NCBI GenBank assembly: GCA_010909165.1 | Contig: VJWM01000254.1 | Span: 124,001 to 188,000 of the forward strand | Reading direction: 5' to 3' | Source: Anthoceros angustus | Lineage: Eukaryota > Plantae > Anthocerotophyta | Length of the DNA: 64,000 bases | In this document: piece after piece, positions 1 to 64,000 of the stretch | Position numbering within the stretch: position 1 is the first letter of the stretch | Layout of the letters: each line of letters starts with the position of its first letter | Made by a program: the position numbers and the translations under genes | Notes under the pieces: model-generated | What the model was told of the DNA's origin: nothing | Database searches by the model: none | What the model saw: only the letters and a program-made list of their open reading frames with translations

Positions 1-801
1 ATACCCAAAGCACTAAAAGAGCTGGAAGATTCTGTGAGGACCCCGATAAGGGCTCTCCCAGAAGATGCTTCGTTTCCTGTTAAGAAGTTCCTGCAACTAG
101 AGCTTGAGTTCTCCAAAACAATGTTGCTTACAGTTAAGCAGTCACTCTCTGAGATCTCTGACATACTCAACTCTACGGTGACTCCTGAAGCTCAGAATCT
201 GGCAGACTGTCAGACTTTGGTTGCAGGTCATATTCTCCAAACCTGGAAAGACTTGTGGGAAGGTCCTGACGATCCTGTCCAGTATCTCAGAGGTGCACTA
301 CAAAGAAGCGAGGCAGTGAACACCTATTTCCAAATGGCTGCTGCTCAACAACTGCAAATCAATCTGTTACGTTTGTCAAAGGTTTTCCACCCACACAGAT
401 ATCTTAGTTCCCTTCGACATCAAGCTGCCAGAATGTCCAGGACAACTATAGATAGCCTGGCGCTCGTCACCACATGGGACAGTCCACATGAGATAGAGGA
501 AAGCATCTGCTCAATCTCAGTTGACTTGTGCATAGAAGGAGCTCTGTTCAACGGATCCAGTCTATCCAGATGTTCTGAGAAGTCACAGCAAATATCTTGC
601 GTCCCATCTTGCAGATTTTCATGGTTGGGAAAAGACACACCTCACCCATTAGGTTCATTCATGAACATACCCCTGTATGAGACAGTCGAACGATCAAAGG
701 CCATAGCACAAATACAAGTTCCATGCAAGCCGGAAGAGAAACCACTTTGGCTACTGTCTGGGCTAGCATTCTTCTTACCAACCAAACTGGTGGAGACCTA
801 G
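1..801 (+). CDS. DYNC2H1: Cytoplasmic dynein-2 (IFT dynein) heavy chain, C-terminal domain, 5'-partial
   Basis: Frame is open from base 1 (IPKALKELEDSVRTP...) to TAG at 799-801. LSKVFHPHRYLSSLRHQAAR, IEGALFNG, IPLYETVERS and IQVPC...WLLSGLAFFL align by eye with the dynein-2 heavy chain C-terminus (LSELFHPDTFLNALRQETAR...LPVY...IDVPC...WIQCGAALFL). Confidence 0.85.
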   Translation: MPKALKELEDSVRTPIRALPEDASFPVKKFLQLELEFSKTMLLTVKQSLSEISDILNSTVTPEAQNLADCQTLVAGHILQTWKDLWEGPDDPVQYLRGALQRSEAVNTYFQMAAAQQLQINLLRLSKVFHPHRYLSSLRHQAARMSRTTIDSLALVTTWDSPHEIEESICSISVDLCIEGALFNGSSLSRCSEKSQQISCVPSCRFSWLGKDTPHPLGSFMNIPLYETVERSKAIAQIQVPCKPEEKPLWLLSGLAFFLPTKLVET

Positions 802-1245
802 AACGCTGCATAATACGTACAGAAGCAGGGTCGAGACCCCAGATTATTGAACAACTCAAAGATGGAGTCCCTAAAATGTGAAAGCATCAACGAGTCTGTT
901 GTCGAACCAGTAAGCTGCGAAGCACCAACCAGTCTGATACTGAGAGGCAACTCAGCTGGTGGTAACCGCAATCATCCAGGCTCATACAGGCTGAAATTTT
1001 GCAGACCACAGCTGATGGCAGATCAGGGACAAGCATGCTACCAAGTTTCCGGTAGTTTCCGGTTTTGAGGTACATCAATAACACTGACGTGTGTGCACCC
1101 ACCTGCCTGTCACTTGCTGCCCTATGTTTCACGCACCCAGCATGGGAACTAGCTTTCAATTCTCTTGAATCGGCAGCACGAACACTCTTCACAATATCCC
1201 ATGAAGCTTCGACTTGTTCGGCATTCAAGGCAGGTTACATCAGTG

Positions 1246-2769
1246 TTAATAGTGAATGACAATGGGCGAACTAATACTTGGTGAAGAGATCGTTTGTGCT
1301 GTTCCTTTGATATCATCCGCCCATGCTGACAAAAGGCCAGTCTCAGCTTCAGATGATTCATTTTTCTCTAAACCCCCCTCAGCCCCTTCAACAGGGAGAT
1401 TTGGAAGACTCTGACTCACTGCAAACTTCATCCACTTTTTCACCTTCATATATTCTATGGCCGGATATGCAAGTAAGCCAACCACAGAGGCTAAAACACT
1501 GAAGAGTATCGTTTTGGGGGAGGCGATACACATAATGATTATAAGAAAAGTGGATGGTGGCACACACATCAGTGTGATACCCACAGTATTGAGGGGTATT
1601 TTGTAGGGCCTCAACAACTCTGGCTGCTTCCATCGAAGCCAAATGAATGCCGCAAACTCCAAAAGCATGCCAAAACAGTAAAGAAAATTCAGAAACTCTA
1701 CGATCTCCTGAAAAGTCATTGAAGACAACAAGAGTACACCCAGCGCAGAGCAGAGTATCCCCAACACAGGAGTCCCATAGACAGATCTACGGGCAAATAC
1801 TTCGGGCAGCATACCCAGCTCTCCCATTCCAAGCAGCTGATAGGAGTCACTGCTCATCTCCGCCTCAAACAGACCCATGTTAGAAAGTGCAGCTGCCACC
1901 TCTACCCACCACTTTAATCCAGCACCACCTATGACCATTGCAACATCCGCAAAATACCCAGCCTCCCATGCAGATTGCTTTAAATCCAGGGCTCCTGTCC
2001 CTGCAAGTAGGGGGATAATGTAAGCAAACACTACCAGGACGACAGCTGACAGAAGCGCCTTCGGGAAGGTCTTTTGAGGATTCTCCACCTCTCCTGCCAA
2101 AGTGCTGACAGAATCCCAGTAGTTCAAGTTCCAAAAAAGAGTGTTTAGATAACTTCTCCAACAAATATTGCTCAAGTCAATCACGAACCACCTTGCAGGC
2201 TTTATCTCAGGAATTGACAGAATAGCTAGCACACAAAAAGGTAGGAGAGAAAACACGGTTAGACCTATAGCAGTCATTCCCACAATGGTCAGGCCACGGT
2301 AGTTCAGGTAAGTAAGCCCGCAAGTGATCACAACGAGAGCGATCACCCGAGCTGGCCCCTCAGCAAAAACAGGGAGTGCCCTTTTGAGATAATCTAAAAA
2401 CAAAACCGGATACAGCGCATTGTCTATCACGCCACTCAACCACTTCCACCAACCTTCCAAAAAGCCCCAGAAAGGGCCAAACGCAGCAGAGATCCACACA
2501 ACGTAACCTCCGTTCTCAGGAAAAGCTGTGGCCAGCTCTGCGGTAATCAATGCTTCCGGCACGCTCCACACTAAAGGGAAAAGGAGGAAACCAAGGATGG
2601 CCAGAAGGGGTCCCCCGGCCTTAACAGAGTCCTCGACCCCGAAGGGACCACCAGAAACCTCATAGAAAATGAGAGCAACCAGGGGCAGCATGGACAGTTT
2701 CTTTCCCAGCGGCCTACTGCCTTCCACACTCTCTCTGGGAGCTGCGGCAGGAGACGATGGCACCACCAT
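1246..2769 (-). CDS. PUT: Polyamine uptake transporter, APC/LAT family (PUT/RMV1-like), intronless, 507 aa
   Basis: [57 protein letters not shown] and [15 protein letters not shown] are hallmark plant PUT/LAT motifs; about 12 hydrophobic segments. Confidence 0.93.
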
Positions 2770-3873
2770 CGTGCCCTAATCGTTCCTACGACCCCGGTCC
2801 AAAGCTACTCCTCAAAACTCGTCCCGGATTCCCACGCATCTGACTAGTTTCAGGTTTTCTACGTGTTAACCATCCACAACACTGCTTCAGGTTCTTCTTT
2901 CTGCACATTCTCTCGGCTCCCTCTCCGACCAACAAGGAGTAATTTCACTCACAAATAGACCACTTCCCTTCACTCACGGCTACGCAAAAGTTGATCAATG
3001 CAGGCACAGATCCAGGCAGTCTGACCTACGCTCGACTCATCACGAATTCCAGTTTTCAAGCTACATACTCCCTTAGAAGCCAGATCTACAGATACGCCTT
3101 ACTTGAGCGCTGGAAACAGCCGCACAGTGAAGTGGATGTCGGCACACGGCATGCCAAGCGACCGCAACGAATCACACAAGTCGATCCATGGTCACAGCAT
3201 GCAACATGCATGGAGCAAACTGTTGCCGACTTTCCTTCGAATTTTGCGAGGATCTGCCACGCCCAAGACCCACGATGCGCCTGTCTGTAGCATGCAGCTC
3301 CTGAGCTGGGGCGTGCCGAATGAGAGCTATCTGCCCACCAGGTGAAGAGATGCACGCTAATGGGGTTGCGGAAACCTTTCGTTCTTGCCACTTCCGTCTC
3401 ATGCCCAATGGGTATTCAAATAAACATTTTTATAATATTTAATTCATTAATTCGGCATTTTGTTTCTCAATCCATCCATTCAAAGGTGCCACCCTAAAAG
3501 TGCCCTTCCAAACATCGTCACCTCCTTCCCAACCACCAGCTTTTGCAAATTCTGCGTCGTGTCACCAAGTGTAGACTGAGCTCCAGTGCCTGTATATTTT
3601 ATATGCCTAGTTTATTTGGACGTGAGCAAATACAAGTATTGTGAGTAGGTATTCCGAATTGTTCAGCTTATTGAGATAATATATTGAACTATTATTTTAC
3701 ATATTGTATAAAACCATGCAAATCATCCATTTATGTCTGCGTACTTTCTATTATTTTGAGTATTCTAAGGGAATAATGGGATCATATGTCTAGACCGTGA
3801 TCATGACGATGTTTAAACTCTTGTCTAGAATCAAAGACTATGTAGTTTGATGGTTGAAGTATTTTAACAAAAA

Positions 3874-5061
3874 ATGGATGTTTGGGCTCTTAGAGAACCT
3901 TTGGCACAAAATAGTGTAGGATCTAGCACAGGAGATGTAGTTGCTACAAGCAGTGAAGCAAATACATCTCGGGCACTTATGGATCCTACAATTTGGAGTT
4001 TTCTTCCAGAAGATCTTCTTGATAGAGTTCTTGCATGGCTTCCCCTATCTAGTTTCTGTCGCAATCGTACAGTGTGTAAAAGATGGAACTCTATGGTGTC
4101 GACTGGAAGTTTTCTCACACTCTACTCACAACTTCCTTCTCAAGAGTCGTGGATTCTTATGTTTGCTGATCCTCATTACCAATTTGTTTTTGCTTATATA
4201 CCTATTCAAAATAGGTGGCTCACTTTGCCTCTATCCTTTTTGCCTTCGGATATATATAATGTTACAGTAGCTGGTGGCCTATTGTGCTTTCGGTTAGTTG
4301 AATCAAATGGGTCCTCTAGCATGTGTGTATGTAATCCTATAACTAGGTCTTGGAGGAAGCTTCCCCCAATGATTGGCAGATATTACGGGAATTTGGTGGG
4401 TATAGTAGTAGAGCCAGGGTCTATAGCATACAGAATTATTGTTCAGACAAACCATCTTATGTGGGATGATACACACCTCTTACGAACAGAAGTATATGAC
4501 TCTGTCACAAATGAATGGCATATTACAGGTGTATCAAGAGTCAGTTTCACAACTGGAAGTGTTTATTGTAATGGAGTTCTCTATTTTATGACATGGGAAG
4601 CACCAAATGGTGAATTTACATGTGATGGTGTCTCAGCTTATAGTGTTGATCAAGGTATGTGGAGGAAAGTCGGAGCTCCCACCCCATTTTTTTACATATG
4701 TCCCCAGCTAGTAGAATGTCGTGGTCGTCTATTAATGGTTGGAGGATTTGGTGAACATAATTCCATTACTGTAGGAATACGCATATGGGAACTTCGCCAA
4801 CCTAGCTTGGAATGGGTGGTTGTTGAGACAATGCCTTATCAGTTATCTAAATACCTGTTGAAAAGACCTGGTTATTTGCTCTTCAATTGTGTAGGACACG
4901 GTGATTTGATCTATTTGAGTGAATGCAAAAGTCCTCATCTATTCGTCATATTTGATTGCTCTCAAAAGTCTTGGCATAGACTAGACACATCTCCACCAGC
5001 TAGATATCATGCTACATTTTCATGGTTTTCATTTCACCCTAGATTGAATGCTGCATTGTAG
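3874..5061 (+). CDS. F-box protein with kelch-like/FBA beta-propeller (LCR/UFO/At5g15710-like group), intronless, 395 aa
   Basis: F-box motif IWSFLPEDLLDRVLAWLP...VCKRW, followed by VCNPITRSWRKLPPM and LVECRGRLLMVGG repeats typical of plant F-box/kelch proteins. Confidence 0.9.
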   Translation: MDVWALREPLAQNSVGSSTGDVVATSSEANTSRALMDPTIWSFLPEDLLDRVLAWLPLSSFCRNRTVCKRWNSMVSTGSFLTLYSQLPSQESWILMFADPHYQFVFAYIPIQNRWLTLPLSFLPSDIYNVTVAGGLLCFRLVESNGSSSMCVCNPITRSWRKLPPMIGRYYGNLVGIVVEPGSIAYRIIVQTNHLMWDDTHLLRTEVYDSVTNEWHITGVSRVSFTTGSVYCNGVLYFMTWEAPNGEFTCDGVSAYSVDQGMWRKVGAPTPFFYICPQLVECRGRLLMVGGFGEHNSITVGIRIWELRQPSLEWVVVETMPYQLSKYLLKRPGYLLFNCVGHGDLIYLSECKSPHLFVIFDCSQKSWHRLDTSPPARYHATFSWFSFHPRLNAAL

Positions 5062-5488
5062 AAATACTTCATAAAGAAATAATTATAGGTGCAGCGGAGT
5101 GTGCAGTCTAGTTCATCATTTTGTAGCTATAAAACATGATATGATAACTAAAACTCTACTTTCTTTAAAAATGATTGATCTTGCTGCTATAATACTATGA
5201 CACTATTTGGATGATGTTGTCAGAATTGAAAATGCAACCAATGCAACAGTTATAACCAAGTCATACAACTTAACATCCTTCAAATTCTTTAAGGTAAATA
5301 AAAGATAAGACTTATTAATTGATAATCTCCATAAAAATTGCAAAAAAAGGTTTTATAAATTATATTTTGCTTAAAACTATAGTCTAGCTTATGCAGCAGC
5401 CATTAGATACTATAGATTAGGCAAAACTTCCTGATGATTGTGTCTGTAATAAAACAAAAAAAACTATCTTGACAGGGTAATTTTGAAA

Positions 5489-7033
5489 ATGGAAATGAGC
5501 CAACTTGCAACAAGAATTTCATCGGTTCTTGAAGGTTTTATGTATTGGACAGAGTATGAATTCTACCTCTTTGAATTAAAGTGATATTTAAATTAGGTTG
5601 AGGAATTGAAAAGATCTTATATAAATAATTTATGTGCTTACTTAATAACTGTGTATAAATGGTGTGGTAGTCATGCAGATGGTAACTAGAACCACATAAA
5701 CTACATATTCCAACATATGCCATAAAGTCACTTTTGCCAACAATGATTCATAAATCAATTAAGGCATTGAGTACGTATCCAAGATTTGAAGAAAGTTGCA
5801 CTTTTTTTATGAGCAACTTATGACAAATCATTAGAGAGCAAAACTTTCTTCAATGCTTCGATCAGCACTGTAAATGAAGATTAACATAATTCACTTCTTT
5901 GTCCAAGTTCTTTTCAAATTTACTTTTTTGTCCAAGTTCTTTTCAGACAAGCACAACAACATAGGCATGAAGAAATTTTGGCTACTTTAAGAATTCAAGT
6001 AAGTACTTAATTTGCTCGACCAATAAACGCATTGAAGAATTTAATTTTATATTCTATAAAAATCAATATTTACAAGATAATTAATAAATTATTTATAAAT
6101 TCAGAGTGCTTGGAAGAGATACCAAGAACAAAAAAAATTCAAACAATGGAAAAAAGCCATATCTAACATACAACGAGTTTATAGAGGTCATTTAGGAAGA
6201 GCACGAGCTCATATAATACGAATCAATAGTAATGCGACGAGGATTCAGAAAGTATTTAGAGGATATCTCAGCCGAAAGAAAATTCACGACTTCTATCTCA
6301 GGAAAAGGTTTATTCAGAGGGTGGTTTTGGAAGGCACACAAGTCAAGGAATTGATTCAGAAATCGTACAAACATCAAATCCTCAAAAGGCAAGAACTCGC
6401 AAGAAAAACGGCCCAACAAGAATTCCAACGATTTTGGTTGTTGAACCATCCTTGCGTAAGTCTCTAGTTCATCTCGCCGTTTCGTTTGTGCATGGCTCTG
6501 ATTACTCGGATTGGAGGAATGATTAAGCGTACATTACTGGCTAGATAAGTACAAGATCCCATAAAGGAAGTTTAAGGCCCTCGAAGAAGGACTGTCCGGA
6601 CGAGAAACAATGGGAGGAACATGTGGTGGAGGCCATGAGACACCACCTAGTTCAGCAGAAACGGAAGGGGGCCAAAACAGAGCCCTTCGTCAAATTCTGG
6701 ATTGAAGAGCGGCCAAGCTATTCCACAAAGCATGGAATGCGAATTCCTCAATACCTTGCTAGGTCAGGTCCATATGAGTCAGCTGTGGACCAGCGAAGGA
6801 GATTGGAACGTGAAGCTTACAATGCACAGAAGTGGTCTGTAGACTTTAACAGCCGTCAGGCGAAGGAAGAGAAATCGCACTTCACAAAGAGCTTCTTTCA
6901 CAACCTGCCATGGGCCATCGAGAAGGCCATGGACAAGAAAATGCGCGTAGAAAACGATTCTGTGTGGCAGCGCGTGCATGGGAAGCCCTTCAGCTTGCAG
7001 CCCCTCCCCGCCAAGCAGTTCTTCTCGTTCTGA
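5489..7033 (+). CDS. SPATA17: SPATA17-like IQ-motif (calmodulin-binding) flagellar protein; exons 5489-5553, 5947-5998, 6105-6455, 6545-7033 (318 aa + stop)
   Basis: Manually spliced at GT-AG sites with consistent phases (65+52+351+489=957 nt). Three IQ motifs (LRIQSAWKRYQ, NIQRVYRGHLGR, RIQKVFRGYLSRK), then HDFYLRKRFIQRV and NHPCISTRSHKG, paralleling SPATA17 (FNYYYLKEYL; MHYLLSTKQIPG). The ORF track shows only the last exon. Confidence 0.75.
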
Positions 7034-7151
7034 TGAACACGCTGCCAAAGCCGAAGAATTTTTTGTTGCCATTTCCGACCAATGTGAGATCCATTCAATT
7101 AGTGCCGTGGTCCCTATATCATAATTCCTCAAACCTCCTGCTCCGGATCCA

Positions 7152-7724
7152 TCATTCCTCAATCTCGAACACCACCCCGTCCTTAGCAGAAAAGACATGA
7201 TTCGTGTGGTCCGTGACATTGGTGTCACTCAGCTCCAGGTTGTAAAAGTCCATAGTCGGATCGGTGAACAAGGGGCCAGCATGCCAGGTCCCGACATGCA
7301 GCTTGAGGAACTGCGTCCCCTCCACCTTGAACACCCGCACATCGGCCGGGGAGGGCGGAACATACGCATGTCCGTGTCGGGATCTGGAAACCCTAATCCC
7401 GACAGCTGCAGCTGCTTCCGGATCCGCAATGGAAGGAGCAGCCACCCCGAGATACCAGATCCTGGCCCCGACGGATCCCAGACACTGCGTCACCTTGGCG
7501 TGGTGAGTGATGGCGTCGAAGCTGAGCGACCTGTCCCCGATCCGCATGATGTAAAACCTAGGCACGCCGCGGCTCAGGTCCAGCTGAGCGTCCAGCGGGC
7601 CATACGCGTCTCCATCCCCAACCGCGCCCAGGACCTGCCCGAACGGGGCGAAGCTCTCGGGCGTCAGATCTGTAGGCCGCAGCTTCACCACGCTCACCCC
7701 CGGCCCCGCCTGGCCCTCCACCAT
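7152..7724 (-). CDS. Ureidoglycolate lyase/hydrolase-like cupin protein (plant At2g35810-like), intronless
   Basis: LTPESFAPFGQV, ITHHAKVTQCLGS, LKLHVGTWHAGPLF and FYNLELSDTNVTDH. First ATG at 7724-7722; an in-frame stop lies just upstream. Confidence 0.8.
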   Translation of the reverse strand: MVEGQAGPGVSVVKLRPTDLTPESFAPFGQVLGAVGDGDAYGPLDAQLDLSRGVPRFYIMRIGDRSLSFDAITHHAKVTQCLGSVGARIWYLGVAAPSIADPEAAAAVGIRVSRSRHGHAYVPPSPADVRVFKVEGTQFLKLHVGTWHAGPLFTDPTMDFYNLELSDTNVTDHTNHVFSAKDGVVFEIEE

Positions 7725-8481
7725 CGCTTCCACTGCGAGTCGGCTCGATCACTGTGTGTGCGGCAGATCCCGCCTCCGCCTCCGTCACGACATGCAGCCA
7801 CGCCATGGCCGGAGCCGGGAAGGGAAAGTGCGGTTTCGCCGGTTTCGCCGCCCGCACAGCCTCGACGCTCCGCCGGCAAGGCCGCAGCAGGGCTAGCAGG
7901 GCGCGCGGGTACGGGCGAAGGGAGCGTGACGACTGGGAAGCTCTAGGCATGCCGCTATCCAAAACGCTTGGTCTCGTCGTCAGACTGTACTGGTGTTGTG
8001 TGTGTGGCCGCCCGCCGACGTACTTGTCGCGGCGTTCGCCTCTCTCTTCTCCTCGCCGCTGCCGCTGCCGCTGGCCCCGCGTTCGCAGCCGTGCTTCGTG
8101 CCATGGCGTGCCGCTGGGTTGATTGACGAGGGCGGGGAAGAGAGACGCGTTCTGCGTTTCATCACTGCATTGCCTCGTCTCGCTGCCTCGCATTCTCGAG
8201 GTCCGGGTTGTGATCGCGTCGCCGCCGGCAGCTGAGCTCGCCGCACGCAGCTGGCGCGTCTGGCAGCTCCCGCAGCGAAGCAACCCTCGGCAGCAGGCGC
8301 AGGAGCTGCGGGAGAGGAGGGCATTTTCCTCTGCTGTGAGCATTTTTGCGGCCATGCGCTGCCGGCTGCTGCCAACGGGGGTCTGATCCTGCTGATTCTG
8401 CTGGGGCGGCACCCAGCTGCCCACATGTAGGACTAACTGCGGGGAGACGGCTGCGGCAGAATATTGGGGGGGGCGGGAAGA

Positions 8482-11400
8482 ATGATGATGTCCATGCAGA
8501 ACCCAGTGCGGCAGCAGCCGGGGCAGAGTATTTTCGGCAGGGAGCCGGGCAGAATTGAGCAGCACCCGCTCGCCCTCTCCAATGTCAAGCGATCTGTGAT
8601 TTCACACCCCGGTGGTCACCTCGGTGACCCGCAAGCCAGGCCTCCTCAGCTGCAGGACGGTGAGGCCCGCACGTCTGGGTGGTCGGGCACCCCGGTTTGT
8701 TGTTGTGCATGATTCACTGCCGCCTGTGTCGGTGTTTTAGTGCCACCTTGTTTTTGGAAACCTAGCGCTGTGTGTGCGTGGTACTGCCCGCATCTTGCAC
8801 TGTTGGTGGTTGGAGGCCGGGCCCTCTTGTTCACTCCGAGACTTGTTTTGTTGTCAGGGCCTTTCCTTGCTCAAGTGGTTGATGAGGATCTCCTATTGCA
8901 AATGGCGCACCAGGAATACAAGGCTGGCAATTACAAGCTGGCTTTGGAGTACTGTCTGAGAGTGTATGAGAGGAGTCCGAAGCGCACGGATGCGCTGCTC
9001 CTGCTCGGAGCTGTTTATTATCAGGTAATGGGCGTGTCCTTTGCCTAGAAGCCGTGATTGTGATTGCGGTATCTTCGTCCCTCATGTGCTTAAGGGAGGA
9101 TTCATAAAGGTATCCTCGTGCCTCATGCGCCTGAGGGAGGATCCATAAATGCTGGATCGGTGTATCCTTAGCTCTCCATTGATGAATCCTCCCTAAAGCA
9201 CGTGAGGGACGAGCACATGTATTGCAGCACTGCATGGTTGATAGAAAAGCATTTCGTGGCCATGAATAAGGCCTTCTACACGCAGTAAGTAGAACAGCAG
9301 ATGTACAAAGTTCTTGACTCAGCTGAAGCGCTTGATGAACGTCTTGCAGCTTCACGACTTCGACATGTGCATCGTGAAAAATGAGGAGGCGATCAACATT
9401 GACCCTCACTTCGCGGAATGCTATGGGAATATGGCCAACGCGCTCAAGGTAAGTTGGACTGGTTTCTTCAAAAGCTTTGAGTTTCGGAGTTGTAGATCCA
9501 TTTGTTGGAATTATGGGTTCTTATCGTTCTGGCCTGCCGACGATGCTCTGGGTGAATGTTTTTCACTGCCTTGTCTGATGCAGGAGAAAGGAAACATCGA
9601 CCTCGCTATCCAGTATTACTTGATGGCAATTGAGGTAGGGATCGAAGTGATTTATCAGTCATTTTTCGTTCTGGGAGCTGTTGTAGGTTTTGCTTCCTCT
9701 AATTCAGATTCTTTTTGTGTGCAATTGCAGTTAAGGCCTGGCTTCTGTGATGCATGGTCCAATTTGGCCAGTGCATACATGCGCAAAGGGAGGCTGAATG
9801 AGGCTGCAGAATGCTGCCGACGAGCCCTCACAATCAACCCTCGGCTGGTATGGAAGTGGGCTGAATATGACCTGATGAACTTGTATTGCCCGATGGACTG
9901 ATGGATTTGTTGAGGGGAATGAGAATTCAAGTCTCAGCTCATTGTATTGGTTCTTTACATCAGGTAGATGCTCACAGCAACCTTGGGAATTTGATGAAGG
10001 CTCAGGGACTTATCAATCATGTAAGCTGCTGGCCATCGGTTGGAAAGACACTCTTGCTTGCAATAGGCATCCCCTGTTTACTCATGGCATTTATGGGAAT
10101 GCTACCTGGCTGCCACAGGCTTATCTTTGTTACATGGAGGCTTTGCAAATTCAACCAACATTTGCTATTGCCTGGTCAAATTTAGCTGGACTGTTTATGG
10201 AGCAAGAAGATTATCAGAAAGCGCTTAGCTATTACAAGGTCTGTCTCACACTTCCTGAATTTAGTTCAGTTGGTTCCTCTAAAGAACTAGTGAGCTCCGC
10301 AGCTGCACTTGACGGGATATTGCACACCCTTTAGCTGAGATGCTTATCAGTTTTTTTTGCTGTCAGCCTGTGTACATGTGCTTGATAGGCTTTACTAGGT
10401 TGCCATCAGAGTAGTGTGCTACACATGTTCAGGTTTCCTGGTATAAGGAGACCAAGGCCAGCTGACGGGCGATTGGGGTTTAGTTTGGGCTTGTCCCTCA
10501 CTTGCTGAATGTGTCACATCAAATTGGTGCACACAGGAAGCTATTAGACTCAAGCCAAATTTTCCAGATGCCCATCTCAATCAAGGAAATGTACTCAAGG
10601 TAAAAGTGTTCTGCTCGTTGGTGTCATTCTTTGTACTAATGTTCAAGAGGGCTTGAACTCTAGTAGTCTGGTCTTTTTCTACGTCCAACTTTTAACACTG
10701 CAGTATGTTGGTTTACAGGCAATGGGCAGGCCTCAAGAAGCAATCAATTGTTATGAAAGGGCTATACGGTTGCGGCCAGAGTATGCCATTGCTTATGGTG
10801 AGCAGCTAACATTTACAGTCCAGGAACCATTGTGAATGTGCCTGAGAACTCATACAGAACCATGCAGAGTTCGGTCCTGTTTGCTGTGGTGGAGGAAAGT
10901 GCATACCCATGGACTCCTAACAGTCTCCTTTCATTGTTCTGTTGTCTCTCTTCACATATCTCTCTTCGTAAAGGAGCGCAACCGGGGACTATTTTCTGGA
11001 ACTTTGCAGCTTGTGTGTCCAAGTTGCAGTTCTCTTGTGTTCATGAGTCTGGTAGTGGTGGTGGGGCTGTTAGTGTCTGAATTTGGATTGCACCGTATGT
11101 ACCATCAAAGTTCCACTGCCACAACCACATGTTTGAGCCTGTTGCTGCATAACTGCCATATGTCTTCACTTTGCAAGTGAGGTGCCTCGCTTGTTTTCAA
11201 GCTACTATGTTGAGCTTGTGACTGTTGATAGTTCCAGACAACTGTTGGGGAAAGAATCACAGGTGGTTTCAGGGGTTCCAAATGCCATGTGTTAGTATGC
11301 AGAGCGCCCTGCAACGGCGTGCATCATTAGGGTGCTTAGGGTGACCGGGAGTTTTCGCATCCGGGATGATTGTGTGCAGGAAACCTTGCGAGCGTCTATT

Positions 11401-14400
11401 ACGAGCTGGGGAAACTGGATTTGGCCATCCAATGTTATCAGCATGCCATATTGTTGGACAGCAGTTTTTTGGAGGCTTACAACAACCTGGTAGCTCCCAG
11501 TACTCGTGCCTCGAATGCTGTCAAATGCAGATGTGTGAGACGAAGTTGGTTTTTCTGACCTTCACTCATGTGGCATACCAGGGCAATGCTTTGAAGGATG
11601 CGGGGCAGGTTGATGAGGCTTTGAAGTGCTATGAGGTGAACATAGAGAACTTATTTGGTTGTATTGTCCTTGTTGAGAGGAAACTGAAGCTGTGCTTCTG
11701 TACAACCAACTGAATCATGTTTTGCAGCATTGCCTTAAGATCCAATCAAACCATCCTCAAGCCCTGACCAATCTGGGAAATATCTACATGGAATGGTAAG
11801 CTAGGCAAAGTAGCTGTTTTGTGATTACCCTGGAATGTGACAGGAGGTGTTGTGACATGTCGCGATTTTCTTTCTTCCCTCCAGGAACATGATCACTGTT
11901 GCTGCCACTTTCTATAAGGCAACACTAGCTGTTACACAGGGGCTTTCCGCACCCTACAGTAATCTTGCCACCATCTACAAGCAGCAGGTGATTATAATGC
12001 TTTGCATTTGGCCTGTAGTATGTTTCCCATGTCCTTGGTTTGCCTTTCACATTGACAGCGTGCTTAATCAGGGTCTCTATGCGGAGGCTATTGCTTGCTA
12101 CAATGAAGTCATGAGAATAGACCCTCATGCTGCCGATGGACTGGTCAATAGAGGGAATACTTTGAAAGAGGTTGGTAGGGTGAGTGAGGCTATTCAGGAC
12201 TACATCAAAGCTGTACAGATACGCCCTACTATGGCAGAAGGACATGCAAACCTCGCATCTGCTTACAAAGACAGGTTTGCCAATGTGATTATTTGACTGT
12301 AGTGTTGCTGCGGATTTTTTGTGGATAGTGTTCTTGGTCTCAATGAATTGGTATCTGCAGTGGCCATGTCGAGGCTGCGATAAAGAGTTACAGGCAGGCT
12401 TTGTTGCTAAGGCCAGACTTCCCAGAGGCAACATGCAACATGCTACACACTCTACAAGTATATTGACAAGGACACTCTTCTGGGAGCAAATGGCAAGTGT
12501 TTGGGTGGATCCTGTCACTGTGTCGTTTTTTCTCACGTTGATATCCGTTTGATCACAGTGTGTCTGTGATTGGGATGATCGGGATAAGAAGTTTGTTGAG
12601 ATTGAAGCTGTAGTGAGGCGGCAAATCAAGGTAGTTGACTAAGTCATGAGTAGTCATTTTGACTTCAATGGGGAACAAGTGTTGTGTTTTGTGGTACTCT
12701 GTCTGATGCAAACTGAGGTGCCTTGGTACAGATGAAAGCTCTACCTAGCGTCCAGCCTTTTCACGCCATCGCTTACCCGATTGACCCATTACTTGCATTG
12801 GAAATAAGGTGCAAAGCACCTCTCAGTTGAATTTCTTGCATTGAGTGCAGCAGTTTTCCCCTTGGATCTGCATTTGTTTTGATGGTGCAGCTGGTGGTAT
12901 ATTTTCTTTCTGGTATGTCTTAATTGGTTTTATTTTGCAGCCGTAAGTATGCTGAGCACTGCTCGCTGATTGCTTCACGGTTCCCCTTGCCTCCGTTCAA
13001 CCACCCTACTCCTGTACCTGTGAAAAGTGAAAGTGGAAGTGGCCGGCTTCGCGTTGGGTGAGGTTTATGATTTTTTTGCAGATGAGCAGAAGCCCTCTTG
13101 TTTTTTTTATGTGACTGATTTCTGGGTGGTTGGAGCAAATGGCAGGTACGTGAGCAGTGACTTTGGCAATCACCCACTTTCTCACCTCATGGGATCTGTG
13201 TTTGGTATGCATAACCGGGATAATGTGAAGGTATGTTGGAAGGCTCTGTTGTGCGTTTTCAGTTTCCTCATTACACATTGTCAGTGTGAACTGCCATCTC
13301 AAGTAAAGGCACATCAGTTTCACACTTCTGTTTTCACATTTTGTAGGTGTTTTGTTATGCTTTGAGCCAAAACGATGGGACTGAGTGGAGGCAGAGGATC
13401 TCCTCAGAAGCGGAGCACTTTATTGATGTGTCATCTGTTCCATCAGATGCCATTGCAAGGCAGATTGCTGAAGACAAAATTCAGATTCTTGTGAATTTAA
13501 ATGGATACACAAAGGTACAGTGTGCATCACGCATTTCATGTAGTGAATTCCAGTCCCCCTTGTACGGAACTGGGTTGTTGCAACTCATGATCAATTTACT
13601 TCTCGAAGGGTGCACGAAATGAAATATTTGCTCTCCAACCGGCTCCTATTCAAGTTTCCTACATGGGCTTTCCTGGCACAACGGGAGCCACGTACATTGA
13701 CTACCTTGTTACGGATGAGGTGTGTTTTTCCTGCCTGTGTGAAGTATGCTGTGCCTGTGGGAATATTAGTTACGCCATCCTACTTTCACAATAGCTCACT
13801 TTTGTAAGGGCACCAAGATGTTCCTGATTGTCTGAGCAGCTTGTATCTCCGACACGATATGCACATATGTATTCTGAGAAGCTAGTTCATCTGCCACATT
13901 GCTACTTTGTGAACGACTATAAGCAAGTAAGTCTAGTGGTCTCCTGTGTATTGTGTCCTGGCTGTTGCATATTCCATTCTGTGAAATTGCCCTAAGCCAT
14001 GAGTGTGGACTTCTTGCAGAGGAACGGTGATGTCCTCGACCCAGCCAATCTGCCAAAGCGCCAAGACTATGGACTACCAGAGGACAAGTTTTTGTTTGCA
14101 TGCTTCAATCAACTGTATAAGATGGACCCCGAGATCTTCAATACATGGTATTCACTGGAAGAGTGGCTTTTGACAGAGCAGTTCATGTTCTCTGAAGGTC
14201 TTGGTATGGTAGGATTATTAATATAGAGAAGCATTCATAAATGTGGATTTCTGGTTCTAAAAGAACTCTTACATGCTGTCCGTGGTGGCAGGTGTAACAT
14301 TCTGAAACGAGTACCGAATAGTGCCCTATGGTTGTTACGGTTTCCTGCAGCGGGTGAAGCTCGCCTGCGTGCTTGTAAGTGCTTTGGTTTGAGAGTGTGG

Positions 14401-15194
14401 ACACAAATCTTTAAACTCAAAGCTAAGCTGTTCCTCGTGTTGTGGCTTGCAGATGCGGAAGCCCAAGGTGTGAAGCCAGACCAGATTATTTTCACATATG
14501 TTGCAGCCAAGAATGAACATATAAGACGGAGTGCTTTGGCTGATCTTTTCCTGGATACGTGAGTTACCAGGCCTTGGTCTTTCCATTTCTTGACATAGAT
14601 GTATTGAAGTGTGTGAAGTGCAAGTTTATGACACTTTTATTACTGTTTTCAGGCCACTCTGCAATGCACACACTACTGGAACGGACGTGTTGTGGGCTGG
14701 GCTGCCAATGGTGACACTTCCCTTGGAGAAGATGGCAACTCGTGTAGCCATGTCCCTGTGCTATGCAGCTGGATGCGGTGATGAGATGGTGGTACATAGG
14801 TAATAGTGTGGACCTCAAACACCTGAAAGTTGTATACCTTTCTTTTCCCTGTGCTCATGTCTTGTTGTGTCCCAGCATGAAGGAGTACGAGGAGACCGCA
14901 GTGATGCTTGCTGAAAATCCAGATAAGCTTCAGAAGTTGACGACCAAGCTGCGCACAGCACGGATGACGTGTCCACTTTTTGACACTACAAGATGGGTGT
15001 GCTTCTTGCTCAGATCTATAGTTCTGCTGGTTGAGTTTGTTTGCACTCACGTACATCTAATGGTATTTTATCTTCTGCAGGTGCAAAACCTGGAGAGGTG
15101 CTATTTTAAGATGTGGAACCTCTACTGCGAAGGGAATCATCCAGAACCCTTCAAGGTTCTGGAGGATAATGATGAGTTTCCGTATGATCGATGA
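8482..15194 (+). CDS. SEC: O-GlcNAc transferase SECRET AGENT; multi-exon (about 20 short GT-AG introns)
   Basis: TPR exons ([43 protein letters not shown]) and catalytic motifs [46 protein letters not shown] and [16 protein letters not shown]. Stop TGA at 15192-15194. Start codon assignment is approximate. Confidence 0.95.
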
Positions 15195-15670
15195 TTTTGT
15201 CATCCTCTTGTTGTGCGTTGCAAGTGAATGTTCCTAGGTGACGGCCATGACCCGTGTGATGCACTGTAAGTTGACCCTGCTGACGGGTTCAATGTCGGTG
15301 TTGATGGGTATCCATGGGATGACAATCGAATGCCAGAGAAGAAAAACTAGATTCCTCAGTTTCCTATGGTCTGTATCACGGTGTGGTCAATATGTTTGTG
15401 CAGCTCGTGATAGTGGCCCGTTGGAAGTTGTGTCCATGATCGCAGGTTAGTCGTGGGCGCTGAACATGTGACTTATTTGGGTGTCTGCACTGCCGACCTC
15501 GGCAGGTCCGAGGGTAGTAGTCTGGCCATATTCTGTACATAAGTTAAGAATTCAAGAGCACACTCTGGCTCACAGCAGTGTTGCCCTCTCCCCAGCAGTT
15601 TTGTGCACACTTCCAGGAGCGCTTAGAATTTTCTCAAGAATGGCGAATTACATGAATCGTCAAAATGCAG

Positions 15671-16899
15671 TCACCTACGCTGGAGGGGCTTAGTGGTAAA
15701 TGCGTCATCGTCGTCGTCGTAAAAGACGGGTCCCCCATGCATCTGAACTTCTTCAAACCTGAAGGTGCCCTCTTTGCGTTGTTTGTAATAACGGAGGCCT
15801 AGGAATCCCAAGAATCCAGATGCAGCCAGTCCAGCCATCACTGAAAGCAAAGGGACATACCACTTCTGCACCACATTACAACAGTCAGACGTGCAGAATC
15901 GCAAGTTGAAGACTTCCAGCAAGCTACAATAGGGAAACCACCGTCGAACAACTTTCTTAGCTATTGTGGGTAACATCATCCAACTATGCACCCCTGAACA
16001 TAGCCTCTCAGATGCACTACGTATGATTCCGTTTGCAGACTTACCTGAGCGTTTTCCTTCTTTGATGAACTCTCAAGGCCTTCTCCTGTGCTATCACTCC
16101 TACCTGCAAGCAAATTCCTCCATCAAGTCGTCACTCAACCCAAATCCTACAGCCAAAGGGGGTCGAGCACTTGCAGAACTTAAAAACTTCCAGCTTGGCC
16201 ATCCTCCAGAAGTTCGCCATTCCAGAGCACTGACCTTCACCAGTCCTCACAGAGCAGTACTGATTTCCTCGCCACTCACTAGGGCAGTCACAAGGGGGGG
16301 AGAGTTGGCAAGCAGCACCATTGAAGCAGTAATAACTGTCCGCTGCACACAGGGTGCCTTCCAGCTGGCACTGGCTGCCACTGTATCCTGCTGGACAAGT
16401 GCAGGTATACAGCTCTCCTTGCACAATCTCGTTGCAAACGCCGCCGTTATCACAAAAGAAGGAATTTGAGCCATCACACATCAAACTTGATATATTACAG
16501 CTGACACCCCTGCCGATCCGAACCAAACAGTCCAGTCAAGATCTATCCGACCTTCTCTAATGCATCTGACCACATTTTCCAGCAATCCCCACAACACATT
16601 GTCCGCCAGAGTCTGGCATTGTTGCAGAGGAGCTAACAGCTGCAGCAGTGTCAGTAATTGAGGGAAACACTTTACCTGATAAAAGGCCGGTCGCCGTCCA
16701 GCAGCGTGCTGTTCGCAGGGGGAGGACAGGCGCAAGAGTCCCCAAAACAGTTTTCAACCGGGCAGAAGCTGTCTTCCCCGCACTGAGCAGCAGCTCCACG
16801 CAACAGCAGAATCACAAAAAGCTTAGACATCAGACCGGATACATGAAACCTGCGCCCCATGGTCACAACCCAGCTCAGCTCAGCAGGCCGCCGGGCCAA
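15671..16899 (-). CDS. Small type-I membrane protein with EGF-like repeats; exon 1 16899-16676, exon 2 16509-16235, last exon ~15874-15671 (a small middle exon is possible)
   Basis: Signal-peptide-like KLFVILLLRGAAA. Splicing joins CACPPP...PFIR|GVSC. Canonical EGF CDNGGVCNEIVQGELYTCTCPAGYSGSQC, a second CFNGAAC...CDCP...GNQYC, TM segment WYVPLLSVMAGLAASGFLGFLGL, stop-transfer RYYKQRK and an acidic tail. Confidence 0.75.
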
Positions 16900-17428
16900 T
16901 GCAGTGCACCGCTCGTCTTAATGCAGCTCTGGACGAATTCGTGCACTGGAGGGTTTTTGGGTCTTCGAGGGATCGTGGGGATTTAGGATTCTGCATCTGC
17001 AGGGAGGGTTTGCCGGCCCCCGGAGATTGGATTCAGTCACACGAGATGTCACTGGGTCGCGAACTGCGAGACGCTGTACGGACAGCCTGTAACAGCCATG
17101 CAACATACGTATGTAGGTACCTGGTTTATCATCATGTTAACAAAATTTCAATTGGAGGAAGATGTCGAGGATATCAAGTCAAAGTGTTTTGCTTCGCAGA
17201 AGCTCTTCGGCTGGGAAGGAGGCTACTAGGTACGCCCACCTTCATAACGTATCTCACTGACATCCGCCTTCCCTCCACCGCGGGCTTGTCGGTTACCCAG
17301 CCCACTAACTCAGGCGCACTAGATTGTCCAAAATTTCTAGGATACTCCTGCGGAAGCGCTCCAGATCGCCACTAGGGTTGGGCCCGTTAGCGACCGTGGT
17401 GTGCACTTCACTCTGAGTACTGATCAGC

Positions 17429-18658
17429 CTACATACCCCCTCCGCGCATGTGGGCTCCGAGCTCACCGAATTGATCATCAGCTTCTTCGGTGTCGAAGGA
17501 CAGCCTGACGGAGTCCAGCTTCTGCCTCAAAATGTCAATGGCGTTCAAGAACATCTGCGTCGACTTGATAGCTCCAGTCGATTCCACGGTGAAGATAAAG
17601 CTGTCCTCCCTGGGACTGATGTCCACTAATCCAGGCTTCCCCATGGCTTCTGCTTTCTTCAAGACTTCCTCGTCGTAGGTGTAAGCCTCAGCGTCTGCGA
17701 CTATGACCTACCCAAACTCTGCCTCAGTCTCCACATTCCAAACAGCACAAGGAGAGCGAGAAGGAAAGCGGGCTGGAGGCACACAGACCTGTTGAGTCAC
17801 CGGGTCCAGTGAAAACACCTTGGTCGGACTGCTGTCCATCCACTCCTTTTTTTCCTCAAGGGTGAGAGTCTCCATCAGAGCTTCGTTAATCTGAATATCA
17901 GGCTCATACTGAAAAGAAACAGTGGCGGCAGGAGACCATTTCGCGTGATCCTTCCCGATGCCTTTCCTCGCAATTGCCCGCAGTTTCAGTTCTTGACCTT
18001 TCCGTAATTTCACCAGCAAGATGCCCCTGAGCCAGCCATACCAAAAATTGATCAAGTCGAGTACACCGAACAGGGTTCCGTTCCGCATGGCAAAAAACCA
18101 AGAACTTCTTACTTCCTGTCAGCAGACTCTTCGGACAAACTTTCGGCATTCCGGCTCGACACGGGCACCACTGTCTCATCCGAGCTCTGGAGATCATGAC
18201 TGGTTACGTCCAGAGTTTGATCCGAATCGCACCTCACGCTCAAATGAAACTCCACAGAGCAGTAATCACACCTGCCATCCAACGGAATCGTCACAAAAGC
18301 TCGCTCAGGACGCATCCGCACGAACCCTACAAAGGAGGACAATTCCTTCAACGCACCTCCCGTCTCCGTCACAGGCCTCGCACTCCCGCGACATCCTCAT
18401 TTCCATGGCGCGCTCGCTGGTGAGCGGAATCAGGCCCAGCCTGTGCGCCAAAAACTCGTCATTGAGCACGGTGGAATTGATCTCGATCTCCACCAGGTCG
18501 ATGGCCAGCGTGGGAACCTCAGCTATCATAATCCTGCGCAGAGCATTGGCTATGCTGGCGTCCGTGTCCCGCAGCTCAAATTTCAGAAATTCGTCCTTGA
18601 TTTCCCTAATTCGCACCGTGGGGAACCGCTGATACGTGGGGGCAGTGTCCATCTCCAT
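17429..18658 (-). CDS. NRPB3: RNA polymerase II (shared IV/V) third-largest subunit; spliced
   Basis: [89 protein letters not shown] and [10 protein letters not shown]. Confidence 0.96.
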
Positions 18659-18934
18659 CCTTGCTCGTGGCGTTCAACTCCGTCTTCCTCGCCCACCTCG
18701 CTCTGATACGAGCCCTTAAACCCTCCTCCTCTGCTTGACCGTTCAGAACTTAAAGAACCCTAGACAACTCGACTTGGTAAGATAGTCTACCCTCCCCTAA
18801 TCTCATACCCTGGTCACTATATGTAGTTCGTCGGGGGTTTAATGCGAGGTTGCCTTGATCTAGTGAGGCCCACCACTCAGTCTCTCTCCTCTCCGTTGCC
18901 ACCGGCACGGCATGGCCGGTCTTCGGCGCCAAGC

Positions 18935-19200
18935 GGTTCATGTCATGCCTCATGCCATGAGCATGAGGCATGCTGATACTCTGCCATGCCTCATGTCATA
19001 CCTGTTTTGCTGCCATGCCTCATCTCATGAGCATACTCTGTCATGCCGCATGTCATGAGCATACTCTGTCATGCCTCATGTCATGAGCATGAGGCATCTT
19101 GATACTCTGACCTCTCAAGATCTTTCTGACATATCATGCCTCATGTCATGAGCATGAGCTCATGCTATGACCATGTGTGCTTGCTCATGGCATGCATGTC
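18935..19200. repeat. CATG-rich degenerate hairpin-forming tandem repeats
   Basis: Repeated units such as ATGCCTCATGTCATGAGCATGAGGCAT and GAGCATACTCTGTCATGCC, each with internal inverted symmetry. Confidence 0.7.
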
Positions 19201-19379
19201 ATACAGAACCCGTAAATTGCAGAGGCGAAACAAACCCTAAAACATGTTTCCATTTAAAATGGAAAATAAGCATCATTTGGCAGTTCACTTCCTCAACTCG
19301 ACATAACCTTCGTACCCATGTTCAACACCGAATTGTGACTTGCAACGGCAACTAAGATGGAGATTGAAGATCTTCCCTA

Positions 19380-20300
19380 CGGTTGGGAGGTGCAAGAGCC
19401 GCCAGGTGGTTTGTTCTACACACAACATCTGAAGTTTTCACCCACTGTTATAGCAAGACGGTATGAGGTTGCTTCTAGGTATTTCAAGAAACAATGACAC
19501 AGTGTGCTTCCCTTATGGTTAAAGGGTATCAGAACTATGAGGCACGCAGGCCAAGATTGTAACTCTGCTATCGAAGCCTGGCATGGGTTTTTGAAGTCTC
19601 TGTTGTACCATGATTTTGTTAGGCTGCGAGGTAGACGGTTGGATTGGTTGCTCCACACTCTCGTGGAAGCAGTAAGCAAAATCTACTGGTATAAGCATTT
19701 CACAAAGGAGCATGGAATCAGGTACAATGCAAGGGAAGCAGCAATCCTGGACAATGCAATCTTAGGTTCCCAATCCATTCCTTACTCAGTTGTCACATTA
19801 CCGACCACAATTGATGGACTAGCTTTTGGGAGGAGTTGCACTCATCGGAAGTTGATCTATACGATCGTCACTGTAAGTGAGATTAAACTTGCTGTAATTG
19901 TCCCAGAGGCACTCAGGTTTTCTTTTGCAAGCACCTAGCTAAGATATTACACCTCGAAGGGGAACTGATATCCACACCTGAGCTAGTTACAGCTATGGCT
20001 AGAAGAGAACGTGTCCATGTCTCTCCGCATTCTGTTGGACCAATACATATGCCTTGTGAACAGGCGGTGCACGAGGAGGCAAACACGCCTATTTTCACAA
20101 CTCAGGAAAGACATTGAATCATTGCCAACAGCGCTGCCATTTGGCAACGTAAAGCCACAAGTGAAGGCCGTTGCTTCATACCAGAGCTTGGAAAATATAT
20201 GGAAAGAAGTGTGGGGAATGATGCATGTTGATGCTTCCTTGCTCCAGCATACTCATGCAGTAGCTTCTATGTTGCTTTTCCAAGTTAAACAGTAGCAGGC
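19380..20300 (+). pseudogene. MULE-type transposase remnant with SWIM zinc finger (frameshifted)
   Basis: NSAIEAWHGFLKS...RGRRLDWLLHTL resembles the MULE/SWIM transposase C-terminus. A shifted frame gives CNCPRGTQVFFCKH (SWIM CxCx7CKH) at 19893-19934. Confidence 0.65.
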
Positions 20301-22257
20301 ACGAAAATGTGCCAAAGGTGCAGGGTCCACATTTCATGGCCAATTACTCAAATTGGACAATAGGTTTGGAGATTCTCTCAAGAGGAAAAAAAGTATTGTG
20401 GAGATGACTTCTTGGAAGCTTGCAACCCGCTGGCTGAAAAAAATGCTAGAGGTGTTGCACCAAGGTGCTGAAAGTAATTATCTTGAAGAGAGGGAAGGAT
20501 GAGATTTGTGGCTATTTCATGCCTTACTCGGCTATAAATTTTGTAAGATAGGTCATCGGAAAGCTAGTTTCAAACTCATCATGTTCAGCTATCTGTATGC
20601 GAAATTGGATATTGATGTTCGTCAGAATTGCCCGATGAACAATTTGTGCTCTTTGATTTCAAACTCTAAGTACGTGTTCCACATACGTTTACACGCAATG
20701 AGCTATAGCTCATTCTATAGCCCTCTGGACAAGCTTCAATTTGATTTCCCTATATTACATTTTGGTTGCGCTTAGCATGAGTTATGAACGAAAATGGGCA
20801 TCTCTGTTACCAGGCCTCAACCCCGAATGCTCTATGCTTTTGGCTTTGAGCAATAGCTCATCCTCGTCCTTTAGACAAGCTTCAATTTGATTAACCTGTA
20901 CCAAAATTCGGTTTTGTCCAGCAGAAGATATGTACGACAACGTGCATCTCGTATACCAGACCTTACTCTCGCGTGCTCTACATCTTTGGGTTCTTCGCCA
21001 CTCACACGGGATGCGTCCCCGTTCTCATATGTGTGCATGATGTGCTGAATGGCTATCCCGTTCTCATGCATGTGCCCATGTGTTCGCAATGGTCACATAT
21101 GTTTCCATGTGTTCACATGGTGCATTCACTCGGCTCCCAGCTGGCGCTCCGGGTCGCAAGTCAAGATAGATGGTAGGCCCCACCACATCAAGGCAACCAA
21201 GTATTAAACCCCCGATGAATTTTAGTGAGCGTCATTTACGAAGGGTTGGCCCTCAAGCAATAATGTACCAAGTCTAGCAAGTAACATTTTTATGTTTTTA
21301 AATTCTAAAATTTATGGGATATAGAATAAATTTAATATAGTGTGTAATGTAGAGCTAAATTAGAGTAATTAGCTACTTAGATACAATAATAAGCAATGTA
21401 TATTAGCTACTTAGATATTCTATAATTAGCTACTTAGATACTCTATCTTCAAAGCCCTACATTGTTTTTTGGCTACTTCATGAAACACATCTTGAGGGTG
21501 GCCAAAGCTTTACATAAATCCTCCTTTTCAACTTGACGTATGGGCACGATTTTATTCAATTCCTCCACAACATTTCCAAAATCTTCAGACGAATTGGTAT
21601 ACCTTCTTGTACTTTTTTTTATAGAACCAAACTTGTACCGAGCTACCCCGCACCCAACTCTTGACTCCAACTAGTTACTGGCAATACTGATTCCTTATAT
21701 TCATCAAAGCCATCAATCACTACAGCAATGGCATATCTTACGCTTTTTTTGGCGTGTGCTTCTCCTATTGTTATTATCAACCAAGCTTGCATCAAGTTGC
21801 CCCACACCCAACTCTCGATTGCAAATAGTTATTGGTAACAATGATTCATCAAAGCGCTCATATTGTCCCCGAAAGAATTTCTTTGATGCAGCATTCTCGG
21901 CAACCTGGATACACTCCGCCTCCATCACATATCCGACAGCCTTGAACATGGCAACATCTGCTCTTGCATACATGAGTTGAGCCTTTTTCCTTAGGGCTGT
22001 GGCTCTTGCTCTCTTCTCATTTGCAATCACTATCAAAGACCCCACAAGATCTTCATCCATTCTCTCTTCAAGTATCATAGTTAGATATCCAAGACTTAGA
22101 AAGATGAATTGTCTTGCACAAGCAATAAAAAGAGTAAACAATTCACTAAAACATATATATCTATATCCAGCTATAACATACTCAGTACAAGAATTGGGCT
22201 GGTGGGAAGAAAACAATTGGAACTAATGGCCCCTATAATTGGAACAAATGGCCCTCA

Positions 22258-24592
22258 TATATACTCGATAAACTTGGCATTATTTCGAGAATAATGGATT
22301 TTAACTCGATGATAATAAATAATATACCTATATAATTTATTATTTAATTTTTAAAAATAATATACCTATATAATAATGAATTGGAGAAGTTTGCTAAGAA
22401 TGAAGATGGCTTCGTGCTCATCCAATGATGCAAAAAAGAGTTGTAAAGGTGACGCTACTCACCCAACGACCCGTCCACAACAAGAATTTTATGAAAAAGA
22501 GTTTCTTTTCGTCTTAATCCATTCGGAGTGCTTGCGACATAGAGTATTTGAGTCCTAGTGTCTAATACTCTTTATTTTGGGAAGACAACTTTAGTTCTAT
22601 TTCTTCGGCTAAAAAAACAATTCTAGTTCAAGACTGCTATGTTGTGTACTTCCAGAATATCGTTTTAACTAGTTTTGTGTTATACATATGCGTATATTAT
22701 TAACAATTGGTGTTAAGTTTTGAAACCGCCTTAAACACCGATTTACCTCCTGGATTTTTGGGCAAGTGTGTCCAAGCTTCCAAGAACTCGGCTGGCATAC
22801 AAGTATACTTCAAATATTTCTGCATCGTGTGACATTGTAACTAACTTATACCAAGTAATAGTCATAAAAATGAAGCCAATTTTCTTTGGCACGTCCGTTG
22901 ACTAATGACCTTGCATCACAACCTTATAATATTGCATTATGACCTTGATGTGCGTCCACTACATCCCCAAGGAGTGTTATACTTTAGGGCCTACACATTC
23001 CGTCCTATACCCAAAACCCCATTTTTCAATCAATGCAACGTGCTTTCTTAGCATCCCATAGAACCTGAATCCGTTTCCATGAAAACAACCTCTAAAGCAC
23101 ATCCTCATGCACACCCGCCACCCAACATTCCTTAAGCCCTCGAAGAGTTGTTGAAAATGGAGTAGAAGGCACAACAATATGAGGGGACCTTAAACTTCTG
23201 CCGTTTGACAACCATCAAAGTCAATGACATTCTTAATTAGACCCCGCACCCAATCTCCCAAAGCACCACAGTCCGACTCCCACAATATGCTACAACCTCA
23301 TTCACAAGTACAATGTCCCATAGTGATGCGCTAATCAAAACATCTCTAGTGATAGGGCAATTCAAAACATTTCTAGCTATAACACCATAATATTTGAACC
23401 GCGGAATATACATCAAGCGGCTTTATGCATGTATATATACTCGATAAACTTGGCATTATTTCAGAATAATGGATTTTAACTCGATGATAATAAATAATAT
23501 ACCTATATAATTTATTATTTAATTTTAAAATAATATACCTATATAATAATGAATTGAGAAGTTTGCTAAGAATGATGGCTTCGTGCTCATCCAATGATGC
23601 AAAAGAGTTGTAAAGGTGACGCTACTCACCCCAACGAATTCATCCACAACAAGAATTTTATGAAAAAGAGTTTCTTTTCGTCTTAATCCATTCGGAGTGC
23701 TTGCGACATAGAGTATTTGAGTCCTAGTGTCTAATACTCTTTATTTTGGGAAGACAACTTTAGTTCTATTTCTTCACTAAAAACAATTCTAGTTCAAGAT
23801 CGCTATGTTGTGTACTTCCGTAATATCGTTTAACTAGTTTTGTGTTATACATATGTATATTATTAACAATTGGTGTTAAGTTTTGAAACCGCCTTAAACA
23901 CCGATTTACCTCCTGGATTTTTGGGCAAGTGTGTCCAAGCTTCCAAGAACTCGGCTGGCATACAAGTATACTTCAAATATTTCTGCATCGTGTGACATTG
24001 TAACTAACTTATACCAAGTAATAGTCATAAAAATGAAGCCAATTTTCTTTGGCACGTCCGTTGACTAATGACCTTGCATCACAACCTTATAATATTGCAT
24101 TATGACCTTGATGTGCGTCCACTACATCCCCAAGGAGTGTTATACTTAGGCCTACACATTGATCCTATACCCAAAACCCCATTTTCAATCAATGCAACTT
24201 TCTTAGCATCCCATAGAACTCAATCCGTTTCCATGAAAACAACCTCTAAAGCACATCCTCATGCACACCCGCCACCCAACATTCCTTAAGCCCTCAAGAG
24301 TTGTTGAAAATGGAGTAGAAGGCACAACAATATGAGGGGACCTTAAACTTCTGCCGTTTGACAACCATCAAAGTCAATGACATTCTTAATTAGACCCCGC
24401 ACCCAATCTCCCAAAGCACCACAGTCCGACTCCCACAATATGCTACAACCTCATTCACAAGTACAATGTCCCATAGTGATGCGCTAATCAAAACATCTCT
24501 AGTGATAGGGCAATTCAAAACATTTCTAGCTATAACACCATAATATTTGAACCGGCGGAATATACATCAAGCGGCTTTATGCATGTATATAC
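22258..24592. repeat. Tandem direct duplication, ~1.18 kb x2 (22258-23433, 23434-24592)
   Basis: Both copies begin TATATACTCGATAAACTTGGC and end GCGGCTTTATGCATGTATAT; differences are mostly 1-few bp indels. Confidence 0.9.
24534..24565 (+). repeat. Left terminal inverted repeat (32 bp)
   Basis: Perfect inverse match to 41548-41579, preceded by CTAT. A near-copy sits at 23381-23411 inside the tandem duplication. Confidence 0.85.
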
Positions 24593-25344
24593 GCTGAACC
24601 GGGTTCTAGATGGTCACTAAATCGCCGTTCCTGCATGTAGACATGGAGAATGTGTTCAAAATTATGGTCGAATCCACATTTTGGCTTAAAATTGCCCGAG
24701 CACACGCCAACAAGGGTATGGTGGGGACATGCCAATGGGGTTTGCACCGTCTAGCACCGATTTCAAACTCCCTTTGTGCCGGATAATGAAACCCGACGGC
24801 CTTTACATTATTCTCGCCTTATAGTGAAGGGGAACGGAAGCCAGGATTTGCAACTGGTTCCCATTTATGGTAAGAAGGTATGGAAAATGTGCTGTTTATA
24901 TAAGTGTACAAGGGTGTGCAAACTACACCGCGCACCACCGTGGGCGCTAGCATGCCGGCGCCCATCGCATGTACACCTGGCGCCGAAATCCCTTATCCAT
25001 TCCCTTTGCAGCAAATATGCCCAACATGGCCTTTTAATATCCGCTGTCAGAGGAGTAATGTCTTGTCCTGTTCCATGTTCCTCTTCACCCCAAAGAAACC
25101 AAGACATGGTATCGGCTCGAAAAGAGCTGCCAAGTTTCACGAACATTGGGTGGGCGCCACCGCTAAACGAATCCAACGAATCGAACAAAGTCATGGCAAG
25201 AAATGAAGGGTGTCAATAGGAACGGACACGAAAATGTTGTCGTGATGGGCTTAAGCATGCCACCACAAAGGGTGTGGAAAAGAGTTGCGCCTGAATTGGA
25301 AGGAGCGGACCATGAGTGGGATATATGTCGAGCTGCTCGGTCCT

Positions 25345-28300
25345 TCACTCCTCCCCGACCTGCATCGCTTTCTCCATGTGGAATAAATGCGCATCACCAT
25401 CATCCTCCCCACCACGAGGGAGTGCAGGTTGAAGATGGGGACGGAGGGCACTTAACTTCTCTTGATAGCTTTTTATCCGCCGCAGATGATGTTTCCTAGA
25501 AGTGAGATTGAACCCATAGTACACAATGACCGCCTTATGTACAAACAACTTCAACGTTGGGTGGCTTCCATGCTTTTGCACCTTTGTTGGTAGGATGAAA
25601 TTGTCTACCTCCTCGTCCCCGGTATTCTCCGACATACTTGCCCTCGTAGGCATCGGTGCCTTCGCCACTGCTGCACCAGTATGGGTCATCGGGCCAGTGC
25701 ACACTCAACACCTTTGCAACCCGTAATGCCCTGTTGTGTGTCCCTCACAAGGTGACAATAAACATACCTTTTTAATCTCCATGATGTCACCATTCATGCG
25801 CTCGACCTCTTGCTCCCGCCTCCACACTGTAAGCACCAAGTACATGTCCTGCTGAGGCACGCCTCGCAATAAGGCTTCGCCCAAGATAGCCTCCTCGAAC
25901 TCGCAGCGGTACAAGTGCTGCCGCATCTATACCACTTCCACGGACTTTTCAACACAAGGCCAATGTTATTGTCCACTATAGTTGCAATCTCCTCTTGATC
26001 CTTCCAAGTCATTCCACCACCTCCTCCTCCGCTGGTTAACATATGTGGAAAGTTTCAAACCCTTCCTTAAGTGCTCTACTCCTTCCCGCAAAGTGAGCTT
26101 CCATCACGCTTTCTTGTCCTTGGCCTCAGAGCTAGCAGGTTGTGGGTCCTATCTCAAAGATTTGGAATAAAAGACAAGAACTCCAGCCCATCTTCCTGCT
26201 TCCCATAACGGTGAGGTCGAGTACATCTTACAACGTAACTTTACCCCCGCCGCTTTTCCTCCCGTGATTTTGAATTGGTGTTGGAATGATAGATTGTTCA
26301 CCATAACAGCCTTTTAAACTTCCGAGCTGCCTGCTTTCAACGGCCGACGAAGAACGGAAGTCCGGAACCTCGGTCAGACCTTCACTGGTTTGGCGTGAAC
26401 GCCTTGGTCAATATATCCGCATAACGGAAGAGTTTTGGCCTCTTTGTGCTTCAAATGCTTGGAGAAACACGAGAACATTTGGTCAACTGGTCATGTGTGT
26501 GACCGACAAGAAGGAACCCCACCTTCACTTTCTCAAATGTCCCCATCTCCACGAGCATATTCGGATAAGCAAACAAAGAGCTTGATTCTTGTTCTCCGAC
26601 ATGTGTTGTCCAGCTTGCAAATATAGAACCTTGGGAAGTAAGCCAACATATGTGTATCACATCTTGTATAATGCATATGGTTAAATTAGCATCATCAAAT
26701 TTATGAGTGACACGCCTGCCGTGAACGTGTGATTGTGAATCATACACCCCACCACATGGACGGTAACACGGCTATCTTCCTTTAGCTCCTTAGGCCATCT
26801 AAGTATATGCGGTAAAGATGTTTTTTCTCGATCCATACCATCGATACATAACAACATGTACTTGTGAGGCTCGGTGTATCCTTTCGCTCGATGTTTTGTC
26901 AACTTCTTCCGCTCCTCCATAAGCTTTATGCGATGTTTGTTCAATGCCTCCGATATATATCCGCCATACAACCAAATGTCATGTCGTTGTCCATGAAATA
27001 TATACCATCATTCACACGACCCTCCCCACTAACGCCTCATTTCAAATGCAATAAGGGTCGACGCCATTATAAGTCCGGGGTCTAGGTTTTGTCCACCGAG
27101 GGGCAAGGGCATCGACCCAACTCGAGAGGTCAACCCCTAAACCGAACCTAGGGTTCCGGGTTATCCCAGGCATATTGAGGCCCTCAATGGTCCTCAACGC
27201 TAGGGCGCCGAACGCTACGAAATGTCAAGGCGAAGTGTCCGGGCCACGCTCATTCGCCTTCAACTCATGGCTGCAGGCCGCCAACCCCTTTCCCTGCTTC
27301 CTCCTCCCCTTTCCCATCCCCTTCCACCCTTCCACCAAGGGCGCCGCATGCCGCGCTCTCCCCTCCTCGGTCGACCAAGTATTCTCCGACATACTTGCCC
27401 TCATGTCGGTTGCGCCACCTGCACCAAGTATGGGTCATCCACACCACCTTTGCAACCCGTAATGCCCTGTGTGTCCCTCACAAGGTGACAATAAACATAC
27501 CTTTTTAATCTCCGATGTCACCATTCATTCTCGACCTCTTGCTCCGTCTCTCCACACTCTGGTAAGCACCCAAGTACATGTCCGTTGAGGCACGTCTCGC
27601 AATAAGGCTTCGTCCAAGATAGCCTCCTCGGAACTGCGGTGGTACAAGTGCCTGCTGCGGATCTATCATACCACTTCCACGGACTTTTCAACACAAGGCC
27701 AATGCTATTGTCCACTATAGTTGCAATCTCCTCTTGATCCTTCCAAGTCATTCCACCACTCCTCCTCTGCGTTAACATATGTGGAAAGTTTGCAAACCCT
27801 TCCTTAAGTGCTCTACTCCTTCCCGCAAAGTGAGCTTTCCATCCTTTCTTGTCCTTGGCAGTAGAGCTAGCAGGTTGTGGGTCCTATCTCTACATTTGGA
27901 ATAAAAGACAAGAACTCCAGCCCATCTTACATTTCCCATAACGGTGAGGTCAGTCTTGTTTACTCGGATAACGGTAACTTTACCCCTGCAGTTTTCCTCC
28001 GCGTGATTTTGAATTGGTGTTGGAATGATAGATTGTTGACTTAACACTTTAAACTTCCGAGCCCACTGCTTTCAACGGCCGACGAAAGAACGGAAGTCCG
28101 GAACCTCGGTCGGGACCTTCACTTACGGGTTTGGCGTGAGCCTTGGTCAATATATCCCATAAGGAAGAGTTTTGGCCTCTTTGTGCTTCAAATGCTTGGA
28201 GAAACAAGAGAACATTTGGTCAACTGGTCATGTGTGGCCAAGAAGGAACCCCACCTTCACTTTCTCAAATGTCCCCATCTCCACGAGCATATTCGGATAA

Positions 28301-31300
28301 GCAAGCGCTTGATTCTTGTTCTCCGACATGTGTTGTCCAGTTGCAAATATAGAACCTTGGGAAGTAAGCCAACATACGTATGTATCACATCTTATAATGC
28401 ATATGGTTAAATTAGCATCGTTCAAATTTGCGTAGTGCGAGATCTTGTGAGCGTGTGATTGTGAATCATACACCCCACCACATGGACGGTAACACGGCTA
28501 TCTTCCTTTAGCTCCTTAGGCCATCTAAGTATATGCGGTAAAGATGTTTTTTCTCGATCCATACCATCGATACATAACAACATGTACTTGTGAGGCTCGG
28601 TGTATCCTTTCGCTCGATGTTTTGTCAACTTCTTCCGCTCCTCCATAAGCTTTATGCGATGTTTGTTCAATGCCTCCGATATATATCCGCCATACAACCA
28701 AATGTCATGTCGTTGTCCATGAAATATATACCATCATTCACGACCGACCTCCCCACTAACGCCTCATTTCAAATGCAATAAGGGTCGACGCCATTATAAG
28801 TCCGGGGTCTAGGTTTTGTCCACCGAGGGGCAAGGGCATCGACCCTAACCGCCTCGAGAGGTCAACCCCTAAACCGAACCTAGGGTTCCGGGTTATCCCA
28901 GGCATATTGAGGCCCTCAATGGTCCTCAACGCTAGGGCGCCGAACGCTACGAAATGTCAAGGCGAAGTGTCCGGGCCACGCTCATTCGCCTTCAACTCAT
29001 GGCTGCAGGCCGCCAACCCCTTTCCCTGCTTCCTCCTCCCCTTTCCCATCCCCTTCCACCCTTCCACCAAGGGCGCCGCATGCCGCGCCTCATCTCCCCT
29101 CCCCGAGGGCGCCGCATGCCGCGCCCCGCCCACCAAGGGCGCCGGCGCCTCATCTCCTGCGGCCCCGCATGCCGCCTCCTCCCCGAGGGCGCATGCCCTC
29201 CTCATCTCCCCTCCCGGCGGCAGCATCGGCCCCGCCTCCTCCTCTCCACTGCGCATTCTAGAGAACATGCCCCGCTTCCTCGACCAAGGGCCGACCGATC
29301 GTACCTCGACCAAGGGTCAACATCCACCATCACAACATACCACCGTGATCGATGGCCCACCGTGACGCCCAACCTTGCCCCTTTATACCATATCGGAAAA
29401 CGGTGTGGCGATATACCTTGATCCGTCACGATCCAAAGGTTCGGATGTTGAACTTTAGACCGCAAAGAGAACATTTGGTCAACTGGTCATGTGTGTGACC
29501 GACAAGAAGGAACCCCACCTTCACTTTCTCAAATGTCCCCATCTCCACGAGCATATTCGTATAAGCAAACAAAGTAGCTTGATTCTTGTTCTCCGACATG
29601 TGTTGTCCAGCTTGCAAATATAGAACCTTGGGAAGTAAGCCAAAGATACGTATGTATCACATCTTGTATAATGCATATGGTTAAATTAGCATCGTTCAAA
29701 TTTATGAGTGACACGCCTGACTTGAACGTGTGATTGTGAATCATACACCCCACCACATGGACGGTAACACGGCTATCTTCCTTTAGCTCCTTAGGCCATC
29801 TAAGTATATGCGGTAAAGATGTTTTTTCTCGATCCATACCATCGATACATAACATGTACTTGTGAGGCTCGGTGTATCCTTTCGCTCGATGTTTTGTCAA
29901 CTTCTTCCGCCTCCTCCATAAGCTTTATGCGATGTTTGTTCAATGCCTCCCCGATATATATCCGCCATACAACCAAATGTCATGTCGTCCATGAAATATA
30001 TACCATCATTCACGACCGACCTCCCCACTAACGCCTCATTTCAAATGCAGAAAGGGTCGACGCCATTATAAGTCCGGGGTCTAGGCGATTGTCCACCGAG
30101 GGGCAAGGGCATCGACAACCTCGAGAGGTCAACCTAAACGCGAACCTAGGGTTCCGCCAGTGGTCTATTGAGGCCCTCAATGGTCCTCAACGCTAGGCGA
30201 AACCCGGCCACGAAATGTCAAGGCGAAGTGTCCACCGCCATTCGCCTTCAATATGGGCGGCATGCGCCCAACCCCTTTCCCTGCTTCCTCCTCCCCTTTC
30301 CCATCCCCTTCCACCTTTTCACAAGGCGCATGCCGGCGCCTCATCTCCTCCCCGAGGGCGCATGCCGCGCCCCGCCTTTCACAAGGGCGCCGCATGCCGC
30401 GCCTCATCTCCCTTACCTCCCGCATGCCCGCCCCGCCTCCCCGAGGGCGCCGCATGCCGACGCCTCCTCATCTCCTCCCCGAGGGCGCATGCCGCCTCAC
30501 TCTCCTCCAAACTCGATTCTAGAGAACATGCCCCGCCTCGACCAAGGGCCGACCGATCGTACCTCGACCAAGGGTCAACATCCACCATCACAACATACCA
30601 CCGTCGTCATCGATGGCCCACCTCCGTGACGCCCAACCTTGCCCCTTTATACCATATATCGGAAAACGGCGCTGAGCATACCTTGATCTCGCGATCCAAA
30701 GGTTCGGATGTTGAACTTTAGACCGCAGAGAACATGTTGAAAATCGATTGATTTGGGTATCTTCACGCTTGAAGTTCGCCTCCCATAGTCTCGTAAAGTA
30801 CGCATACGAAATATACCGCAGCTTTTGCTCCATGCCACATTTGTATTGTGTCCACACTTCTAGTTTGGTGAAAGTGTCGAAGATTGTAGACTTCAACATT
30901 AGGCCCGCCCCGCCCCTCCCAGGGCGCCGCATGCCGACGCCTCCTCATCTCCCCTCCCGGCCGGGCGCCGGCATGCCGGCGCCTCACTCTCCCCTCTCCT
31001 CCACCCGATGGCGCATTCTAGAGAACATGCCCGCCTTCGACCAAGGGCCGACCGATCGTACCTCGACCAAGGGTCAACATCCACCATCACAACATACCAC
31101 CGTCGGATCGATGGCCCACCGTGACGCCCAACCTTTGCCCCTTTATACCATATCGGAAAAAATGTGGGGAGTCTGATGATCCGTCTGATCCGGATGTTGA
31201 ACTTTAGACCGCAAAGAGAACATGTTGAAAATCGATTGATTTGGGTATCTTCACGAAGTTCTCGCTCCCATAGTCTCGTAAAGCACGCTGCACGAAATAT

Positions 31301-31950
31301 ACGCCTTTTGCTCCATGCCACATTTGTATTGTGTCCACACTTCTAGTTTGGTGAAAGTGTCGAAGATTGTAGACTTCAACATTAGGCGCCGCCGCCAATT
31401 GCGTAAATGTTGCATCCATCCATGCTATAGCGCCTAATGCATGAGATGATTTCACCCGGCTTGGCTTGCTACCATCCCATGGTGAATTCAACAAGATCAC
31501 CCTTCACCTCCTCATACCTTTCCGACCCTATGCAATACACCCTTCAAGGATTTCGTGCAACACTTGATTGGAACCGGTTTCTGTGAAAGTACATGCACTG
31601 TCTTTGCCTTCGATCCATGGTCGGGCCTTACAAGGGTCTCTGGAATGTCTCCGCCTGACCTTCCCAACATAAGAAACCTTTGCCTCTCTTCTTGAAACCC
31701 TCCTCGAAAGTCGTTGAATACATAGTTTGTTGCAACACGGTTTCCGGAAATCTTGCGTAACCGTGTCCGCCTCTTCTTCAAGGAGACACCAGCTACGCAA
31801 ACGAAACCTGTCGCTCACCGCAATGTCTCCGACATTGGCTTCGATGATAGGACACCGCAGCGAGGAGGGAACGGGAGGATGGGGAACGTTGCCATCGCCA
31901 GCAATATCGCCCCCGATGCACCAAACACTCCACACGGAGGGGCAAAGAGA
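25345..31950 (-). pseudogene. DUF7869-like putative DDE transposase, frameshifted and internally triplicated (core copies ~26380-27060, ~28100-28800, ~29466-30060)
   Basis: Fragments in order: N-terminal CCNKLC (~31.7 kb), FTRLW...NRFSTCSLC, YMLLCIDGMDREKTSLPH, NDANLTICII, YLQLDNTCR(E)NKN (~28315-28350), FEKVKVGFLLVGHTHD, then a C-terminal region with EGKYVGEY and VIVYYGFNLTSRKH ending at 25345. Confidence 0.7.
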
Positions 31951-32949
31951 CCTCGCATGGCACGCTCATTTCGACGGGCGGGCGACATCGCTCGCCTCTC
32001 GGGCTAAGTTCCATAGCCGCATACAAGTTCAAGTTCCGGCGTCGGTGGCACATAGGGGGGCACGAATGGTTATGAGTCCTTCGCCATCCCGAGCTCGCAT
32101 ACGATTTTCACGAGAACAAGGTGAAGCATCGTCATCCACAACGACGATTACCACTCATCGCCATCCGCTTGCCTCGGGAATTTCCAGCTTGTCTACATAA
32201 GCTTGTGTTCTCACACACAGTTGTCCACAAAGAGCATTCAAAACTCGGTCCCTCATCAAAGCAAAGTTCGCGCTTTGGCCAAATAGATCAATGCTCCTTT
32301 CACCGCATGTAGGTCTCTTTGTGAGGGCAAGACTGATGCCAACAAGTTCCCGCCATCCGCAGAGTCAAGCCGCATGACACCCACTATGAACAACGCCCAC
32401 GAGACAAGGGACTCGAACGTGAGGCGACGCTTTATGAAAATTACCGTGTCCTCATCGGTATGGGTGGAGTGGAGCATGGGAAGAGACGCGCCGGTGAACG
32501 CGATCCCAAAGACCGTGAACAAGGAGGAATACACAAGCCTCGGCACAATCATATTAGACATAGCGAACTATCGCGGATGCCTCGGAGTGGCATCTTCCAA
32601 AGACCGCGGAGAAGATTTATCAAGCGGATCCGACGCCGCTATTCACAAGCGTCATAAAGTTGCGGCTTTTGCCGTTAGGGATCGGAAGGCTTTAATGTAT
32701 GTAAGTGCAACACGTGGAAAACATGGGCACCGTGAAATAAAATCGTGGCAAAGATAGCTGCCACACCAAATAAGGGTAAGTGGAAAAACAAACACCACAA
32801 CGGTGGCGACATCACCGCTTTAACCCTTGCCCCGATTTTTAAGCGCTTCCTTCCGTAATGGAGCGCCCATCACGCTCACCGGCACCGAGTTGCGCCCACC
32901 GCAAACCAAGGAAGGCCTCGAATTGCGCCTCCAAGCCGCCAGGTGAGGG

Positions 32950-35900
32950 AGGCCGGCCGTGCGCCATTCGTGACCGCAGGAGGTGCGCCACGCCTCCTTT
33001 TGCTGCTTGAGGAGATTTGGTGTCTCACCGTGCATCCGTTGCTTGTGCGTGGCAATGGCAAGTGGGCGCAAAGAAGGAATTGGCGGTGATGGAGAAGAAA
33101 CCCGCCGCATGTGGAGAAACCAAGCCAAGAGACCAAAGGGAAGAAGGCGATCACACCCGCAAAGACCGCCATGGAGTGGATGCACACCTTCGAGCCGACC
33201 GGTCTTCCAATTCTAAGGCGCCACTTGAAGGCGAACTGGCACGCGTTGAGGGGCGACGGCCCGAACTCGGATCCGGATCGGCAAGGTGAGCACAACGAAG
33301 GGAGCAGGTGAGGGAAATCGTGGATGGCAAACTCACGTAAGATACCGCCGCAAATTCTAATCCTCACCTTTTACGCTTGAGGAGACTGCTCAATTGCGCA
33401 GACACTAACCGATTGATGAGACAATTGTCCGAGAAGGACGGCTTTTGACACAGAGTGAACTGAAAGACACAATGTGGTGTGGACACCAATGTTGAAATTA
33501 TGGATTTATGGCCACAACGGTGCTTTGCCGAATCGAGAGCTGTATGATTTGTGGTATGGGCAACTTTGATAGAAGCGGAAGGAGATCCGGATATTCAGGT
33601 CTTGGTGACTTCGAAGCCTTATGGGTTTGAAGCTTTGCCACGAGTCAAGATTACAGTGTTCGTGTTGAGCATAGCAGTTTGGTTAGCAAAAGTGTGAGCC
33701 ACGTGAATTGTCTCTCAAATTCGGAAGCTCTTCGACACGGGATTGTAAGTGTGTCTTTGGTCATTGATTTTGAAGTTTTGGAACATCTTTGCATCCACTT
33801 AACCACTTTTGGAACTTCTAACTCGTAATGCAAGGAATTTTTATCGATGCTTGTGTGAAGTGATAACAACTTCTATCATCAATCACCGTCGCGAGATGTT
33901 CTTTAGAAGGACCAGGGCTGGGCTGTCTGATTATGAATTGGAAGGAGATGAGGACGAGGCCGAGTATGGACCCTCGGATGAAGAGGATGGCCCTATACCG
34001 GAGCTGCTTGGCCAAACAGATGACGAACTGTCGGAGGAGGATGGTGATAACAACTTCTATCATCAATCACCGCGAGATGTCCTTTAGAAGGACCAGGTCT
34101 GTCGATTATGAATTGGAAGGAGATGAGGACGAGGCCGAGTATGGACCCTCGATGAAGAGGATGGCCCTATCGAGTTGCCAAACAGATGACGAATGTTGGA
34201 GGAGGATGGTGATAATGGGGTGAGGAGGATGATTGCGATTTCCATGCCGGGTGCCAACGGTGCCTTACAATCCGGTGAAGACATGGGTCGCAGCATGGAA
34301 TTGCCCGCGGGAGAACACGGGTTGGGCACCCCTCACAGTGGTTTATATCGGTATGAAGGCATGGGAGGAGAAGGGCGCCGATGCCGCCCTTCCTGACCCG
34401 CGCAGAAGGCGGCATCCCAAAGACTATGGGGGTGGGGCAGGCACCAGAGTCGTGGAACGGAAGAGGGCGCCGCATGCCGCGCCCGCTGGCCCCGGGAGGG
34501 GGCGCATGCCGCCCTTCCGTGCCTTTGATGGAGGCGGCGCCGCATGCCGGCGCCCGACCGGCCTTGGGATGAGAGGGAGGCGCCGCCGCCTCCCCGCCTT
34601 GGGATGAGAGGGAGGGCGCCATGCCGCGCCCTGTGCCATGGGAAGCAGAGGTGGCGCCGCATGCCGCGCCTCCCGTGCCATGGGAGAGGGAGGCGCCGCA
34701 TGCCGGCGCCTCCTCACGGGAGAGGCGCGCATGCCGCCCCGCCGTGAACCCAAGATGGTGGAGGCGATCGGAGTAGTGGAAGCGCAAGCGGAGTTCGACA
34801 TAGCTGGTTTGGGGGAGGTCAACAAATGTGGAGGCAAGAGAATTTGAGAAGGAAGAAAGGCAAGCGCAGCAGAGCGCCGATACGATATTCACTATGCATG
34901 TTGCATCGATGGGGAGAGGCCGGAGGCCATTGCGCGCCATTCGTGATCGCGGGGCCACGCCTAACCTGCTGCGGCTTGAGGAGATTTGGTGTCTCACCGT
35001 GTAATCCGCTTTGCAGGCTGTGCAATGGCAAGTGGGCGGCAAAGAAGAAGGAATTGGCGGAGTGGAGAAGAAACCCGCCGCATGTGGAGAAACCAAGCCA
35101 AGAGACCAAGGAAGAAGGCGATCACACCCGCAAAGACCGGCGGAGATGTGGATGCACACCAAAGTTCGAGCCGACCGGTCTTCCAATTCGCTTGAAGGCG
35201 AACAGGCACGATGTTGAGGGGCGCATGCCGCGCCCGAACTCGGATCCCGGGATCTCAAGGTGAGCACAACGAAGGGAGCAGGTGAGGGAAATGGATGGCA
35301 AACTCACGTAAGACAAAGCCGAAATTCTAATCCTTCACCTTTTACGCTTGAGGAGACTGCTCAATTGCGCAGACACACTAACCATTGATGAGACAATTGT
35401 CCGAGAAGGACCGGCTAGTGCGTAACTGAAGAAGACAATGTGGTGTGGACACCAATGTTGAAATTATGGATTTATGGCCACAATGGTGCTTTGCCGAATC
35501 GAGAGCTGGATTGTGGTATGGGCAACTTTGAAGCGGAAGGAGATCCGGATATTCGGTCTTGGTGACTTCAAAGCCTTATGGGTTTGAAGCTTTGCTGTCG
35601 GACTACGGTGTCTGTGTTAGTGCTTGGTTAGCAAAAGTGTGAGCCACGTGAATTGTCTCAAATTCGGAAGCTCTTCGGATTGTAAGTGTGTCTTTGGTCA
35701 TTGATTTTGAAGTTTTGGAACATCATTGCATCCACTTAACACTTTTGGAACTTCTAACGCGTAATGCAAGGAATTTTTATCGATGCTTATGTGAGGTGAT
35801 TACAAGTATCATCAATCACCGTCGGAGATGTCTTTAGAAGGACCGTGGTCCTGACTATGAATTGGAAGGAGATGAGGAGGCGAGTATGGACCCTCGGATG

Positions 35901-38750
35901 AAGAGGATGGCCCTATACCGGAGTTGCTTGGCCAAACAGATGATTTAAGGAGGAGGATGGTGATAATGGGGTGAGGAGGATGATTGCGATTTCTCCATGC
36001 GGTGCCAACGGTGCCTTACAATCCGTGAAGACATGGGTCGCACAGAATTGCGTGGGAGAACATGGAGTTGGGCACCCCACCGGGTTTATATCGGTATGAA
36101 GGCATGGGAGAGAGGAAGGCGCCGGCATGCGGCGCCTTCTTCGGACCTCCGCGCAGAAGGCGGCATCCCAAAGACTATGGGGGTGCGCAGCACCTGTGAG
36201 CCGTGGAACGGAAGAGGGCGCTGCATGCCGGCGCCCGCCGCCCCATGGAGGGAGGCGCGCATGCCGCGCCTTCCGTGCCTTTGATGGAGGCGCGCCGCAT
36301 GCCGCGCCCGACCGGCCTGGAGGAGGGCGCATGCCGCGCCTCGCCCTGTGGATGAGGAGGGCGCGCATGCCGGCGCCCTGCCATGGGGAAGAGAGGCGGG
36401 CGCCCATGCCGCGCCTCCCCGCCATGGGAGGAGAGGAAGGCGCCGCATGCCGCGCCTCTGGGAGGAGGGCGCGCATGCCGCCCGTGATCGATGGTGGAGG
36501 CGATCGGAGTAGTGGAAGCGCAAGCGGAGTTCGACAATGCAGCTTGGTATGGGGGAGGTCGCCAACAAATGTGGCCGAAAGAGATTTGAGAAGGAAGAAA
36601 GGCAAGCGCAGCAGAGCGCCGATACGATATTCACTATGCATGTTGCATCGATGGGGAGAGGCTGGAGGCCTCCATCCGTGATGAAGATTATTTGCGAATA
36701 TCGAGAGCGCACGAAGAAAGTGGTTCCAAATGCTTCCGAAATTAGAGAATTTAAGGCCTGCATCCTTTCTTTCTCCGATGCATGATTCGGATTGTGGATG
36801 AAGGCATGGACCAACTACAGCTCGAGTTATTTCAAAGGTAGAGTGGAGGCCATTGCGCGCCATTCGTGATCGCGGGGCCACGCCTAACCTGCTGCGGCTT
36901 GAGGAGATTTGGTGTCTCACCGTGTAATCCGCTTTGCAGGCTGTGCAATGGCAAGTGGGCGGCAAAGAAGAAGGAATTGGCGGAGTGGAGAAGAAACCCG
37001 CCGCATGTGGAGAAACCAAGCCAAGAGACCAAGGAAGAAGACACCCGCAAAGACCGGCGGAGATGTGGATGCACACCAAAGTTCGAGCCGACCGGTCTTC
37101 CAATTCGCTTGAAGGCGAACAGGCACGATGTTGAGGGGCGCATGCCGCGCCCGAACTCGGATCCCGGGATCTCAAGGTGAGCACAACGAAGGGAGCAGGT
37201 GAGGGAAATGGATGGCAAACTCACGTAAGACAAAGCCGAAATTCTAATCCTTCACCTTTTACGCTTGAGGAGACTGCTCAATTGCGCAGACACACTAACC
37301 ATTGATGAGACAATTGTCCGAGAAGGACCGGCTAGTGCGTAACCGATGAAGACAATGTGGTGTGGACACCAATGTTGAAATTATGGATTTATGGCCACAA
37401 TGGTGCTTTGCCGAATCGAGAGCTGGATTGTGGTATGGGCAACTTTGAAGCGGAAGGAGATCCGGATATTCGGTCTTGGTGACTTCAAAGCCTTATGGGT
37501 TTGAAGCTTTGCTGTCGGACTACGGTGTCTGTGTTAGTGCTTGGTTAGCAAAAGTGTGAGCCACGTGAATTGTCTCAAATTCGGAAGCTCTTCGGATTGT
37601 AAGTGTGTCTTTGGTCATTGATTTTGAAGTTTTGGAACATCATTGCATCCACTTAACACTTTTGGAACTTCTAACGCGTAATGCAAGGAATTTTTATCGA
37701 TGCTTATGTGAGGTGATTACAAGTATCATCAATCACCGTCGGAGATGTCTTTAGAAGGACCGTGGTCCTGACTATGAATTGGAAGGAGATGAGGAGGCGA
37801 GTATGGACCCTCGGATGAAGAGGATGGCCCTATACCGGAGTTGCTTGGCCAAACAGATGATTTAAGGAGGAGGATGGTGATAATGGGGTGAGGAGGATGA
37901 TTGCGATTTCTCCATGCGGTGCCAACGGTGCCTTACAATCCGTGAAGACATGGGTCGCACAGAATTGCGTGGGAGAACATGGAGTTGGGCACCCCACCGG
38001 GTTTATATCGGTATGAAGGCATGGGAGAGAGGAAGGCGCCGGCATGCGGCGCCTTCTTCGGACCTCCGCGCAGAAGGCGGCATCCCAAAGACTATGGGGG
38101 TGCGCAGCACCTGTGAGCCGTGGAACGGAAGAGGGCGCTGCATGCCGGCGCCCGCCGCCCCATGGAGGGAGGCGCGCATGCCGCGCCTTCCGTGCCTTTG
38201 ATGGAGGCGCGCCGCATGCCGCGCCCGACCGGCCTGGAGGAGGGCGCATGCCGCGCCTCGCCCTGTGGATGGGGAGGGCGCGCATGCCGGCGCCCTGCCA
38301 TGGGGAAGAGAGGCGGGCGCCCATGCCGCGCCTCCCCGCCATGGGAGGAGAGGAAGGCGCCGCATGCCGCGCCTCTGGGAGGAGGGCGCGCATGCCGCCC
38401 GTGATCGATGGTGGAGGCGATCGGAGTAGTGGAGTAAGCGGAGTTCGACAATGCAGCTTGGTATGGGGGAGGTCGCCAACAAATGTGGCCGAAAGAGATT
38501 TGAGAAGGAAGAAAGGCAAGCGCAGCAGAGCGCCGATACGATATTCACTATGCATGTTGCATCGATGGGGAGAGGCTGGAGGCCTCCATCCGTGATGAAG
38601 ATTATTTGCGAATATCGTAGAGTTCGCCAAGAAAGTGGTTAAAAGCTTCTCAAATTAGAGAATTTAAGGCCCGTGATCCTTTCTTACTCCGATGCATGAT
38701 TGGATTGTGGATGAGGCATGGACCAACCACCGCTCGAGTTATTTCGAAAG
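32950..38750. repeat. Tandem ~1.92 kb repeat x3 (~32950-34920 diverged; ~34921-36843 and ~36844-38750 near-identical)
   Basis: Near-identical ORFs recur 1917 bp apart (ORF ends 35267/37184 and starts 35913/37830). Each unit has an acidic DYELEGDE...EYGPSDEEDG segment and a GCATGC-palindrome array. Confidence 0.9.
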
Positions 38751-41220
38751 GTAGGGTTGAGGAAGGTGTCTACTGCATGATTGACCCATCGATGCGACAT
38801 TCAATCTATAGATCGGAATAAGTTTAGAGCAAAGAAGTATGTGATGGGAGTGCTCGGGGGCAATCACACCTATGCAGCGATGAAGCATCCGGACATATCT
38901 CCATCAAGGCCAGATTCCAATGGATGGAAGCCCATGTCTATTGTGGGCTCACTTTACAGGAGATGAGGGTTCTGGCCACAGACCACAACACCATGTCTGA
39001 CAAACGGAGGAAGATGACTTTCATTGAGCAAGTTCGGTATCTGCGAGATGAGTTGCGATAGCAAAGAGATGGAGTCAATATGACCATGAACTGGAAGTTC
39101 AACCTATAAGGTGCTAGGCTTGATAGATGATGATGAGGCCGAGAGGATGAGCGATAAGCAAAACAAGGTCGATAATCGCACACATATCCTTTGCATCGCC
39201 AAACTTGAGGGAGAGTGTGGGAAAATGTCGATAAGATCTTCACGAAGTGGAGGCCATGGAATTGCTGTAACAAGCCAAACATGTTGCCGCAGGACAAGCA
39301 AAAAGAGCAAGGGAAACTAAGACTGGATGAGGCGAAGTCGGTGGACCAAAGTTTTGAAGCCAAAGGACATGCAAGGAAGCCTTGGCGAAGTTTTCGTGGT
39401 ATTCCACCGGGTGAGACTGCCAAAAATGTTGATCGTCACCGAGAAGGTCGACAATATCCTTTGCATCGCCAAACTTGAGGGAGAGTGTGGGAAAATGTCG
39501 ATAAGATCTTCACAGTGGGAGGCCATGGAATTGCGAACAAGCCAAACATGTTGCCGCAGGACAAGCAAAAAGAGCAAGGGAAAGCGGAGGCTGCGGATGA
39601 GGCGAAGTCGGTGGACCAAAGTTTTGAAGCCAAAGGACATGCAAGGAAGCCTTGGCGAAGTTTTCGTGGTATTCCACCGGGTGAGGCGGCAAAAATGTTG
39701 ATCGTCACCGAGAAGGTCGTGACAGTCTCATAGACCTCAATGGTATGGCCAAGGAGATCACTCTTGGAAGAAACTACATGTGATACAAGTGGCTATGGCG
39801 AAGCATCTAGGCTGCAATTCATTCGAGATGGTGAGGAAGGAGTACCGGTGCACTCAACGGATGAAGTCATTGCGATTTCGACCGCTCAAGGGAAGGTGAG
39901 TTTCGCTGTTCTTACCAGTATAGAACTATTGGAGGGCGCCGGCATGACGGCGCCCTCCCTTTCCCTATTGTCCCCGCAATCTGACTTTCGGCAACCTCAC
40001 TTGTTTTGTGTTATTTTGCAGCAAGTTAAAGATGTTGAAGACCTGAAAAAGCTACCAGAAGATTTCCAGGCTTTTATATTAGAGGTCCACACATGGAAAG
40101 GGCTGGAGGATGAGCAGAGGGCACTTGCGGACATGGACATGGAGGAAGGGCTGCAATCTTTCATCGCCCAAAACAGAGGAGTTAGTGAAGTATCAAGTGG
40201 TGCGCAGAGATGTGGCGTAAATGAGAGGGTTTCTTTGAGTCAAGTATACAACTGGTGATGGATGTCCCTAGGGATTCAACAAGGGAAGTATGATGTCAAA
40301 CTTGAGCAAAGAAATGGCAAACATATTTCATTCCTTCCATGACATGACAATGTGCGACGAGATCGTAATGATAGTAATGCATGGTGTGGAAGAGCCGCAT
40401 ATTGTCGTGAGAGTATGAGGAAGTGGTGCGTGTGGAGGCATGGTCTCATTTGTTTGGGACAAAACTAATATGCACAATGACCAAGGAGGCTTTGACATCG
40501 TGGAGTACATCATGGGTGGGGTGACCGCACGAGCAAGAAGACAAAGGTGTCCATGTCAATACCTTGCGGGCTCTTTCAATAATGGGCGAGCGGTTATTGC
40601 ACACGACGTGGTGAAGAAGTTATTATACATGTCGCTGGACAAGCTGGTTGTTTCCGCGTATCAGAGGCCACTGGGTCTAATGATGAAGTTGATCAAGAAC
40701 TTCTCGAGAAGGAGATTGGATATTAGATGCATGTGCGGTGGAGTGGAACAACGACATTAGCGGCACTCCTTTGTGGCCGAAATTGCATTGTGGAGGTTGA
40801 CAAACGTGGCAGTTCATTCCGCAAAGGATTCATGGCTATGAAGTTTTACCGGACGCAGAGGAGGAGTTGACCCATGAGCCACACCGCCGAGGCCCCACCC
40901 ACCTGGGCAAAAGAATTGAGCTTGTCCGAGAAGGATGCATCCCAGTGCCCGTAGTCCCACTTGGGTTGAGCAGATGAAAGAGAAGACGGAGATCTTATAG
41001 ATGATCGCCAAGAAACTGCCTCGCATTGTGGCATCCCGACTATTTGGAGAAGAGCAAGGAGGATGCGGTCGATATCACGGAAATGCTATGGTCGAAAACG
41101 ACAATTTCGAGGATCCCGAGGATGCTCGACCAAGGACGGAAGTTGTGTTAGATAGCGTGTCGGGACAATGCCTCCCGAGCCACGCCTCAAGCCGAGAATC
41201 CCCTCGAGGGAAGTGAGTCT
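38640..41220 (+). pseudogene. ParB/Srx-like N-terminal domain plus beta-class N4C/N6A DNA methyltransferase-like gene (frameshifted, with an intron)
   Basis: VLGGNHTYAAMK (GGNH at 38856-38867) followed by VYCGLTLQEMRVLATDHN. Motif-IV-like LVMDVPR at 40261-40272. Motif X-I-II region YQRPLGLMMKLIKNFSxEGDWILDACAxSGTTTLAALLCGRNCI..EVD (~40655-40800, two frameshifts repaired) parallels N6_N4_Mtase QKP..L...LI..STNPGDIVLDPFAGSGTT..AA..LGR..IGIE. Confidence 0.7.
39185..39722 (+). repeat. 270-bp tandem duplication inside the ParB-MTase gene
   Basis: TCCTTTGCATCGCCAAACTTGAGGGAGAGTG occurs at 39187 and 39457. Confidence 0.85.
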
Positions 41221-41547
41221 AGTTTAGTTTTGAAAGTACCATAACCTGCATGGTTAGAACTAAGGCGCCGCATGCCGCGCCTGCTTAAGCCTCCTTCTTT
41301 AACTATGAGTGACATTGTTATTCGTTTTGTCAAGGATGACTTCTATTGACGGCTACAAAATATCTGTAGATCTCGTTTCACACCTATAAGACATTCGTCG
41401 TGCACCGTACGAGAGGTCCAGAATGCACCAACATACCCACATTCGTGTGAAAGCACCCACAAACGGGATGCGCAACCTCAAGCACTAAACTTGCAATGGA
41501 CCGGATGGGGAACCCGAATTTGGTCCCGGGTTTTCGAAAGCGGGTTC

Positions 41548-41579
41548 GTATATTCCGCCGGTTCAAATATTATGGTGTT
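41548..41579 (-). repeat. Right terminal inverted repeat (32 bp)
   Basis: GTATATTCCGCCGGTTCAAATATTATGGTGTT followed by CTAT. Confidence 0.85.
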
Positions 41580-44500
41580 CTATGAGCTACTCAAAACAAT
41601 CTAACGGGCTATACAAAATGCTCTTATTGATGGGTCACATTCAAAATGAAGTATCCTGGGTATGCAAATTAACCAATGCCCACAATAATGGCTTTAGAAC
41701 AGAGTGTGGAATGAAATGTATGAGGTTAGGGTTAAATATTATGAAACGATAAAGGTTAAATAATTAATGATATAAAGTTGAAGTAAATAATCATTCAGTT
41801 TGCTATAATCTGTCCGAGGGGATTTGGTTCATTTTTTTTTGGGTGTAATTCTTACTGATTGGAATTAAGAAAAAATAGCACATCTAGGAGAATCCTCCTA
41901 AAGGTATGAAAAACAAATGAGCTCAACTACACTAGACTAGTAAAAGTCAAGGTTGGTCGCGTTAACAGGTATCTTGACTTGTGTGCCATCCGAGAAATTT
42001 CCTAAGAAGGTGTGCCCTCCTCTTAAGTTGTGTGACCATCCACTGAACGAGATTGACCAGCAAATCTGCGTCCACCTGGACCTAAACTTGGTGAAGGGTG
42101 GCTGGCGTTAACAGCTAACCAATGTCCAATACTCTGTTAGCTTCATCATTGAGTGTCAACGGCAGGGATTAAGCGTTGATGGAGACCTCTTGAACAGATC
42201 ATTCACGTTCAGCACTATTTCCGGAACGATCTTGCAAGGACAGACTAAAGGTTGGGTGATTCGCAACAGCGTTCTGGCTTTCTCAACAAAGAAGGCCGCT
42301 CCCCAACTAGGGCTTTCGGCCTTGGCCAACTCCCAATCTCATTCCACGAGCTCCGCGACCTTGGGGCTGGCCAGCTCGAATTTAGGGAACATCAGAAGCC
42401 GAATTTCCTTTAAGGAATTGGTATCCTTATGTACATTGATGTCGATCAGTGTATCTAACTCGACATAGAACCAGTGAAGTTCCTCTGGATTCCTGCACTT
42501 AACCATAAAGGTGGGAGCAAAGGCTAATAGTGCCCTGACCAACTCCTCGGTCTATCTGGCTCCTTCCAGGTCAGTAGAACAACTAGCACACATCCAATTG
42601 TCTTCAGCGAATTATGTTTCCACTGGATCTGACAGGCTGGTCCTTACGATCTCCACCGCTTCATAGGCGGCATCGAGTTCAATTTTGGTTGTGCATGGTT
42701 CATAGACGGTTCAGTTTGAGAGAATTGAATGGAGTCAAGTCACAGTGATGCTCTGTGTGGTGTTGGCAGCTGCATTTCTAGAGAGAGTGGAGGTTTTCAG
42801 ATATAAGAGCTGAAGTAGGCTGATTCATCTCATCTCTAGGTTGTAAAAGGAGTGCGGTGTTGAACAAATTTTGCCGCAATTTGGTTATGGAGTTGGTTTT
42901 GCAAATTGTCTTCTTGGAATATCTCAACTAAATAAAGATGGAGAGGTATTGGGGAGGTGATACTCCGCATCTTTGTGTTCTAGTTATACTATTTCTGTTT
43001 GCCAGCATTTGTAATAGTAGTGAATTATCACCTGGTGTCACCTGATCACTCGCTATGGCTGTAGGCAAACCCTTGTCATGTCCGTGCCGTAGCCTTGGCA
43101 GGTTAGGATGCAAGAGCTTGAACACACTCCGCTCCATCTCATGTTGGACAACTTTGGACTGGTCGGAATGCCTCATCAACCTACTGCTCAAACAACCAAG
43201 ATGCCTCGTCTTCTGCCAATGAGTCCCCTCTCAAGCCCCTTCCTGCTGATCCTCAATTGTCCACCTCTGCTGGTAGACTCAATAGGATGTGGTCTAGCCA
43301 TTACAAGAATCACAGGTGTTTTATAACACATTTTACAATGTAATTTACATTGTCCTCACGTTGCAAAAATGGACATTTACACGTTTGTAGAATAACAGCT
43401 TAATGAGCGCTATTACTGCCAGTGTTGTGACATCTGTGGACATCCTCCTCATCTCCTTCCCCAGCGCCCAAGAAAACTAGGGCTCCCCTTTCTCACTCCC
43501 CAGCAGCTGCCGAGTACTCCATTCGACGTGTAACTAGTTGTCTGTCATTGCCCCAATGCAGGAAAATCAAGTTTGAAGCGCATGCGCAGGCCGAAGGAAG
43601 CAGCACCCTGTCTGCGGAGATGCTTCAACAAATCCCCAAGGACCTTGCACCTGTAGCCCCTAGCCTAGACCTCCTTCCTCACTCACTTGCTCGTAAAACA
43701 GGTCATCTTCAACTCTCTCAATAATGCAATGGACAAGTGGCATCAAACCATCGCGGAAGTCAAAGACAACTTTGCTGGTATTCTATCTAGAAATTGCTTT
43801 TGCACTGCGCACCGCGTAAGGGCATCTTTGTAAATTCCTTTGCCCATTATAACGCGACAAGATCACCAAGAAAAACAACCTTCAGACAGGGCAGCCCATA
43901 TCGTTGCACACGTGAATTGAGCCTTTCGATTGCAATCGCGAAGGAGAAGCGAGCAAGGGCTGAAGCGCTTCCTTGTTTTTTGTTTGCTATTGCTATCAAA
44001 TTCTACCCAAATTCACACTCCTCTCCAACACCCGGGGATGCATGAACGAGCATACTTAATGTGCAAAGTCCTGGGGCCATATTTCGTACCACAAAAATTC
44101 ATGAGCACCGTGAGGCATAGAAGAAGAAGAAGAAGAATTATATTTAAGTCCTCTAAGGACGGATTTCCGTCATGGGACTTGGTACTTAACAACTTCTACC
44201 ATGATGTGCCTAAGCTACTTGCACCAAGGGCATCCCACTTACTTTATACACCCCATCTAAGTACCGATCTAAGCTCAGGATGCTTAATCATCAAGGGCAT
44301 CCACTCCCTTTACGCACCCCAATCTAAGCTCAGGATGCTTAATCACGACGTTCTTATAAATGTGTGTCCATTTGGCCTAAGCCATTTGGACACACATATG
44401 GTGGAGCATGTTCGGCCCTAAAACGGGAAGTCGAAGCTAAGAAGCTAACAGCATCGTCGTCCCTAAAAACAGTTTCCCGAGGGATTCAAATCCCGAGAGG

Positions 44501-45606
44501 GAAAGGGGGAAGGAAAGCGGCAGGCAGGCTAGGCTAGTCTGGCATGCGCAATCGAGCGGCAGGGAGCAGTGACGTGCACCGGGTCGTGAGTCGGGCATGT
44601 ACGAGACGGCGGCCACGTGGGCGAGCCACGCCCCGCCGTCGCTACCACGTGCCGGCTGCCGGACACGGCATGCACATTCCCCGTTCCAACAGTTTTCAGT
44701 CCAAAAGGCAACTTCCCCGACGAACCTACGGTACTCGAGTCCTGGACCCCAGAAAAAAAAAAATCAAGGCCTACGTGAGGTCTCTGTGTGTATGCGTGTA
44801 CAGTACAACCTACCAAGTGTACCTAGGCAGTATCAAGGGCGGCCCACCTCGCATCAGATTCTGGCTGCGCCCTGTCCGTCCCCACCACCATTCCCTTTTG
44901 CCGGCGTCTAATCCCCACCCTAATAATCCCAATCTCCGTCTATAATCACCGCCCGCGGCCCGGAGCCCCGTCCCCGGTCCCCGGTCCCCCTTGCCCTGTA
45001 GGCTGCTGACTCCCAGTTGCAGCAACTTGGCCACCGATTCTCACGTTGGCACGCCACATGGGCCCGCGCCCCGCTGCCGCGTAGGGCACTGAACCCACGT
45101 CCCCGCCCCCGGGCCCCGCCCACGGACCAGCCCCGCCGGGATCCCCGGACCAAGCCCCTGGTCCGTCCATCGCCGGCTCCGCCTCTCTTTCCTTTCTCGT
45201 CTCTCTTCCTGTCCCTGGCGTCGGGACGCGCCACTGTGTTGCCCTGCAGGAGCAGGCCTCTGCCGGAAGCGGCAAGGCGGAGTCGGGGCCGAGCCGAGTT
45301 GCTTCCCGTGTGGTGCACGCCTGGCTGCTGCTGTTGCTGTTGCTGTTGCGTGCCCGCGGCCTCTTTAACCCCGCCTCCTGCCTGGGCTTTCTCCTTCTCC
45401 TCCCGCATTCTTCCTCGGCCGCAGACGGAGCGGCCTGAGCCTTCTGGAGCGTTCAATCTGTGTCTGGGAGATGGCCGGGGGACGACTGTTGCCTGCGGCT
45501 CAGGGGAGGCGAGGTCGGGTGTAGTTCTGAGCGGATCTGAGCTGGGGAGCGGGATCCGGCGGCTGCGGGAAGGGAGGGCGGAGGGAGAGGGTTTCCCGGC
45601 TGTGGC

Positions 45607-48600
45607 ATGGTGACTGCCCTGGCCGGGGTCATGGCTCTGTACTCCAGCTCGCCGCCTGCCGGAATGTGGTCTTCGCAATGTGCGTTGGGGGGTAATGCTG
45701 CTGCAGGGATGGAGATGGAGGTGGTGTCGCGGACTACGGCGCTTAATTCGGCGTCCAAGCCTGGGGTGTTGGTAGGAGGGTTGTCGTCGCTGTTTGCCAG
45801 CTCCGGGGCGCGGCATTCGGTGTGTGCCGGGGGGGAGGTGTCGGAGGCGCCGTGTCTGTCCATGGGGATGGTGCGGAGCGGGTCGCAGACGGATCTGGCG
45901 TCGTTGAGCGGGGGCTCGGAGAGCCGGAGTATTCCCAAGCTGAAGGAACGGAGTCCTGTGTCCGTGCTGTACGGACCTGGGGGGCCGGTTTGTGTGTCGG
46001 CGTCGGCTTCTGCTTCGCACAGCGGGTCGCATGGTTCACAGATCTTGTCGTTGGCGTGCGAGTGGGAGAGGGGGAGCGGGAGTGCCAGTACCAGCGGGGC
46101 GGATCACGTCTGGGAGCGGAGACGGTGGCCGTTGGAGTGTCGGAGGGGAGTCAGGAATGACGGGTTCGATGGGAGAGGGGACAGGTTGGCAGCTGCGTTC
46201 CGGTCCAGAGTTTTGGATCTGCGCAGGCCCGAGGTGGACTTGGGGTCCAGTGACTCGGAGGCGTCTGATTTTGGGGATGAGTTGGAGCTCGAGGGTTTGC
46301 AGACCGATGAGTTGGCGTGTGCTGATGGTAAGCGTGGGCCGGCTTGGGATGTGGCTGATTCACGGGAGAGGCTGCTGGGTCTGGCGGAGAGGGCTGCTGG
46401 TATTGCCTCCTCTTTGACTCAGGACGTTTTGGTTGCCGAGAAGGTGGTCAAGCCCAAATCCCCTGATGAGATGCTCAGGGATGCCCAGAGGCAGCACCGC
46501 GTTTTCAATCACGCTTTCGTTGTGAAAGCTTTTCGGACAGCACAAGATGCCCATAATGGTCAGGTACGCGTGGCAGGAGTACTGTTTTAATTTCGCTCTT
46601 TGATCGTGTGGCTTTTGTTTTGATGTTCAAGTGTGATTGTGTGGCTTTTGTTTTGATGCTCAAGTGTGGTTTTTGCTCGGTGTGATGCAGTTCCGCCGGA
46701 ATGGAGATCTGTACCTGGCACATTGTGTGGAGACTGCTCAAATCCTAGCAGCCTCCGGGGCAGACAGCACGGTTGTTGCGGCTGGCCTTCTTCACGACAC
46801 TCTGGATGACGCATACCTCGATGAATCACAGCTTCGGGTTGACTTTGGAGATGAAGTGGCTGGCCTTGTTTGCGGGGTATGTTTACCTTTACTTTCTGTT
46901 TCATTGGTCATCGGAGTCAATGAAGCTGTTCCACAAGCGCATGTGTTTGTCATCGGTTGTTCGCTTATAGCTCCGTTCTGCACTACAGGTCTCCAAGTTG
47001 AGCAAATTTAGCCAGTTAGCCCGTGACAACAGAACTGTGTGCAACTCGGTGGAGGCTGATCGGCTGCGTACCATGTTTCTGTCTATGGTGGATGCCCGTG
47101 TGGTTCTCATTAAACTGGCAGATCGCCTGCATAATATGAGAACCCTTGGTGCCCTGTCCCCCGTGAAGCAGATCCGCATTGCTGATGAAACTCTTCACAT
47201 ATTTGCCCCACTGGCAAGTCGACTGGGTATCTGGAGCTGGAAAGCTGAAATGGAGGATCACTGCTTCAGATACTTGAGGCGTGAAGAATATGACGAGTTA
47301 TCCCTAAGAGTGGCTGAGGGAAGGGGTGAAGGCGAGTTGCTCTCCTCTATCAAAGAACTGGATCAGGCTCTACGAGAGCAAGGTGTGGAGTTCACAGATC
47401 TTTCTGGCCGGCCCAAGAATTTGTACAGTATTTACTCGAAAATGATCAGGTAAGGAATCAGACAAAAGCTTTGCTGGTACCTGGATGACTGCTTTTTTCT
47501 TGTGTCCCTGCAACTGTGCCTCACAAAAAATCCGTGTGTTGCAGAAAGGGCCGGCATATTGATGAAATATTTGACTATCATGGGCTACGTTTAATCGTTG
47601 AAGATGAGGCAAGCTGTTATACTGCTTTGGAGGTCGTACACAGGCTGTGGTCACACGTTCCAGAGAAATTGAAGGACTACATAAAATCACCCAAAGAAAA
47701 TGGGTAAGCTTTCTGACCCGTGTTTCTTCATGCCTGATGTTGGAAACTTCACCTAATTCGATTGCCACTTTATTACTGCAGGTATCAGTCTCTGCATACT
47801 GTTGTGCGTGGTAGTGAAGGACATTTTTTGGAGGTTCAAATCAGGACTGTTAAGATGCATCATCAGGCTGAATTTGGTTTAGCTGCCCACTGGCGATACA
47901 AGGAGGGAAACCATAAATATTCGTCCTTCATACTTCAGAAAGTGGAATGGGCTCGCTGGGTTTTGACATGGCAAAGTGAGATCATGGATACAAAAGTCAG
48001 ACTGTCACCTGCACAATCAGACCTCAGGCCACCCTGCCCTTTTCCCCTCCACAAAGATGACTGCCGCCATTCCACTGTTTGCTACCAGCCTCCACAACAT
48101 GATGACGATCCTCTCTTTGTTATATTGCTGGAGAATGACAAGGTACTAAACTTTGTTCTTTATCTCATTTCTGGGGTTCACATTGCTGTGTCTTGCCGCT
48201 TAGGGCTGGGGCTTCCTGTAAGATTTTTGTTTCCGATAGGGGCAGTTTGCTAGTTGTTCGGAACACATGAAAATCTGTAACACACTTCGTTATGCAGATG
48301 GTTGTCCAAGAATTGCTTCCAGGGTGTACAGCAGCAGACTTGATGGTTGAAAGACGAGAGAAGTACCCAGATTGGGACTCCACATGTGCAACCGGAAGCT
48401 ATAGCAAGGAGAAGAAGGCAAAAGTAAATTGCAAGTTTGTAGAGGATGCTCATCAGAAGCTGAGGATGGGTGATCTTGTAGAATTTGCTTGCGAACCGGA
48501 AGTCAGTTCGGACAGGGATAGTATGCTTTTGGAGCATACCGCACACCGAGGATCTCCAGGGGACAGGTGTGGTCAAATTGCTGTTGAGTTTCAGAGGGAA

Positions 48601-48690
48601 CAACTGAAGCGGCTCTATCAGGATAGCGGAGATGCAAGGAGGACTCCTAGGTTAGATCGGAAACCTAGTTCTCTGGCAGGGTTATCGTAA
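45607..48690 (+). CDS. RSH2/RSH3: RelA/SpoT homolog, RSH2/RSH3 type, probably plastid-targeted; exons 45607-46563, 46691-46876, 46989-47449, 47545-47703, 47782-48142, 48298-48690
   Basis: Ser-rich transit-like N-terminus; HD domain [11 protein letters not shown] and [15 protein letters not shown]; synthetase motifs [30 protein letters not shown] and EVQIRT...[13 protein letters not shown] phases are consistent. Confidence 0.93.
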
Positions 48691-48974
48691 CGTGACGAAC
48701 GTCATGGGCAATCCGTTATCCCGATCCACATAAGCGTAGTTGTATACATGTGTAAAAAATTGAATGGTGGGTCAGGGCTGACGGAGGGGAGACTTATCTA
48801 TTTCATTCTTTACGTCCTCGGGAATGTTTTTTGGACAAACTTGGGCATGAGGTCCTGCCCTGTATCTCGTCCTGAGGATGGTTTGATCAGGTCTTGTACA
48901 TAAGGATGCTCTGATCAGATCTTGTACATAAATAAAGTGCTCTTGCTGCCCAGGCTTTCAGTCTTTCTGCTGTA

Positions 48975-49342
48975 GACTGCTGGTTGTTGATCATTCTGGA
49001 TATGGGTCTCCAGACTGCTGGTTGTTGCTCATTCTGGAGATGGGTCTCCAGACCGCTGGTTGTTGCTCATTCTGGAGATTCTCTCCAGACTGCTGGTTGT
49101 TGCTCATTCTGGAGATGGGTCTCCAGACTGCTGGTTGGCTCATTCTGCAGATGGGTCTCCAGACTGCTGGTTGTTGCTCATTCTGCAGATGGGTCTCCAG
49201 ACTGCTGGTTGTTGCTCATTCTGGAAATGGGTCTCCAGACTGCTGGTTGCTGCTCATTCTGGAGATGGGTCTCCAGACTGCTGGTTGCTGCTCATTCTGG
49301 AGATGGGTCTCCAGACTGCTGGTTGTTGCTCATTCTGGAGAC
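48975..49342. repeat. 38-bp minisatellite, about 9-10 copies
   Basis: Unit CTCCAGACTGCTGGTTGTTGCTCATTCTGGAGATGGGT, head-to-tail with no spacers. Confidence 0.9.
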
Positions 49343-49419
49343 TTCGACCATGACTTGTACCAATTAGAATTGAAGTGCTCCTCCCCTGCACTGGCTTATT
49401 CGGCTTCACTTGCTAATTT

Positions 49420-50560
49420 GAAGCCTAGTCAACTAGCATCCCTTTGGCATGCAAGGTTAGGGCATGCAAGAAGGCATAAACTAGTGGACATGTCTCAAAA
49501 GGAATGTCACAAAGAGCCATTACCCAAATGCTTCAAGGAGCTCCCCACTTACGAATCTTGCATTCCAGCTAAACAGAGGGAGTAGCCCTTCCCTAAGCAG
49601 GCACATAGGGCCACATCAGTCCTTGAGTTGGTACACGCCGACATTTCTGGAAAAATTCATGAGCCCTCCTTGGGAGGAGCTCAGTACTACCTCACAGTCC
49701 TTGAGTTGGTACACGCCGACATTTCTGGAAAAATTCATGAGCCCTCCTTGGGAGGAGCTCAGTACTACCTCACAGTCCTTGAGTTGGTACACGCCGACAT
49801 TTCTCGAAAAATTCATGAGCCCTCCTTGGGAGGAGCTCAGTACTACCTCACACTCACGGATGACTACAGTCGGTACTCATGGACTTTCCCCATGCATCTG
49901 AAGAGCGACATGCTTAAGCTCTTCTAGGAGTGGTTACCAACAGCCCAAAGACAATCCGAGTGTTTACTCAAGACCTTGCGAAGTGATAATGGCACGGAGT
50001 TTGTCAACAACGCCTTTGACACCTATCTGCATGATCAAGGGATACGACGACAGTTAATCGTACCTTACACCCAACAGCAGAATGGTGTGGCTCAACGCAA
50101 AAATCAGACCTTACTTGGTATGACTAGGAGAATGCTCTTATGGGCAGGGCTGCCACAAGAATATTGGGCAGAGGCTGTGGTCATAGCCACTTACATATCA
50201 ATTCGCATTTTGACTAGCTCTGTCCCAGGCAAGACACCTTTCGAAGTGTATTGGGGAAGGAAGCCGAGTTTGCTCCACCTTCGAGTGTTTGGCTCCAAGG
50301 CATACGCCTACATCCCTGCTGAGAAGCGAAAGAAGTTAGACAATAGATCTCGGAGTTTGATTTTCGTGGGATACAGTGAAACTGTTAAAGCTTACAAGCT
50401 TTATGACCCGGATACACACTCCGTTACCCTAGCACGCAGTGTTACCTTTCTGGAGCAATCTGGGCCGGCAACACAAACTTCAGATGTCATATCTTCAGAG
50501 GGAGTCCACAGAGATGTCCAGAATGAGCAACAGCCAGCACTTTATGTTGTGCGTAGATTA
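49420..50560 (+). mobile_element. Ty1/copia pol fragment (GAG-pre-integrase and integrase), truncated
   Basis: SLWHARLGH, LELVHADISG, YYLTLTDDYSRYSW, LRSDNGTEF, QQNGVAQRKNQTL and HLRVFGSKAY. In-frame stops are present; no RT/RH follows. Confidence 0.9.
49618..49851 (+). repeat. 78-bp in-frame triplication in the integrase (VLELVHADISGKIHEPSLGGAQYYLT x3)
   Basis: Units start at 49618, 49696 and 49774. Confidence 0.92.
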
Positions 50561-50982
50561 CCCAAAAGAACAGCGTCTGGCATACATGTTAAGCTAGGGA
50601 TAAAAGAGATGGGCGTCGGCATGCCGGTGCCCACCTGGTAGGCACATGTTCAACAAAAGTAATTGGTCTAAAACACTGTCATTGATGCAGTCTAGGTTGA
50701 AAGGTCTTCCATTCCGGTTTGAGTCTTTGGAGGGCATTGCCCATGCACGTCATCCATGACCACTTGCAGTTCTTTCAGTCGAGCATGCTCCGTGTCTTCA
50801 AAGTTGTCATTTTCCTCCATCGCATTATCTTCGTCGGTATGGTCTTCTTCCGCGCCATTGTCAGAGTCATTTTGTGGCCAAACAACATCCAGGGTCTGCT
50901 GCCCATCGTCCAGGATGTCACGGTATTCTCCTTCCTACAATTAGTTGCCAAACGAACAACCTACGACTGAGACCCATCCTTT

Positions 50983-52520
50983 TCAGACAAAACTCACCTC
51001 TTTTGCCCATAACTGGGTCGGGCCTCGACGATGTGGTTCATAATTCAACTCCTCTTCAGCGTCCAGCAGCACTTCGTAGCCATGGATCCTCTGAAGAATC
51101 AACTCTGCGCACCTCTTGTCTACCTCGATTGAAATGCAGTTGCGTCCACAAAGCAAGGCTGCCAAAGTCGTTAACCCACTCCTAGCACAAGATCCAGAAT
51201 CCAATCCCCCTCCTTCAAGAAACTTTTGATGAGCCTCATCATCAAAGCCAAAGGCCTTTGATAAGCACAGACCACCAGCTTGTCCAATGATGTGTACAGC
51301 AACTTCTTCACCATTGTAGGATGCCCGATGACTACCCCCCATTGTTGAAAGACCCATGGATGTTAGTGGGGATCATGGAAATTTTGGTCTTCTTGCTATC
51401 CGATGTTAAACCCCACCCTACAGTCACGTACTCCATAGTGTCGTACCCACCCAAGTCGTTATGCATATTTGTTTTGTGCCATACAAAAGAGACCGATCCT
51501 CCTCCTCTGCACCACTTTCGCATGGCCTCTCTGACCATATACTGCTCTTCAACACCATGCATCTATATCATTCTCATCTCCTGGCAGCTCATCATGTCAT
51601 GGAATGGATGGAATATTGTACTCAATTGACTTTGGTCTAACTTCACATCATGTTTGCCCTTGTTGAACCCTCTGTGCACGTCCATCGCCATGAGGGTGTA
51701 CTTGCGGATCCTAAGAAACCCTCTCATATCAGCTGCATCCTTCGCAATGACTTGGTACTTCACAATGTCTTTCCTCCATGTCCATATCTGCCAGTGCTCT
51801 CTGCTCATTTTCCAGCCCTTTCCATGTGTGAATCTCAAGAATAAATGCTTGAAAATCCTCAGGTTTAGTGGGTGAGAGTGAAAGGGCATGATAACGAAGG
51901 CGCCGGCATGCCAGCACCCTCCAACAAACATTACCAAGAATGGATGGCAATTTGGTTACCTTGCCCTCGAAGGCAGCTTGAAACCTTGCTATCACTTCAT
52001 CGGAGGAGTGTTGAGGGTATTCTTGTCTCACCATATCGAATGAGTCACATGCCAGATGTTTTGCCATGGCCACTTGTATCACGTGAAATTTCTTGCACAA
52101 GGTTACTTTCTTCCCTATGCCGTTGAGGTCCAGGAGTCGCGTCAGTACCTTCTCTGTTGCACATATCAACATATGTTGACTAGACTGTCCATGTGGGATT
52201 CCTTGAAAGCTTCGCCAGGGCTTCCCCTACATCTCTTTGGGTTTGACAAAAACCCCCTCAACCTGCTTCATCTTGTCAGTTGCCTTCCGCTTTTCCTTGC
52301 TCTTCTTACTTGTTCCAGCCGCTACTTGCTTCGTATGAGGCCCGAACCCTCCCGATTATGCAGGATATATTGAGAACGTTCTTCTCACCAAACCCAAAAG
52401 TGAAGGTACTCACCGAAGTGCCAGACTTCCAGAAGTATGTGTGGCCAGTTAGGAAAGGTGCAAGAGGGCACCAATACAAGGCTGCCGCTAAACAGTTGAA
52501 CGACCTCTTGTTCTAGCACC
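50983..52520 (-). pseudogene. Second copy of the amino-methyltransferase-like gene (3' half)
   Basis: PEDFQAFILEIHTWKGLENEQRALADMDMEE (compare 39740 ORF), KYTLMAMDVHRGFNKGK, FVWHKTNMHND, and AYQRPLALMMRLIKSFLKEGDWILD/SCARSGLTTLAALLCGRNCISIEVDK. Confidence 0.72.
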
Positions 52521-52549
52521 AGTTCAAAATTACAAGAGAAGACAGAGTG

Positions 52550-53520
52550 GGATGGGGAAAGGTAACGGTCATACGGAGTAAACAATATTCCACTTCCCAG
52601 CAATGGAAAAGCGAAGATTTCTTGGAGTTCTTAACTTCAGTTCCTGATTGGCCCTGCACCATTAATGGCACTGCAGGCCAAAGATAAGAAGGCGAGTGAA
52701 GGTGGGCTCACTGGGAGGGCATTGAGCACTTACACAAAGGCTTTCTAAAGCTATCTACATGTGTGAATGCAGAGGAAGGGGAGTGTGGACTGAAATCTGG
52801 AAGGACCACAGTGAGATCTCAACTATAGTTGACAACAACTTTGGACTTGTCTTGCAGATTGAGTGAAAATGGTACGACAGGGCAGCAGCGGAATTACTAA
52901 TCCCCCCATTGCAAGTACCATAAGAAGCAGTAGACGAAGCATTACTCCAAGAAGTACCATAGAGAGACAAGTATTTGGGAGGTCACCAGAGTACAGAACG
53001 ATGTCAAGATCTAGAGGAGGTGGAAAGGATGAATGGGGATATCATGGAGATTCAAAAGAGCATGTTTCTCGTAACTCCTTGCGAGGAGGACACTCACAAC
53101 CGACCATTTTGGATTGCGAAGGTTATAAGTGTCCACCTAAATTCCGCTGACCCTTACTTACATGTGCATTGGTGGAGAACAGAGCACACAGATTCTTACG
53201 AGGGGAAGTATGTGGGAGAATACGCCTTCAGAACAGATGAAGACAAGGCACCACCATCAAAAAGTAAAGCTGGTAAAGTCTCAAGACCTCCTAACATCCA
53301 CACGGTCTTCGTTCGCAAAACCGTTATCGTCTATTATGGCTTCAAGTTGAACTCGAGGAAACATCTATATGCCGCAAATAAGAAAGCAATCATAGAGAAG
53401 TTGAGTGCCCTTCGTCCCCATCTACAACCTTGCACTCCTGATGTACAAGATTATAGCGATTATGATGGCGACGAGGCAATGCAGGTCAAAAGAGAAGGTT
53501 TAGAGTCTGGCGAGGAGTGA
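52550..53520 (+). pseudogene. C-terminal part of the DUF7869-like transposase (paralog of 25345-26300 and 27400-28050, minus strand)
   Basis: ERMNGDIMEI, PFWIAKVISV...LHVHWW, EGKYVGEY and VIVYYGFKLNSRKH...EKLSALRPHLQP are shared with the minus-strand fragments at 25.3-28 kb. Confidence 0.75.
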
Positions 53521-54439
53521 TCATGTGGTGTCATCGTCGTGGGACTTCCGCGATCATGGATTATATATGTTCAAACTCCCTTGACGATGATCATGATCCG
53601 TGATGATCATGATCCGACGATGACACGACATGATCACTCGTCGGTGATCATGTCGTGTCATCGTCGTTCCAGGATCATATATGTTCAAGTCCGCATAGGC
53701 TGCCAGCGCCCCCATATATCAACGGACTTCTGAAATACGCAATATTCAATTTTGCTTAACCCCGTGTGGATGGATGTACATATCAAAGACCATGGTATTT
53801 AGTCTCCAATAAGGGTTTCCAGTAAACTATGTGTTGGATAGCAAACATGCTTTGGTCACGACATTGGCGTGGATGTTTGTATTCGCTCATGGTCTAGCGC
53901 AGCAGCGGTATGGGCGCCGGCATGCCGGCGCCCCAACCGCAGGCCCGCACGTAAAACCAGTTCAGGTTAATAATTTGACATGATCTCAAGTAACATATTC
54001 GGGACTAACACTCGGAAGCTGCTTGGCTCACGAGGTTGGAGATGGTTGGTTCAATGCATCTATACTTATATGAAGAAATATAGCGTATTTGACTATCCTT
54101 CACCCACATGCATGGAGTGCCATATGGGTATTGTTTATAGGAAAAACAATGGAGGCTATAAGTCAATGACCCTAGCTGAATCATAAAATACAAAAGTATA
54201 CTCTTGGATTGGGTAGCGAGATATTTCTCTAGTTATTTCTCGATGATTTGTAACACACTGTACAACCTCTAGTACTACGTGATTTAAAACACTTAAAATG
54301 TCTCAATAGTGGTCTTAATAATTTACACGCCATTTGCAACACTATCATCGCACACTATCATTTGCAACACTATCATGTGACTGTTTGCAACATATGGGTG
54401 ACCGTTTGCAGCAGTAGTGGTCTTAATAGGGGGCTCAAA

Positions 54440-54790
54440 CATTAGGTTCGGTGGATGGGGATGGGGAAACGGAGTGGGGGTGGTAGTAGGAATGGGAATG
54501 GGGACATGGTGGAGTGGGAGTAGGAGTGGGGATGGGTTTGTAAGCGGAAGCCGGGTGGGAGTAGGAGTGGGAATGGGTTTGTAAGCGGAAACGGAGTGGG
54601 GTGGTAGTAGGAATGGGAATGGGGACATGGTGGAGTGGGAGTAGGAGTGGGGATGGGTTTGTAAGCGGAAGCCGGGTGGGAGTAGGAGTGGGAATGGGTT
54701 TGTAAGCGGAAACGGAGAGTGGGAGTAAGAGTGGGGATGGGGACGCGGAAACGGAGTGGGAGTACCAATGGGGATGGGGACGTGATAAGC
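54440..54790. repeat. G-rich compound minisatellite
   Basis: Repeating GGAGTGGGAGTAGGAGTGGG(G/A)ATGGGTTTGTAAGCGGAA and GGAATGGGAATGGGGACATGG units. Confidence 0.85.
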
Positions 54791-55426
54791 ATTTATACAA
54801 TGGTAAACAACACCACCATCTGCATGCTCTTTCATGAAAAGCAGCAGGACCATTGGTCTTTTTGCAAAGAATTAAAAGATCCCGTGGTGGCACCCCTTTT
54901 GCATCACAGGAAACATTTCTACTGGAAATGGATCAAGAAAAGCAAGATGAGTTTCATGGTTCTATCGAAAGCAGGATAGAGATTGAAAATGCAAGGTAAA
55001 AGAAAGAGCTTCCCCAAGATGACCTCGACAAGACGGTTGCTGACCTACGGAAGACAGTCTTTCATCTCCAGAAGATGATTGTTGAATTTTAGGAAAGAGA
55101 TCAGGGACAATGAAGGAGCACAAAAGAACACGAAAGGAGCATAGAAGAACAGGGAAGGAGCCTAGAGGAATAAGGAAGGACCATAGAGGAACATGGAAGG
55201 AGCCTAGAGGAACAAGGAAGGAGCATAGAGGAAGAGGGAAGGAGCATAACGGTCACTCCTTTCCTCTATGCTCCTTGAAGGGAGGAAGGTCCTCCCTTCA
55301 AGGAATGACATCCAGACATGGGGTTATTGGAACTCAATAGTCAAGGGATAGATCAGTACTCGGATGGGGTGCAACCCATTCGGGGGGCTATATATCATGC
55401 CCTCGGTCTCCGCACTGTGCAGGGCC

Positions 55427-55659
55427 TGTTGGAGTACAAACCTCGGCACTACGGATTGGGGTTTTAGCACCCAAGAGCTATTAGGGCACGTTTCGTGCAT
55501 AGGTAGATAAACGTTTTAGTTGCTGAAGAGCAGTTCTGTTGGTTACGCTAGTACTCGACATTGGTGCGGTTACAACCGCATCTCAGACACTATATGTACA
55601 GCACTCTCGCTTAAACAACTTACTTATCATAGCTCAATCTAGCACCTTGCTCTGCTTTA
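55427..55659 (+). repeat. 5' LTR (lacks the distal ~40 nt seen in the 3' LTR)
   Basis: Matches 60988 onward up to CTCTGCTTTA, then runs directly into the PBS. Confidence 0.8.
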
Positions 55660-55672
55660 TGGTATCAGAGCC
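55660..55672 (+). promoter_or_regulatory. Primer binding site complementary to the initiator tRNA-Met 3' end
   Basis: TGGTATCAGAGCC immediately after the LTR. Confidence 0.9.
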
Positions 55673-56094
55673 ACCGCGCTCGGTGCCGTTCGGTGTCTCA
55701 CAAGCACCTCGCGCTTGGTCTTCACAAATCAGCCGTGATGGAGCTAGAAGACACATACGGCAACCAGCGCCTGTAATCCTGAAACCTGCAACATGGCTCG
55801 AAAGCGCAATCCAGCAAGCTACTCACCTTTGGGCAGGGCCCCACCCCCAAGGCAAGTAATCTGCAATGAGTGCATTGCAGAGATGATGAGCGGTCTTGGA
55901 TCCAACCACCAAAGACCACTCCGCAACAACTCGAGCATACTTCCTGCCAAGAGAATCATCACACACGAAGATTTGAAGACACAACTCTCAGCAATCGAGC
56001 ATCAAATTGAGTTGCTCCACCTAGCCGTAGAGAGAATTTCCGTTAGCCATAGACTGTAGATTAGCATTATACGCACCATGATTAGAGGACGCTT

Positions 56095-57075
56095 ATGCTA
56101 GCCTTCGATCCTCTCAAAAACTATATCAGAAAGACTAAGAGACACAGAACAATCATGAGTGCACAAGTCCCCACTGTAGTCAACACCACCAAAATCGAGT
56201 TCCGTGACCGAGACCGGTTTAACGGAACCGATTTTGTGGTGTGGAAGATGAGGGTCACTGCCCTACTCGAAGAGCATGACTTGATGGAGATTGTCAACGG
56301 CACACTCCCAGTGCTAGGGCCCACTTCCAATCCCGTTGGAATGCCCGACACAATCGCAGCTTGGAACAAGAGGGACAAGCGCGCATGCAACGTCCTCATT
56401 TCTGCACTCAACAAAAGTCTACTTCAGCACACACAAAGCACTAAAGACGCTCACGGGATCTGGAAGATATTCAACGATATGTTCCAAGCCCAAGACTCTA
56501 TGTCGCTAGTGAATGCCACAAGACTGTTTTACCAACTAAAGATGAAGGATAGCGAGAGTATCGAGCAACACATCAGCAATTTTCAAGCAGCAAGGGCGCG
56601 ACTCGCCACAGCCGGCACCGCAGTCACAGAACACCAAGCTGCAGTCACACTTCTAACATCCCTGCCTGCATCTTACAGGACCTTCGTTAGCTCCCAGAAT
56701 TCCATCATCAGACAATCAGCAAAAGCAACTGCAGCTGGAGGTGCCCAAGCGGACATCTTTTCTGAAATTTTCGGAGCTCTACTGGAGGAAGAATCCAGCC
56801 GCTCCGGCAATCCACGCACGAGTCAAGGCGCAAATCATGCCCTCTTTACTTCTCGAGGCCGAGCAGGAAGACGAGGCAGGCGGGGAGCTCGTAGAAGACC
56901 CTCGCATCGCCAGCCATCACCGGAGGATTCAACAACCCAAAGGTCATCACCGGAGGATTCAACAACTCCAGCAGTCATCACCTGGAGGATTCAACAACTC
57001 CAGCAGTCATCACCTGGAGGATTCAACAACTCCGAAATATCACCGGAGGATTCAACAACCCAAAGACCCTCATAA
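56095..57075 (+). CDS. Copia Gag (UBN2-type)
   Basis: FNGTDFVVWKMRVTALLEEHDL, AWNKRDKRACNVL, LFYQLKMKDSESIEQHI and LLTSLPASY. Confidence 0.85.
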   Translation: MLAFDPLKNYIRKTKRHRTIMSAQVPTVVNTTKIEFRDRDRFNGTDFVVWKMRVTALLEEHDLMEIVNGTLPVLGPTSNPVGMPDTIAAWNKRDKRACNVLISALNKSLLQHTQSTKDAHGIWKIFNDMFQAQDSMSLVNATRLFYQLKMKDSESIEQHISNFQAARARLATAGTAVTEHQAAVTLLTSLPASYRTFVSSQNSIIRQSAKATAAGGAQADIFSEIFGALLEEESSRSGNPRTSQGANHALFTSRGRAGRRGRRGARRRPSHRQPSPEDSTTQRSSPEDSTTPAVITWRIQQLQQSSPGGFNNSEISPEDSTTQRPS

Positions 57076-60000
57076 GAAGAACGGGAAGGGCCCCTGGCCG
57101 GTGCAGTTCTACGCACCACGAGCACGAATGCGTAAAGAAACAACAAGAGAACCCCGACGAGACTCACCCAGGAACGAGTCCAACGTGACTACATCAATCA
57201 AGTCACCCCCGCAAGCTCAATTATAGCCGTTTGCTTGACGACCCGACAGTAATCGGACCAAATGGTTTTAGATTCAAGCCGACGACCCACATCTGCAGCA
57301 GTAAGGATATGTTCACATCCTACCATACGGTCAACTTCGACCAGCACGTCCTCCTCGGAGATGACAGTTCCCTACCAGTCGAAGGCACTGGTGAGGTACA
57401 GCTGCGGCTGTCTAATGGAGAGACTCTCACCATCAACGGTGTCCTCCACGTTCCTGCAATGACGAAGAATTTACTATCAGTCCGCAAGCTAGCAACGGAG
57501 CACAATTTTATCATTACCTTCCAATGCAATCATTGCTCCATCTATCATTCAAATGACAAGACTCAAACTGCTATAGCACATGGACTTTCCTTCAACGACT
57601 GCACTTAACATTCTAGTCTCGGCCTCAAGACCGCCGCCGCTGCCCCTTATCAGTAACCTCGACACTGCACTGCAGCACGAGGCATATCAATCCACGGTAC
57701 CTCAGCACATTTTCCAACCCGGACATGTATAAGGATCCTGTCTGCAATAAGGTACCCAAGGACTTCTTTTGCGAGATATGCAAGTACTCAAAGTTACATC
57801 AACTCCCATTCAACGACCCCTCACCTACTCGAGCTCAACGTCTCCTGGAGGTTGTCCACTCAGATATCTGCGGACCAATGAGTACCTCCAATTTCGGTGG
57901 CCACAGCTACTTCTTGACATTCTTGGACGAGTGGAGCAGGTACTGCCACATTTTTTTCCTTAGGCACAAGGACGAAGCACTCACCTGTTTCCAAGAATTG
58001 TCCTAGCAGCAGAAAGGCAAACTGGTTTCCAGGTCAGTACACTCCGCACTGACAACGGAGGAGAGTACACAAGTCACGCCTTCCAGGACTTCTGCAAATC
58101 CAAAGGGATTCTCGGCCAACGCACAGTACCTCACACACTAGCCCATAACCCATTTGCTGAGCGACTGAATCGCTCCCTTCTTGAGATCTCCAGATCCATA
58201 CTCAAGCTTTCTGGGCTCACTCGAGGCTATTGGGCCGAGGCCGTAGCAACATCCAACTATCTGAAGAATATATTTCCCACAAAAGAGCTGCCCAACATCA
58301 CACCCTTTGAGCGCTGGACAGGGCACAAACCCCGAATCTCCCACATCAGAATCTTCGGCACCAAAGATTTGCTCATATCCCGTCGACGCCATGGGACGAC
58401 AAGGCGTAAACTTCTCTTTGTCGGGTATTCAGATCAGGCCAAGGCATATCGCCTCTTTGACCCTTCCACCCGTGAGGTAATACTCTCCAGAAGTGTCCAC
58501 TTCCATGAATCCCTGCTGCTTAACTCCTATTTAGCCTCTCTGTTGTCCCCCCTCCCTGCTCCTAGCATGTCAGGTTTCCTCCACATGGATTCCCCTCTTG
58601 ATCTTGAGGGGGCCACACTCTATGACAACGACCAAGTCCAAGAGGAGAACCAGCACTGCCTACTCCGCCTCCAAAGAGCCCAAGCACCACCACATGTTCC
58701 AGTGCCAGTGCGGTGTACTACCTCCCCCACAACTACCTGCACCAGAAGCTCTGGATCAGCCACACCATCATGTGATAGATAACCAAGTCTTAGACATGAA
58801 CCATATCCACGATGAAGGTACCCAAGGACTTCTTTTGCGAGATATGCAAGTACTCAAAGTTACATCAACTCCCATTCAACGACCCCTCACCTACTCGAGC
58901 TCAACGCCTCGGAGGTTGTCCACTCTTATATCTCAAGGACCAATGAGTACCTCCAATTTCGTGGCCAGCTACTTCTTGACATTCTTGGACGAGTGGGCAG
59001 TGCATCGCCACATTTTTTCCTTAGGCACAAGGACTAAGCACTCACTGCTTTCCAAGAATTGTCCTAGCGCAAACCTGGTTTCAGTCAAGACACTCCGACC
59101 GACAACGGAGGAGAGTACAAGTCACGCCTGTGACTTCGCAATCCAAAGGGATTCTCGCCAACGACTCACACACTAGCCCATAACCCATTTGCCGAGCGAC
59201 CGACCGCTCCTTCTTGAGATCTCCGGATCCATACTCAAGCTCGGGCTCACTCGAGGCCGAGGCCGATAACATCCAACCATCTCAAGAATATATTTCCCAC
59301 AAAAGAGCTGCCCAACATCACACCCTTTGAGCGCTGGACAGGGCACAAACCCCGAATCTCCCACATCGTAATCTTCTCACCAAAGATTTGCTCATATCCC
59401 CGACGTCAGCAGACGCAAATGGGACGACAAGGCGTAAACTTCTCGCATCGGATCAGCCAAGGCATATCGCCTCTTGACCCTTCCACCCGTGAGGTAATAC
59501 TCATGTCCACTTCCATGAATCCCTGGTGCTTAACTCCTATTTAGCCTCTCTGTTGTCCCCTCCTCGCCTAGCATGTCGTTTCTCCACATGGATTCCCCTC
59601 TTGATCTTGAGGGGCCACACTCTATGACAACGACCAAGTCCAAGAGAGAACCAAATTGCCTACTCGCCTCCAAAGCAGCCCAAGCACCACCACATGTTCC
59701 ACCGGCCAGCATGACCCTGTGTACTACCTCCCCACAACTACCTGCACTGTAAGCTCCGCCCACACCATCATGTGATAGATAACCAAGTCTTAGACATGAA
59801 CCATATCCCAGTACTCGAGGTACCCATCCCAGAACCTGACCCTCCTCCTCTAAGGCATTCCACACGCAATAGACCACCAAGCCATCTATGGAAAAATCCA
59901 CCCTTTGTCCCTAGAGATTCTTTTTCTCGTCATGCAACCGTTCCACCTGTAGAAGCACCAGTTCCCGCTCAAGCCCAGCCTGACAATGCAGACCCAGTCC

Positions 60001-60987
60001 AACTTGCCCTGCATCAAGCTATGTCCGCAATTGAGATGCAAGATGTACCTGCAAGCATAGAAGAAGCCCTTAGTACGCCCGATTGGAAGGCATCTGTCCA
60101 GTCTGAATACGACTCCTTAATTGCCAATAATACCTGGAAGCTCACTGACCTGCCTGCTGGGCGCAAACCTAAGGTCACAGCTTGTGCAACGTCGGAACGT
60201 GGTATCCAGATATTTGTCGAACCCCGGGAAGGCTCACTGGACCTGCGTCAAGTGCATCCTTTGCTACCTAAAGAAGACCAAGTCCCTCAGACTCATCTAC
60301 AGAGGCGACCGCTCTACCAAGCTCACTCTAATCTCCTTCTCAAACGCAGATTGGGCAGGAGATCCAGATGCGAGAAGGTCTACAGCAGCCTGCTGCACAG
60401 CCATCAACGGCTATACAATGTCATGGGCGTGCAAGAAGATGCAAACAATCTGTACCTCATCAATCGAAGCGGAGTATGCAGCAACAACGCTGGCGGCCAA
60501 GGAGATTCTGTGGGTGAGGCAATTCCTGCACGACATAGGCGAGGACCAGGATCGTGCTAAGGCCTATTCTCATGACAATCAATCGGCCATCGCCATAACA
60601 CTCAACCCTGTGCTGCACGCAAGGACCAAGCACGTGAGATCCAAAGACCACTTCATTCTAAGTGGTGGCCAACAAGCAAGTCGCCTTAAGCTACATCAAC
60701 ACGAATGACAACACCACCGATCCGGCGAAGGGCCTACCAAGCCACTTCACGGCTGACACCCGAATGTATCGGATTGGTGAGCAGAGAATCTTATCTGGGC
60801 ATCCTCAGCAGCCCAACAAGATGACGAAGGGAGCTCCTTAGCTCCGCCGGGCCTGACCTGCTCCACCACCGCCAAAGATCCTCGCTCAACTCGACCTTCC
60901 ACCGCACTGGAAGATTGAGGACGAGGTTGAGACACGCGTGGGAGATGGACGTCATCACGGCAAGCTGGAATCCGCAGCGAGGGGGAG

Positions 60988-61499
60988 TGTTGGAGTAGAA
61001 ACCTCGGTGCTACGGATTGGGGTTTTAGCACTCAAGAGCTATTAGGGCACGTTTCATGCATAGGTAGATAAACGTTTTAGTTGCTGAAGAGCAGTTCTAT
61101 TGGTTACGCTAGTACTTGACATTGGTGCAGTTACAACCATCTCAGACACTAATTATATGGCAAAGACTCGCTAAACAACTTACTTATCATAGCTCAATCT
61201 AGCACCTTGCTCCGCTTTAGGGCCCTCCATATTACAAACTTGACATTGGTGCAGTTACAACCATCTCAGACACTATATGTACAGCACTCTCGCTTAAACA
61301 ACTTACTTATCATAGCTCAATCTAGCACCTTGCTCCGCTTTAGGGCCCTCCATATTACAAACTTGACATTGGTGCAGTTACAACCATCTCAGACACTATA
61401 TGTACAGCACTCTCGCTTAAACAACTTACTTATCATAGCTCAATCTAGCACCTTGCTCCGCTTTAGGGCCCTCCATATTACAAACTCCAATTATTAACA
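60988..61499 (+). repeat. 3' LTR with a ~124-bp distal segment present three times; preceded by PPT GAGGGGGAG (60979-60987)
   Basis: CTTGACATTGGTGCAGTTACAACC occurs at ~61115, 61238 and 61362; the LTR ends ...ATTAACA at 61499. Confidence 0.8.
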
Positions 61500-62149
61500 G
61501 ACTCCGCGCAATATCGGCGGATTCTTGAAAGCCTCTTTTGCGCTTTGGGCGGAGGTTGCCACCCCTTTCTCATATCAAGCAAAACACGTGTTTTTAAAAG
61601 AGATGTGTTGAATGGCGAGTTCCACTTAGAACAATGTAAGTAATATCGAGGTTTTTCCATGTATGCACACTTTTGTTTCATCGCGGTCGTCCCTTCCGAG
61701 ACTTACTGGGAAAGGCGATGCGGCACTATGGGTCCAAAACACGTAATATGCATTCAAATCAAAGTCGGGCATTTTCCACGAAGGGTCAAAACGGAATTAT
61801 ACGGTCAACGGACGAGCCCCTCATCTACAAGTCACAGCTACCCAAAGGGTCATCTACTTCAACCAAATTGAGCTCCGAATCACCGCGTTTCTACATTTTC
61901 CAAATCACGCCTTTTCCGTGTCACCAAAGTCATCGCCTTCAACTGCAAAACAGAAAACGTCGGAGCCTCTGTCTGCGGTGGTAGTGTGCCGTTTTCATCC
62001 CATATTGTCAATGCGGTTGGTCTTCAACCGGCGGTCGTCACAGGGTCTGCGGAGTCCTTCATTCGACCTTCTTTCCAAGCAAGCTATACACTTGCATTTT
62101 CTGTCAATGCCTCCGTCTTGCGGATCTCCTTTGCCCAAAACTTGCAGGC

Positions 62150-62900
62150 CCGAAAACTTATCTGTTATTTCTTGAACTCGTCCGGCACCGCTCCAACCTG
62201 CTCACTCGTTGTGACATATACATTGAGCATCGTGCGTCTTTGTCAATGGCCAGCGTTCCTTTTCCGTTGTATCCGCCACCAAAATGATCCCGATCACGCA
62301 GGCGTCAACAATCGTCTTCGTTGGAGAACATGTTCACCAACATGCCTAATAAGCCCACGGTTTACGATATGGCGTCGACCATCTTATCACCGATGTGGTA
62401 AATCGCTTCTTCACCACGCCCCATGTCGGATAACTCTTGGCACTGTTTGATGTCTTTGCGGAAAAGAGGAGCTTTTCCGACATTGGACTCGTCCTCACCG
62501 CGCTTCCATCCAAATATTCCACTGTTTCCACAGCGTTAGGTGGGATGTTGGTTTTCTCCCATACCGAGTCGAATGACTCCTTTCGCACCAAGACCTCAAA
62601 GCCTCCACGGCTTGAATCACCCCATCCACCCCATGCATAAGAATTATCCGAACACATCGCTCGTGGTCTTCTCGTTGAAAGAGGCGATGATCTCTTTCAA
62701 TTCTTCTTCAACGAAAGCCTTGTCATTCTCATGCTGTAAACCTCGAGGGAGGTCGCAGAAAAGAAGAGTATACCTCCTCGGTGGCAAAAATCCTTTCATA
62801 TCCAAAATGTCTCGATGCACCACACGATATGCCACTTTGTCCAAGACCTGTGCACTCAAACCGCCACCGCATCCATGTCCTTGTCGGCCATTTGTTTTCG
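62150..62900 (-). pseudogene. Third, more diverged amino-methyltransferase-like gene copy
   Basis: RRYTLLFCDLPRG (DLPR at 62754-62743), FDSVWEKTN (compare FVWDKTN and FVWHKTN), and YRKP.GLLGMLVNMFSNEDD.IVDAC...LAIDKDARC after frameshift repair. Confidence 0.62.
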
Positions 62901-63036
62901 CTCTTCTTCCATCCGTTTCGATTCGCTATAAACAAAATCTTGGAAAGGTTTTGGCGAGCTTTCAAATCCTCAATGTCTCCGGTTTACGCAAACAGCACGG
63001 TGGTCGACGAACTCATTGGCGATGGAGTCGCGGTCG

Positions 63037-63186
63037 GCGCGCGCGCGCGCGCGCGCGCGCGCGCGCGCGCGCGCGCGCGCGCGCGCGCGCGCGCGCGCGC
63101 GCGCGCGCGCGCGCGCGCGCGCGCGCGCGCGCGCGCGCGCGCGCGCGCGCGCGCGCGCGCGCGCGCGCGCGCGCGCGCGCGCGCGC
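63037..63186. repeat. Perfect (GC)75 dinucleotide tract
   Basis: 150 nt of uninterrupted GC alternation. Confidence 0.95.
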
Positions 63187-63605
63187 TGCTGCGCCTCGGG
63201 TAACAAACAAAGTGCGGCTCGGCCCTTCGCGGTGGCGCGCCTCTAACGAATACACTCACTTACCACTTTCAAAATTGTTTGAACTTCGCCAATTCCTTGG
63301 CCTCGGTATGCTTGAAGCTGTTTGGCGACTTGAGAGGTGGCACTTCATAGCCTTCGAAGGCATGCTCGATAAGGTTAATCTTCTTCCTGTTGCCAACATC
63401 GTATCCATATCTTTTAGCTGCGGTTTTCCTTGGATGACCGGGTCGCTATCAACATCTCTTCACCTTTCTCGTCCTTGGGACTCCTTGGAATGCTCTCCAT
63501 GCCCTTCCGAGCATTGGAGCCGGACGAGTCGATTAGGGGCCATGCTGTTGTAGTTGGGTCTTGTGGCTTCCGTTTGCTTCGCCCCCCGTCGTCCCTGTCT
63601 TCTGC

Positions 63606-64000
63606 ACCGCTTTCTACATTTTCCAAATCCCGCCCGTGTCACCAAAGTCATCGCTTCAACTCGCAAAATGTAAAACGCGAGCCTGTTGTATGCGGTAGTG
63701 TGCCGCTTTCATCCCATATTGTCAATGCCATTGGTCTTCAACCGCCGGTCCGGGTCTCGTGAGTCCTTCATTCTCGACCCTTCTTTCCAAGCAAGCTATA
63801 CACTTGCATTTTCTCCAATGCCTCCGCCTCGCATGCATCTCCTTTGCCCAAAACTTGCTGTGGCCCCAAAACTTATCTGTTGTTATTTCTTCGAACTCGT
63901 CCGGCACCGCTCCAACCTGCTCACTGCAGACATATACATTGAGCATCGTCTTTGTCAATGGCCACAACGCCTTTTCCGTTGTATCCCGCCACCAAAATGA
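63606..64000. repeat. Degenerate direct repeat of 61882-62287 (3' end of the third MTase-like locus), running off the window end
   Basis: Shared TTCTACATTTTCCAAATC...GTCACCAAAGTCATCGC and CCGCCACCAAAATGA. Confidence 0.85.

Follow-up and report, generated by a model that had tools for sequence, protein, structure and literature searches.

A probable Sola1-type giant transposon relic with a methyltransferase-like passenger gene in a plant-like genome

A 17.0-kb segment at positions 24534-41579 of the 64,000-nucleotide stretch that we analysed (the window; GC ~47%) is in all probability (about 0.85) a giant Sola1-superfamily insertion in a plant-like nuclear genome that carries a methyltransferase-like passenger gene and is now dead. 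The segment is a DNA transposon bounded by terminal inverted repeats (TIRs) and a target-site duplication (TSD), and the copy is defunct: the transposase core occurs in triplicate and carries frameshifts, and stops and frameshifts interrupt the methyltransferase region. Judging from its superfamily, the active element would have been excised and reinserted by a DDE transposase (RNase H-like core, DUF7869) acting on the 32-bp TIRs, with a 4-bp staggered target cut repaired into a CTAT duplication, while a second, diverging gene would have encoded a conserved N-terminal domain joined to a C-terminal beta-class N6A/N4C DNA methyltransferase-like domain. After insertion, the interior and the left junction were probably duplicated in tandem in several rounds, and both genes of the then-dead copy would have collected frameshifts and stop codons.

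Boundaries and transposase

Reading of the element's ends revealed a left TIR of 32 bp that starts AACACC (24534-24565, plus strand) and is the perfect complement of the right TIR (41548-41579, minus strand), with the same 4-mer, CTAT, abutting both arms (24530-24533 and 41580-41583). Matching 4-bp flanks are expected by chance in ~1/256 cases, and the window contains 3 matches to a terminal 22-mer searched with at most 3 mismatches, where shuffles predict 0.00. Direct reading, complementarity and shuffles thus uphold the perfect repeat pair and CTAT flanks described by the first-pass annotation. The duplication also fits Sola, since Sola elements make 4-bp TSDs. This is the one complete copy with the one TSD; neither an empty site nor a second TSD was found in the collections searched.

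The third of these terminus matches, at 23381, does not mark another element: it is there because the left flank (~1.12 kb) and the element's first ~57 bp are tandemly duplicated (extra copy at 22257-23437, plus strand). By blastn this duplication of ~1.18 kb has ~97% identity, with 22257-23380 matching 23433-24533 at 96.6% and, in a second alignment, 22500-23437 matching 23669-24591 at 97.3%.

The transposase gene, proposed earlier as DDE-like and on the minus strand, was recovered there as a pseudogene (25348-31965) by Pfam DUF7869 matches, by tblastn and tblastx with the transposase of a relative (L002), by its tandem repeats and by its link to Sola1. Its catalytic core is present in three tandemly duplicated copies (26388-26845, 28081-28571 and 29480-29867), each with frameshifts and stops, together with a C-terminal module (~25350-25750) and an N-terminal region matched by eye only, through a motif (~30600-31965). 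DUF7869 was detected at 29429-29656 (E 1.8e-15) and 26454-26771 (E 8.3e-9), both on the minus strand, and scores 168 bits in an intact relative. A 64-amino-acid stretch of the published Sola1-1_Ec32 transposase matches DUF7869 (E 1.5e-21) over the part of the profile that the window pieces also match, and its direct alignment to one of those pieces has E 1e-7. These matches show DUF7869 to be the catalytic core that published Sola1 transposases carry.

The accessory gene and its methyltransferase-like domain

The accessory gene lies on the plus strand and includes a conserved N-terminal block at 38802-39106, probably the one called ParB-like in the first-pass annotation. This block is 51% identical to an intact 488-amino-acid open reading frame in L002, and 38-51% identical across that frame and P0006; it contains an in-frame stop at 39059-39061. 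Between relatives its dN/dS is 0.067, a rough value given saturated dS. Its assignment to ParB was not sustained: Pfam, PHROG, NCBIfam, PDB-profile, hhalign and fold searches gave no ParB identity (hhalign probability 0.4%; AF2 pLDDT 48). We describe it as a strongly conserved domain whose fold is unproven.

Downstream of a 270-bp tandem duplication (39184-39719) lie a linker and a beta-class amino-methyltransferase-like domain (39750-40881, plus strand), identified from sequence matches and the fold of the family. The stretch at 40419-40757 is 39% identical to P0002 (E 1e-5, 1.8 billion proteins searched), which itself matches PF01555 N6_N4_Mtase (E 5e-15). Foldseek placed the fold of the family model with beta-class amino DNA methyltransferases, with CcrM as top match (E 1e-11) and M.MboIIA, M.RsrI, M.PvuII and bdelloid N4CMT among the further top matches over 255-280 columns; the structural model is moderately confident (pLDDT 53.5, pTM 0.58), with pLDDT < 50 in the motif-IV loop. 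The plus-strand methyltransferase-like domain noted earlier is therefore real, but here it belongs to a pseudogene: the motif-IV position (~40245-40265) reads DGCP*GF, a stop follows at 40416-40418, and frameshifts lie at ~40700-40730. In the relatives this part has dN/dS of 0.22-0.28 (rough values, as dS is saturated), which suggests purifying selection across element copies.

Would the intact protein have modified DNA? Canonical chemistry requires the motif [DNSH]PP[YFW] with aromatic stacking, as set out in PMC4738411, and this form of motif IV is absent from all seven family sequences examined; each carries DLPRG, DVHRGF or CDLPRGL, with a single proline and no aromatic residue. Methyltransferase activity of the predicted protein is doubtful, because the canonical motif is absent in every family member examined, and the DLPRG form may be a new detail. 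The accessory protein could be a catalytically dead pseudo-methyltransferase that serves only as a DNA- or SAM-binding regulator or targeting factor and writes no base modification, a reading to which we give somewhat less than even odds. It would account for a motif I (GxGSGST) and fold that are kept under selection, and it has precedent in the inactive methyltransferase domains reported on DIRS1 transposons (PMC4738411). Against it, the motif retains D in first place and one proline, and it has stayed invariant instead of decaying, which would also fit an unusual but active site; moreover, pLDDT in the modelled loop is < 50. The accessory protein may methylate through an atypical loop, or its role may be confined to binding DNA or SAM as a regulator. 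A marking or protective role of the enzyme for its element is the same speculation as that offered in PMC12477816, and it is weakened here because the catalytic motif is non-canonical.

Duplications, palindromes and further copies

The centre of the element (32961-38762) consists of tandemly duplicated units of ~1.0-1.9 kb that are 83-98% identical by self-blastn, TRF and census. A second copy of the family, inverted, internally deleted and 65-70% identical in DNA to the main copy, lies at 50611-54316 on the minus strand; its left end breaks off next to a fragment of a Copia integrase, and its right end is placed tentatively at 54316. It holds a methyltransferase-like gene (52151-51034, minus strand; Pfam N6_N4_Mtase, E 5.8e-5, at 51174-51362) and the C-terminal half of a transposase (52313-53601, plus strand; weak DUF7869 at 52250-52513), and it keeps their head-to-head order.

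A palindrome census, with TRF, revealed a GC-rich palindrome of consensus about GGCGCC-GCATGC-CGGCGCC near both ends of the main element and in internal arrays. The left subterminal site, GGCGCTAGCATGCCGGCGCC (24943-24962), lies ~410 bp from its end and the right one (41264-41280) ~300 bp from its own; further sites and arrays occur in the left half (27340, 29072, 29108, 30325-30463 and 30923-30982, within 27340-30982) and arrays in the central region (34466-34709, 36117-36455 and 38034-38372). In the second copy the palindromes are at 50612, 51899 and 53911. The site at 50612 is the counterpart of the right subterminal palindrome, and that at 53911 is the homologue of the left one, exactly where blastn offsets predict it, with 18 of 20 positions identical against ~48% in the flanks. 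Three sites are homologous in position between the copies and have diverged far less than the sequence around them, and all 32 of 32 approximate matches fall within the two elements (shuffle mean 0.23). We suggest that the palindrome, which two diverged copies, both inside this window, carry at homologous sites near the ends and in the interior, may be a new element-specific feature, and that it could be a cis-acting binding site for the transposase or for the accessory N-terminal domain.

The palindromes might instead be non-functional GC-rich minisatellite or hairpin-prone filler, spread as tandem duplication enlarged the element. Of the 29 sites that the main copy contains, most do lie within duplicated blocks and TRF arrays, and the relatives L001-L005 have no palindrome. 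We nonetheless consider filler unlikely: three single, non-array sites have homologues in the second copy, two of them 82-90% conserved amid flanks at ~48%; none occurs in the remaining ~43 kb of the window; and two are symmetric and subterminal, the usual place of transposase-binding motifs. A protein-binding role for the palindromes is thus the reading that we prefer.

The claimed linkage of transposase and methyltransferase gene was confirmed by three further finds: firstly, in L002, a 9-kb contig obtained independently from a different sample, DUF7869 lies on the minus strand and a series of genes ending in N6_N4_Mtase on the plus strand, an arrangement collinear with that of the window, with which L002 shares neither DNA similarity nor the palindrome (all relatives, including L001-L005, come from a single sequencing run); secondly, the divergent pair recurs in the second copy (~50.6-54.3 kb); thirdly, a more diverged methyltransferase-like fragment with an intact CDLPRGL, found by tblastn with L002, P0002 and P0005 and by translation, lies at 62167-62829 on the minus strand (~62.2-62.8 kb) and does not resemble the main element at the DNA level. 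It is very improbable that the two genes are unrelated, the methyltransferase-like gene having come from a separate element or a captured host gene by nested insertion or Pack-type capture. The heavily rearranged interior would accommodate such an event, and giant transposons often contain nested elements (PMC12477816), but the gene has no TIRs or TSDs of its own, is under apparent purifying selection across element copies, and is paired with a transposase in L002, in the second copy and in a published Ectocarpus element (PMC12477816). The methyltransferase-like gene thus appears to be a stable component of the family, without nested insertion.

Classification and known systems

The element is best classed as a new member of Sola1 and not as a new family, a placement drawn from the profile of the catalytic core, the length of the TSD and a short pairwise alignment rather than from a tree that includes Sola2, Sola3 and other superfamilies. 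The AACACC termini and the exact 32-bp TIR had no match in the collections searched, and relatives of the accessory gene are scarce among predicted proteins (2 matches in 1.8 billion representatives; 4 and 1 in word-indexed searches), as would suit a founding member of a DNA-transposon superfamily or family not described before, with a gene pair equally new. Such scarcity is, however, expected for unannotated genes of plant transposable elements. The possibly new family of the first-pass annotation is very improbable and already largely refuted: the transposase has the same core as published Sola1 elements, the 4-bp TSD agrees with Sola, Sola1 is already catalogued for Physcomitrella and Capsicum, with rare active Sola clusters reported across plant genomes, and Sola1-1_Ec32 has been described with its genes arranged in this way (PMC12477816).

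That Ectocarpus giant Sola1 element (PMC12477816, Genome Biol 2025) measures 21,549 bp, has AACCG termini and a 4-bp TSD, and carries a ParB-like plus N4C/N6A methyltransferase gene on the strand opposite its transposase. Our element resembles it in its DUF7869-type Sola1 transposase, its 4-bp TSD, its termini starting AAC, its giant size (17.0 kb here, 21.5 kb in Ectocarpus) and, with the accessory proteins compared by description only, its opposite-strand gene with an N6A/N4C DNA methyltransferase domain. It differs in its host (plant-like here, a brown alga there), in its TIRs (32 bp and perfect against 282 bp and imperfect), in an N-terminal domain that is not detectably ParB where a recognisable one was reported, and in being a pseudogenised, internally duplicated relic. 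The Sola1 entry for Physcomitrella, a land plant, belongs to the same superfamily and gives the best blastp match of the Ectocarpus Sola1 transposase; the GC content of the window, ~47%, seems higher than would suit Physcomitrella.

Red algal Plavaka/KDZ and Mutator giants (Bostrychia genome, bioRxiv 10.1101/2025.02.11.637652) carry PAG2 (N6A methyltransferase plus SET) and PAG3 (ParB plus 2OG oxygenase), with inverted-repeat arrays, proposed as self-binding sites, beside a DNA-binding accessory gene. They too are giant DDE transposons with accessory genes of DNA-modification type, and their arrays parallel the palindrome arrays here; their transposase superfamily and domain combinations are different, and they have several accessory genes against one. 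With the beta-class enzymes CcrM, M.RsrI, M.MboIIA and M.PvuII (PF01555) and with bdelloid N4CMT, the accessory domain shares the fold, the motif I region and the N-terminal layout 'GD...hydrophobic strand-D', whereas it has DLPRG in place of [DNSH]PP[YFW], is fused to an N-terminal region specific to eukaryotic transposable elements, and is borne by a transposon rather than by a restriction-modification system or host gene. Finally, the chlorophyte and chytrid ParB-HTH plus Dam-type methyltransferases, as presented by Iyer, Zhang & Aravind 2016 (PMC4738411), likewise join a eukaryotic adenine methyltransferase-like domain to an N-terminal DNA-binding module of ParB type and phage origin; the passages on them state no transposon context, and their methyltransferase belongs to the Dam/DpnM (group 2) clade, in contrast to the beta-class N6_N4 clade of the accessory protein described here.

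Boundaries and decay of the element

The transposon spans 17,046 bp (24534-41579) and is bounded by terminal inverted repeats (TIRs) whose arms, at 24534-24565 (AACACCATAATATTTGAACCGGCGGAATATAC) and 41548-41579, are complementary at 32 of 32 positions. CTAT directly abuts both arms (24530-24533 and 41580-41583), giving one instance of a 4-bp target-site duplication (TSD). The first-pass annotation had reported this perfect 32-bp pair with the same 4-mer outside each arm; both were read directly, and the structure is real and was correctly delimited. Allowing up to three mismatches, a 22-mer from the terminus occurs three times in the window, compared with 0.00 expected in shuffles, and a scan of the metagenome collection for the terminus gave 0 matches; searches for an empty site likewise came up with none. 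The third occurrence, at 23381, is no separate element but part of a tandem duplication at the left junction (22257-23437 versus 23433-24591, ~97% identity). The duplicated unit comprises ~1.12 kb of flank and the first ~57 bp of the element, and for this reason CTAT and the TIR start are present twice at this junction.

Further duplications lie within the element: tandem duplications of 1.0-1.9 kb (83-98% identity) enlarge its central region, and a 270-bp tandem duplication sits inside the accessory gene (39184-39719). Once these are discounted, the element would measure roughly 9-10 kb, similar to L002, a contig carrying a relative of it. Taken with the 1-2-kb internal duplications, the one at the left junction suggests that the DNA here is prone to duplication or, possibly, that the hairpin-forming palindromes have played a part. 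The accessory gene is interrupted by in-frame stops at 39059-39061, ~40257 and 40416-40418, and by overlapping frame changes, which no intron explains, at ~40700-40730. Judged by its sequence, this main copy is a dead, non-autonomous relic, of no consequence for the host beyond repeat DNA.

The window also holds apparently intact ORFs for an amino-acid permease (1246-2769, minus strand; PF13520, E 3e-37), an F-box/Kelch protein without introns (3874-5061, plus strand) and a Copia-type gag (56095-57075, plus strand), with Copia fragments elsewhere; the permease, F-box/Kelch and Copia content looks like that of a land-plant nuclear region. Exact-ORF look-ups of the window ORFs and the flanking F-box gene in a public gene index returned no record. 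About nine tandem ~38-bp repeats (TGCTGGTTGTTGCTCATTCTGGAGAT…) occupy 49016-49339, and one inverted unit lies 1.2-1.5 kb off, at 50514-50539, inside a Copia integrase-like ORF.

A Sola1-type transposase

Minus-strand stop-to-stop pieces match Pfam PF25273 DUF7869 (29429-29656, E 1.8e-15; 26454-26771, E 8.3e-9), bearing out the DDE-like transposase gene of the first-pass annotation, here as a pseudogene. The transposase core is present three times on this strand (26388-26845, 28081-28571 and 29480-29867), multiplied by tandem duplications of ~1.73 kb and ~1.27 kb. All three copies carry frameshifts or stops, leaving no intact DDE transposase, and where the second D is expected, two copies have LQAGQ and the third has LQLDN. 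This breakage bears on the activity of the main copy, not on its family membership.

DUF7869 goes unmentioned in the literature searched, and we therefore linked it to a named superfamily by direct comparison with the transposase of Sola1-1_Ec32, a giant Sola1 transposon of Ectocarpus, using the sequence supplied with a paper on Ectocarpus TEs (PMC12477816). A 64-aa stretch of that transposase (…VQVDNTVAENKNN…MMVGHTHIQIDQ…) matches DUF7869 (E 1.5e-21), covering the profile positions that the window pieces also match, and aligns pairwise with a window transposase piece (E 1e-7), and an ENKN...GHTH spacing is common to both. Sola1-1_Ec32 is 21,549 bp long, with AACCG…CGGTT termini, a 4-bp TSD and Sola1-1_PPa as its best blastp match (PMC12477816); both termini of the element described here likewise start with AAC. 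Sola2 elements have 4-bp TSDs too (PMC3627910). Sola1 has been catalogued for Physcomitrella and Capsicum (PMC9033089), and recently active Sola clusters were rare among 1007 plant genomes surveyed (PMC12973397). Thus, from its Sola1-type core, judged against the DUF7869 profile and a single stretch of a published Sola1 transposase, from its 4-bp TSD and from the known presence of Sola1 in plants, the element is very probably a Sola1-superfamily transposon. The earlier suggestion of a possibly new DNA transposon family gives way to a superfamily that had been recorded in plants before.

Downstream of the DDE core lies a C-terminal module ('…RPFWIAKVISVH…HVHWWRT…YEGKY…') conserved in the main element (25538-25744 and 27268-27477, minus strand), in a second copy in the window (52963-53517, plus strand) and in L002 (transposase residues ~348-569). 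It has no Pfam match and is reminiscent of a small chromatin-reader-like barrel.

The accessory gene and its relatives

Single pieces of the plus-strand accessory gene gave no significant match in Pfam, PHROGs or PDB sequences, and a word-indexed homologue search with a 174-aa ORF from this strand found no matches; mapping placed the N-terminal part of this ORF out of frame with the conserved blocks. An exhaustive search of 1.8 billion proteins with 40419-40757 found the relative P0002 (185 aa, 39% identity, E 1e-5), and a search with P0002 led to P0003-P0005, all encoded on Logan contigs of one run, SRR33208241. Among ~15 billion predicted proteins, all detectable relatives came from this run. 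Its contigs (L001-L005) represent at least four diverged paralogous copies, and the genome behind them apparently holds a younger, more intact population of this Sola1 family.

The 9,089-bp contig L002 encodes a 619-aa DUF7869 ORF on its minus strand (E 1.7e-49) and, on its plus strand, a series of ORFs that diverges from the transposase and ends in an N6_N4 methyltransferase (MTase). Mapping by tblastx showed it to be collinear with the window: the transposase matched three times, reflecting the triplication, and L002 positions 4278-4430, 4918-4995, 5427-5540 and 6075-6176 matched 38915-39067 (51% identity), 39768-39845, 40016-40129 and 40608-40709, respectively. There was no DNA-level similarity between L002 and the window, and L002 is therefore an independent family member.

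Searching by tblastn with the relatives exposed a second, inverted copy at 50611-54316 with 65-70% DNA identity to the main element. Its MTase-like gene (52151-51034, minus strand) abuts the C-terminal half of its transposase (52313-53601, plus strand), which makes it an internal-deletion derivative with the head-to-head order kept; its MTase-like piece matches N6_N4_Mtase in Pfam directly (E 5.8e-5). The copy is cut short on the left, adjacent to a fragment of Copia integrase (50255-50464), and its right terminus, …AATAGTGGTCTT ending at 54316, is tentative, so that no second TSD was obtained from it. Copy 3 (62167-62829, minus strand) is a more diverged MTase-like fragment, beside which no transposase match was detected up to the window end; a long GC-rich simple repeat (62973-63259), translating as (AR)n in several frames, adjoins it. 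The pairing of the two genes, which the first reading had seen once, thus recurs: transposase and accessory gene lie head to head in the main copy, in copy 2 and in L002.

The MTase-like domain was identified through a homology chain running from the window to P0002-P0005 and on to PF01555, with P0002 itself matching PF01555 N6_N4_Mtase (E 5e-15). The P0002 continuation 'HEGDWILDGCAGAGST…GRNVLSVDID' is paired in the window by 'EGDWILDACA' in frame 1, then by 'WSGTTTLAALLCGRNCIVEVD' in frame 2. To ask whether it is a METHYLTRANSFERASE, we used the family alignment A3 as a profile against PDB, which returned beta-class amino MTases: TTHA0409 (4e-9), then bdelloid N4CMT, M.RsrI, DpnA, CcrM and M.MboIIA. 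NCBIfam likewise classed the family as CcrM-type. An AF2 model of P0005 (pLDDT 53.5, pTM 0.58, core 70-86), which is of moderate confidence, has a Rossmann MTase fold in the beta-class order, with motif IV N-terminal and motif I C-terminal. Its top Foldseek matches were CcrM (6pbd, E 1e-11), M.MboIIA, M1.HpyAVI, M.RsrI, M.PvuII and N4CMT, exclusively beta-class amino DNA MTases, in alignments spanning 255-280 columns. The SAM-binding motif I reads DGCAGSGST or DGCSGSGST in the relatives, where it aligns with motif I of TTHA0409 and N4CMT in the PDB profile alignment, and is frameshifted in the main copy. Both the homology chain to PF01555 and the Foldseek match to CcrM uphold the earlier description of a methyltransferase-like gene on the plus strand, divergent from the transposase.

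Motif IV departs from the canonical form. Its position, directly after predicted strand 83-89 of P0005, reads DLPRG in L001-L004, CDLPRGL in copy 3, DVHRGF in copy 2 and, with a stop, DGCP*GF in the main copy; the catalytic [DNSH]PP[YFW] is absent there from L001-L004 and from all three window copies. We had also considered 'HLFCVILQQ' as a degenerate motif IV, which was wrong, as the L002 mapping puts the motif ~150 nt downstream. A review gives the canonical motif IV as [DNSH]PP[YFW], whose aromatic residue stacks against the target base, and describes the transposon-borne MTase domains of DIRS1 as probably inactive (PMC4738411). Having a DLPRG-type motif IV and not [DNSH]PP[YFW], the domain is called MTase-like here, a name that stands for homology and not for proven amino-MTase activity. 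Methyltransferase catalysis by the accessory protein is, on this primary structure, doubtful; the invariant and non-canonical DLPRG raises the question whether these proteins methylate at all. Between the relatives, dN/dS of the MTase part is 0.22-0.28 (dS saturated), and the accessory protein is therefore maintained by selection.

The N-terminal block (38802-39106; '…KKYVMGVLGGNHTYAAM…', '…WMEAHVYCGLTLQEMRVLATDHN…') corresponds by homology to the stretch that is best conserved in the intact 488-aa ORF of L002 and in a further relative, P0006. With a dN/dS of 0.067 among relatives (dS saturated), it is a real conserved domain; the ParB identity given to it in the first-pass annotation found no support in profile, fold or hhalign searches. 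By eye, the block fits the pattern of a ParB/Srx N-terminal domain (VLGGNH...; ...EMR..ATDHN). Intact relatives gave no ParB match in Pfam (E<=10) or NCBIfam, the block had no match in PHROGs, and the domain profile had none among PDB sequences and found 0 loci in a scan of the metagenome collection. An AF2 model from four sequences reached a pLDDT of 48, at which Foldseek is meaningless, and hhalign against the ParB of plasmid pBCJ2315 returned a probability of 0.4%, with the best local alignment on the ParB 'ENxMRE' box. The search for phage or plasmid ParB-MTase fusions to compare with turned up plain MTases or an MTase-REase and no fusion.

Palindromes, possible function and known systems

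TRF and repeat scans revealed arrays of ~36-41-bp units built on GGCGCC-GCATGC-CGGCGCC. A census of the whole window with the 18-mer GCGCCGGCATGCCGGCGC, allowing up to three edits, found 32 matches (shuffle mean 0.23, maximum 2), 29 in the main element and three in copy 2; the other ~43 kb of the window held none. Three single palindromes are positionally homologous between the main element and copy 2 (24943/53911, 39934/51899 and 41264/50612); for the first, blastn offsets predict 53914. Two of the three pairs are 18/20 and 18/22 identical, set in 90-bp flanks of ~48% identity, and two are subterminal and symmetric, lying ~410 and ~300 bp inside the termini. The palindrome is absent from the SRR33208241 relatives and is therefore specific to the family in the window's host. 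From this placement we infer that the palindromes are candidate cis-acting protein-binding sites, those at homologous subterminal positions being the obvious ones. That the GCATGC core might be a plant cis-element of RY/B3 type was considered and rejected, as the motif is element-specific and without a CATGCA core.

A bolder reading, to which we give a probability of roughly one in five, is that Sola1 giants of a plant lineage encode a self-recognition module, in which the N-terminal domain would bind the palindromes and the MTase-like domain would mark DNA or act as a SAM-dependent regulator. The strongly conserved N-terminal domain would bind the element-specific palindromes, both the subterminal pair and the internal arrays, and the MTase-like domain with its invariant, non-canonical DLPRG loop might place an unusual modification on the DNA of the element itself. 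Alternatively, SAM binding without transfer could regulate transposition or evade host silencing. Such a self-recognition module, if it exists, would amount to an epigenetic device that the transposon encodes and targets in cis, with a new variant of the active site; DLPRG and the palindromes make the proposed self-marking testable.

The combination of a Sola1 transposon and an accessory gene of MTase-like type has a published precedent in Ectocarpus; what may be new, in a modest way, is the DLPRG motif, which is not canonical, and the conservation of the palindromes. As in the window, the accessory gene of Sola1-1_Ec32 lies inside the TIRs on the strand opposite to the transposase, and the accessory protein of Ectocarpus (1104 aa) is said to have a ParB-like domain (PMC12477816) and is of a type with a C-terminal MTase domain of the N6A/N4C group (PF01555), the Pfam family to which the MTase-like domain in the window is linked. 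In red-algal Plavaka elements, 'tandem arrays of inverted repeats' adjoin a ParB-domain accessory gene (bioRxiv 10.1101/2025.02.11.637652), a parallel to the palindrome arrays of the main element. Transposons with DNA-modification-type genes of their own, of putative function, are a recent observation, so far from brown, red and green algae; with the main element, its two companions and their relatives, the Sola1 form of this theme extends to a further lineage of hosts, a plant-like one.

Follow-up and report, generated by a model that had tools for sequence, protein, structure and literature searches.

A probable passenger gene with a methylase-like domain, badly decayed, in a large DNA transposon of Anthoceros angustus

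In the window, by which we mean the whole stretch of 64,000 nucleotides that was analysed, we found the remains of a gene for a methylase-like protein inside a large element bounded by terminal inverted repeats. This element, copy 1, carries two divergent genes arranged head-to-head, one encoding a DUF7869 protein and the other the accessory (methylase-like) protein, and the space between them is filled by GC-rich near-palindrome arrays, with single copies near both ends. Plant genes and a copia element lie on either side of the accessory gene. Copy 1 has the following features.

24534..41579 (no strand): transposon copy 1, whole; 17,046 bp, non-autonomous and internally decayed, holding both genes of the pair
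24534..24565 (+): left terminal inverted repeat, AACACCATAATATTTGAACCGGCGGAATATAC, 32 bp; CTAT directly before it at 24530-24533
41548..41579 (-): right terminal inverted repeat, 32/32 identical to the left one; CTAT then at 41580-41583
26200..30893 (-): DUF7869 gene remnants; the catalytic-core region occurs as three incomplete tandem copies with stops and frameshifts, C-terminal third missing
32961..38762 (+): a 1.9-kb unit present in three tandem copies (98% identity between the second and third), all containing 35-41-bp minisatellites
38781..41213 (+): accessory gene copy 1 (conserved N-terminal domain plus methylase-like domain), pseudogene, 5' end truncated
38790..39058 (+): C-terminal half of the conserved "GGNH ... 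ATDHN" domain, aligning to the L002 ORF and P0006
38850-38867 (+): VLGGNH
38972-38989 (+): LATDHN
39184..39719 (+): 270-bp x 2 tandem duplication in the linker of the accessory gene, 94% identity
40258..40286 (+): motif IV remnant MDVPRD/GFNKG (D-V-P-R-G), split by a frameshift, aligning with DLPRG of intact relatives and DLPYG/DPPYG of phage enzymes
40449..40807 (+): methylase core remnant in three frames, with FVWDKTN ("W-x-K" strand), motif X YQRPLGLMMKLI..FS, motif I EGDWILDACA.SGTTT and motif II CI.VEVD
40659-40694 (+): YQRPLGLMMKLI, motif X
40708-40737 (+): EGDWILDACA, motif I
40742-40783 (+): SGTTTLAALLCGRN
40790-40807 (+): VEVDKR

The 32-bp terminal repeat matches the window at these two places and nowhere else, against a chance expectation of 0, and the CTAT on both outer sides of copy 1 is a putative 4-bp target-site duplication, a reading that is complicated by the left junction, which falls within a 1.16-kb tandem duplication.

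Reading the accessory gene of copy 1 as one protein requires at least 13 frameshift repairs and crosses at least three stops. Frameshift-aware alignment to relatives places six frameshifts and two stops in 38790-39403, three frameshifts in 39647-40147 and four in 40566-40915; there is an extra stop at 40416, and the frame changes at motif IV. All peptide strings quoted in the first-pass annotation are present at 38781-41213 on the plus strand, spread over three different reading frames. VWENVDKIF and PWRSFRGI occur twice each through the 270-bp linker duplication, and the GGNH domain is present as its C-terminal half only because the 1.9-kb tandem repeat ends at 38762. An HMM search, proposed earlier as a check, gave zero Pfam matches for the window pieces but matched the related proteins P0002, P0004 and P0005 to PF01555 (N6_N4_Mtase), with E-values of 5e-15, 4e-13 and 7e-10, respectively. 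A search of 1.84 billion proteins with a 113-aa window piece found P0002 as a homologue (E 1e-5), and the GGNH and ATDHN pieces are 38-53% identical to one continuous ORF of the related locus L002. Since the first piece leads through P0002 to PF01555 and the others lead to L002, the motifs are not there by chance.

Intact relatives of the accessory gene, known from one public read-set assembly only, match PF01555 and have the beta-class motif order, as the annotation had proposed for the window gene. Its idea that the GGNH domain and the methylase belong to one gene also held, as both are collinear on the same strand of L002; this best locus itself requires at least three frame changes, and no intact full-length passenger gene was recovered among the loci examined. 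The architecture of the passenger protein is a conserved N-terminal domain, a linker and a beta-class methylase-like domain, in roughly 800-1000 aa, and the relatives probably share a GT-AG intron whose position is conserved. The methylase family matches phrog_67 at 2e-18 and phrog_498 at 2e-14 (covering residues 69-312) as well as about 500-700 phage records, and its PDB matches are solved beta-class enzymes (2zie, DpnA, MboIIA, CcrM, and RsrI), the rotifer N4C enzyme among the matches too. SAM-binding motifs X, I, and II are kept. These sequence comparisons support the view that the C-terminal part of the accessory gene is what remains of a beta-class N6/N4 amino-methyltransferase domain with prokaryotic or phage ancestors.

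The window also holds a second decayed gene pair, spanning 50.7-53.6 kb, and a third accessory gene fragment.

50700..52331 (-): accessory gene copy 2, ~70% nucleotide identity to copy 1, frameshifted, N-terminal domain deleted
52313..53601 (+): DUF7869 (putative transposase) remnant, head-to-head with accessory copy 2
53912..53933 (no strand): perfect 22-bp palindrome GGGCGCCGGCATGCCGGCGCCC, adjoining accessory copy 2
62650..62829 (-): third accessory gene fragment, reading YTLLFCDLPRGL, with motif IV D-L-P-R-G

Motif IV of accessory copy 2 reads MDVHRGFNKG, and an internal deletion in its partner took the first ~126 residues of the homologous region together with intergenic DNA. The accessory gene and the DUF7869 gene recur head-to-head in copy 1, copy 2 and L002, which comes from an unrelated public assembly. 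The DUF7869 remnants of copy 1, located by tblastn with the L002, L059 and L060 proteins, lie in tandem repeats of 1.27-1.73 kb. The DUF7869 protein matches PF25273 (E 1e-49 to 1e-50), and IDGMDQKKT, LDNT..NK and GHTHDQIDQMFS are invariant in eight DUF7869 sequences, in a D...D...D pattern. Its predicted topology is b1-b2-b3-a-b4-a-b5-a in a model with a pLDDT of 48, whose top Foldseek matches are integrases, terminase nucleases, UvrC-C, and RNase HI, none of them significant (E at least 0.055). Conserved motifs and modelled topology suggest that this protein is probably a DDE-type transposase. Both genes are broken in all copies in the window, and we infer that nothing works here, so that copy 1 could be moved only via a transposase supplied in trans. 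We consider it probable that 38781-41213 is a badly decayed, pseudogenised passenger gene of a large cut-and-paste DNA transposon.

Canonical motif IV reads (D/N/S)-P-P-(Y/F/W). The motif-IV-like segment noted previously does exist, at 40258-40286 on the plus strand, but not in canonical form, as it reads D-V-P-R-G across a frameshift. The motif is D-L/V-P/H-R-G in all six of the six eukaryotic copies examined, whereas 25 of the 26 prokaryotic relatives scanned have D-x-P-Y/F/W, no D-x-P-aromatic motif being found in the remaining one, L046. The alignment sets DLPRG against DLPYG/DPPYG/DIPYN of the relatives, and with Arg in every eukaryotic copy and an aromatic residue in those 25 relatives, the aromatic residue of motif IV has been replaced by Arg. 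This Tyr-to-Arg change may mean that all methyl transfer is absent.

Marchantia DN4MT1a/b and rotifer N4CMT are eukaryotic N4-cytosine methyltransferases of bacterial origin, and the gene could be a host DNA-modification pseudogene akin to Marchantia DN4MT1 or rotifer N4CMT, likewise bacterial in origin and with germ-line use, that merely lies near transposon debris. The methylase domain is of prokaryotic type, the rotifer enzyme appears in the PDB matches, and the plant keeps a dynein heavy chain, so flagellated sperm are probably present. We nevertheless regard such a host gene as decidedly improbable, given three decayed copies in 64 kb, a DUF7869 pairing conserved twice in the window and again in L002, and the position of the gene inside the terminal-repeat and putative target-duplication boundaries. 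Motif IV is DLPRG and not the TSPPY of Marchantia: it is Asp-initial, as in DLPYG/DIPYN/DPPYG, and lacks the aromatic residue. Rotifer N4CMT (E 2.6e-5 versus 6.7e-9) is no closer than other beta-class enzymes, several of which score better. Like the Marchantia and rotifer enzymes, the accessory gene places a beta-class domain of the PF01555 type in a eukaryote. The genes for those enzymes, however, belong to the host, are intact and expressed, and have a motif of the S-P-P-Y type; the accessory gene shows D-L-P-R-G, lies within a transposon and is dead in every window copy. The suggested link to sperm 4mC is not supported.

The GGNH/ATDHN region, with a dN/dS of 0.07, is by sequence conservation a real conserved domain. 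Its designation as ParB-like was not borne out: Pfam, PHROG and PDB searches with the N-terminal domain were without match, its AlphaFold model was unusable, and profile-profile comparison with ParB_N of phage ParB-methylase fusions gave a probability of about 1%, so that neither ParB homology nor DNA binding by this domain was supported by any of the tests run. The phage fusions of ParB_N with N6_N4_Mtase, an architecture confirmed in the Wolbachia phage WO methylase (L016 15675-16886), do have the two-domain order envisaged at first, but no match was obtained between their ParB_N profile and the GGNH domain, and their methylases reach at most 29.5 bits against the plant-type family, below stand-alone enzymes. 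The best-scoring prokaryotic relatives of the methylase domain are phage/plasmid orphan D-[LI]-P-Y methyltransferases (PF01555; 37-46 bits), such as Campylobacter, Lactobacillus Lrm1, Leptospira and Bacillus cereus plasmid enzymes, which share the motif order and the D-L-P-x-G motif IV context but are stand-alone proteins of 250-280 aa, with Tyr in motif IV, without N-terminal domain or introns, and outside transposons. That phage and plasmid methylases are the only recognisable relatives outside the family would fit recent horizontal transfer, or bacterial or phage contamination of the assembly. The chance of either seems to us minimal, because prokaryotic enzymes share only some 35-55% identity over stretches of some 60-80 residues, queries with the N-terminal domain did not recover the family from viral or metagenome contigs, and the gene lies between plant genes and a copia element, with many frameshifts and, in relatives, the probable conserved intron. 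Rather than the horizontally acquired host module first proposed, the gene appears to be a passenger of a multi-copy eukaryotic transposon with terminal inverted repeats.

Another possibility is a captured gene fragment, as in Pack-MULEs, that is functionless for the element, its methylase-like domain an inactive relic. Captured genes are frequent cargo of giant transposons (PMC12477816), motif IV has lost its aromatic residue in all copies, and the window copies are all decayed. Judged from substitution patterns, however, the passenger protein is under strong purifying selection in the copies of the other assembly, with a dN/dS of 0.07-0.27 across divergent lineages whose synonymous sites are saturated, and a pN of 0.28-0.35 versus a pS of 0.64-0.82 in the methylase domain. 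Even deeply diverged copies keep the order and orientation with respect to the transposase, and the altered D-L-P-R-G motif is itself conserved, which argues for a constrained, changed function rather than decay; capture without function is thus unlikely.

The minisatellites of the 1.9-kb units are built on the near-palindrome GGCGC(C)GCATGCCG(G)CGCC, whose 14-mer core has 20 matches with at most one mismatch, all on the plus strand and all in 29076-41281, where 0.01 would be expected. Such arrays occur within elements only, and the palindrome beside accessory copy 2 has a related site at 50610-50631, and element 1 contains a perfect version of 20 bp at 30964-30983. From their sequence, the minisatellite arrays in 32961..38762 are candidate binding-site arrays; related loci from the other assembly have no GCATGC-core palindromes, so the binding-site idea draws on this window alone. 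Where an element is active, the passenger would use its N-terminal domain to bind the palindrome arrays (GGCGCCGGCATGCCGGCGCC palindrome) of that element, and the methylase-like domain would then mark element DNA (6mA or 4mC), or merely clamp DNA together with SAM. Marking or clamping could guard the element against silencing or assist in bringing its ends together.

Comparable passengers have been described. The Ectocarpus transposon Sola1-1_Ec32 encodes, on the opposite strand to its transposase, a 1104-aa ParB-like plus DNA-methylase protein, proposed by its authors to bind and modify its own transposon (PMC12477816), and similar proteins were noted for green- and red-algal transposons (Iyer et al. 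2011; Petroll et al. 2025; via PMC12477816). By description, the likeness extends to a large DNA transposon with terminal inverted repeats, an accessory gene opposite the transposase strand, a putative DNA-binding domain at the N-terminus ahead of an N6/N4-type methylase domain, and a target duplication of the same 4-bp length as reported for Sola1. The differences are CTAT here versus a reported AWWT preference, a land-plant host, ParB homology that is not demonstrable, and Arg for the motif IV aromatic. In the red alga Bostrychia, Plavaka (KDZ) elements carry accessory genes PAG2 and PAG3 (bioRxiv 10.1101/2025.02.11.637652), passengers with a DNA methylase-like or ParB-like domain, and the inverted-repeat tandem arrays that adjoin the ParB-like gene are comparable to the GC-rich palindrome arrays here; there, however, two separate genes are involved, one joining the methylase to SET and the other joining the ParB-like domain to a 2OG oxygenase, and the transposase belongs to another superfamily. 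With similar transposon passengers on record for algae, the A. angustus gene would be no functioning host gene and no recent arrival from bacteria. Algal transposons have been reported to carry accessory genes of the ParB-like plus methylase kind opposite the transposase, and what is new here would be a land-plant member.

Our results place the methylase-like gene inside a transposon. A perfect 32-bp inverted repeat, AACACCATAATATTTGAACCGGCGGAATATAC (32/32), occupies 24534-24565 and 41548-41579, and these are its only two matches in the window, where 0 would be expected by chance. CTAT lies directly outside both ends, so that the repeats and this tetranucleotide together define a 17,046-bp element (element 1) enclosing copy 1 of the passenger gene and its DUF7869 partner. 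The first-pass annotation had read the gene as a DNA-modification module acquired horizontally, and its enclosure, as one of a pair, between terminal inverted repeats (TIRs) argues against acquisition at the level of the host. The left junction also holds a 1.16-kb tandem duplication (22288-24610, blocks 97-100% identical) that arose later and that takes in host flank, CTAT and a second terminal repeat with a 1-nt deletion (23381-23411).

The methylase-type gene is opposite in strand to the transposase in copy 1 (+/-), in copy 2 (-/+) and in L002 (+/-), a 9-kb related locus from a public read-set assembly, and this head-to-head methylase-DUF7869 pair thus occurs twice in the window and once in L002. 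When ends were sought for the second element, no TIR was found, and a shared palindrome was all that came to light.

Partner genes and second passenger copy in the window
26200-29915, - strand: DUF7869 remnants, three partial tandem copies (tblastn)
50700-52331, - strand: copy 2 of the methylase gene, frameshifted and about 70% identical in nucleotides to copy 1
52313-53601, + strand: DUF7869 remnant adjoining copy 2 (tblastn)

The intergenic DNA of element 1 holds 1.3-1.9-kb tandem repeats packed with 35-41-bp minisatellites, which are built on GGCGC(C)GCATGCCG(G)CGCC. With up to 1 mismatch, the 14-mer core has 20 matches, all on the + strand and all within 29076-41281 (0.01 expected). A perfect palindrome of 20 bp sits at 30964 and one of 22 bp at 53912; single palindrome copies also stand close to either end of element 1 and flank the copy 2 gene pair on both sides. 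We propose GGCGCCGGCATGCCGGCGCC as the candidate binding palindrome of the element; a GCATGC-core palindrome was looked for in the related loci L001-L005, and none was found there. The interior of element 1 has been amplified repeatedly, with tandem 1.27-1.73-kb repeats at 26400-31400 that each restart the transposase catalytic-core region and a 483-bp duplication at 30822-31387.

Three-frame translation of 38500-41400 recovered on the + strand every peptide that the first-pass annotation had quoted from copy 1, spread across all three frames.

Motifs and linker of copy 1 (three-frame translation unless stated)
38850-38867, + strand: VLGGNH
38972-38989, + strand: LATDHN
39184-39719, + strand: tandem duplication of a 270-bp linker segment (repeat analysis)
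40258-40286, + strand: motif IV remnant, reads DVPRG with a frame change inside
40449-40469, + strand: FVWDKTN
40659-40694, + strand: YQRPLGLMMKLI (motif X)
40708-40737, + strand: EGDWILDACA (motif I span 40708-40783)
40742-40783, + strand: SGTTTLAALLCGRN
40790-40807, + strand: VEVDKR (motif II)

Frameshift-aware alignment to relatives located frameshifts in three stretches, 6 in 38790-39403 (which also has 2 stops), 3 in 39647-40147 and 4 in 40566-40915; a further stop lies at 40416. The N-terminal GGNH/ATDHN domain survives only as its second half, cut off by a 1.9-kb tandem repeat whose end is at 38762. Since other genes of the window are intact, we attribute the breaks to decay and not to assembly noise, and the window copies of the passenger gene are dead.

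Intact-looking host genes elsewhere in the window encode a dynein heavy chain C-terminal domain (34-801, +), consistent with a plant lineage whose sperm are flagellated, a 506-aa amino-acid permease (1246-2769, -) and an F-box/Kelch protein (3874-5061, +) whose beta-propeller families are plant-specific. Between the two elements lies a GC-rich block (44000-46600, GC 0.605) with long overlapping ORFs at 44920-46032 (-) and 45607-46590 (+) that have no Pfam matches. The second element has an LTR retrotransposon on its right side, where an ORF at 56095-57075 (+) encodes a copia-type gag (Retrotran_gag_2, 3e-31) with DUF4219. A (GC)n microsatellite of about 75 units with Z-DNA potential (63037-63186) sits immediately upstream of the third fragment of the methylase gene.

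The pieces of copy 1 alone gave no real match in Pfam or NCBIfam scans; a 113-aa piece had chance matches only in the PDB and no match by phage tblastn, and a 174-aa middle piece had none in a word-indexed search limited by length range. An exhaustive phmmer search of 1.84 billion representatives returned one true relative of the 113-aa piece, P0002; P0001, from the same search, was ruled out as a low-complexity repeat protein. Word-indexed searches added the proteins P0003, P0004 and P0005 and, for the N-terminal domain, P0006. These relatives (P0002-P0006) all come from a single Logan assembly, SRR33208241, which makes this a very rare family among public proteins. By phmmer and tblastn, the window pieces are tied to relatives that match PF01555, and they align to the related sequences, L002 among them, at 38-53% identity.

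In L002, GGNH and ATDHN are read in a single frame within a 517-aa ORF (...KYTCYVLGGNHSWQAR...WMEATVLAGLIEDEMRGVATDHNSIAEARKNF...), which is followed 3' on the same strand by the linker, the motif-IV exon and the methylase core, which bears out the two-domain gene of the earlier reading. L002 itself has about three 1-nt frame changes (4800-4840, 5620-5741 and 5835-5892), one of them in an A/G-rich run, and a fully intact full-length passenger gene was seen in none of the loci recovered. After AFK(N/G)I, at one homologous codon, both L002 and L001, a second such locus, have a GT, and AG acceptors compatible in frame accompany it; together these suggest an intron of 0.3-0.6 kb. In the methylase part of the relatives pN is 0.28-0.35 and pS 0.64-0.82, and such selection shows that the passenger protein matters to living elements elsewhere.

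The beta-class ancestry proposed for the methylase domain is upheld, and the homology is solid. Against the PF01555 (N6_N4_Mtase) profile, the intact relatives P0002 (56.4 bits, 5e-15), P0004 (50.1 bits) and P0005 (39.7 bits) all score above the family cut-off of 26.7 bits; the window pieces by themselves do not match. The family also matches phrog_67 (2e-18) and phrog_498 (2e-14, spanning P0004 residues 69-312), and 515-735 phage records and 211 plasmids match at about 35-55% identity across motifs X-I-II. Among PDB entries, 2zie, DpnA, M.MboIIA, CcrM, M.RsrI and rotifer N4CMT are matched. The order IV...X-I-II, the beta permutation, is present in copy 1 and in P0004, where it was read from an alignment with six stand-alone phage and plasmid enzymes; in that protein SPYQKPVRL...DGCSGSGST (motif X, of the form P-x-Q-K-P, and motif I, of the form D-x-x-x-G-S-G-[ST]) aligns to HPTQKPV...D.C.GSGTT. 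The relatives have all three SAM-binding motifs (X, I and II) intact, and copy 1 retains YQRP and DACA.SGTT, split by frameshifts. A DIRS-type retrotransposon methylase was considered and dropped, as neither RT/RNase H nor a tyrosine recombinase lies close by and the DIRS-type domain falls in another group of methylases.

In beta-class enzymes the catalytic motif IV has the form (D/N/S)-x-P-(Y/F/W/H), and its aromatic residue stacks on the flipped base. In the six-enzyme alignment LLVLDLPRGL of P0004 falls exactly on LILSDLPYGT, IICDPPYGT and VIADIPYNI, and every eukaryotic copy examined has Arg in place of the aromatic residue: DLPRG in P0004, L001, L002 and the third window fragment (62650-62829, -), DVPRG in copy 1 and DVHRG in copy 2. 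Tyr, Phe or Trp holds this position in 25 of the 26 prokaryotic relatives scanned, and no such motif IV was found in the remaining one. This makes the methylase domain a variant under constraint, with only putative catalytic competence. Its leading Asp, together with relatives of the DLPYG type, gives no support for an N4-cytosine assignment. The first-pass annotation had linked the gene to sperm 4mC, and this link is unsupported: TSPPY is the defining feature of Marchantia DN4MT1, whereas the passenger family has D-L-P-R-G; the rotifer N4CMT chains 8s9m and 8s9n (2.6e-5 to 2.9e-5) do not outscore CcrM or MboIIA and rank below 2zie and DpnA, and so indicate no specific relatedness; and the window copies are dead.

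The N-terminal domain, judged by its codon substitutions, is real and conserved: over 165 codons compared between L002 and L005, another related locus, dN/dS is 0.07, with synonymous sites saturated (pS 0.68). The first-pass annotation had taken this domain for a ParB-like core, a homology that we could not recover. The 517-aa L002 ORF has no Pfam match at E up to 1, and the domain has none in PHROGs at E up to 10, a chance match to titin only in a PDB profile search and none by phage tblastn; metagenome and viral contigs were also searched for it, and nothing was found. The Wolbachia phage WO methylase, a genuine ParB_N and N6_N4_Mtase fusion, was fetched along with 18 bacterial relatives, and hhalign of the GGNH domain against the ParB part of these fusions gave a probability of about 1% from a very shallow query profile (Neff 1.25). 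With the same Neff 1.25 query, column shuffles scored 12.3 +/- 2.8, compared with 17.9 for the actual local alignment, a value that 3 of 100 shuffles reached. The AlphaFold2 model has a mean pLDDT of 47, and its Foldseek matches are meaningless. A likeness to ParB boxes II and III can be seen by eye in the GGNH/ATDHN spacing and in the predicted secondary-structure order, and we treat it as a lead only. For the methylase domain, stand-alone D-[LI]-P-Y enzymes score 37-46 bits and WO-type fusions at most 29.5 bits. ParB-fused methylases were sought among the best phage and plasmid matches, which proved to be stand-alone enzymes; the match in Streptomyces phage Chucky is a methylase-endonuclease fusion.

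The partner gene matches the DUF7869 profile at 1e-49. In L002 it encodes 618 aa on the strand opposite to the methylase gene, and relatives at 37-50% identity occur on eleven metagenome contigs (L058-L068, JGI and ENA), which are AT-rich (GC 0.34-0.45) and environmental and include some long intact ORFs, such as one of 973 aa on L059; the short flanks fetched for these contigs contained no methylase partner. The motifs IDGMDQKKT, LDNT..NK and GFLLVGHTHDQIDQMFS are invariant in 8 DUF7869 sequences, and these three acidic motifs are read as a putative D-D-D/E triad. In a poor AlphaFold2 model (pLDDT 48, pTM 0.55) the order is b1-b2-b3-a-b4-a-b5-a, RNase H-like, with the acidic motifs predicted on b1, after b4 and after b5. 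The top Foldseek matches are retroviral integrases, herpesvirus terminase nucleases, UvrC-C and RNase HI, all non-significant (E at least 0.055). With moderate confidence, we regard DUF7869 as a DDE-type transposase. That of element 1 is truncated and broken, and element 1 is therefore non-autonomous. A conserved C-terminal module of the DUF7869 proteins, PFW[LI].KV...VHWW...YGF, is seen at 52963-53601 (+) and at about residues 348-569 of the L002 protein, has no Pfam match and is missing from element 1; it could serve the transposase in binding chromatin or DNA.

The arrangement of element 1 matches a recently recognised transposon class. In a survey of Ectocarpus transposons, the 21.5-kb Sola1-1_Ec32 family has, in antisense to its transposase, a gene for a 1104-aa protein with ParB-like and DNA-methylase parts, which the survey's authors propose to bind and modify its own transposon (PMC12477816), and Plavaka elements of Bostrychia carry ParB-like and methylase accessory genes, with inverted-repeat tandem arrays beside the ParB-like gene (bioRxiv 10.1101/2025.02.11.637652). 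ParB-linked methylases are also reported from chlorophytes, chytrids and haptophytes (Iyer et al.). Sola1 target duplications are 4 bp long and typically AWWT; element 1 shares the length but has CTAT. What is new here is the land-plant host, the DUF7869 partner, whose Sola identity is only putative, the Arg of motif IV, the explicit ends and the candidate binding sites.

These results lead us to speculate, on a reading that we consider unlikely, that land plants host active DUF7869 (Sola-like) transposons whose passenger would bind the element's own palindrome arrays through a highly diverged ParB-type domain, after which the remodelled methylase (Asp-Leu-Pro-Arg-Gly) would write an unusual mark on the element or clamp it with SAM without catalysis. 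Current research is concerned with transposons whose own passengers modify or bind DNA, from algal Sola1 and Plavaka to retrotransposons with Dam or DNMT domains, and the window would extend the ParB-like/methylase passenger class to a land plant. The element ends, the candidate palindrome and the family-wide Tyr-to-Arg change in the catalytic loop supply handles for such work, the last raising the question of whether the domain still methylates. For annotation, such plant methylase matches should be masked as transposon genes, and not be called horizontally acquired host methyltransferases or tied to sperm 4mC. If our reading is true, the passenger would be a self-directed epigenetic or partition-like transposon device, until now known from algal sequence only.
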